Source of the DNA: an uncultured Candidatus Saccharibacteria bacterium | GTDB taxonomy: Bacteria; Patescibacteriota; Minisyncoccia; UBA6257; JAKLIH01 | DNA length: 25,901 nucleotides | Assembly: GCA_964507765.1 (NCBI GenBank) | Contig: CAZDQI010000002.1 | Location: forward strand, 1 to 25,901 | Direction: 5' to 3' | Shown here: positions 1 through 25,901 of the stretch, piece by piece | How the letters are laid out: each line of letters starts with the position of its first letter | Numbering within the stretch: the first letter of the stretch is position 1 | Translations under genes and position numbers: made by a program | The notes under the pieces: generated by a model | The model's database searches: none | What the model saw: only the letters and a program-made list of their open reading frames with translations | What the model was told of the DNA's origin: nothing

Positions 1-51
1 ATAGCAAGAATTGCTATTACTATCATTAATTCTACTAGGGTGAAACTATTT

Positions 52-1062
52 TTAAATTTCGCTTTGTTTAACATATACAGTTTGTGAAGGAAAAGCAAAA
101 TTAATATTGTTTTCCTTAAATTTTTTAATTATTTCGAAGTTTATATAATCCTTAATATTTAAATGTTTATTGTAATCTCCATCTAAAACATAGTAAATAA
201 TCGTAAAGTTTAAAGAAGAGCTTGATAATTCATCAAAAACAATATTACCAATTTCAATATCTTGAATATCTTTAACTATATCATTTAAGATCTCTTTTAT
301 TGTTTCTAATTTAGATATATCAGTGCTATATTCTACTCCAATAGTTAAAGTATTTCTTCTTTTTTCCATTTTCTTGTAATTATGGACTCTAGCTTCAGTT
401 AAATCTTTATTAGAAAAAACAATTTCGTCTCCTAATAAGTTTTCTATTCTAGTTGATTTTATACCTATTTTTTTAACTACACCGTATTCATCGCCAACAT
501 TAATAAAATCCCCTTCTTTAAAAGGCTTATCAAAATGAATTGTGAAATAGGCAAAAATATCACCTAGAATGTTTTGGATAGCAAAAGCAATTGCTATACC
601 AGTAACTCCAAGACCAGCAACAACAGATGTTAAGTTAACACCAAGATTTTGTAATAGCAATAAAATAGCAAAAACAACAATAACAAAGTTAAGTATTTTG
701 TGCATTAAAGACAAAGAGTGTTTATTATCGGTATTAGTATTTTTTTCAATAAAAAATTTTAAAATTCCTTGAGAGAATATAATACCATAATAAAAGACAT
801 TGACTAAAATTATATACGATACTATTTTTTCAAGTTGTGGTAAATTGGTACTACAGGAAGCAATGAATAAAGCAAGAGAGATATAAAAGACTATATGTAA
901 TTTATTCACAAGATTAATTAGTAAATCATCAAATTTGTTAGATGTTTTTTTTGATAAATTTTTTAATCTAACAATTATGAACGTTTTGATAAGATATAGT
1001 ATCAAAAACGATCCTACAAATGTTAAAATAAATTTTACAATATTTGGATCTAAATTATACAT
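52..1062 (-). CDS. mscS: Small-conductance mechanosensitive channel (MscS family), 336 aa
   Basis: N-terminal TM helices; TM3 motif SVVAGLGVTGIAIAFAIQNILGDIFA; PFKEGDFI; GVVKKIGIKSTRI; C-terminal FAFPSQTVY; TAA stop. Confidence 0.9.
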   Translation of the reverse strand: MYNLDPNIVKFILTFVGSFLILYLIKTFIIVRLKNLSKKTSNKFDDLLINLVNKLHIVFYISLALFIASCSTNLPQLEKIVSYIILVNVFYYGIIFSQGILKFFIEKNTNTDNKHSLSLMHKILNFVIVVFAILLLLQNLGVNLTSVVAGLGVTGIAIAFAIQNILGDIFAYFTIHFDKPFKEGDFINVGDEYGVVKKIGIKSTRIENLLGDEIVFSNKDLTEARVHNYKKMEKRRNTLTIGVEYSTDISKLETIKEILNDIVKDIQDIEIGNIVFDELSSSSLNFTIIYYVLDGDYNKHLNIKDYINFEIIKKFKENNINFAFPSQTVYVKQSEI

Positions 1063-1091
1063 AAAAAATTGTTTAATTCTTATATATAAAC

Positions 1092-1120
1092 AGTATAAAC
1101 AAAAGTAATTAAAAAATCAA
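1092..1120 (-). promoter_or_regulatory. Sigma70-type promoter for mscS
   Basis: TTGATT (1115-1120), 17 bp, TATACT (1092-1097), about 30 nt upstream of the ATG. Confidence 0.55.
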
Positions 1121-1152
1121 ACTAAAACCACCCTCAAATAAATGAGGGTGGT
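1119..1152 (-). terminator. Intrinsic terminator downstream of the H1-like gene
   Basis: 10-bp stem ACCACCCTCA (1127-1136)/TGAGGGTGGT (1143-1152), 6-nt loop, U-rich tail on the minus strand. Confidence 0.75.
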
Positions 1153-1228
1153 CAAAGCTTTCTTTAATAAACTATTTTTGAACTAGTTTATTTGAATGTT
1201 AGTACTACTAACTTTCGTTTTAAACTAA

Positions 1229-1444
1229 CTATTTCTTTGCTTTTTTGGTTGTCTTGGCTTTCTTGGTAGTTGTCTTTTTAACAGTTTTTTTAACCTTTTT
1301 TGCTGGTTTCTTTACTGCTTTTTTTACAACTTTCTTTGTTGCTTTCTTTACTGGTTTCTTTGTGGTTTTTTTGACAACCTTTTTTGTTGCTTTCTTTACT
1401 GGTTTCTTTTTAGCAACTTTTGTGGTTTTATTTTTTGCAACCAT
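1229..1444 (-). CDS. Histone H1-like Lys/Ala/Thr/Val-rich basic protein, 71 aa
   Basis: Repeated xKKxx pentapeptides (KKPVKKATKKVVKK twice), like Hc2/AlgP-type repeats; has its own promoter and terminator; TAG stop. Confidence 0.75.
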   Translation of the reverse strand: MVAKNKTTKVAKKKPVKKATKKVVKKTTKKPVKKATKKVVKKAVKKPAKKVKKTVKKTTTKKAKTTKKAKK

Positions 1445-1483
1445 GATAGTTTTTTAAAATTGTATTTTAAATTTTTCGACCTT

Positions 1484-1505
1484 AAAATATTTTTAAAAAT
1501 ATTTT
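1484..1505. repeat. 22-bp perfect palindrome AAAATATTTTTAAAAATATTTT (copy 1)
   Basis: Read directly; the same core recurs at 1570-1595. Confidence 0.7.
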
Positions 1506-1521
1506 TATATATTTCAAATAT

Positions 1522-1550
1522 ATTGTAAACTATTTTTTAAAAAAAATCAA
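1522..1550 (-). promoter_or_regulatory. Sigma70-type promoter for the H1-like gene
   Basis: TTGATT (1545-1550), 17 bp, TACAAT (1522-1527). Confidence 0.6.
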
Positions 1551-1569
1551 GAGGTAAAATGAAAAATTT

Positions 1570-1595
1570 AAAAAATATTTTTAAAAATATTTTTT
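1570..1595. repeat. 26-bp perfect palindrome containing the same 22-bp core (copy 2)
   Basis: AAAAAATATTTTT|AAAAATATTTTTT read directly. Confidence 0.7.
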
Positions 1596-1600
1596 GTAAA

Positions 1601-2569
1601 TTAAAATCCGATCAATTGAACTTCTAGCTCTAAATAAATTCCAAATTTTTCTAAAACTTTTCCTTTAACAAAAGAAATTAAATTAAAAATATCTTCGCTT
1701 TTGGCTTTGTCAAAATTAATTATAAAATTAGCATGCTTCTCTGATATTTTTGCGCCGTTAATACTAAATCCTTTTAGTCCACATTGCTCGATAAGCCATC
1801 CAGCTGGAACTTGCTTGGTATTTTGACAATCAATAACTAATAAATTATCTTCGTTTCAAATATTTGGATCAAATTCTTCTAATTGTACATTCTTAAACGT
1901 AGAACCAAAATTAGGAAATTCATATGGCTGGCTTTTAATTCTTTTATCTATTGTATTTTTTGTTTTTTCTTTAATTATATTACTATCTAACCGTTTACCA
2001 ATTAAATTTACTTCTCATATTATATTAGCTTTTCTTTTAAAAATACTTTCTCGGTAACCAAAACCACATTCGTTTTGGTTATATTTTTTTATTTCAAAAT
2101 TATATTCATTAAATTTTAATCAATCAATGTTATAAACGTCACTAACAACATCTTTAATTTCAAAATACCCTACACCGCAATTACCACGAACAGAACCACC
2201 AATAGTTCCAGGTATACCAAACAAATCTTCAATACATGAGATTGACTCATTTTGTAATTTGGTTATTAAATTATTTAAATTTCAACCTGCTCCGACATTA
2301 ATTTCAAAATATTCATCATCTATCTTTTTAATTTTAAATCTTTTATTTAATACTTTAATAACCAAACCATCAAAACCGCTATCGTTGATTAAAATATTAC
2401 TGCCTCCACCTAAAACAAAAACTTTTAATCCTTCTTTTTTGGTTAGATTTAAAATATTAACCAAATCATCCACATTATCAATTTGAGTAAAATATTTAGC
2501 AACACCACCAGTTTTACAAGTAGTGAATTTATTTAATTCAACATTTTTTAAAATAATATTATTTTTCAT
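1601..2569 (-). CDS. murB: UDP-N-acetylenolpyruvoylglucosamine reductase, 322 aa (4 in-frame TGA=Trp)
   Basis: GGGSNIL, GIPGTIGG, FGYRESIF, QP..PNFGSTFKN, PAGWLIE, KHANFIIN, LELEV motifs all in one frame when TGA at 2282, 2120, 2015 and 1856 is read through; TAA stop. Confidence 0.93.
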
Positions 2570-2969
2570 ATTGATTTTTATCTATATATCCTTGTAAAAT
2601 CAAACAACTAGCAGTTTGATCGATAATAGATTTTTTATTACTAACATTATCAAGTCTATTCTCTGCTTCTTTGGTCGATAATATTTCATTCACAACATGA
2701 ATATTAATTTCAGGAAGTTTTGTTTTTAGATAATTAATAAATTTTTGAGTAAGTTCTGTTTGTTCTGTGCTAGAAAAATCAAAACTGAGCGGAGTACCAA
2801 TAACAATATCAGTTATATCTTCGTTTTTAATAATTTCAATTATCTGATTAATAACAGTTTTAAAATCTTTATTTATAATAGTTGTATATGGATTAGCTAT
2901 AACATTAGATGCATCACTAACAGAAATTCCTATTCTTTTGTTGCCATAATCAATCCCTAAAAATCTCAT
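2559..2969 (-). CDS. ruvX: YqgF/RuvX family nuclease (pre-16S rRNA maturation), 136 aa
   Basis: LGIDYGNKRIGISVSD, IVIGTP, NEILSTKEA, IDQTASCLILQ motifs; overlaps the murB start by 11 nt. Confidence 0.9.
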   Translation of the reverse strand: MRFLGIDYGNKRIGISVSDASNVIANPYTTIINKDFKTVINQIIEIIKNEDITDIVIGTPLSFDFSSTEQTELTQKFINYLKTKLPEINIHVVNEILSTKEAENRLDNVSNKKSIIDQTASCLILQGYIDKNQYEK

Positions 2970-2995
2970 GGTTTTGTTTTAAGATGTTTTTGAAT

Positions 2996-3757
2996 TTATT
3001 TTGTTAATATAATTGGTTCTTTATCGGTAATAGCAATGCTATGTTCAAAATGAGCAGCAACCTGATCATTTTCTGTAACAAATTCATCTCTTTCGTTTTG
3101 AACAACAGTGGTTTGATCAAAAGTAGCCATTGGCTCAATAGCAATAACATATCCTGGTTTTAATTTAATCCCCGATCCAGGTATGCCATAATTATATATT
3201 TCTGGCTCTTCGTGTAACTGAAACCCAGTTCCATGACCAACTAATTCTTTAATAACATGAAAACCATTTTTGTTTACATGTGACTCTATGGTATAACCTA
3301 TATCACCAACAGTTTTCCCCTTTTTACACATATAAATTGCTTTATTTAAAGACTCTTTGGTTGTATTAATTAATTGTTTTGTTTTTTTATCAACATTACC
3401 AACGCATACAGTAATTGCACTATCAACAAAAAGATTCTTATAGGACAAGCCACAATCAATACTAATAATATCACCGTCATTTAAAATTAAATCTTTGGAA
3501 GCAACACCGTGAACAATAACATTGTTTTTAGACAAGCATAATGTTGAAGGAAAAGGAGTAGACATAAATCCAGCTTTATAGTTTAAAAAAGCAGGAATAC
3601 AATCATTATCTTTAATAAAGTTAAAAGCAAAGTTATCAAGAGTTAGGCCATCTATTCCTGGTTTAATTAATTTAGAAACTTGTACTAATGTTTTTCTTAA
3701 AATTTTACCTCCAATTTTTAATATTTCAATATCTTTTTTACTTTTAATTGTTATCAT
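2996..3757 (-). CDS. map: Type I methionine aminopeptidase, 253 aa
   Basis: VHG, GDIISIDCG, DSAIT, GHGTG..LHEEP, AIEPM, AHFEHSIAIT; ATG at 3757 preferred over the track's TTG at 3772. Confidence 0.95.
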   Translation of the reverse strand: MITIKSKKDIEILKIGGKILRKTLVQVSKLIKPGIDGLTLDNFAFNFIKDNDCIPAFLNYKAGFMSTPFPSTLCLSKNNVIVHGVASKDLILNDGDIISIDCGLSYKNLFVDSAITVCVGNVDKKTKQLINTTKESLNKAIYMCKKGKTVGDIGYTIESHVNKNGFHVIKELVGHGTGFQLHEEPEIYNYGIPGSGIKLKPGYVIAIEPMATFDQTTVVQNERDEFVTENDQVAAHFEHSIAITDKEPIILTK

Positions 3758-4415
3758 GTATTTTTTCTTCAACTATTTGATTAATTTTTCCGGCTATTTC
3801 TTCAATTGAGCCAACGCCATTTATGTCATATAAAACACCTTTCAAGCGAAGAAGTTCAATGGTTGGCACAACATGTTCATTAAATTCTTCAATCCTCTTT
3901 TTAATAACTTCTGGGCGATCATCATCCCTAATAATTAATTCTGTATCGTCATCTTTACAATGTGTAATCCCAGGATCAATATCTAAAGAGTATGTGCGAT
4001 GACATTTAGGACAATAACGACGAATAGAAGACCTATGTAATGATTCTTCATCTGGAATATTTAAATTAAAAACAAAAAAATGGTTGTTTCCCATTCATTT
4101 AAATATTTCATCCATAGCTTCCCCTTCTATTGGCATTCTAGGACTGCCTTCAAAAACAACACCTTGATTAATATCAAAATTCAATAATTTGGAAAATCAT
4201 AAATAAAAAACTAGAGCGGTTGGAACAATAACTCCCTCATCGATATCTTCATTAATTTTCTTAGCTCAAAAATTTTCGTCTCCTTTTAAAGCTCATTCTC
4301 TTAATAAGCTACCGGTTGATATCATTTTTAAATCATACTTATCAGCCAATATTTTGGCTTGAGTTCCTTTACCACAATTGCCTTTACCAATAAAGCTAGC
4401 ATAAATTGTCTTCAT
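3744..4415 (-). CDS. adk: Adenylate kinase with Zn-type LID, 223 aa (4 in-frame TGA=Trp)
   Basis: P-loop-like GKGNCGKGTQA, ISTGSLLRE, FEGSPR, LID CPKC..C..D, RDDDRPEVIKKRI; TGA at 4293, 4266, 4197 and 4095; position upstream of map. Confidence 0.92.
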
Positions 4416-4446
4416 ATCAAAATTTTAAATATTAATATATATGTAA

Positions 4447-4475
4447 AATATAACAAAAAAGAAAGAAAAAAGCAA
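4447..4475 (-). promoter_or_regulatory. Putative sigma70 promoter for adk-map
   Basis: TTGCTT (4470-4475), 17 bp, TATATT (4447-4452), in the HAD-adk gap. Confidence 0.45.
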
Positions 4476-4482
4476 AAACAAA

Positions 4483-5127
4483 TTATAGTTTTAATAAATA
4501 ATCTTTATTTATTTCTTTTAAAGATAAAACTTGGTTTTTGGTTGGATATTTATCAAAATCAAACTTTTTAACTAAACCAATGCATTTCATATTGGCTTTT
4601 GAAGCGCCTATCATTCCACTTAATCCATCTTCTATAACTAAACAGTTTTCGGGACTGATATTAATCTTTTTAGCAGCTAATAAAAATATTTCTGGATCAG
4701 GCTTCCCATGAGAAACCATATCTGCACCAACAAGAGCATCAAACCTATCAACAATATTAAGTTGATTTAAAATAATATTAATTAATTCAGAAAAAGACGC
4801 CGATGCAACAGCTTTTTTAATATTTAAAGCATCTAATAAATCTAATAAATCGTAAATCCCATCAATTGGATCTACTGATATTTTGAATTTTTCAATTGCT
4901 TTACTAGTTTTTTCTTCCATTAACTCTTCTACATTAAAATCAACGCCTTTTTCACTTAATACCTTTTTAAAAACCTCCCTAGTTCTAACACCAGCGTATT
5001 TATCAGTAATTTCATCTGGCGTTATTGTAACATCATATCGAGAGAATATCTCTGACTCAACTTCAGAGTGAATTTTTTGGGTATCAGATATAACCCCATC
5101 CATATCAAAAATAACAGCTTCAATCAT
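4483..5127 (-). CDS. HAD-superfamily phosphatase (beta-PGM/CbbY-like), 214 aa
   Basis: Motif I FDMDGVISDT, motif II VASAS, motif III GKPDPEIF, motif IV EDGLSG. Confidence 0.88.
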   Translation of the reverse strand: MIEAVIFDMDGVISDTQKIHSEVESEIFSRYDVTITPDEITDKYAGVRTREVFKKVLSEKGVDFNVEELMEEKTSKAIEKFKISVDPIDGIYDLLDLLDALNIKKAVASASFSELINIILNQLNIVDRFDALVGADMVSHGKPDPEIFLLAAKKINISPENCLVIEDGLSGMIGASKANMKCIGLVKKFDFDKYPTKNQVLSLKEINKDYLLKL

Positions 5128-5136
5128 AATATTTTT

Positions 5137-5853
5137 TTAATTTTTAATACCAAAAACAGCCATCATGGCTTTAATCTCATCTGGAGGACATCCATATTGA
5201 TCACGTCGATAAGAAAAATATTTATCTTTTAAACAATAAGTACATTCATTAATAAACTCAATATTTGATTCTGGAATTTTTAGCTCTAGAATTTTTTTAA
5301 GTAAAACATATTTTGAATCAAAATATATTTTGTTATTTATATATATAAAAGCATCAGGATAATCTTTAAAATTTTCAACAAAATCTTCTTTGACCTCATA
5401 ACATTTTTCGCATAAAAGTGGAGAAATTCCAACTAAAATATTATTTGGTTTTGAATTAAAATTCTTTTGTATTAAATTTACAGCTTTTTTAATAATATCA
5501 TCATGTAATCCTTTTCAACCAGCATGAAGAAGGCCAATAACATTGTTTTCAAAATCAAAAATATATACAGCGGTGCAATCTGCAATTGTAAAACTTAAAT
5601 AAACATCTTTTAAATTAGTAATTAAACCATCACAATTATGAAACATTTTTTCACTTGTACTAGATACAATTTGTATATTGCTTGTATGCTTTAAGCGACC
5701 AACATATATATTATCAGGATTAATATTATTATTTTTTAAAAAAACATTTCTATTAGTAAAATTACGTTGATCATCAGTAATTTTCATTGGCCCATCTTTT
5801 TTTTCTGAAAACAAGGCAACTAAATTTGAATATGGTTTAAATAAATTAAACAT
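5137..5853 (-). CDS. pgeF: YfiH/PgeF family purine nucleoside phosphorylase / peptidoglycan-editing factor, 238 aa (1 TGA=Trp)
   Basis: H..., DGLIT, IADC, HAG[TGA]KG (family motif HAGWRG; TGA at 5515), C..CYEV, CTYC, YFSYRR; TAA stop. Confidence 0.88.
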
Positions 5854-5909
5854 AATTTAAGTATTTTTAAAAAATTTTATTAATTTTGCTAAACTTTTTT
5901 CATATTTTT

Positions 5910-6959
5910 TTAATATTTTAGAGCTAAATTAATTAACAAATTAATTAATTGGGTATATTTTAAACCAGTGCATTCTCATAGTTTAGGAAACATACTAATG
6001 TTAGTAAAGCCTGGAATAGTATTTAATTCATTAACATATATTTCATTTTTATCAGTTAGAAACATGTCAACTCGAGCAAATCCAGAACATTCAAGAGCCA
6101 AATATGCATACATAGCAGTATTTTGAATAGCTTTTGTTACTTTTTTAGGTAGATTTACTGGTATTACTAACTCGGCACCATCAGATTTTATATATTTATC
6201 ATCGTAAGTATAAAATTCATCTTTTGGTATTACTTGCCCAGGCAAGGAAGTAAAAACATTTGAATTTCCAATAATAGAACATTCTATTTCCTTTCCAGAA
6301 ATATACTCTTCAATAATAATTTTTTTATCATGTTTAAAAGCGTTAACTATAGCAGGTTTAAATTCTTTATCATTATAAACTTTGCTAATACCAACTGAAG
6401 ATCCCGTATTGGCTGGTTTTACAAAAAAAGGAATTTTTAATATTTTTTGTATTTTTTTAAAATTCCAATTATCAATTTCTGTTTTTTTAATACTAATAAA
6501 ATTAGAAGTTTTGATATTAGATGCTTTTAACAGTTTTTTTTGAATCACTTTATCCATATTAATACTTGAAGATAAAACATCGCATCCAACGCATTTTATA
6601 TTATATGTTTTAAGCAATCCCTGAATAGTTCCATCTTCTCCGTTTAACCCGTGCAAAATAGGAAAACAAACATCAATCGATTTAGTTTTCTTGGTTTTTA
6701 AGTTTAAAGTATACCCTTTCGAGTCTTTTAAAATTAAATAACCATTGCTTAAACTATTTAATTTTTGCTTAATAATTTTTTCGTCGATCGATATATTATT
6801 AGGTAATAAATATCAGTTTCCCTTTTTATCAATATATACTAAAGTTAAAATATATTTGTTTTTATCTAAAGCTTTAATGATATTATTAGCCGATCAAACT
6901 GATACAGAATGTTCATTGGATTTTCCTCCAAAAACAATTAATAAATTTATTGGTTTCAT
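5910..6959 (-). CDS. ddl: D-alanine--D-alanine ligase, 349 aa (3 TGA=Trp, 1 TGG)
   Basis: FGGKSNEHSVS, G.W, FPILHGLNGEDGTIQG, FVKPANTGSSVG, omega loop FYTYDDKY, NELNTIPGFT.ISMFPKL[TGA]E; TGA at 6894, 6813 and 5976; TAA stop. Confidence 0.93.
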
Positions 6960-6990
6960 GTAAATTTTTATAACAATATGTAATATGTAT

Positions 6991-7018
6991 AGTATAACAA
7001 AAATACATTTAATATCAA
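6991..7018 (-). promoter_or_regulatory. Putative promoter for ddl-pgeF-HAD
   Basis: TTGATA (7013-7018), 16 bp, TATACT (6991-6996). Confidence 0.4.
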
Positions 7019-8182
7019 CTATATTTGCTTTTCAGTCCTGATTGTAAGAGCTATCATTGGCAAAAGACTGATAATACCAAGCACTAGGATAAGTGAACGG
7101 TCAGCTAAAAAGCCAATAATTGGATTAAGTATAAACAAAGATAAGGAGCTAAATAACCCTACAGTTGATAGAATAGTTGCTCGCATGCTTGAAGGAATAT
7201 TTTCATTTAAATGGGCATAAACAAATTCAAAATGAGTTAACCCAAACCCACCAGCAAGGATAATTAAAAGTATAACCGTAAATATATTAGGCATTAAAAC
7301 CACTAATAGAAAGAAAAACATAACAATAATACCTGAAAATTTTAAATAGTTATTAAATCCTAGCCTCTTTTCAAAAAAACCAAAGTTGCTAGAAACAATA
7401 ACTTGGGCTAAAACTAAAATTGCATGAAAATAGCCAAAATATATAATAGGAATATTTAATTTACTTAGTATTGGTTGATATAATCAAATTATAAAATAGC
7501 CAGCACTATTAATTAAAATACCATTTAAGCTTATTTTTCGAATAAAACTATTGTTTTTGACAAATTTGATACCTTCGGTAAAAATCTTAAAATACTTTTT
7601 AGCTTCATTCTCCATTTCATATTGTTTTGGTTCTTTAAATCTAGATATGAATAAAAGCGCAATAAATATTGAAATAGATGAAAATATTATTGGCATATTT
7701 AATCCCATTTTTGATCCAATAAAGCTACCAATTGGAGCTGCAATTAAAATTGCTATTAATTTTCAAGAATAAGCTTTACCAAATAATTTTTTACATTCTT
7801 TCTCTTCCCCAATATCTTTAAGCGAATCAAAAAATAGGGCTTTATCAGCGCCAGACATTAAAGCAACACCTAAAGCTAAAATAAACTCACAAACAAGAAA
7901 CATATAGAAACTAGGAATAAATCCATAAATTAAAACACCAATACCATAAAATATTAAACCCAGTATTACTGATTTTTTACGACCAAAATAGTCAGCTACA
8001 ACCCCAGTAGGAACTTCTAGTATAAAATTCCAAAACATAAACCAAGATTGTAAAAACTGAACTTGAAACATTGAAATTCCACCCCATTGAGTAAAAAAAG
8101 GAATCAAAACTCCGCTAACGAAAAACAAATCTTTAAAAAAACTAAATCCGTAATAATATTTTTGTATTTGATTTTTTTGCAT
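7019..8182 (-). CDS. Major facilitator superfamily transporter, ~387 aa (2 TGA and 3 TGG Trp)
   Basis: EVPTGVVADYFGRK MFS motif A, ALMSGADKALFFD, RATILS; three track ORFs are one frame joined through TGA at 7763 and 7484; TAG stop; start 8182 chosen because 8212 lies inside a hairpin. Confidence 0.85.
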
Positions 8183-8194
8183 AAAAGATAATTT

Positions 8195-8231
8195 AAATAC
8201 ACGCCAAAACATTAAGCTTTGACGTGTATTT
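8195..8231. terminator. 14-bp hairpin immediately after secY (probable terminator)
   Basis: AAATACACGCCAAA / TTTGACGTGTATTT, one G-U pair on the minus-strand RNA, 9-nt loop; minus-strand U tail is weak. Confidence 0.5.
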
Positions 8232-8242
8232 TTTAAATAATT

Positions 8243-9514
8243 TTAGTAGTCATATTCTCTCATTGCCAATTGAGCTTCAATTGCATTCTTGACCTCAATA
8301 GCAATAGCAACAATAAGTAATAACGACGTACCGCCGATTTCAAAAGTAGTGACATGGGTGACTTTTTCTAGAGCCATTGGCAAAACAGCAACTAGGCCTA
8401 GAAATATAGCACCAAATAATGTTATCTTCTTAGATACTTTGGATAAATAGGAAACGGTATTTTCCCCTGGACGATAACCAGGAATAAATCCACCATTTTT
8501 TTGCAAATTATCTGATATTTCTTTTGGTTCAAATGTGATAGATGTATAGAAAAATGTAAACAGAAATACTAAAACGAAATAGATGGAAGCATAAAATACT
8601 TTGTTTTCAATTAAAGTTGTAAGAAAATTAGAAGCGGTAACTAAAAACGTCAAATTGGTTGTGGCTAACATTTGGCTAATTAAAGCTGGAAAAGTTAAAA
8701 TAGATAAAGCAAAGATAATAGGAATAACGCCAGCTTGGTTAACTTTTAATGGTAAGAAGGTTGTAACACCTCCATACATTTTATTACCTCTAACATGCTT
8801 AGCGTATGAAACTGTAAGTCTTCTTTCCCCTTCAGTTAAGTATACAATGGCAACAACCATAATTAACATAATTAAGAAGAATAAAGCAACACCAATTCAA
8901 GCAGCTATTGTTTCAGCTGACATAATGGTAGCAAATAGACTTTGAGGTAAACTAATAATAATACCTGAGAAAATAATCAAAGAAATACCATTGCCTAATT
9001 TCTTTTGAGTAATAATTTCTCCAATAAATACAATAACGAAAGCAGCAGCAGTTAAAAGCAAAACATTACGTCATAATTCAAGAGGAGAATTAATAGTAAT
9101 AATTTTTTGCATGCGCAAAATATTTAAAATACCAACCGCTTGTAAAATAGTTAAAGGTAAAGTTAAATATTTAGTTCATTTTTCAAACTTACGACGGCCT
9201 TCTTCTCCGTTTTCATGAAAAGTCTCTTTAAGTGATGGTATAATGATAACTACTAATTGCATGATAATAGAAGCAGAAATGTATGGACTAACACCTAAAA
9301 GACCTATAGATAAATTACCAAAAGCACCACCAGTAAATATATCAAATAAACCAAAAACTTTACTTTGTTCTAAAAAGGTTTTGATCTGATTTAAATCAAC
9401 ATTAGGTATAGGAATAGCGGCAATTAATCGAAAAACAAGTAATCAAAATATAATGGTTAACATGTTTTTGCGTAGCTCTTTGTTTTTAAATAATTTAATG
9501 AAATTTTTAATCAT
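8243..9514 (-). CDS. secY: Preprotein translocase subunit SecY, 423 aa (4 TGA=Trp)
   Basis: LGVSPYISASIIMQL, GEIITQKKLGNGISLIIFSGII, GVIPIIFA, FIPGYRPG, GGTSLLLIV; TGA at 9443, 9176, 9071 and 8897. Confidence 0.96.
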
Positions 9515-9558
9515 AATATATATTTATTTGAAATATTTTAAAATACAAAAGATAGAAT

Positions 9559-9993
9559 TTATTTACTAAATTCTACCTTACCACCAGCCTTTTCAATTAA
9601 GCTGGCTCCTAGTTTTGTAATTTTGCAATCTTTCAAAAACAATTTTTTATTAATTGAATCTACTTTACCAATAATTTTAAACTTAGTAATTCTTTTAGGA
9701 ACTAGTTTAAGATTACGGAGTGATTCTAAATTAACTTTAAAATTATCTGGACATTTTTGAACTAAAGTTTTTAGTTGAATCTCAAAAATATCAACTTTTT
9801 TAACTTTATTTGTGGCGCCTCTTAATTTAGGCAAACGCAATATTTGCTCTTTTAATTGAGCTGGAATCTTTCTGCCAGCATGAGCTTTTTGCCCTTTCAT
9901 ACCTTTACCACTGTAAGTACCTCGTTTGCCACCACGGCCAACACGAGGAGATTTTTTGATCTTTGTTTTTGGTTTTAAATTATGAACTTGCAT
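9559..9993 (-). CDS. rplO: 50S ribosomal protein L15
   Basis: RVGRGGKRGTYSGKGMKGQKA, IEKAGG; position before secY. Confidence 0.95.
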   Translation of the reverse strand: MQVHNLKPKTKIKKSPRVGRGGKRGTYSGKGMKGQKAHAGRKIPAQLKEQILRLPKLRGATNKVKKVDIFEIQLKTLVQKCPDNFKVNLESLRNLKLVPKRITKFKIIGKVDSINKKLFLKDCKITKLGASLIEKAGGKVEFSK

Positions 9994-10016
9994 TTTAATA
10001 AATTTAATACGCTAAA

Positions 10017-10658
10017 TTATTTTTCTTCGTCTTCTTGAGTTTTAGCTTCGACTTTTATGTTATTTTTTTCGTTTTCTAGATTGTAAATGTGTGCAATTTG
10101 TTTCAAACCTTCAATTGTAGCTTTACCATTATTGATTGCACTATGAGAACCACTTAATATTTTACAGGTAACATTTTTAATTCCAGCTAATATCATTATA
10201 TTACGAACAACACCGCCAGCAATAACTCCTTTACCTTCTTTAGCAGGTTTAATTAAGATGCGACTAGCACAGAACTTACCTTCAGCTTTAAATGGAACAG
10301 TATCATTAATAACAGGAACAGTAACAATATTTTTCATAGCTTCTTTTTTAGCCTTATCAATAGCTTTAGGAACGTCAACACCTTTGGCTGTACCAATAGC
10401 AATTTTACCTTTTTTATTACCAAGAAGCATGGTAACACTAAAGCTCATATGTTTACCCCCAGCGGTAACACGAGTGACACGTCTAATATCAGCAATTAAT
10501 TGATCAAAATCACTATTCTTTTTAATAGAGCTATTTTCAGAAGAAGATCTTCTGTTGTCTCTTCTGTTTCTTTCAAAAGGCTTTTTAGAACCAAAATTAT
10601 CTTTTCTAATACCCTTTTTAACAGCATCGTTTGTTTTAATATTATCGTTTGTCTTCAT
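10017..10658 (-). CDS. rpsE: 30S ribosomal protein S5 with basic N-terminal extension
   Basis: RRVTRVTAGGKHMSF, GVIAGGVVR. Confidence 0.96.
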   Translation of the reverse strand: MKTNDNIKTNDAVKKGIRKDNFGSKKPFERNRRDNRRSSSENSSIKKNSDFDQLIADIRRVTRVTAGGKHMSFSVTMLLGNKKGKIAIGTAKGVDVPKAIDKAKKEAMKNIVTVPVINDTVPFKAEGKFCASRILIKPAKEGKGVIAGGVVRNIMILAGIKNVTCKILSGSHSAINNGKATIEGLKQIAHIYNLENEKNNIKVEAKTQEDEEK

Positions 10659-10660
10659 AA

Positions 10661-11020
10661 TTAAAATTTAATTCCTAATTTACGCAATTCGTCGGCTAAA
10701 ACTTTTATACGACCATGATATTTAAATCCGCCACGATCAAAAACTATTTCATTAATTTTTTTATCCTTTAGCTTTTCACCTAATTTTTGAGCAACTAAGA
10801 TACTTTTAGCTAATTTTTTATCTTTAACATCTTTTAATTCTAAATCAGAGGCAGAAACTAATGTTTTTTGTTGTTCATCATCAATAGCTTGAGCGTAAAT
10901 ATGATTATTAGATTTGAATATGGATAAACGAGGTTTACTGCTTGTACCAGAAACTTTTGATCTAATGCGTTTATGAACTCTTGTTCTTTTTTCTTTTGTT
11001 ATTTTTGCTGTATTTTGCAT
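10661..11020 (-). CDS. rplR: 50S ribosomal protein L18
   Basis: PRLSIFKSNNHIYAQ, VFDRGGFKYHGRI. Confidence 0.96.
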   Translation of the reverse strand: MQNTAKITKEKRTRVHKRIRSKVSGTSSKPRLSIFKSNNHIYAQAIDDEQQKTLVSASDLELKDVKDKKLAKSILVAQKLGEKLKDKKINEIVFDRGGFKYHGRIKVLADELRKLGIKF

Positions 11021-11052
11021 AATAGATTTATTAAAATATTTAATTTAATATT

Positions 11053-11598
11053 TTAGGCTGCTTTTTTACCACTCTTTTTAACGACTCTTTCATCTTGATA
11101 TCTAATACCTTTCATTGAATATGGGTTTGTTTTTCTTTGAATACGTACTAAAGCAGAAAAATCGCCAACTGATTTTTTAGATATACCGGAAATGCTAATA
11201 ATAGTTTTATCAACTGTTACTGTTAAATCGGTAGGAATTTCTAAATCAACTGGATGAGAATAACCAACATTTAAAACAAGGATATTTCCTTTGACTTCAG
11301 CTTTATACCCAATACCTTCAATAATTAAGCGCTTTTCAAAACCAGCAGATACACCAATAATACAATTATTAATAAGAGCTCTTTCTGTTCCTCAGATAGC
11401 AAAAAATTCACGACCTTCTTTTCGTGGTTTTAATATAATTTCTTTATCATCTTGCTTTATTTCAATCAAAACATCATTACTAATAGTATGAGTTAATGTT
11501 CCTTTTTGACCGGTAAAGGTTAAAAGTTTTTTACTTTCGTCAAATTCAACTTTGACATCATCTAGTATTTTTATTGGTTGTTTGCCTATTTTGGACAT
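11053..11598 (-). CDS. rplF: 50S ribosomal protein L6, 181 aa (1 TGA=Trp)
   Basis: MSKIGKQPI, AI[TGA]GTERALI (11392), GIGYKA, VGYSHP, PY..KGIRY. Confidence 0.95.
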
Positions 11599-11608
11599 AT
11601 TAAAAAGT

Positions 11609-12001
11609 TTAAAATATTTCAAATAATACTTCTCCGCCAAGTCGTTGTTTTTTAGCTACTTTAGCTGGCATAATGCCTTTAGGTGTAGATAAAACAACAG
11701 TAGATTGAGTTTTAGTATGAATCTCAGGATATTTAATATAAACTCTTTTACTTGGTTTTGAAATGCGTTTAACGTCTTGTACGTATGATACATCGTTTTT
11801 ACCATACTTAAGTACGACTTCAATAAAAGATTTTTTATCTTTAGCAGAAATAGAAAAATCGCTAACATAACCTTCTTTTTTCAAAACTTTTAAAATTTCT
11901 ATTTTAACCTTAGAAGAAGGTAAAATAATTTTTTCTTTCCCAACACGTACAGCATTCTTAATGCGAATTAACATGTCGCTAATTGGATCACAAATAGTCA
12001 T
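11609..12001 (-). CDS. rpsH: 30S ribosomal protein S8
   Basis: DPISDMLIRIKNA, RISKPSKRVY, LSTPKGI, GGEVL. Confidence 0.96.
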   Translation of the reverse strand: MTICDPISDMLIRIKNAVRVGKEKIILPSSKVKIEILKVLKKEGYVSDFSISAKDKKSFIEVVLKYGKNDVSYVQDVKRISKPSKRVYIKYPEIHTKTQSTVVLSTPKGIMPAKVAKKQRLGGEVLFEIF

Positions 12002-12024
12002 AATATATATTTATTTTAAGTTAA

Positions 12025-12210
12025 TTATCAACTTGATTTTTTAACCCCTGGTATTTCACCTTTAGAAGCTAATTCGCGAAAACAAATACGGCATAGACCG
12101 AAGTCTCTCATATAGCCTCTTTTTCGACCACAGTTAAAACAGCGATTTACTTTTCTAGACTTGAATTTTGGTGTTTTTTTAGCTCTTGCAATTGTAGATT
12201 TTTTTGCCAT
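12025..12210 (-). CDS. rpsN: 30S ribosomal protein S14 type Z (Zn-binding), 61 aa; ends TGA(Trp)-TAA
   Basis: C-x2-C...C-x2-C; C-terminus GVKKSS-TGA-TAA matches the conserved terminal SW. Confidence 0.96.
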
Positions 12211-12247
12211 GAATATAAATTTAAGTAAATTTAATTTTCAAATTTAA

Positions 12248-12823
12248 TTATTTTTTTGAAGGAGTAATTGGTTTTAGTGGAAAACCTAAAGCTTCAAACA
12301 ATTTAATCGACTTTTCTTTTGAATCAGTGTTAGTAACAAAATTAATTTCTATACCAAATCCGGCTTTAATAACATCATATGATAATTCAGGAAAAGCATT
12401 CATTTCTTTAATACCAATAGTTAAGTTACCAGTTTTGTCAAAATTCTTACGATCAACGCCTCAAAAATCACGAGTACGAGGAAAAACAATATTAACAAGT
12501 CTATCAATAAAATCTGCCATCTTTTTGCCACGTAAAGTTACGCTTAATCCAATAATACTTCCTTCTCTTAATTTAAAACCAGCAATTGATTTTTTAGCCT
12601 TACAAATTTTTGGTTTTTGACCAGTAATACGAGCTAATTTCTCACTAAAATCTTGGACCATATTATCGCTATTTCCATCAGTTCTAGCTAATATTTTGCC
12701 AATACCTGAATTAATACAAACTTTAGTTATTTTAGGAATGGCCAATTCATTGTCTTGGTTAAATTCTTTTTTGAAAGCTTGCTTAGCTTTATTTGTATAA
12801 TTATCAGTATATGATATTTTCAT
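12248..12823 (-). CDS. rplE: 50S ribosomal protein L5, 191 aa (1 TGA)
   Basis: ITGQKP, SIAGFKLREG, VTLRG, PRTRDF[TGA]G (12461), FD.TGNLTIGIKE, FPE, LGFP. Confidence 0.95.
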
Positions 12824-12827
12824 AATA

Positions 12828-13154
12828 TTAATCTAATTTCTTATTACATTTTTTGCAAACTCGATATTTTTTCCCTTTTTCTATGGTATAGCCAATACGA
12901 GTTGGTTTATTACAATGATGACAAATAATAGTAACATTAGAAGCATTAACTGGCTTAGGAATTTCGATAATTTGACCAACCTCACCTTCTTTTCTAGGTT
13001 TTTTATGTTTTTTACAAAGATTTAAACCTTCGATAAGAACTTTGTTGATCTCAGGAAAAACTTTAATAACTTTACCAGTTTTAGATTTGTCTTTACCTTT
13101 AAGAATAACAACTTTATCGTTTTTCTTTATTTTTAAATTTGTTTTAGTTTCCAT
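12828..13154 (-). CDS. rplX: 50S ribosomal protein L24
   Basis: KIKKNDKVVILKGKDK, VLIEGLN, SNV. Confidence 0.95.
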   Translation of the reverse strand: METKTNLKIKKNDKVVILKGKDKSKTGKVIKVFPEINKVLIEGLNLCKKHKKPRKEGEVGQIIEIPKPVNASNVTIICHHCNKPTRIGYTIEKGKKYRVCKKCNKKLD

Positions 13155-13164
13155 AATTATTGTT

Positions 13165-13533
13165 TTAAACTAATTCAGGCCCTAATTCAATAATTTTATT
13201 ATACCCCATATCTTTGATTTCACGAGGAATAGGACCAAAAATACGAGTACCGACCGGCTCTTTCTTATCATTGATAATAACAACAGCGTTATCATCAAAA
13301 CTTATATATGTACCGTTTTTTCTTTTATAGTTACGGCGTTGACGTACAATAACCGCCTTAACAACATCTTTTTTCTTGACAGTTTTTCTTGGTTTAGCTG
13401 TTTGAACAGAGGCAACAATAATATCACCTAACTGGCCATAACGACGTCAGTGTCCGCCTTTTACTTGAATACAGCGAATTGTTTGAGCACCACTGTTGTC
13501 AGCTACTTTTAATATTGAACGAAGTTGTATCAT
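13165..13533 (-). CDS. rplN: 50S ribosomal protein L14, 122 aa (1 TGA; missing from the ORF track)
   Basis: [19 protein letters not shown][TGA]RRY (13447), [18 protein letters not shown]. Confidence 0.95.
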
Positions 13534-13558
13534 AATAACAAATTAAGTAATTAAGTTA

Positions 13559-13587
13559 ATTATACACTAAAAAATATATATTTTCAA
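13559..13587 (-). promoter_or_regulatory. spc-operon promoter upstream of rplN
   Basis: TTGAAA (13582-13587), 17 bp, TG-n-TATAAT (13559-13564); same position as the E. coli P-spc. Confidence 0.7.
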
Positions 13588-13595
13588 GGGTTAGA

Positions 13596-13847
13596 TTATT
13601 TAAGTTTTTCAACAATAATTCAGGATTTATCTTTAGAAATAGGTCTAGTTTCTTCAATAATAACCTTGTCGCCTGGTTGAAATTTATTATCAGGATTATG
13701 AGCTTTATATCGTTTAGATGTCTTGTAGTATTTATGATATAAAGGATGTTGTTTTAGTCTGGTTACTTCAACTACAGCAGTAAGAGCCATCTTAGCTGAT
13801 GTAATCACCCCGCTTAGTTGTCTTTTTTGAACTTTCGAAATATTCAT
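13596..13847 (-). CDS. rpsQ: 30S ribosomal protein S17, 83 aa (1 TGA=Trp)
   Basis: HPLYHK, YKAH, GDKVIIEETRPISKDKS[TGA]II (13620). Confidence 0.95.
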
Positions 13848-13867
13848 AAAACAGATTTATATATAAA

Positions 13868-14050
13868 TTATTTTTTATTAATAATGGTTAAAATACGAGC
13901 GATAGTTTTCTTTAAATCACCAATTTCTTTGTAATTCTTTACTTTTCCAAAACGATTATTTAAAGTTAAAACATTTAGCTTTTGTTTGCTTTCGTTTAAA
14001 ATGTTAACTAGTGATTTAGTATCTTTGTTTTTTAAATCTTTGATTTTCAT
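13868..14050 (-). CDS. rpmC: 50S ribosomal protein L29
   Basis: LKKTIARILTI; position between rplP and rpsQ. Confidence 0.92.
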   Translation of the reverse strand: MKIKDLKNKDTKSLVNILNESKQKLNVLTLNNRFGKVKNYKEIGDLKKTIARILTIINKK

Positions 14051-14055
14051 AAAAT

Positions 14056-14466
14056 CTATCGTTTAATAATTTTTGTTTTAAAAGGAAGTTTGTAACCAAC
14101 TTGTTTTAAAGCAACCATAGCGTCTGATTCAGCAATACCATCTAACTCGAAAATGATACGTCCAGGTTTAACTTGAAAAGCATAATGATCAACATCTCCT
14201 TTGCCTCCACCCATACGTTTTTCAGGTGGACGTTTTGATATTGGTTTATCAGGAAAAACGCGAATTCATATTTTACCACCCTTACGAATAAAACGAAGTA
14301 AAACACGACGAGCTGATTCTATTTGGCGACTATTTATTCTTTTGTTTTCTAAACTACAAACACCAAATTGACCGTATTCAAGTGAAACTCCGCGACTTTC
14401 AAAATCACGTTTAAGCCTTCTACCTTTTTGCGCTTTTCGATGTTTTGTTCTTTTTGGAGTTAGCAT
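14056..14466 (-). CDS. rplP: 50S ribosomal protein L16, 136 aa (1 TGA=Trp)
   Basis: MLTPKRTKHRK, QIESARR, GKI[TGA]IRVFPDKP (14266), RMGGGKG; TAG stop. Confidence 0.96.
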
Positions 14467-14519
14467 ATTGTATTATTTACTAAGATAATTAATTTTACTA
14501 ATTTAAATTTAATTTGACC

Positions 14520-15194
14520 TTATTTTATATTATTCTTAAAAGCTTCACCTTTATATATTCAGACTTTGATTCCAATCTTACCATAAGTACAGCGAGTATA
14601 AACAGTTCCATAATCAATTACAGCTCTAAGAGTATTTAACGGTAATTTACCTTCTTTAACCCAGTCAGAACGAGCAATATCAGCACCGTCTAAACGACCA
14701 GTAACATATATTTTTGCTCCTTTAACTTCACGGTTAGACATAATACGTTCAAGATATTTTTTAATAGTTCTTCTGTAAGGAAGCCTTCTTTCAATATCAT
14801 CACGAATATCAAAGGCAACAATTTGAGCAGATAAAAATGGCTTTTTAACTTCTTCGATATTAATACTAATACTGTATTTGTCAGAAATTTTATTTTTTCT
14901 TCTAAACTTGTTTAAACTTTTTTCAAGTGATTTTTTAATATCATCTAAACCTTCACCTTTGTGTTTAATAATCATACCAGGTTTAGAAGTAAAAATTACA
15001 ACGTTAATTCGATCACCTTTGCGTTCAATTTCAACGGTTTGATAATGAGCTTTTTCAAGCAACTTATCAAGATCGCGTCTAATTAATTGATCTTCAGCTA
15101 ATTTTCAAGGAAAATTATCTAAATCAAATCAACGTGATGTTCAGTTTTTGTTTATGCCTAATCTTTTAATTGTTGGATTGATATGTTGAGCCAT
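14520..15194 (-). CDS. rpsC: 30S ribosomal protein S3, 224 aa (4 TGA=Trp)
   Basis: RLGINKN[TGA]TSR[TGA]F, GRLDGADIARS, PLNTLRA.IDY, GIKV[TGA]IYKGE; TGA at 15141, 15129, 15105 and 14559. Confidence 0.96.
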
Positions 15195-15211
15195 AATTCT
15201 AATTAAATATA

Positions 15212-15712
15212 TTAATTAATTACTTTTCTTTGAATAATGTTTTTATTTTGACCTTTTTGCGCTTTAACGTGGGTTTTTTCTTTTCTTTGAATTTGATTTT
15301 TATCTTTGTTTATTGTTCTCTTTTTTGTTTTACTTTTACTTTCAATGTCTTTAATATCAATTTTCTTTAATTTCTTTTCATCAACTGGTTTTAATGTCAT
15401 GACAACATGACAAGAGCGATGACGGATCAAATAAGCTGATCCTCTAGCTCTAGGTCTGGTTCTTTTAAGGGTTGGACCATCAGTAACATTGATTTTTGAA
15501 ATATATAAGTCTTTAGGATCGATTTGGTGATTGTGAATAGCATTAGCTTTAGCTGATTTTAATAACTTCAAAATATCAACTCCAGATCTCTTAGGAGAAT
15601 ATTTTAGCTGACGCTCAGCTTGTTCAATACTTAAACCTTTAATTAAACGAGTAACTAATCTGACTTTTCGAGGAGCTATTCTTAGGTATTTTAATGAAGA
15701 TATTATTTCCAT
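15212..15712 (-). CDS. rplV: 50S ribosomal protein L22 with basic C-terminal extension
   Basis: LRIAPRKVRLV, KSAKANA, LKRTRPRARG. Confidence 0.96.
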   Translation of the reverse strand: MEIISSLKYLRIAPRKVRLVTRLIKGLSIEQAERQLKYSPKRSGVDILKLLKSAKANAIHNHQIDPKDLYISKINVTDGPTLKRTRPRARGSAYLIRHRSCHVVMTLKPVDEKKLKKIDIKDIESKSKTKKRTINKDKNQIQRKEKTHVKAQKGQNKNIIQRKVIN

Positions 15713-15739
15713 AGCAAAAAATTATTAATATTAATATAA

Positions 15740-16027
15740 TTATTTTTTTCCTTTTTCAGCTGCTTTTTGAAGCTTACCACCGTGTTTAACAAATTTGCGA
15801 GTTGGTGCAAATTCACCTAAACGATGACCTACCATTTCTTCAACAACTTTAACTTCAATAAAGTTTTTGCCGTTGTGAACATTGAAGACAAAGCCAATCA
15901 TTTCTGGAGATATAGTTGAAGCACGAGCTCATGTTTTTATCGGATCTTTGTCACCAGGTGTTTTTTTAGCAACTTTTTGCATTAATTTTTCATCAATGTA
16001 TGGACCTTTTTTTAGTGAACGAGACAT
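15740..16027 (-). CDS. rpsS: 30S ribosomal protein S19, 95 aa (1 TGA=Trp; missing from the ORF track)
   Basis: [13 protein letters not shown][TGA]ARAS (15929), [18 protein letters not shown]. Confidence 0.96.
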
Positions 16028-16052
16028 AATGTATTATTAAATAATTTATTAA

Positions 16053-16892
16053 TTATTTTTTAGTTTTTTTAGTTTTACGACGAGAAACAATAAATTTATT
16101 TGAATATTTATTTACTTTTCTTGTTTTACGACCGCCAGTAACATTTCCTCATTTATCTTTAGGTCTTTTAGTACCACGGGAATGTTTACCTTTACCACCA
16201 CCATAAGGATGATCACAAGCATTCATAGCACTACCACGAACAGTAGGACGAATACCTTTATGTCGATTGCGACCAGCTTTACCAACATTAATTAAATTGT
16301 GTTCATTGTTGGATGTGGTACCAATAGTAGCAAAACAATTTTTTGAAACTTTTCTAACTTCAGTTGAAGGCATTTTAAGATAAGCATAGTTACCTTCTAA
16401 ACCAATCATGGTTAAATAAGAACCAGCACTGCGTGCAAGCTTACCTCCTTGTTCTGGTCTTAATTCAACATTGTGAACTTGAGTACCACTTGGAATGCTA
16501 TATAACTTAACACGGTTACCAATTTTGAATGGAGCAGTATCATCACAAACAATAGAGTCACCTGCCTTCAAACCAGCAGTAGCGATTGTATAGGCTCTAG
16601 CTCCATTTCTAAATAAAACTAAAGCAATAAAGGCAGTGCGATATGGATCATATTCAATTGATTCAATTTTAGCTGGGATACCTTTATGAATTTGACCAAA
16701 TTCAACTAAACGATAATTCTTTTTTACAGCTCCGCCTTTGTGTCGCATTGATATTTTACCTTGACTATCTCTGCCTTGAGCAGGCTTGTAGCCTTTAACT
16801 AAAGGTTTGTATGGTTCTTTTTTTGAAAGAATCGTACGATCAATATCAATGTGATGTCTTTTAGTTGGTGTTGTAGGATTAAATTTTTTCAT
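16053..16892 (-). CDS. rplB: 50S ribosomal protein L2, 279 aa (1 TGA=Trp)
   Basis: IEYDPYRTAFIAL, ARSAG, RPTVRGSAMNACDHPYGGG, PKDK[TGA]G (16149). Confidence 0.96.
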
Positions 16893-16893
16893 A

Positions 16894-17280
16894 TTATATA
16901 GCTAAATCAATTTTATAACCTGGTTTAAGAGTAACAATGGCTTTTTTATAACCACCTTTACGAGATTTTGGTTTAATATAGCCAAGTCTCTTAGGACTAA
17001 CAGTTAAGAATATAACATTAACTTTATCAACTTTTACTTTATAGGTATTTTCAACTAGATGTTTTATCATAACTTTATTCATCCTTTTCAAAACTAAGAA
17101 AACATATTTATTTTGAGTAGATAAATCATTAGTTTTTTCAGTAATATATGGTTGCAAATATGTATCAAATTTTAAATTTGAAAGATCAACATCTTTAACA
17201 TCAACTTTTTGTGTATTTTCTACTACTGTTTCTTTTGATTTTTCTTCTTTTTTTGTTTTTTTACCAAATAGAGGTGACAT
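16894..17280 (-). CDS. rplW: 50S ribosomal protein L23 with N-terminal extension
   Basis: PYITEK, NKYVF, VDKVN, KKAIVTL; position between rplD and rplB. Confidence 0.92.
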   Translation of the reverse strand: MSPLFGKKTKKEEKSKETVVENTQKVDVKDVDLSNLKFDTYLQPYITEKTNDLSTQNKYVFLVLKRMNKVMIKHLVENTYKVKVDKVNVIFLTVSPKRLGYIKPKSRKGGYKKAIVTLKPGYKIDLAI

Positions 17281-17289
17281 AAAATTGTT

Positions 17290-17937
17290 TTAATCTTTTT
17301 TAAATGTTTTTGATATATTCTCAATTGAATCTTTTAAAATGATAACATATTTGTAATTCAATAAAGTAACTAAGTCAATTGAATTGTCAACAGTTGTAAA
17401 AACGAAAGGAATATTACGAGAAGCGCGAATAATGCTTTTGTTGCCATTATCAACAATGATATAGGCTAAGCTGTTATTCTTTTTCTTGATATCAACAAAA
17501 TTACTCATAACGTTGCTCATTTCTTTGGTTTTGTCTTCCTTTAAATCTATTTTGTCGATAATAACCAATTCATTATCTTTTATCTTTGCACTTAAGACCA
17601 TAGCTAATGCTTTCTGTTTCATCTTTTTATTGATTGCTCTTTTAAAATTAGCTTCATTTTGTCTAGGCCCAAAAGTAACACCACCATGTCTTCAAAGAGG
17701 TGATCTATTTGATCCAACTCTAGCTCTACCTGTGCCTTTCTGTCTTCATGGTTTTTTACCACCACCGGATACCTCTGATCTATCTTTGGTACAAGCTAAA
17801 GGTTGGCGACGGTTACTTAACATTGAAGTATAGACTTGATGAACTGTGTCAGGATTGAACTTTACATTAAAAATACTATCATTAAGTTCAATTTGTTCAA
17901 TTACTTCGTTTTTTTGATTTTTAACATCTAATTTCAT
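17290..17937 (-). CDS. rplD: 50S ribosomal protein L4, 215 aa (2 TGA=Trp)
   Basis: TKDRSEVSGGGKKP[TGA]RQKGTGRAR.GS.RSPL[TGA]RHGGVTFGP; TGA at 17746 and 17692. Confidence 0.97.
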
Positions 17938-17942
17938 AATAT

Positions 17943-18563
17943 TTATTTAGAAATAATTTTAAGAAGAGTTTTGTTTCTACCAGGAATTGAACCTCTGAAA
18001 AATATTAAATTGTTTTCTTTGTCAACTTTTACAATTTTAACATTTACCATAGAATATGTTTTTCCGCCAGTTCTTCCTGCCATTTTCTTTCCTTTAGCGA
18101 CTCTTTGAATACCAGTGTCTCCAATTGAACCTGGTTCTCTTAAAGCATGTTTAGTACCGTGAGTTTTAGAAGCACCATGGAAATGATGTCTTTTAACTAC
18201 ACCTTGAAAACCTTTAGCTTTGGTAACACCTTGAACTTGAACAGCATCTCCTTCTTGAAAAATATCAACTGTTATTTCATCACCAACATTAAACTTGGAA
18301 GGATCTTCAACTCTAAATTCACGAATATATCTAAAGGTTTGGGCTTTTTCTCCTAATAATTTTTTCAATGCAGATATAACCGATTTTGATAATCTTCTTC
18401 TGGATTGAAAACCACAAACAATGGCATTATACCCTTCTTTTTCTTCGGTTTTAATTTGAATGACAGTCATAGGACCAGCTTCAACAACAGTTACAGGAAT
18501 AGCTCCGACTGTTTCGTCTGGCAATTGTGTCATTTTTATTTTTTCGGCTAATATGAAAGACAT
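17943..18563 (-). CDS. rplC: 50S ribosomal protein L3
   Basis: PVTV, KAKGFQGVVKRH, HG.KH..REPGSIG, GKKMAGR. Confidence 0.96.
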   Translation of the reverse strand: MSFILAEKIKMTQLPDETVGAIPVTVVEAGPMTVIQIKTEEKEGYNAIVCGFQSRRRLSKSVISALKKLLGEKAQTFRYIREFRVEDPSKFNVGDEITVDIFQEGDAVQVQGVTKAKGFQGVVKRHHFHGASKTHGTKHALREPGSIGDTGIQRVAKGKKMAGRTGGKTYSMVNVKIVKVDKENNLIFFRGSIPGRNKTLLKIISK

Positions 18564-18610
18564 GATCTTAAAAGTTTAATGTATTAAAAAATTTTTAAAA
18601 GGCTCGTCAT

Positions 18611-18633
18611 CAAAAAACTGAGAAAACTCAGTT
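18611..18633 (-). terminator. Terminator-like hairpin between rpsJ and rplC
   Basis: AACTGAG/CTCAGTT 7-bp stem, 4-nt loop, T run on the minus strand; the stem is weak. Confidence 0.35.
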
Positions 18634-18642
18634 CTTTGAATA

Positions 18643-18966
18643 TTAAGTCTTGATTTCAGCTTCAACTCCAGCAGGTAAATTAAGGTTTGTCAAAGATTCT
18701 ATAGTTTTGCTATTAGAATTTAAAACATCAATCAATCTTTTATGAACTCGAATCTCAAATTGTTCTTGTGATTTCTTCTTAATAAAGGTTGCACGATTAA
18801 CTGAATATTTCTTTTTTTCTGTTGGAAGCAATATAGGGCCAACCACATTAGCACCACTACGCAAAGCAATATCAATAATTTGCTTGCAGGAATTATCAAC
18901 CAAGTGGTGATCATATGATTTTAATCTAATTCTAATTTTAGTTTTATTTAAGGTACTGTTAGTCAT
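18643..18966 (-). CDS. rpsJ: 30S ribosomal protein S10
   Basis: [36 protein letters not shown]. Confidence 0.97.
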
Positions 18967-18975
18967 TATTTAAGT

Positions 18976-20175
18976 TTAGGCAATAATTTTTGTTACAACA
19001 CCAGCGCCAATAGTTTTACCTCCTTCACGGATAGCAAATCTTTGTTTTTCTTCCAAAGCAACTGGAGCGATTAATTTGATCTTAAAGGTTGCTGTATCGC
19101 CAGGCATAACCATTTGGACGCCTTCGGCTAAAGTAACATCACCTGTAACATCAGCGGTACGAATGAAGAATTGTGGTTTGTAACCAGAGAAGAATGGAGT
19201 ATGTCTACCACCTTCATCTTGAGACAAAACAAAAACTTCAGCTTCAAATTCAGTATGTGGTGTAAGTGATCCTGGTTTAGCAATAACTTGACCACGTCTA
19301 ATATTTTCTTTTTTAATACCACGTAATAATAAACCAACATTATCACCAGCTTGAGCATCTTCCATACTCTTGTTGAACATTTCAACACCAGTAACAACGG
19401 TTTTAGTTGTTGGTTCATAACCAACAATATCAGCTTCATCATTAACTTTTACCATACCTCTTTCAATTCTACCAGTAACAACGGTACCACGGCCTTCAAT
19501 AGTAAAGATATCTTCAATTGGCATAACAAATGGTTTGTCGGTATCACGTTCTGGAGTTGGGAAATATGAATCAATAGCATCTAATAATTTAACAACAGCT
19601 TGAACATGTTCATCTTCAAAAGATGTTGCTTCAGTAGCTTTTAAGGCAGATCCACGAACTATAGGGATTTCATCGCCTGGGAATTCATATTTTGTTAATA
19701 AATCACGGATTTCTGCTTCAACTAAATCGATTAATTCAGGATCAGAAACCATATCTGTTTTATTTAAGAAAACAACTAATGCTGGAACACCAACTTGACG
19801 AGCAAGAAGAATGTGTTCTCTGGTTTGAGGCATAGGGCCATCAGCAGCTGAAACAACTAAGATAGCACCATCCATTTGAGCTGAACCAGTAATCATGTTT
19901 TTAATGTAGTCAACGTGACCTGGACAGTCAATATGAGCATAGTGACGATTGTCTGTTTCATATTCTGAGTGATGAACATTAATAGTAATACCACGAGCTT
20001 TTTCCTCTGGAGCTTTATCAATTTCATCAACATTAGATGATTTTTTAATTAAACCCTTTAAGAAAAGAGTATTTAAGATAGCGGCTGTCAATGTTGTTTT
20101 TCCATGATCAACGTGACCAATTGTACCAACATTCATATGTGGCTTGGAGCGCACAAATTTTTCTTTTTCTGCCAT
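18976..20175 (-). CDS. tuf: Elongation factor Tu
   Basis: [32 protein letters not shown]. Confidence 0.99.
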
Positions 20176-20266
20176 AATTTTTTTTTAATATTTTTTTATA
20201 AAAATTATTAGTTGAAGCCAATTCAACCAAACTTAATAAATTTATTAAGTTTCTTAAAGCAATCAT

Positions 20267-20295
20267 ATACTATCATATAGAATAAAAATAGTCAA
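20267..20295 (-). promoter_or_regulatory. Proximal tuf/S10 promoter
   Basis: TTGACT (20290-20295), 17 bp, TG-n-TAGTAT (20267-20272). Confidence 0.65.
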
Positions 20296-20304
20296 TACCT
20301 ATTT

Positions 20305-20545
20305 ACCAACAGCCAAGAGTGTGACCTTGATAGGGATAAATACCTCCCTCTTATCAAGGAAATAGTTTAGTATTTGCTCGTCTTTCAAAAACAAACTATT
20401 TTGTTCACACTACATAGACGAGTCAAAAAGTACAACTGTCGTCAGTAATTCTGGCGACAACAAAATTCATATTTAAAATACAAATTTATGCTCTCACCTG
20501 AATAAACAAATACTTTACTATTCACACTCATTGCGGTTGTTATAT
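20305..20545 (-). ncRNA. Candidate structured ncRNA or leader, ~240-250 nt, family not recognised
   Basis: Lies downstream of a consensus promoter; 5'/3' closing helix GAGTGTGA/TCACACTC; several internal hairpins; ends are approximate. Confidence 0.45.
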
Positions 20546-20551
20546 ACTGCT

Positions 20552-20580
20552 ATTATAGCATTTTATTTTTAAATTGTCAA
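20552..20580 (-). promoter_or_regulatory. Full-consensus sigma70 promoter
   Basis: TTGACA (20575-20580), 17 bp, TG-n-TATAAT (20552-20557). Confidence 0.8.
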
Positions 20581-20581
20581 A

Positions 20582-21361
20582 TTAGCTAATATTTTGTTGA
20601 TTCCTTGCATTCCTTACAGAATCAATTTCTGCCATTATTTCTGGATATTGCTTATGCATTAACTCATATAGGCCAGAACGAGAACAACCAATTTCTCTTG
20701 CAGCTGCGCTCATGCCATCCTTAGCAATTTTTTTAGCAACTTCATTAATATCGTTAATTTTAATGGGGCTATAACTAAAATATTGTTTAAATTCTGGATG
20801 AACATTTTTAATATAGCTCTCCATCCTTTTTCTAGTAATGCCTAATTCTCTAGCAACGCCTTTTATGCCTTTTCCGCTTTTTATACTTTCTTCTAAATAA
20901 TTTCAATATTCATCAAGCACTGCATATATTTTTTCTTTTATTTCGCGTTGTTTACCGGGCATTGAAATTATATAACGAATTTTTTCTATAAGATCCTTGG
21001 GTATAGATTTAGTAACATCTTTTTTTGATAAAAACACTTTGGCTCATTTAATAAAAGCTGAAATAAAAGACTTATTGGATATTTTATCTTTTTTAGGAAT
21101 TAATTTTTCTATTTCTACAGCTGCATCTACAATTATTGGCGGGACAGTATATTTTTCTTCACTTGGCTCAAAAGAATTTAATCGCATATATATTTGCTTG
21201 CAAATTTTTGAAAACAATTTTTTTTGATCATCATTTTTAAAAGCAATTTTTCAATCAAAACTTCCCCTCTTATTAATAAATCTATACAATATGTCTTCTA
21301 TCTTGATAGTCCTATTAATTTTTGATTCTTCTTTTAAAATGCATTGTTCTTTGTTCTGCAT
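20582..21361 (-). CDS. Hypothetical protein with two C-terminal HTH-like motifs, 259 aa (3 TGA); paralog B
   Basis: Open frame through TGA at 21251, 21044 and 20903; IKGVARELGITRKRM and MSAAAREIGCSRSGLY; colinear with the neighbouring paralog. Confidence 0.8.
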
Positions 21362-21373
21362 AATATATTTAAT

Positions 21374-22144
21374 TTAATTATGTTTTTTATTTTTTTTATT
21401 GTGTTGTTTTATTTCTTCCATTACTTTGGGATAATTTTTCTTTAAATAACCACTAAGACATGTTATCGAGCACCCTAGTCTTTCCGCCATTGCATCCATA
21501 CCGTTATCAAAAATATATTGTTTAGCCTCTTCGATATTTTCAATTTTAATTTTTGAGTATCTTTGTTTAATACTTCATCCCGGACTTCTTGTTGTAACAT
21601 ATGCCTGTAATTGTGGTAAACCCATACCCAATTCTCTAGCAATACTTGAAATATTTCTGCCACTAGCTATAACTTCTCCTAAAACTTCTTTGTATTCATC
21701 AAGTATATCATATACTGCGTCTAAGTTTTTTACACCTAATTCAAATTCTCTTGCCTCATTAATTTTATCTATAAGCTCTCAAGGAATAGGTTTAAGATAT
21801 ATTTTTTTAAATAAATCTTTTTTAGCTCATTTAATAAAAGCCATGATAAACTTTTTATCAGATATTTTTTCTCCTTTGGGTATTAGTTTTTCTATTTCAA
21901 TAGCAGCGCTTGCAATAATAGGAGGAACTGCTCCCTTTTCTTCTCTTGGCTCAAAAGCATTTAACCTTAAGCATATTTTTTCACAAATATCTAAAAAAGT
22001 TTTTTCATTACTTTTGTCTTTAAAATTTAATTCTAAATTAAATTTTCCACGGTTATTTAAAAAACGATATACCATATCCTCGATTTGAAGAATTCTATCT
22101 ACTTTTGAGTCTTTTTTAAGTATTGCTTCTCTTTGTTTTTTCAT
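21374..22144 (-). CDS. Hypothetical protein with two C-terminal HTH-like motifs, 256 aa (3 TGA); paralog A
   Basis: Track ORF 21827-22144 extends through TGA to TAA at 21374; ISSIARELGMGLPQL and MDAMAERLGCSITCL; 61/108 identical to paralog B over the N-terminus (hand alignment). Confidence 0.8.
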
Positions 22145-22200
22145 AATATATATTTAAATATATATTTAAATTAAACCAAATTTTTTAAAAATAAACAAGA

Positions 22201-22229
22201 AAAATCCGCAAGAGTTTAATTCTTGCGGA
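22201..22229 (-). terminator. Intrinsic terminator directly after fusA
   Basis: TCCGCAAGA/TCTTGCGGA 9-bp stem, 7-nt loop, followed by a T run on the minus strand. Confidence 0.75.
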
Positions 22230-22236
22230 ATCTTCT

Positions 22237-24354
22237 TTATTCTTTTGCAGTTGGTTTTCTTTTAGAAATAATTTCATCAGCAATATTTTTTGGAACTTCT
22301 TGATAGCTATGGAATTCCATACTAAATGTACCTCTGCCTTCAGTAAATGATCTTAAATTGGTTGCATAACCAAACATTTCTGAAAGTGGAACTAATGAAT
22401 CAACAATACGTAATCCCATACGTTCATCCATTTTTTCAATACGTCCACGTTTAGAATTAATATCACCAATAACATCTCCTAAGAAGTCTTCTGGGGTAGT
22501 TACTTCTAATTTCATAATTGGCTCAAGAATAACTGGTTGAGCTTTTTTAGCTGCATCTTGGAAAGCCATAGAAGCTGCTATTTTGAAAGCAAAATCAGAT
22601 GAGTCAACATCATGGAAAGAACCATCATAAAGAGTAACTCTTAAATCAGACATTGGGTAATTAGCTAAAATACCTTTATCAGTAGCTTCTTTAGATCCTT
22701 TTTCAACTGAAGAAATAAACTCTTGAGGAATAACACCACCTTTAATTTGACTAACAAATTCAAATCCTTTGCCTCTTTCAAGTGGTTCAACCCTTAATCA
22801 AACATGACCATATTGGCCTTTACCTCCAGATTGTCTAATGTATTTACCTTCAGCTTCGGATGTTCCATTAATTGTTTCTCGATATGCAACTTGTGGTTTA
22901 CCAGAGTTAAGTTCAACATTAAACTCACGTTTCATACGATCAATTAAAATATCAAGATGTAATTCACCCATACCACCAATAATGGTGTCATTGGTTTCTT
23001 CATCTGTCTTGATTTGGAATGTAGGGTCTTCATCAGAAAGTTTTTTCAAAGCTTCTCCCATTTTGTCTTGATCGCTTTTAGTTTTAGGTTCAACTTTCAA
23101 TCAAATAACTGGATCTGGAAATGAAATATTTTCTAAAACAATTGGGTGATTAGGATCACATAATGTATCACCTGTTTTGGTATTTTTCAAACCAACAGTA
23201 GCAGCAATATCACCAGCTTCAATATCGTCAATATCTTCTCTTTTGTTAGAAAACATACGAAGAATACGTCCAATTCTTTCTTGACTGTTTTTATTTGAAT
23301 TTAATAAATAAGATCCTTTTTCTAATCTACCGGAATAAACTCGGAAAAATGACAATGTACCAACATATGGGTCAGTAGCAATCTTAAATACTAAAGCAGA
23401 AAATGGTTCTTTCTCATCTGCTTTACGAAGAATAGTTTCACCTTTAAGGTTATCACCTTCAACTGGTTTAACGTCTAGTGGACTTGGTAAAAAGTCAACA
23501 ACAGCATCTAACATTAATTGAACACCTTTGTTTTTGAAAGCAGATCCACATAAAACAGGAACGATTTTATAATCAATGACTGATTTTCTTAAAGAAGTTC
23601 TTAATTCTTCTTCAGTAAAATTAGCATCACCATTTAAATATCTTTCCATTAAAGCATCATCTTCAGATGCAATTTTTTCAACTAATTCATCTCGTTTTGA
23701 TTGAGCTATATCTTTCATGTCTTCAGGAATATCTGATAATGTTAATTTTTCACCAAGTTGACCTTCGAAATTAACTCTTTTCATTCTGATTAAATCAATA
23801 ACTCCTTCAAAATTAGCTTCTTTGCCAATAGGTATATTTAAAGCAATCGCATTAGGAGTTAATCGCTCTTTGATCATGTTTAAGTCATTATCAAAATCAG
23901 CACCCATACGGTCAAGCTTGTTAACAAAACATAAGCGTGGAACTAAATATTTATCTGCTTGTCTTCAGACAGTTTCTGATTGAGGTTCAACACCGGCAAC
24001 ACCATCAAAAACAACAACAGCACCATCTAGAACACGCAAAGAGCGTTGAACTTCAGCAGTAAAGTCAATATGCCCTGGTGTGTCAATAACATTGATTTTA
24101 TATTTATAATTTTCATCATTGTTTCTATAACTTGTTATTCAGAAACAAGTAGTAGCAGCAGATGTAATAGTAATACCTCTTTCTCTTTCTTGTTCCATCC
24201 AGTCCATAACAGCTGCGCCTTCATGAACTTCTCCAATTTTATGAGAAAGACCAGTATAAAATAAAATACGCTCTGATGTAGTTGTTTTACCGGCATCAAT
24301 ATGTGCAATAATACCAATATTACGTATTTTTTCAAGAGGATATTCTTGAGACAT
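22237..24354 (-). CDS. fusA: Elongation factor G, 705 aa (4 TGA, 1 TGG)
   Basis: [12 protein letters not shown][TGA], DTPGH, SETV[TGA]RQA, NKLD, GQYGHV[TGA], [10 protein letters not shown]; four track ORFs share one frame, with TGA at 24139, 23965, 23101 and 22798. Confidence 0.98.
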
Positions 24355-24386
24355 GATTAAATTTTAAAATATTTGTTAAAAATGTA

Positions 24387-24851
24387 TTATTTACCAAAAT
24401 GAGCAAATGCCTTATTAGCTTCAGCCATTTTATGAACGTTTTGTTTCTTTTTAATAGCATTACCTTCACCTTTAAAAGCAGCTATTATTTCATTGGCTAA
24501 TTTTTCGCTTACTGGTTTTCCTTTTTGAGAACGAGAAAAATCAATGATTCATCTCATAGCTAAAGTTAAACGTCTTTTTCCTGAAACAATAACAGGAACT
24601 TGGTAGTTGGCACCACCAATTCTTTTACTTTTAACTTCAAGAGTTGGTCCAACATTTTTTAAAGCTGTTTCTAAAACAAATAACCCATCATTTTTGGTTT
24701 TTTGTTCAAGAATGTCAATCATATCATAAATATTTCTACGAGCAATGGTTTTTTTACCACATTCCATAATCATATTTATAAACTTAGTCACAATAGGGCT
24801 TTTGTATTTACCATCAGCTTTATATTTTTTTTCATCAACAATAAGATCCAT
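24387..24851 (-). CDS. rpsG: 30S ribosomal protein S7, 154 aa (1 TGA=Trp)
   Basis: KFINMIM..GKK, EVKSKRIGGANYQVP, LAMR[TGA]II (24549), HKMAEANKAFAHF. Confidence 0.96.
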
Positions 24852-24880
24852 ATTAATAAATTTTAAAATTAATTAAAGGT

Positions 24881-25294
24881 TTATTTCTTCTCCTTTTTAG
24901 CACCATATTTACTTCTTTGTTGCTTGCGACCTTCAACACCAGTAGTGTCATATTTAGCACGAACAATGTGATAACGAACACCTGGTAAGTCTTTTACGCG
25001 ACCACCTCTTACTAAAACAACAGAGTGTTCTTGGAGATTGTGGCCAATACCAGGGATATAAGCGGTTACTTCTTCACCATTAGATAATTTAACACGAGCA
25101 ACTTTACGTAAAGCTGAGTTTGGTTTTTTAGGAGTAGTAGTAAATACTTTAGTACAAACACCTTTTTTAAATGGTGCGTCATAAAAAGAAGGCTTATTTT
25201 TTTTAATATTAAAACTATTCTTTAATGCACGAGCATTAGCTTTTTTTGTAATAACTTGTCTTCCTTTTTTGACCAATTGGTTAATAGTTGGCAT
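24881..25294 (-). CDS. rpsL: 30S ribosomal protein S12
   Basis: [35 protein letters not shown]. Confidence 0.98.
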
Positions 25295-25348
25295 ATGTCA
25301 AAAACTTAAAAATTAATTAAATATTTTAATAAAATATATAAAAATACA

Positions 25349-25375
25349 TATTTTACAAAGCCATTTTGTAAAATA
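25349..25375. other. 11-bp hairpin in the rpsL 5' leader
   Basis: TATTTTACAAA-GCCAT-TTTGTAAAATA. Confidence 0.4.
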
Positions 25376-25422
25376 AATTATGTCTTAGCACATTAACATA
25401 ATCCTATTGTATAGGTAATTAA

Positions 25423-25451
25423 ATATTACCATATCTATTATTAAAAGTCAA
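25423..25451 (-). promoter_or_regulatory. Probable str-operon (rpsL) promoter
   Basis: TTGACT (25446-25451), 17 bp, TG-n-TAATAT (25423-25428). Confidence 0.55.
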
Positions 25452-25490
25452 TAAAATACCGCCAAGACATATAACCTAAGATCTTGGCGG
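25452..25490 (-). terminator. GC-rich hairpin terminator
   Basis: CCGCCAAGA (25459-25467)/TCTTGGCGG (25482-25490), followed by TATTTT on the minus strand. Confidence 0.6.
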
Positions 25491-25590
25491 CTGTGGTATA
25501 ACACGATATGTGGCTAGATAATTTCCTTAACTGACAATAGCCTTACATTGTCAGTTAAAATAAGGTACGAGTTGTGCATGGTTCTGCACA
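25452..25590 (-). ncRNA. Candidate ~140-nt small RNA with its own promoter and terminator
   Basis: Hairpins at 25572-25591 (7 bp) and 25527-25558 (12 bp) plus the terminal hairpin; no known family recognised. Confidence 0.45.
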
Positions 25591-25595
25591 ATCAA

Positions 25596-25624
25596 ATACT
25601 ATCAAATCATTCTTAAATTGTCAA
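25596..25624 (-). promoter_or_regulatory. Sigma70 promoter driving the candidate sRNA
   Basis: TTGACA (25619-25624), 17 bp, TG-n-TAGTAT (25596-25601). Confidence 0.65.
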
Positions 25625-25735
25625 TACAATAGAATATTATGTCTTGATCGCCAGAAATACATTCTTTAAAGAATGGTGCACCGGTTGTCTCTTTATACTA
25701 ATAACAAAATTCTATAATGTTTAAGTCAATAAATA

Positions 25736-25759
25736 CCGCCAAGACATATGTCTTGGCGG
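25736..25759. repeat. 24-bp perfect palindrome CCGCCAAGACATATGTCTTGGCGG
   Basis: Read directly; arms identical to the hairpin at 25459-25490. Confidence 0.8.
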
Positions 25760-25836
25760 CGGATTTTAGGATTGCCTGATTCGGCTAATATCTCGGCAAA
25801 ATATTGGGCTTGCCGAACGCCCTATGTCCATGTTTA

Positions 25837-25858
25837 AATGTCTTGGACCCAAGACATT
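25837..25858. repeat. Dyad AATGTCTTGG-AC-CCAAGACATT
   Basis: Read directly; shares the ATGTCTTGG core with the 24-bp palindrome. Confidence 0.7.
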
Positions 25859-25901
25859 GTTCTGACTCTAAAAAACAATTTATTCCTCCTTTCGTTTTTT
25901 T

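Follow-up and report, generated by a model that had tools for sequence, protein, structure and literature searches.

The 25,901-nt stretch of DNA analysed here (the window) is very probably part of the chromosome of an uncultured, tiny-celled JAKLIH01 patescibacterium in which UGA would encode Trp genome-wide (translation table 4), only UAA and UAG would terminate translation and a tRNA with anticodon UCA would read the reassigned codon, with a single origin by codon capture. The window has a G+C content of 29%. Gene calling with TGA read as sense yielded 37 genes, all on the minus strand: an mscS-like gene, a Lys-rich ORF, murB, ruvX, map, adk, a HAD hydrolase gene, pgeF, ddl, an MFS gene, secY, the genes for L15, S5, L18, L6, S8, S14, L5, L24, L14, S17, L29, L16, S3, L22, S19, L2, L23, L4, L3 and S10, tuf, two hypothetical genes (hyp1 and hyp2), fusA, and the genes for S7 and S12. 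In-frame TGA codons numbered 43 and were spread over 20 of the 37 genes (15 in 11 ribosomal protein genes; four each in fusA, secY, adk and murB; three each in ddl, hyp1 and hyp2; two in the MFS gene; one in pgeF), alongside eight TGG codons. This is the same count and gene list that the initial annotation had given, and every motif it quoted as flanking a TGA was found. Its statement that genes end in TAA or TAG only was also borne out, at first for 36 of 36 genes and, once L29 was added, for 37 of 37 (34 TAA, or 92%, three TAG and no TGA). A comparison of coding under different tables had been proposed alongside these claims: with table 11 the longest ORF was 402 aa and EF-G, SecY, S3 and L4 were all split, and table 4 restored full-length genes with Pfam domains running across the TGA sites, but coding density was indistinguishable between tables 4 and 25.

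Many of these codons lie in an S10-spc ribosomal protein operon (9559..18966; gene calls) comprising S10, L3, L4, L23, L2, S19, L22, S3, L16, L29, S17, L14, L24, L5, S14, S8, L6, L18, S5 and L15. L30 is absent from this operon, and its absence is a hallmark of the CPR. TGA codons are present in L4 (17746-17748 and 17692-17694), L2 (16149-16151), S19 (15929-15931), S3 (15141-15143, 15129-15131, 15105-15107 and 14559-14561), L16 (14266-14268), S17 (13620-13622), L14 (13447-13449), L5 (12461-12463), S14 (12028-12030) and L6 (11392-11394); the remaining ribosomal protein TGA is in rpsG, encoding S7 (24387..24851), at 24549-24551 within an AMR-W-I motif. The initial annotation had assigned all Trp codons of the ribosomal protein genes to TGA. 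The 15 TGA codons were confirmed, but the total is 16, as codon 178 of S3 (14661-14663) is TGG, the sole TGG of the operon.

Outside the ribosomal protein genes, murB (UDP-N-acetylenolpyruvoylglucosamine reductase; 1601..2569, stop TAA) contains TGA at 2282-2284, 2120-2122, 2015-2017 and 1856-1858, and its Pfam domains FAD_binding_4 and MurB_C share a single ORF only when TGA is read through. In adk (adenylate kinase; 3744..4415; gene calls and Pfam) the four TGA codons (4293-4295, 4266-4268, 4197-4199 and 4095-4097) fall in columns that vary among relatives. The pgeF/YfiH-family gene (5137..5853) has its single TGA at 5515-5517 within an HAG-W-KG motif, and ddl (D-Ala-D-Ala ligase; 5910..6959; gene calls and Pfam) has TGA at 6894-6896, 6813-6815 and 5976-5978, the last within PKL-W. 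The MFS transporter gene (7019..8212) combines two TGA codons (7763-7765 and 7484-7486) with four TGG codons, and in secY (8243..9514) TGA occupies hydrophobic or aromatic columns (9443-9445, 9176-9178, 9071-9073 and 8897-8899). hyp1 (20582-21361; TGA at 21251-21253, 21044-21046 and 20903-20905) and hyp2 (21374-22144; TGA at 21827-21829, 21779-21781 and 21575-21577) are paralogues with 45% identity, and each encodes the Trp of a common FIK-W-AK motif by TGA. In fusA (EF-G; 22237..24354), TGA is found at 24139-24141 (TCF-W), 23965-23967 (ETV-W-RQ), 23101-23103 and 22798-22800. tuf (EF-Tu; 18976..20175) has no Trp codon and can be used as a code-independent marker. An Rfam scan of the window returned nothing reaching the gathering score, and a 607-bp non-coding stretch upstream of S12 gave a single, chance-level match.

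The meaning of UGA was read from protein alignments in which TGA sites were masked as X and columns were tallied over standard-code relatives only. Trp accounted for 253 of the 473 aligned residues, compared with a background of 0.63%, and 11 TGA sites fell in invariant or near-invariant Trp columns, which is far beyond chance; at the AMR-W-I site of S7, all eight standard-code relatives carry Trp. BLOSUM62 log-likelihoods at TGA columns were best for Trp (−57.1), compared with −86.6 for Tyr. Structural homologues agreed with these tallies: X328 of Ddl (PKLW) aligns with Trp in four of four PDB homologues and X49 in three of four, and position 113 of PgeF (HAGW) is Trp in four of four PDB homologues among the matches listed. 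About one-third of TGA columns (adk and parts of secY, L5 and L14) are variable, the relatives carrying Arg, Lys, Asn, Leu or Tyr; these columns are uninformative, not contradictory. Decoding of UGA as Gly (table 25), the established recoding of the CPR and known from Gracilibacteria and Absconditabacteria (GTDB class JAEDAM01), would share the phylum, the low G+C and the in-frame TGA codons with the window, and coding density is equally compatible with it. Gly, however, made up only one of the 473 residues against a background of 8.4% (log-likelihood −113.7), which refutes this decoding; in addition, TGA swaps with TGG and never with GGN among relatives, the body of the clade's UCA tRNA is that of a tRNA-Trp and the window groups with Paceibacteria, leaving the Gly assignment with a negligible probability. 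The alignments thus support UGA as Trp, not Gly. They uphold the earlier claim that TGA sits at conserved Trp positions; mainly Gly or random residues, named at the time as the outcome that would speak against it, were not what the columns held.

We compared the window with nine recoded relatives (L002-L009 and L031), which share 62-93% protein identity with it. The TGA sites of the window are conserved as TGA in these genomes, for example 31 of 32 in L002 and 17 of 27 in L009. Trp codons in the nine relatives are TGA in 168 cases and TGG in 21. At 179 orthologous gene ends, the relatives use TAA 162 times, TAG 17 times and TGA never; in standard-code relatives, TGA accounts for 42 of 432 stops. 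Damage, be it decay into pseudogenes, errors made in sequencing or assembly, or a contaminant from a known table 4 clade (Mollicutes or an insect endosymbiont), has nothing in its favour besides the in-frame stops under table 11. It is refuted: nine genomes, each assembled independently and drawn from different studies, carry TGA at the same sites, in essential genes these sites coincide with invariant Trp columns, Mollicutes and Proteobacteria are excluded by the phylogeny, and murB and ddl are present; we regard damage as the least credible reading of all. A dual, context-dependent UGA (Trp internally, stop at some ends) or an incomplete, ambiguous reassignment could be sought in the fact that only 37 gene ends can be inspected in the window. 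TGA stops are nevertheless absent from these and from the 179 ends in relatives, the last sense codon of S14 is a TGA at a conserved C-terminal Trp followed directly by TAA, and a published survey (PMC13092985) reports for JAKLIH01 that 0% of stops are UGA and that C-terminal extensions and RF2 are absent, so a dual meaning is very improbable. Column tallies, PDB alignments, TGA/TGG interchange and the lack of TGA stops all support UGA as Trp (table 4), as the initial annotation had proposed.

When 19 proteins were combined in a neighbour-joining tree (3253 columns, those with TGA being masked), the window fell with L002-L007 and L009 in one clade with 100% bootstrap support, nested among Paceibacteria. 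Within this clade lies L003 (JAKLIH010000004.1), which shares ∼80% protein identity with the window across the operon and whose assembly, GCA_022709715.1 (JAKLIH01), is the name-bearing genome of GTDB family JAKLIH01. L009 and L031 form the deepest recoded branches (62-68% identity), and the nearest relatives of the window are all Paceibacteria MAGs. This tree supports assignment of the window to family JAKLIH01 (order UBA6257, class Minisyncoccia/Paceibacteria), and its genus appears to be JAKLIH01. The Patescibacteria-like lineage suggested at the outset is thereby specified as Paceibacteria/Minisyncoccia, in agreement with the operon without L30, and placement in Mollicutes or another known table 4 clade, which would have removed the novelty, is excluded for Mollicutes and Proteobacteria. 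Neither Mollicutes nor insect endosymbionts are related to this lineage, and its reassignment is therefore independent of theirs, as had also been suggested. Public records of the relatives of the window are mislabelled Saccharibacteria. The nearest species representative, L002 (JAQUZI01), has 91.2% DNA identity over 18.7 kb; ddl is present in the window and missing at the same site of L002, and the hyp1/hyp2 pair is common to these two only. Because the window matches no GTDB r232 species representative exactly and its EF-Tu is absent from the protein collection, it probably represents a further species of the known recoded family.

tRNA scans detected no tRNA-Trp in the window or in 13 operon loci, and no tRNA gene of any kind in the window. 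Scanning metagenome contigs with a pattern combining a tRNA-Trp body and a UCA anticodon gave 120 matches, most of which were unrelated, being tRNA arrays, contigs of high GC or DNA probably from organelles or phages. With blastn and tblastx, no tRNA-bearing contig directly matched the window or the clade loci, and tRNA contigs were tied to the clade only indirectly, via RarA homologues that the same assemblies encode on separate contigs. A tRNA(UCA) gene is located on JAKLIH010000002.1 (L157, 1811-1885), from the same assembly as L003, and others are found on CAZXWA01 and on ENA/JGI contigs; the clade members with the gene are L157, L166, L168 and the L052/L080 groups. The encoded tRNA has a canonical tRNA-Trp body with A1-U72 and G73, a length of 74-75 nt, an ordinary 7-bp acceptor stem, a short variable arm and a mismatch at 27:43, which reduces the anticodon stem to 4 bp. 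Selenocysteine at UGA was rejected on account of this ordinary shape and the alignment of TGA sites to Trp. ARAGORN calls the clade tRNA 'SeC' on its anticodon alone. The UCA gene directly follows a Thr-Tyr-Thr tRNA cluster, and its identity with the tRNA-Trp(CCA) of a relative and with Escherichia coli tRNA-Trp is 82-85%; a tRNA-Trp(CCA) gene, which the name-bearing genome has in addition to the UCA gene, is also kept in the clade, upstream of secE in the secE-nusG-rplK locus, and shows 66-75% identity. We tentatively raise the possibility, for now the less favoured one, that the UCA gene descends directly from the canonical tRNA-Trp gene (C34 to U) and that the diverged copy is the CCA gene found beside secE. 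If so, a single tRNA could suffice for the two Trp codons, and reassignment would have proceeded via anticodon mutation of the main tRNA, not recruitment of a spare duplicate.

These data suggest a model in which the UCA tRNA, seen in the name-bearing genome and in related contigs and inferred for the organism of the window, would read UGA and, by wobble, UGG, with tRNA-Trp(CCA) retained beside secE-nusG-rplK and RF2 absent according to the literature on JAKLIH01. Alternatively, the species of the window might read UGA with near-cognate tRNA-Trp(CCA) and no dedicated UCA tRNA, as proposed for Zinderia and Stammera. The window itself carries no tRNA gene, and PMC13092985 lists two of four JAKLIH01 genomes, one of them in genus JAKLIH01, without tRNA-UCA; those genomes, however, are fragmented, incomplete MAGs, and tRNA(UCA) occurs in several members across the clade and is therefore probably ancestral. 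Near-cognate decoding is accordingly improbable, if less so than the other alternatives, and a dedicated UCA tRNA is preferred. The reassignment most likely arose by codon capture under AT pressure, as the 29% G+C of the window and the few UGA stops in its nearest standard-code relatives suggest, after which TGG would have drifted to TGA, today 84-89% of Trp codons. It would have been a single event in the ancestor of the clade and independent of the reassignments in Mollicutes, in insect endosymbionts and in Gracilibacteria and Absconditabacteria, where UGA is Gly.

The recoding of this lineage is real but already known, having been published twice in 2026, and the caution on novelty in the initial annotation was justified. 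PMC13092985 (Nucleic Acids Res, April 2026) describes UGA-to-Trp in family JAKLIH01 as the first case in Patescibacteriota, from four genomes with 150-303 Codetta columns, tRNA-UCA being detected in two of the four (section 19 and Suppl. Table 2). The gTranslate preprint (bioRxiv 10.64898/2026.05.24.727570, May 2026) covers 16 genomes of JAKLIH01 and newly flags UGA=Trp in 12 of these; tRNA-Trp(UCA) is present in most of the flagged genomes and prfB in none. According to these two sources, genomes of JAKLIH01 lack prfB and their relatives have it. Patescibacteriota is the sole bacterial phylum known with three codes (tables 4, 11 and 25), which is also in print. Stop-to-sense reassignments are rare, and every independent case tests codon-capture and ambiguous-intermediate models. 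The window contributes one more species of this family, probably not sampled before, and a warning for gene calling, as table 11 fragments the genes of this lineage and table 25 puts Gly in place of Trp.

Among known systems, the window most resembles family JAKLIH01 itself, with which it shares a fully supported clade that includes the name-bearing assembly, UGA=Trp, low G+C, the absence of UGA stops and a high use of UAA (92% TAA in the window, 82-88% in the published figures); both tRNA-Trp(UCA) and tRNA-Trp(CCA) occur in the clade. Mycoplasmatales and Entomoplasmatales (table 4) are alike in UGA=Trp, low G+C, a small genome and TGA as the dominant Trp codon, and resemble the clade in having both tRNAs and, going by the literature on JAKLIH01, in the loss of RF2, but they belong to Bacillota and are of independent origin. 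Mollicutes lack a cell wall, whereas the window carries murB and ddl. Independent UGA-to-Trp reassignments are also known from Hodgkinia, Zinderia, Nasuia, Stammera, Fastidiosibacteraceae XS4, Pinguicoccus/Organicella and Eggerthellaceae (PMC13462651), likewise reduced bacteria dependent on hosts in which UGA was captured from stop to Trp, but these belong to unrelated phyla and some have no UCA tRNA. Within the same phylum, genus GCA-2747955 is a second UGA-to-Trp case in a lineage separate from JAKLIH01. Gracilibacteria and Absconditabacteria share with the window the phylum, low G+C and the conversion of UGA from stop to sense, but they belong to another class and decode UGA as Gly via tRNA-Gly(UCA), in contrast to the Trp supported here.

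With TGA taken as a sense codon, every long ORF of the window (28.9% G+C) lies on the minus strand, and gene calls made in this way show a str-S10-spc region of the classical type. The str part consists of S12, S7, fusA, two hypothetical genes and tuf, and the S10-spc part of S10, L3, L4, L23, L2, S19, L22, S3, L16, L29, S17, L14, L24, L5, S14, S8, L6, L18, S5, L15 and secY. Past secY follow an MFS transporter gene, ddl, pgeF, a HAD hydrolase gene, adk, map, ruvX and murB, and then a Lys-rich 71-aa ORF and an MscS-like channel gene, likewise on the minus strand. Table 11 leaves the 402-aa EF-Tu, a protein without Trp, as the longest ORF and breaks EF-G, SecY, S3 and L4; table 4 gives these four at full length. 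A Pfam scan of the window proteins placed the TGA sites inside domains that span them. An independent recount arrived at the same 43 in-frame TGA codons in 20 genes as the initial annotation: 15 in 11 r-protein genes, four each in fusA, secY, adk and murB, three each in ddl and the two hypothetical genes, two in the MFS gene and one in pgeF. TGG occurs eight times in the window genes. As had been claimed, called genes end only in TAA (34) or TAG (3) and never in TGA. However, TGA does not encode every r-protein Trp, as had also been stated, but 15 of 16, the exception being a single TGG at S3 codon 178 (14661-14663). S14 ends in KKSSW, its W codon TGA directly followed by TAA, and this terminal W is also found in E. 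coli and all relatives.

To assign an amino acid to UGA, we used the L2 protein as query in one scan of GTDB species representatives, which returned 34 loci, and added the E. coli operon. The alignment set comprised 26 loci without in-frame TGA, with the TGA sites of the window masked as X. In these standard-code loci, 253 of 473 residues at TGA columns were Trp (background 0.63%), whereas only one of 473 was Gly (background 8.4%). Trp was invariant or nearly so at 11 TGA columns (S3 18, 22 and 212; L4 64 and 82; S17 76; S7 101; L2 248; L16 67; L6 69; S19 33), and BLOSUM62 likelihoods put W (-57.1) far ahead of Y (-86.6) and G (-113.7). Where the scanned loci offered no homologue of a gene, PDB sequences were used: Trp was present in four of four homologues at Ddl position 328 (PKLW) and PgeF position 113 (HAGW), and in three of four at Ddl position 49. 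The other TGA columns are variable positions with Y, F, L, I, R or K, uninformative in both directions. Overall, these data support reading UGA as Trp in the window, as originally proposed.

Nine further loci (L002-L009 and L031), with 62-93% protein identity to the window, share the recoding. They carry TGA at the TGA sites of the window (31 of 32 sites in L002, for instance, and 17 of 27 in L009), with occasional TGG-TGA swaps in both directions. Their orthologous genes contain 168 TGA and 21 TGG Trp codons and stop at TAA (162) or TAG (17), never at TGA. In standard-code relatives, TGA accounts for 42 of 432 stops and does not occur internally; the few TGAs that seemed internal proved to be the true stop codons of L15 and L2. 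A neighbour-joining tree computed from 19 proteins (3253 columns, with the recoded ones masked; 100 bootstraps) put the window in one clade with L002-L007 and L009 (100% support). This clade is nested among Paceibacteria, which bears out the Patescibacteria-like affiliation first suggested. The standard-code locus L027 (DAOTOJ01, Brennerbacteraceae) adjoins this clade. No L30 gene lies between S5 and L15 in the window operon; a missing L30 is a hallmark of the candidate phyla radiation. The sister of the window is L002, and as their DNA is 91.2% identical over 18.7 kb, they probably represent two species of one genus. The EF-Tu sequence of the window was absent from a large protein collection. 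The 'binchicken' and related TPA MAG records (L004, L006-L010, L020, L031 and L032) bear the title 'uncultured Candidatus Saccharibacteria bacterium'; of these, the ones in the tree fall within Paceibacteria, several inside the recoded clade, and these titles look wrong.

The 25.9 kb of the window give no view of the decoding machinery (a tRNA scan found no tRNA, and there was no Rfam-recognisable RNA), so we turned to the clade. Scanning metagenomes for a tRNA-Trp-type D-arm plus a UCA anticodon loop yielded low-GC, TGA-recoded contigs (L041, L052, L058, L066, L080, L116 and L136), in most of which tRNA(UCA) lies near tRNA-Thr(GGT), often also with tRNA-Tyr and tRNA-Thr(UGU). RarA, encoded beside tRNA(UCA) in L052, has homologues at 82-89% identity on JAKLIH010000002.1, CAZCTX010000003.1, CAZUBO010000006.1 and CAYYXO010000002.1, which belong to the assemblies of L003, L004, L006 and L008. 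JAKLIH010000002.1 (L157) carries a 75-nt tRNA(UCA) at 1811-1885, after tRNA-Thr, tRNA-Tyr and tRNA-Thr, and a tRNA-Trp(CCA) at 14503-14575, upstream of secE-nusG-rplK; L158, L159, L166 and L168 hold more tRNA(UCA) copies. The L157 cluster also holds a LAGLIDADG-like ORF and a '23S rRNA IVP' ORF. The tRNA(UCA) folds into a conventional cloverleaf and shares A1-U72 and discriminator G73 with E. coli tRNA-Trp; both are TrpRS identity elements. A selenocysteine tRNA, the label ARAGORN gave from the anticodon only, was rejected given this cloverleaf. Its sequence resembles reference tRNA-Trp sequences more closely (82-85% identity) than the clade's tRNA-Trp(CCA) does (66-75%), and it has a 27:43 mismatch (G.A or A.A) that leaves a 4-bp anticodon stem (L157, L052, L080, L166 and L168). 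These features hint at an anticodon change in the main tRNA-Trp rather than recruitment of a spare duplicate. In the best-supported mechanism, tRNA-Trp(UCA), present in the clade and presumably in the window's organism, would decode UGA, accompanied by RF2 loss, which the literature reports for JAKLIH01 genomes and which is likewise presumed for the window's organism; AT-driven replacement of TGG by TGA would follow. Near tuf, L003 (3049-3471) and L008 (3847-4293) encode a protein of ∼140 aa with a GGQ motif (SGHGGQNVNK) that resembles ArfB, a stop-codon-independent rescue factor, and may matter in a lineage reportedly without RF2.

Between fusA and tuf lies a variable insertion site (window 20582-22144; L002 4739-6302; L003 1-6695; L007 1-6630; L008 150-6617). 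In the window and L002 it holds two paralogous hypothetical genes, 45% identical, that have weak helix-turn-helix matches and belong to no Pfam family; L008 has ∼6.4 kb of other genes there. In L003, L005 and L007, the ∼6.6 kb preceding tuf showed no fusA. The tuf-upstream DNA of L003, L005, L007 and L008 encodes 980-1177-aa repeat/surface-like proteins, Fic, an ABC-F ATPase, a radical-SAM protein, MTAP and others. The ddl gene (5910-6959) sits between pgeF and the MFS gene, is absent at the matching site in the 91%-identical L002 (19873-19935), and follows MFS/secY in L005 and L006; within a single genus, this cell-wall gene is polymorphic in presence/absence or position. Upstream of S12 lies a stretch of 607 bp without an ORF or Rfam match (25295-25901). 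In it, the 24-nt palindrome CCGCCAAGACATATGTCTTGGCGG occurs twice at a spacing of 277 bp, and TATTT(T)ATTGACTT comes after both copies; by sequence, these units look like repeated terminator-plus-promoter modules. As the window ends here and the matching stretch of L002 (766-1310) holds a run of N (scaffold gap), the repeats probably break assemblies. In L031, the region upstream of S12 (2-1336) holds a GyrB gene with an apparent intein or homing-endonuclease insert (LGWFIGDGC...) before the conserved GyrB C-terminus. Within the operon, L29 (13868-14050, minus strand; 60 aa, ATG...TAA), shorter than the length cut-off of ordinary ORF lists, occupies the seeming L16-S17 gap. Relative to E. coli, S5 (10017-10658; 213 versus 167 aa) and L23 (16894-17280; 128 versus 100 aa) have N-terminal extensions, and L22 (15212-15712; 166 versus 110 aa) has a Lys-rich C-terminal tail. 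The 71-aa ORF (1229-1444, minus strand) consists nearly throughout of repeats of K, A, T, V and P (KKATKKVVKK...) and resembles histone H1 or a Lys-rich nucleoid protein; as its opposite strand has a Phe-rich ORF of the same length, it is a putative gene.

The main text of the Codetta survey (2021) lists no UGA-to-Trp case in Patescibacteria. Two recent reports do: PMC13092985 (Nucleic Acids Research, April 2026) describes 'a new independent case' in family JAKLIH01 (order UBA6257, class Minisyncoccia), with four genomes including GCA_022709715.1, 0% UGA stops, RF2 absent, 150-303 Codetta columns in support and tRNA-UCA in two of four genomes, and its table places L027 among the standard-code relatives. 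The gTranslate preprint (May 2026, bioRxiv 10.64898/2026.05.24.727570) covers 16 JAKLIH01 genomes plus genus GCA-2747955 and names Patescibacteriota the first phylum using tables 4, 11 and 25. As an August 2026 Eggerthellaceae paper (PMC13462651) counts only three earlier phyla, the JAKLIH01 recoding is recent and has yet to be widely taken up. Thus, the recoding inferred in the initial annotation holds, but its novelty does not; the possible anticodon change in the main tRNA-Trp is the residual, modest novelty. With L003, its clade-mate in the tree, coming from the assembly that gave JAKLIH01 its name, the window belongs to this already published UGA=Trp family, of which it is probably an additional species.

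Follow-up and report, generated by a model that had tools for sequence, protein, structure and literature searches.

A candidate structured RNA of about 245 nt, with its own promoter, between a pair of multi-HTH protein genes and tuf in a Patescibacteria lineage that reads UGA as tryptophan

The locus described here raises a simple question: what is the 406-nt non-coding gap that separates two unannotated protein genes from tuf? The window, by which we mean the whole stretch of 25,901 nt that was analysed, carries on its minus strand the gene order of a ribosomal-protein supercluster (rpsL-rpsG-fusA ... tuf-rpsJ-rplC ... secY). L30 is absent between rpsE and rplO, which is usual in CPR bacteria. 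The gene fusA (22237-24354, minus strand) is followed by a terminator at 22229-22205. Between it and tuf (18976-20175, minus strand) lie the genes pA and pB and the gap itself (20176-20581). It is the sole long untranslated gap in the window once the gaps that hold small genes and the region before rpsL are set aside.

The reading of every gene around the gap depends on the genetic code. Under table 11 many genes of the window appear broken, and they are intact when TGA is taken as a sense codon. The in-frame TGA codons occupy conserved Trp positions in EF-G, L4, S3 and L2. In a tblastn comparison with 78 standard-code relatives the residue opposite TGA was W in 258 of 350 cases, and the organism is therefore taken to use UGA for Trp (code 4). 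The same observation also covers the related contigs L003, L004 and L172. The nearest tuf genes among the GTDB species genomes belong to Patescibacteria/Paceibacterota MAGs, the tuf of L003 being 88% identical in amino acids, and together with the missing L30 this makes the organism a CPR bacterium of Patescibacteria/Paceibacterota type. In the NCBI MAG GCA_028691405.1 (L176) the same genes are called as fragments, the expected result if its annotation used the standard code. Papers from 2026 give UGA-to-Trp reassignment only for Bacillota, Pseudomonadota, Verrucomicrobiota and Actinomycetota (PMC13462651).

Two other features of the window were recorded. The rplV region (15212-15712) is 99.8% identical between the window and contig L001 and the neighbouring genes are 90-92% identical, which suggests recent recombination or a mosaic contig. 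A 71-aa protein (1229-1444, minus strand) is extremely Lys/Thr/Val-rich and repetitive (KKPVKKATKKVVKK...), and it looks like a histone-H1-like or nucleoid protein.

The gap opens with a promoter, here called promoter P1 (20580-20552, minus strand). It consists of TTGACA (20580-20575), a 17-nt spacer and an extended -10 element, TGcTATAAT (20560-20552). The initial annotation of this DNA had pointed to a consensus promoter of the form TTGACA-17-TGnTATAAT, and promoter P1 is indeed the only 12/12 match within the 25.9 kb, the runner-up scoring 11/12. Its -35 element begins 2 nt past the stop codon of pB (TAA, 20584-20582). Across all haplotypes the promoter is unchanged save for one spacer base. 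The start site is predicted at about 20546-20544. From there a candidate non-coding RNA of about 245 nt (20300-20546, minus strand) would extend, with 81 predicted base pairs and with its 5' end paired to its 3' end.

Comparison of the folding energy with that of shuffled sequence had been suggested at the outset, and the candidate RNA folds far better. Its minimum free energy (MFE) is -76.8 kcal/mol against -48.1 +/- 4.1 kcal/mol for dinucleotide shuffles (z = -7.05), and none of the 200 shuffles was as good. The plus strand folds nearly equally well (z = -7.6), so that the assignment to the minus strand depends on the promoter and on the G.U pairs. Folding the alignment of the haplotypes gave the same fold as the single-sequence MFE.

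In the predicted architecture an outer three-way junction, made of helices P1, P2 and P3, surrounds an inner four-way junction, which holds hairpins A, B and C (all coordinates on the minus strand). The closing stem has an outer extension, helix P1b (20539-20533, CAACCGC, with 20313-20307, GCUGUUG), and an invariant helix P1a (20529-20522, GAGUGUGA, with 20324-20317, UCACACUC), the two separated by a 3x3 internal loop. A repeat finder reports this stem as a 25-nt inverted repeat with 80% complementarity. Helix P2 is divided into P2a (20521-20517, AUAGU, with 20366-20362, ACUAU), in which a compensatory change is found, and P2b (20513-20507, GUAUUUG, with 20376-20370, CAAAUAC). The P3 hairpin (20359-20325) contains 7 bp, a bulge, 4 bp and a variable loop, and it adjoins the 3' strand of P1a with zero spacer.

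Of the inner hairpins, A (20503-20448) is long and irregular, with 23 bp that include several G.U pairs. Hairpin B (20447-20431) is short and weak. It is the least certain helix, and its region pairs otherwise in the single-sequence folds of L001 and L168. Hairpin C (20422-20377) has the stem CUCGUCU/AGACGAG and, beyond a large internal loop, an inner hairpin (20389-20406). A block of 44 nt (20413-20370), which includes the internal copy of AGUGUGAA, is unchanged in every haplotype. Several of these helices had already been drawn in the initial annotation and recur here: the closing helix 20522-29/20317-24, which P1b extends outward; the long-range helix of (A)GUAUUUG (20514-20507) with CAAAUAC(U) (20376-20369); and the hairpin at 20325-59. 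A further hairpin proposed at 20437-59 (UGUCG/CGACA) is able to form, but it competes with hairpin A, and hairpin A is favoured by the MFE, by the alignment fold and by a U.G to C.G substitution.

Two mutually exclusive folds had also been proposed. The underlying repeats are both real. AGUGUGAA is present twice (20528-21 and 20411-04), and the 9-bp repeat AAAUAGUUU (20401-393) is complementary to AAACUAUUU (20368-360). An alternative in which the internal copy of AGUGUGAA and AAAUAGUUU pair with the 3' strands is thus able to form, but the best fold with this pairing reaches only -65.6 kcal/mol and falls 11 kcal/mol short of the MFE. In the 3' strand that both folds use, the changes fit either one, and nothing covaries specifically for the alternative. 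The alternative pairing lies inside the RNA and touches no terminator or ribosome-binding site.

Homologues of the element come from closely related organisms. The gene order pA-pB-RNA-P2-tuf, in which P2 is a second promoter described below, is identical on seven more contigs (L001, L083, L092, L168, L169, L176 and L177). The contigs were drawn from Logan, JGI and NCBI; L002 is a partial copy, and the source MAG of L178 is GCA_028697995.1. More variants were taken from the Logan runs X2, X3 and X19. Runs X1-X3 come from digester and landfill sites at which the organism is abundant. Most of the extra Logan runs hold the haplotype of the window, and X3 added two changes that keep pairing. All sources combined yield about 4-6 haplotypes, the most distant ~10% apart; four that share the locus differ by about 8-10%.

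In L001 the RNA is 90.0% identical to that of the window, and the tuf 5'UTR 96%. Third codon positions in the same comparison are 76-81% identical in pB, rplB, rplC, rplD and rpsJ, and 91-93% identical in tuf, rpsS and rplW. Since the RNA does not exceed the third positions of these last three genes, its bulk conservation is only moderately informative. The substitutions are unevenly placed with respect to the fold. When the MFE fold of the window alone is used, 11 of 162 paired columns are variable as against 16 of 74 unpaired ones (Fisher p = 0.0017), and the test is not circular because that fold was predicted from the window sequence alone. With the alignment fold the counts are 8 of 162 and 19 of 74 (p = 1e-5).

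Two pairs have changed on both sides. In P2a a U-A pair of the window and L168 is C-G in L001 and L083, and in P3 an A-U pair is replaced by G-C in L001; the loop and bulge of P3 vary freely. Five one-sided changes, two of them from X3, keep the pairing through G.U intermediates. In hairpin A these are U.G to C.G and G.U to A.U, with U.G to U.A and A.U to G.U added by run X3. At position 20535 of P1b the window has C (a C.U mismatch), L001, L083 and L168 have A (A.U) and X2 has G (G.U), and at 20537 A is replaced by G (G.U) in L168. Three pairs predicted from the window alone do not form in other haplotypes, all of them terminal and beside loops; one terminal pair of hairpin A is lost by a change from G-C to A.A. 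Search for homologues and covariation analysis, the check that the initial annotation had named, thus produced homologues and two compensatory pairs, but the covariation score was equalled by 19 of 500 shuffles (four distinct sequences), and with only about 4-6 close haplotypes covariation is statistically weak. We consider it quite probable that the RNA structure is under selection.

No known family accounts for the element. Rfam 15 (4227 models) gave no match at the gathering threshold in the whole window or in five related loci. At E <= 10 only chance matches to eukaryotic or unrelated families were returned (queries of 501 nt and 266 nt), and there was none to RNase P, 6S, SRP or tmRNA at E <= 10 with lax filters on the 266 nt. 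ARAGORN reported no tRNA or tmRNA in the window. The initial annotation had seen no tmRNA, RNase P, SRP or common riboswitch signature, and both ARAGORN and the Infernal/Rfam scan that it had suggested agree with this.

The distribution of the RNA is very narrow. The intergenic region was compared with 80 GTDB-species tuf loci by blastn and nhmmer, and only the part with P2 and the 5'UTR was matched, in L003. A covariance model of the RNA (R1) was run against 87 sources (642 kb) and found the known copies only; neither the 80 related genomes nor L172 has one near tuf. An exact 17-mer scan of JGI metagenomes gave 85 matches, 2 of them real and both from the same lineage, and a 19-mer scan of viral contigs gave none. 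Comparison of the region and of the RNA with phage databases and records returned nothing beyond the consensus of promoter P1. The RNA is confined to one narrow lineage, where it always follows pA-pB and is single-copy. Its depth in run X1 supports this (8.4 for a 422-nt contig, 20178-20599, with flanks at 6.9-9.5), and in X2 one contig covers the entire element and both borders.

An unusual junction was seen in run X18 (activated sludge). Here a 275-nt Logan contig matches 20297-20392 exactly and then continues into 179 nt of unrelated sequence, the break falling precisely at the end of the RNA, at the point expected for the start of P2. The 30 nt of this foreign flank that were compared had no match among the sequences searched. 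The junction could be a structural variant, a second context of the RNA or an assembly artefact.

The genes that always precede the RNA encode related proteins. pB (20582-21361, minus strand) has 259 aa with UGA read as Trp, and consists of a family-specific N-terminal domain followed by two generic HTH repeats. pA (21374-22144, minus strand; 256 aa) is its paralogue, with 44% identity. Pfam and NCBIfam assigned neither protein to a family and gave sub-threshold HTH matches only. A profile search of 1.8 billion representatives identified two full-length remote relatives, P0006 and P0007, and the other remote matches have the generic tandem HTH repeats alone in common with pA and pB. The AlphaFold model of pB has a pLDDT of 68.7, and Foldseek found nothing significant for it in the PDB. 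A few sigma-factor chains topped the Foldseek list at a probability below 0.1 and were not counted as evidence. No match to pB was found among viral contigs or phage records. The family as a whole is small and unannotated, with a specific N-terminal domain of ~130 aa and 2-3 HTH repeats (window; L171/L172; L170). In two lineages a gene of this family stands directly after fusA, the proteins sharing only 27-30% identity.

The second of these arrangements is found in L172, where P0007/P0063, a distant pA-family gene, directly follows fusA. After P0063 come a promoter (TTGAAC-17-TAAAAT), a 135-nt element, an unrelated 446-aa gene and then tuf. The 135-nt element (L172 7084-7218) is closed by GCGCAGA/UCUGCGC, folds with z = -3.9, has no Rfam match and is identical in four contigs. 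It has no detectable homology to the RNA of the window, 88 of 300 shuffles scoring as high. The layout of a pA-family gene, a promoter and a closed structured RNA is only a hint of protein-RNA pairing. The initial annotation had raised a possible link to the adjacent HTH genes. That link is consistent with the layout of L172 and with all eight independent contigs, each of which carries pA-pB-RNA, and its evidence is synteny throughout.

On the other side of the RNA lies tuf, with a promoter of its own. Promoter P2 (20295-20267, minus strand) reads TTGACT, 17 nt, TGaTAGTAT. It is the separate downstream promoter reported earlier at 20267-95, and it is the native tuf/S10 promoter, outside the RNA. 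Its GGTATTGAC... context and extended -10 are conserved in L003, L004 and L172, all of which are without the RNA. The tuf leader, as distinct from the RNA, contains two 5'UTR hairpins (20210-20252, minus strand), the second with a U/A-rich tract after it. They are also conserved in the RNA-less relatives L003 and L172, and the tuf of L172 is 94.5% identical (code 4). As the P2/5'UTR module is kept in relatives that have no RNA (L003, L004 and L172), the RNA sits upstream of an ancestral tuf promoter module. Upstream of tuf it is absent from L003, L004, L172 and 77 other relatives.

From P2 onward, the 5'UTR of tuf (20176-20266, minus strand) has counterparts at L003 3424-3500 and L172 8700-8798, and can be recognised in relatives whose tuf is 88-94% identical. 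Its second hairpin, GUUGAA...UUCAAC, is followed by the U/A-rich tract and then by AUG without a Shine-Dalgarno sequence. This 5'UTR may be a conserved attenuator or translation element.

The 3' end of the RNA lies ~5-10 nt ahead of the -35 element of P2. No intrinsic terminator separates the RNA from tuf; the closest hairpin that resembles one stands ~75 nt downstream of the RNA, beyond P2. Clear intrinsic terminators are used by the same genome after fusA and twice upstream of rpsL. With no terminator after the RNA, transcripts from promoter P1 would read into P2 and tuf unless processed. A search of an index of RNA runs returned no run for the region. The organism is scarce in the three metatranscriptomes X25-X27, where its own tuf contigs reach a depth of 3-5, and the depth of 0 over the RNA region is uninformative at such abundance.

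Upstream of rpsL there is another candidate small RNA (25448-25624 of the window, minus strand), behind the promoter TTGACA-17-TGaTAGTAT (25624-25596). Its transcript of ~145 nt has three hairpins (z = -4.4) and no Rfam match of weight, and a clear intrinsic terminator, GCCGCCAAGA...UCUUGGCGG with a U-tract, closes it. Nearly identical terminator stems of GCCGCCAAGA / UCUUGGCGG occur twice, at 25735-25760 and 25448-25487 (minus strand). Both directly precede ATTT(T)ATTGACT, a -35 element, and thus form a repeated terminator-plus-promoter module.

What, then, is the element in the gap? Its conservation, the pattern of substitution, the two compensatory pairs and the negative Rfam results mark it as real, selected and without a family. 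The initial annotation had offered a new ncRNA or a switch-like leader. Its first half agrees with a selected, structured, RNA-like element of no known family, and its second half is not supported. Our preferred reading, tentative and a little short of an even chance, is an independently promoted, lineage-specific structured ncRNA of ~245 nt that represents a new family and is released from a read-through transcript.

The main rival is that the RNA acts in cis, as a structured 5' leader of a P1-tuf-S10-spc transcript with tandem promoters. It could then serve, for example, as a stabiliser of the mRNA 5' end, as a processing stalk, or as a switch that senses a protein or ligand and adjusts read-through into tuf. 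The RNA does lie on the tuf strand with no terminator in between, a terminator-like hairpin with a U-tract stands shortly before the tuf start codon, and the alternative pairing of the 3' strands with an internal copy of the 5' strand exists, an A-to-G change at 20366 being compatible with it. However, P2 intervenes, and it is the conserved native promoter of relatives that have no RNA. The fold is self-contained and overlaps no terminator or ribosome-binding site, the alternative is energetically much the poorer, the covariance model finds nothing near tuf in the related genomes, and the analogous element of L172 goes with a pA-family gene and not with tuf. We regard such a leader, in any of these roles, as unlikely, and the same observations speak against the switch for tuf/S10 that was first proposed. 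The known ribosomal-protein leaders, such as the E. coli S10 leader bound by L4, are likewise structured RNAs on the same strand, upstream of a tuf/S10/spc-type cluster. The present RNA differs from them in lying upstream of the conserved promoter of the operon rather than between promoter and gene, in being absent from close relatives that share the operon, and in having neither an Rfam leader match nor an attenuator coupled to its fold. A very diverged housekeeping RNA (RNase P RNA, 6S RNA or SRP RNA) that Rfam misses in CPR bacteria is more improbable still. The strong promoter and the paired ends would suit it, AGUAAAGUAUUUG and ACGAGCAAAUACUAA bear a superficial sequence likeness to the P4 strands of RNase P, and the diverged RNase P RNAs of CPR bacteria do escape default thresholds (PMC8172020). 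Those RNAs emerged when the thresholds were lowered (PMC8172020), whereas here no RNase P match emerged at E <= 10. ARAGORN finds no tmRNA, there is no SRP domain IV motif, the fold is branched and not a 6S-type rod, and a homologue is missing at this locus in the closest relatives (L003, L004 and L172). P4 of RNase P is a pseudoknot of CR-I, which comes after P2-P3, with CR-V, which comes after the P2 3' strand. The P4-like strands of the present RNA (20514-07/20376-69) instead form a simple nested helix, with no counterpart of the RNase P P2 or of its P3 hairpin ahead of them.

Two further readings deny a functional RNA altogether. In one, the element works as DNA, either as inverted repeats bound by pA/pB or as a MITE or transposon relic, or else it is a functionless structured spacer. 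The 25-nt imperfect inverted repeat at its boundaries, the good folding of both strands, the narrow distribution and the X18 contig, which departs from the known context at 20297, just beyond the 3' end of the RNA, would all fit. Yet the element is single-copy at the depth of its flanks, it keeps G.U-type pairs that are meaningful only for a minus-strand RNA, its variation is concentrated in the predicted loops, and its consensus promoter sets the start of transcription at the foot of the closing helix. We judge this reading improbable. The MITE or transposon relic in particular was rejected on the single copy, the contigs that cross both borders, the same context in 8 of 8 contigs and the lack of a flanking direct repeat. 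The other reading is a small protein gene, for which the window does contain a 54-codon ORF under UGA = Trp (MSVNSKVF...KTSKY, minus strand, start 20531). No ORF is conserved across the haplotypes under code 4. This one is frameshifted by a 1-nt insertion in L001 and L083 and is absent in L168, and 4 of 5 substitutions in the shared N-terminal part change the amino acid. A small protein gene is thereby effectively refuted and we give it next to no weight. Explanations other than the five named here would together make up a small remainder.

A new ncRNA, our preferred reading, invites comparison with known bacterial RNAs. 6S RNA and 6S-like RNAs such as Ms1 offer a parallel in gene organisation: a strong sigma-70 promoter, a long 5'-3' closing stem, no terminator of their own, a protein gene directly downstream on the same strand and hence a need for processing. 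The 6S RNA of E. coli derives from the ssrS-ygfA transcript. It is a rod made of a closing stem, a large central bubble and a terminal stem, which binds the sigma-70 holoenzyme and templates product RNAs. The present RNA differs in having no Rfam 6S match, in its length (~245 nt against the usual ~185 nt) and in its three-way and four-way junctions, which replace the rod with a central bubble.

Other resemblances are to particular features. P3 adjoins the 3' strand of the closing helix much as the T arm adjoins the acceptor stem in tmRNA and other tRNA-like junctions. In contrast to tmRNA, there is no ARAGORN match and no T-loop sequence, the loop of P3 is the most variable part, the closing helix extends outward and leaves no free acceptor end, and there is no tag reading frame. 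In the complexity of its multi-junction fold and in its conserved internal loops the RNA resembles raiA, OLE, HEARO, GOLLD and ROOL, which were also defined by conservation and covariation alone. It matches none of their Rfam models. Families of the raiA type extend over many genera with tens to thousands of sequences, whereas the RNA described here has been seen in just one narrow lineage, with 4-6 haplotypes.

If the ncRNA reading is right, RNA polymerase starting at promoter P1 would read through P2 into tuf. The closing helix (7 bp, 3x3 loop, 8 + 5 bp) would then be an element of processing and end protection. Processing would free a stable, self-contained RNA, by analogy with 6S RNA, which is co-transcribed with its downstream gene. 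The invariant 44-nt block, mostly internal loop plus a small hairpin, would be the likely protein-recognition surface, and the co-inherited multi-HTH proteins pA and pB are the most obvious candidate partners. A bolder proposal, which we consider rather doubtful, makes the RNA the RNA subunit or cofactor of a novel ribonucleoprotein. Its partner would be the multi-HTH family (pA/pB, P0006 and P0007/P0063), whose genes come directly after fusA in a Patescibacteria clade with UGA = Trp, and each lineage would have its own rapidly diverging, promoter-equipped closed RNA (245 nt in one, 135 nt in the other).

The novelty of the element is at the level of an RNA family only, in that no known family or kind fits it, a claim that its very narrow distribution qualifies. 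The locus also reveals a lineage within the Patescibacteria that reads UGA as Trp, and to which public annotation currently applies the standard code. To our knowledge the non-coding RNAs of CPR bacteria are almost unexplored, and these organisms are not open to study in culture. Time and again, RNAs with a complex multi-junction fold and unvarying internal loops have proved to be ribozymes, scaffolds of ribonucleoproteins or regulators of polymerase. The RNA adjoins translation-factor genes and an unstudied protein family that is conserved at that position. If transcribed as predicted, it would add to the CPR a bacterial RNA that is new, fairly large and intricate in its fold.

Follow-up and report, generated by a model that had tools for sequence, protein, structure and literature searches.

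Tandem HTH modules, such as those of transposases, paired/Myb proteins and homing-endonuclease tails, read extended bipartite DNA sites. Free-standing homing endonuclease genes typically lie between conserved genes, with a terminator and a promoter of their own. Against this background we describe a pair of genes, A and B, whose C-terminal half resembles the repeats of the HTH_23/HTH_28 arrays found in multi-HTH proteins and GIY-YIG/NUMOD tails. Unlike the array proteins, A and B have two units only and no nuclease domain, and their N-terminal domain is absent from all the array proteins that we matched. A further likeness is to the IS21 transposase IstA (IS5376; PDB 8q4d and 8b4h), of which residues 10-71 align with positions 155-215 of our family profile, covering unit 1 and the linker. 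Unlike IstA, A and B come without a DDE domain, an IstB partner, terminal inverted repeats or mobility, and their location is fixed across lineages. Lastly, the group 3 sigma factors (FliA, SigB, WhiG) are of similar length and, as predicted for A and B, have a helical N-terminal domain followed by two HTHs. A and B nevertheless differ from sigma-70 proteins in that neither sequence nor profile comparison shows similarity to regions 2, 3 or 4, and in HTHs that are too closely spaced.

The window, by which we mean the whole stretch of 25,901 nt that was analysed, carries the str-S10-spc cluster of ribosomal-protein and translation-factor genes on its minus strand, and belongs to an organism with very AT-rich DNA (GC of the window 24-37% per kb). 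The first report of UGA read as Trp in Patescibacteriota, for family JAKLIH01 and genus GCA-2747955 of class Minisyncoccia, is a 2026 preprint (10.64898/2026.05.24.727570).

Two paralogous genes between fusA and tuf

Between fusA (24354-22237, minus strand) and tuf (20175-18976, minus strand), the same strand carries gene A at 21374..22144 (256 aa and a stop) and gene B at 20582..21361 (259 aa and a stop), each with three in-frame TGA codons read as Trp. An earlier note on this DNA had described tandem paralogs visible under table 4 only, 12 nt apart, with 61/108 identities in the N-terminal domain and reduced to fragments by standard annotation. Our analysis agrees on every point: both frames are intact under table 4, the gap is 12 nt (21362-21373), the N-termini have exactly 61/108 ungapped identities, and table 11 leaves only pieces of 62-105 aa. 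The paralogy extends over the whole length of the proteins, with 113/257 identities (44%, E 2e-70, BLASTP).

Many other genes of the window are likewise broken under table 11 and become full length once TGA is treated as a sense codon. The TGA codons fall at positions which we take to be Trp sites in the E. coli proteins, namely in the S3 motif KNxTSRxF (presumably KPWNSTWF in E. coli, x marking TGA) and in the EF-G motifs TTCFx and SETVxRQ (presumably TTAFW and SETVWRQ in E. coli). TGA is evidently a Trp codon in this organism and, since TGG is used alongside it, the code is that of table 4 and not table 25.

Both genes are under purifying selection, as seen from pairwise dN/dS with their orthologs of 0.16-0.32 for A and 0.19-0.28 for B, although this selection is far weaker than that on fusA, tuf and rpsG (0.04-0.07 in the same comparison). 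The invariant Trp column of the family (in AFIKWAK) is encoded by TGA in every gene except A of locus L001, which has TGG, while at the other TGA columns Trp is exchanged for Phe, Tyr, Leu or Ile. From the dN/dS values, the interchange of TGA and TGG, the kept gene order and the intact orthologs, we conclude on sequence grounds that A and B are genuine genes. No RNA-seq run was found to contain the locus, and in two digester metatranscriptomes tuf-like contigs were present as scraps only.

The order fusA-A-B-RNA-tuf, the RNA being described below, recurs with intact A and B in L001 and L003 (JGI metagenome contigs) and in L004, from 'Candidatus Paceibacterota bacterium STD2_257' (JAQUZI01), and three partial contigs (L002, L007, L008) are consistent with it; in all, five assemblies besides that of the window show this gene order. 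Orthologs of A are 86% and 72% identical to A, and those of B are 81% and 64% identical to B. Beyond these close orthologs, word-indexed searches of 5.8 billion proteins returned no match to either protein. HMMER searches of 1.84 billion cluster representatives recovered two full-length distant relatives, P0006 (357 aa, E 2e-26) and P0007 (338 aa, E 9e-22), together with two short family fragments of 43 and 47 aa. In the family alignment the two relatives share 24-29% identity with A, and in pairwise comparison 27-32% with A and B; both have an N-terminal domain of the A/B type followed by three HTH units, not two.

P0007 is a single-copy gene directly after rpsL-rpsG-fusA in L005 and L015, which represent a sister lineage (GC 33%) that also has TGA as Trp. 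Between the two lineages fusA is 88% identical and the HTH protein only 27-30%, indicating that the family evolves very fast yet holds its place. Its rate is about six times that of the neighbouring genes, which is unusual for a core regulator. In about 15 billion predicted proteins, the family amounts to four clusters and short fragments. No relatives turned up in scans of viral contigs, phage records or plasmid records, the PADLOC models of defence systems contain none, and an HMM search of the code-4 open reading frames of the window and of three related loci found no further paralog. As far as these databases show, the family appears restricted to Minisyncoccia that read UGA as Trp.

The HTH half and its relatives

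The C-terminal ~115 aa of each protein consist of two repeats of one ~55-aa HTH unit. Unit 1 spans aa 139-192 of A (21569-21730, minus strand) and aa 140-193 of B (20783-20944, minus strand); unit 2 spans aa 197-250 of A (21395-21556, minus strand) and aa 198-251 of B (20609-20770, minus strand). The units follow the pattern G-x-[ST]-x3-[IV]A-x2-LG-x7-L-x2-Y[IL]-x4-P[ED], and alignment of unit 1 with unit 2 in A and B gives G-x2-[IM]-x3-A-x2-[LI]G-x7-L-x2-[YL][ILVM]-x4-P. The ARELG and AERLGCS/AREIGCS motifs, on which the earlier note had based its two HTH-like elements per protein, are found in the pair, and the elements themselves are supported in three ways. First, the family profile has 51 other matches (E 2e-12 to 1e-3), all confined to residues ~105-254 and mostly to 145-250, which often cover several stretches of the matched protein; 37 of these 51 proteins carry HTH_23/HTH_28 (above E 1e-5). 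The best match among HTH arrays is P0010, a GIY-YIG/NUMOD3 homing endonuclease with five units (E 2e-12). Second, when the full profiles were compared with PDB sequences, the N-terminal HTH of IS21 IstA was the only meaningful match among solved structures (E 5e-5); the other PDB match, 8vd6, is a de novo designed repeat protein and was set aside as irrelevant. Third, the AlphaFold2 model shows a three-helix HTH fold, as a prediction, in unit 1 (helices 152-160, 165-172 and 176-186, pLDDT ~70-86) and in unit 2 (helices 204-214, 216-223 and 227-237, pLDDT 75-90). Searched directly against Pfam, A and B reach at best HTH_28 with E 0.1, below every Pfam HTH gathering threshold, and their profile membership in HTH_23/HTH_28 comes indirectly, through the matches of the family profile. 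We conclude that the HTH half belongs to a known superfamily, the homeodomain-like HTH_23/HTH_28 type.

The putative recognition helices are LPQLQAYV (HTH1) and ITCLSGYL (HTH2) in A, and RKRMESYI and RSGLYELM in B. They differ between the paralogs, as had been observed earlier, yet each is largely conserved among the orthologs of its gene, which fits a divergence of DNA specificity after duplication. The helices of A contain few basic residues, and this counts against DNA binding.

On balance, and with modest confidence, we lean towards A and B being lineage-restricted, sequence-specific DNA-binding proteins, most likely transcription regulators that arose from a duplicated gene. We infer their DNA binding, oligomerisation, regulatory activity and targets. 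The ancestor would have been a single gene with three HTH units, just after fusA, that duplicated in tandem in the lineage of the window. The tandem units of today's proteins would read an extended, bipartite DNA site and, with recognition helices that diverged after the duplication, A and B would probably recognise different half-sites or targets. Recognisable regulators are very few in the ultra-small bacteria to which A and B belong; if our reading is true, the pair would be one of few candidates there, and it sits beside genes of the translation machinery.

The same HTH relatives could also be read as the trace of a selfish element, domesticated or decaying, in which an IS21-like transposase, or a free-standing homing endonuclease that had inserted between two highly conserved genes, would have lost its catalytic domain and left its DNA-binding tail as A and B, now either neutral passengers or co-opted. 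We regard this as unlikely, while acknowledging that the HTH half does find its best sequence matches in the IstA N-terminus and the GIY-YIG/NUMOD3 homing endonuclease P0010, that a free-standing homing endonuclease gene would typically occupy such a site, flanked by conserved genes and equipped with a terminator and a promoter of its own, and that evolution is very fast, with the divergence of A and B discordant among lineages. Against it, nuclease and transposase domains are absent: no transposase (DDE, rve-type) or integrase-core Pfam match appears at E<=10, the chains terminate directly after HTH unit 2, and GIY-YIG, HNH and LAGLIDADG nuclease domains have no Pfam match in A or B, whose N-terminal domain is predicted to be all-alpha and has no conserved acidic or His residues. 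Nor is an istB helper gene among the neighbours, which are fusA on one side and the RNA gene followed by tuf on the other. Flanking inverted repeats were looked for and not found, and the idea of a transposon was rejected on this ground and on the missing catalytic domain. Viral contigs, phages and plasmids hold no relatives, the position has been retained between lineages whose fusA is only 88% identical, and dN/dS well below 1 in both genes argues for a retained function.

Transcription signals and the adjacent RNA

The pair had been described as embedded in the translation supercluster. This holds physically but probably not transcriptionally, given a conserved terminator after fusA, a promoter-like block before A, and separate strong promoters for the RNA gene and tuf. 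The intrinsic terminator (22205..22229, minus strand) comprises a 9-11 bp GC-rich stem followed by TTTTTCTTGT. A hairpin occupies the equivalent spot in L001, in L003/L004 and in L005/L015, although in L005 its stem is built from another sequence (CCAACGAGA/TCTCGTTGG). Upstream of A, a promoter-like block at 22170..22198 (minus strand) consists of TTGTTT, 17 nt and TTTAAT, with TGG before it. In the form TTGnTT-N17-TTTAAT this block aligns among the window, L001, L003, L004, L005/L015 and L006, and the remainder of the spacer is not conserved. Its -10 element is non-canonical, having no A at position 2, and is unlisted by a simple promoter scan; we read the block as a presumptive promoter. With the conserved terminator after fusA at one end and the promoter of the RNA gene at the other, A and B probably form a transcription unit of their own.

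The leader, which runs from the promoter-like block to the start codon (ATG) of A, contains two direct copies of ATTTAAATATAT (22148..22171, minus strand) that form overlapping perfect palindromes of 20 and 22 nt (22145-22171). A first-order Markov model predicts 0.15 perfect palindromes of at least 20 nt per window, although the local expectation is higher in this region of almost pure A/T. L003/L004 share the element, which is degenerate in L001. Speculatively, it is a candidate operator, through which the pair could plausibly regulate its own expression. A different set of palindromes, at 25459-25858, had been put forward as partners of A and B. This proposal finds no support here: the palindromes form GC-rich hairpins, with T-runs and promoters of the TTGAC type behind them, and look more like terminators of small transcription units than operators.

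One nucleotide past the stop of B begins a sigma-70-type promoter (20552..20580, minus strand) with TTGACA, 17 nt and TGnTATAAT, a 12/12 match with an extended -10 element that is invariant in four lineages. It drives a structured RNA of ~245 nt (20300..20546, minus strand), considered here as context only, with a minimum free energy of -76.8 kcal/mol (z = -6.3) and 81 predicted pairs, 2 of them with compensatory changes. The aligned fusA-tuf intergenic stretch that holds the RNA has 93% mean column identity. For this RNA and for the region upstream of rpsL, Rfam returned no family at either gathering or E-value thresholds, and ARAGORN found no tRNA or tmRNA. Further downstream, tuf has a separate promoter (20267..20295, minus strand) of TTGACT, 17 nt and TGnTAGTAT. 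In L015, too, a consensus promoter and a partly homologous RNA come after the single-copy homolog. The adjacency of the HTH genes and the RNA is old, which is compatible with a functional link and equally with inherited gene order.

Could A and B work together with this RNA, binding it in a ribonucleoprotein or controlling its promoter, as a protein-RNA module? The RNA gene immediately follows B, with its promoter 1 nt past the B stop; a similar promoter arrangement accompanies the partly homologous RNA of L015; and the RNA is strongly structured and conserved. We nonetheless hold such a partnership to be quite improbable. A very stable, vertically inherited gene order can account for the adjacency, the RNA has a promoter of its own, and HTH_23/28 units are DNA-binding modules. 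In addition, a conservation of 93% for the stretch with the RNA against 64-87% for the proteins is a poor fit to co-evolving partners.

The N-terminal domain

The N-terminal domain comprises aa 1-138 of A (21731-22144, minus strand) and aa 1-139 of B (20945-21361, minus strand). No Pfam, NCBIfam, PHROGs or PADLOC match was obtained with A, B, P0006, P0007 or the isolated N-terminal domains, other than sub-threshold HTH matches and noise, and a profile of the domain found nothing among PDB sequences. AlphaFold2 predicts, at low confidence (pLDDT 61-68), an all-helical domain of five to six helices. Searching with the predicted structures, as had been suggested, gave no significant assignment to a known family: Foldseek, run with the full model against PDB and BFVD and with the N-domain model against PDB, returned nothing significant. 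Of the claim in the earlier note that the family is unrecognised, the part that concerns the N-terminal domain survives, with no match in Pfam, NCBIfam, PHROGs, PADLOC or PDB, whereas the HTH half is of a known, homeodomain-like type. The N-terminal domain and the family as a whole thus appear to be undescribed.

Across seven family sequences, the invariant columns are almost all hydrophobic or aromatic (including one Cys), plus one Arg, one Lys, one Gly and one Pro; acidic or His residues are not among them. The invariant residues of the domain look structural rather than catalytic. We postulate that the domain serves in association or in contact with an effector, and regard it as a candidate for a new fold or interaction module. 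CPR genomes commonly encode orphan proteins. In other respects A and B are an ordinary case of a lineage-specific HTH protein, and nothing points to a new mechanism.

The helical N-terminal domain also invites comparison with extremely divergent sigma-70-family or sigma-like factors, in which it would be sigma-2 and the HTHs would be sigma-3 and sigma-4. A length of ~256 aa and a three-part, all-helical layout would suit a group-3 sigma factor. Most of the top Foldseek matches of the full model are sigma factors (Mtb SigA, S. aureus SigB, B. subtilis SigD, WhiG and FliA) aligned over 230-300 columns, and sigma chains reappear when the N-domain model is used alone. These structure matches are, however, non-significant (E 0.2-4, TM 0.11-0.23) and stem from low-confidence models (pLDDT 61-68). 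At the sequence level, the Pfam models Sigma70_r2, r3, r4 and ECF remain unmatched even at E<=10 by A, B, P0006 and P0007, and none of the four has a profile match for the Sigma70_r4/r4_2 region. When compared by hhalign with an alignment of E. coli FliA, RpoD (regions 2-4), RpoS and RpoH, the sole match places HTH1 on the region-3 HTH, at a probability of 2% and with no match to region 2. Moreover, the HTH units are repeats of each other ~50 aa apart, leaving no equivalent of regions 3.2/4.1, and the relatives P0006 and P0007 carry three of them. We consider a sigma factor very improbable here.

A broader proposal combines elements of the above, namely that A, B and their three-HTH ancestor constitute a new factor of UGA=Trp Minisyncoccia, either a sigma-like specificity subunit of RNA polymerase or a partner of the ~245-nt RNA, forming a control module at the head of the tuf/S10 cluster; we see this as a long shot. 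That the two frames are merely chance openings created by reading TGA as sense, as their invisibility under table 11 might suggest, has next to no probability left and is effectively refuted by the dN/dS of 0.16-0.32 and the TGA/TGG swap at the invariant Trp column (TGA there, TGG in one ortholog), with orthologous frames intact in six assemblies, significant HTH homology, and TGA at what we take to be Trp positions of E. coli EF-G and S3 further against it. A and B instead provide an example of how genes are lost from the annotation of UGA=Trp Patescibacteria when the standard code is assumed.

RNA gene and tuf leader downstream of B

An intergenic stretch between B, the second of the tandem paralogous HTH genes between fusA and tuf, and tuf itself is 93% conserved and holds a strongly structured RNA gene of ~245 nt (20300-20546, minus strand; z = -6.3), with a perfect TTGACA-17-TGnTATAAT promoter at 20552-20580 on the same strand. 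The RNA shows a few compensatory pairs, and Rfam assigned it to no family, permissive thresholds included. L015, a contig of the GC-33% sister lineage, carries a partial homolog (TCGTCTA...GTGTG.AA...AGACGAGCAAA). The tuf 5' leader (20185-20260, minus strand), which separates the promoter of tuf from its ATG, contains a perfect 24-nt palindrome, AAACTTAATAAATTTATTAAGTTT (20229-20252, minus strand); downstream of this come a second hairpin (GTTGAA..TTCAAC) and then a T-run. Across four lineages this leader is near-invariant: the only differences are a single base change in the second hairpin's loop and a 1-nt indel. Such a leader could serve as an attenuator or an operator.

Divergence of A and B

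A and its paralog B diverge discordantly among lineages when the window is compared with L001 and L003/L004, which share the order fusA-A-B-intergenic-tuf. For A, identity is 87% to L001 and 71% to L003, whereas for B it is 64% and 81%, respectively. For fusA the identity is ~97% to both. This pattern suggests that the A/B locus has recombined or gone through episodes of fast evolution.

Hairpins upstream of rpsL

The ~600 nt of non-coding DNA upstream of rpsL (25295-25901, minus strand) contain three hairpins with CCAAGAC/GTCTTGG arms common to all, and gave no Rfam or tRNA match. One of the three (25760-25735) scores as an intrinsic terminator; TTGAC-type promoters directly follow two (25760-25735 and about 25490-25445). 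This succession of hairpins and promoters suggests several small transcription units, perhaps sRNAs. The stem of the fusA terminator (CCGCAAGA/TCTTGCGG; 22205-22229, minus strand) resembles the same arms.

Genes between secY and adk, and genetic code

As a rule secY and adk are neighbours. In the window four genes separate them (4483-8242, minus strand), which by eye from their translations we take to be a putative HAD-type phosphatase, a putative YfiH/laccase-domain-like protein, a putative D-Ala-D-Ala ligase-like protein and a putative MFS-type transporter.

TGA is read as Trp (table 4) across the whole window, for example in S3 (14520-15215) and fusA (22237-24354), yet among named genomes the closest is that of a Candidatus Paceibacterota (Patescibacteriota). 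The earliest report of table 4 in Patescibacteriota is a 2026 preprint (gTranslate; Minisyncoccia JAKLIH01, GCA-2747955; 10.64898/2026.05.24.727570). In the GC-33% sister lineage (L005, L015), too, TGA encodes Trp.
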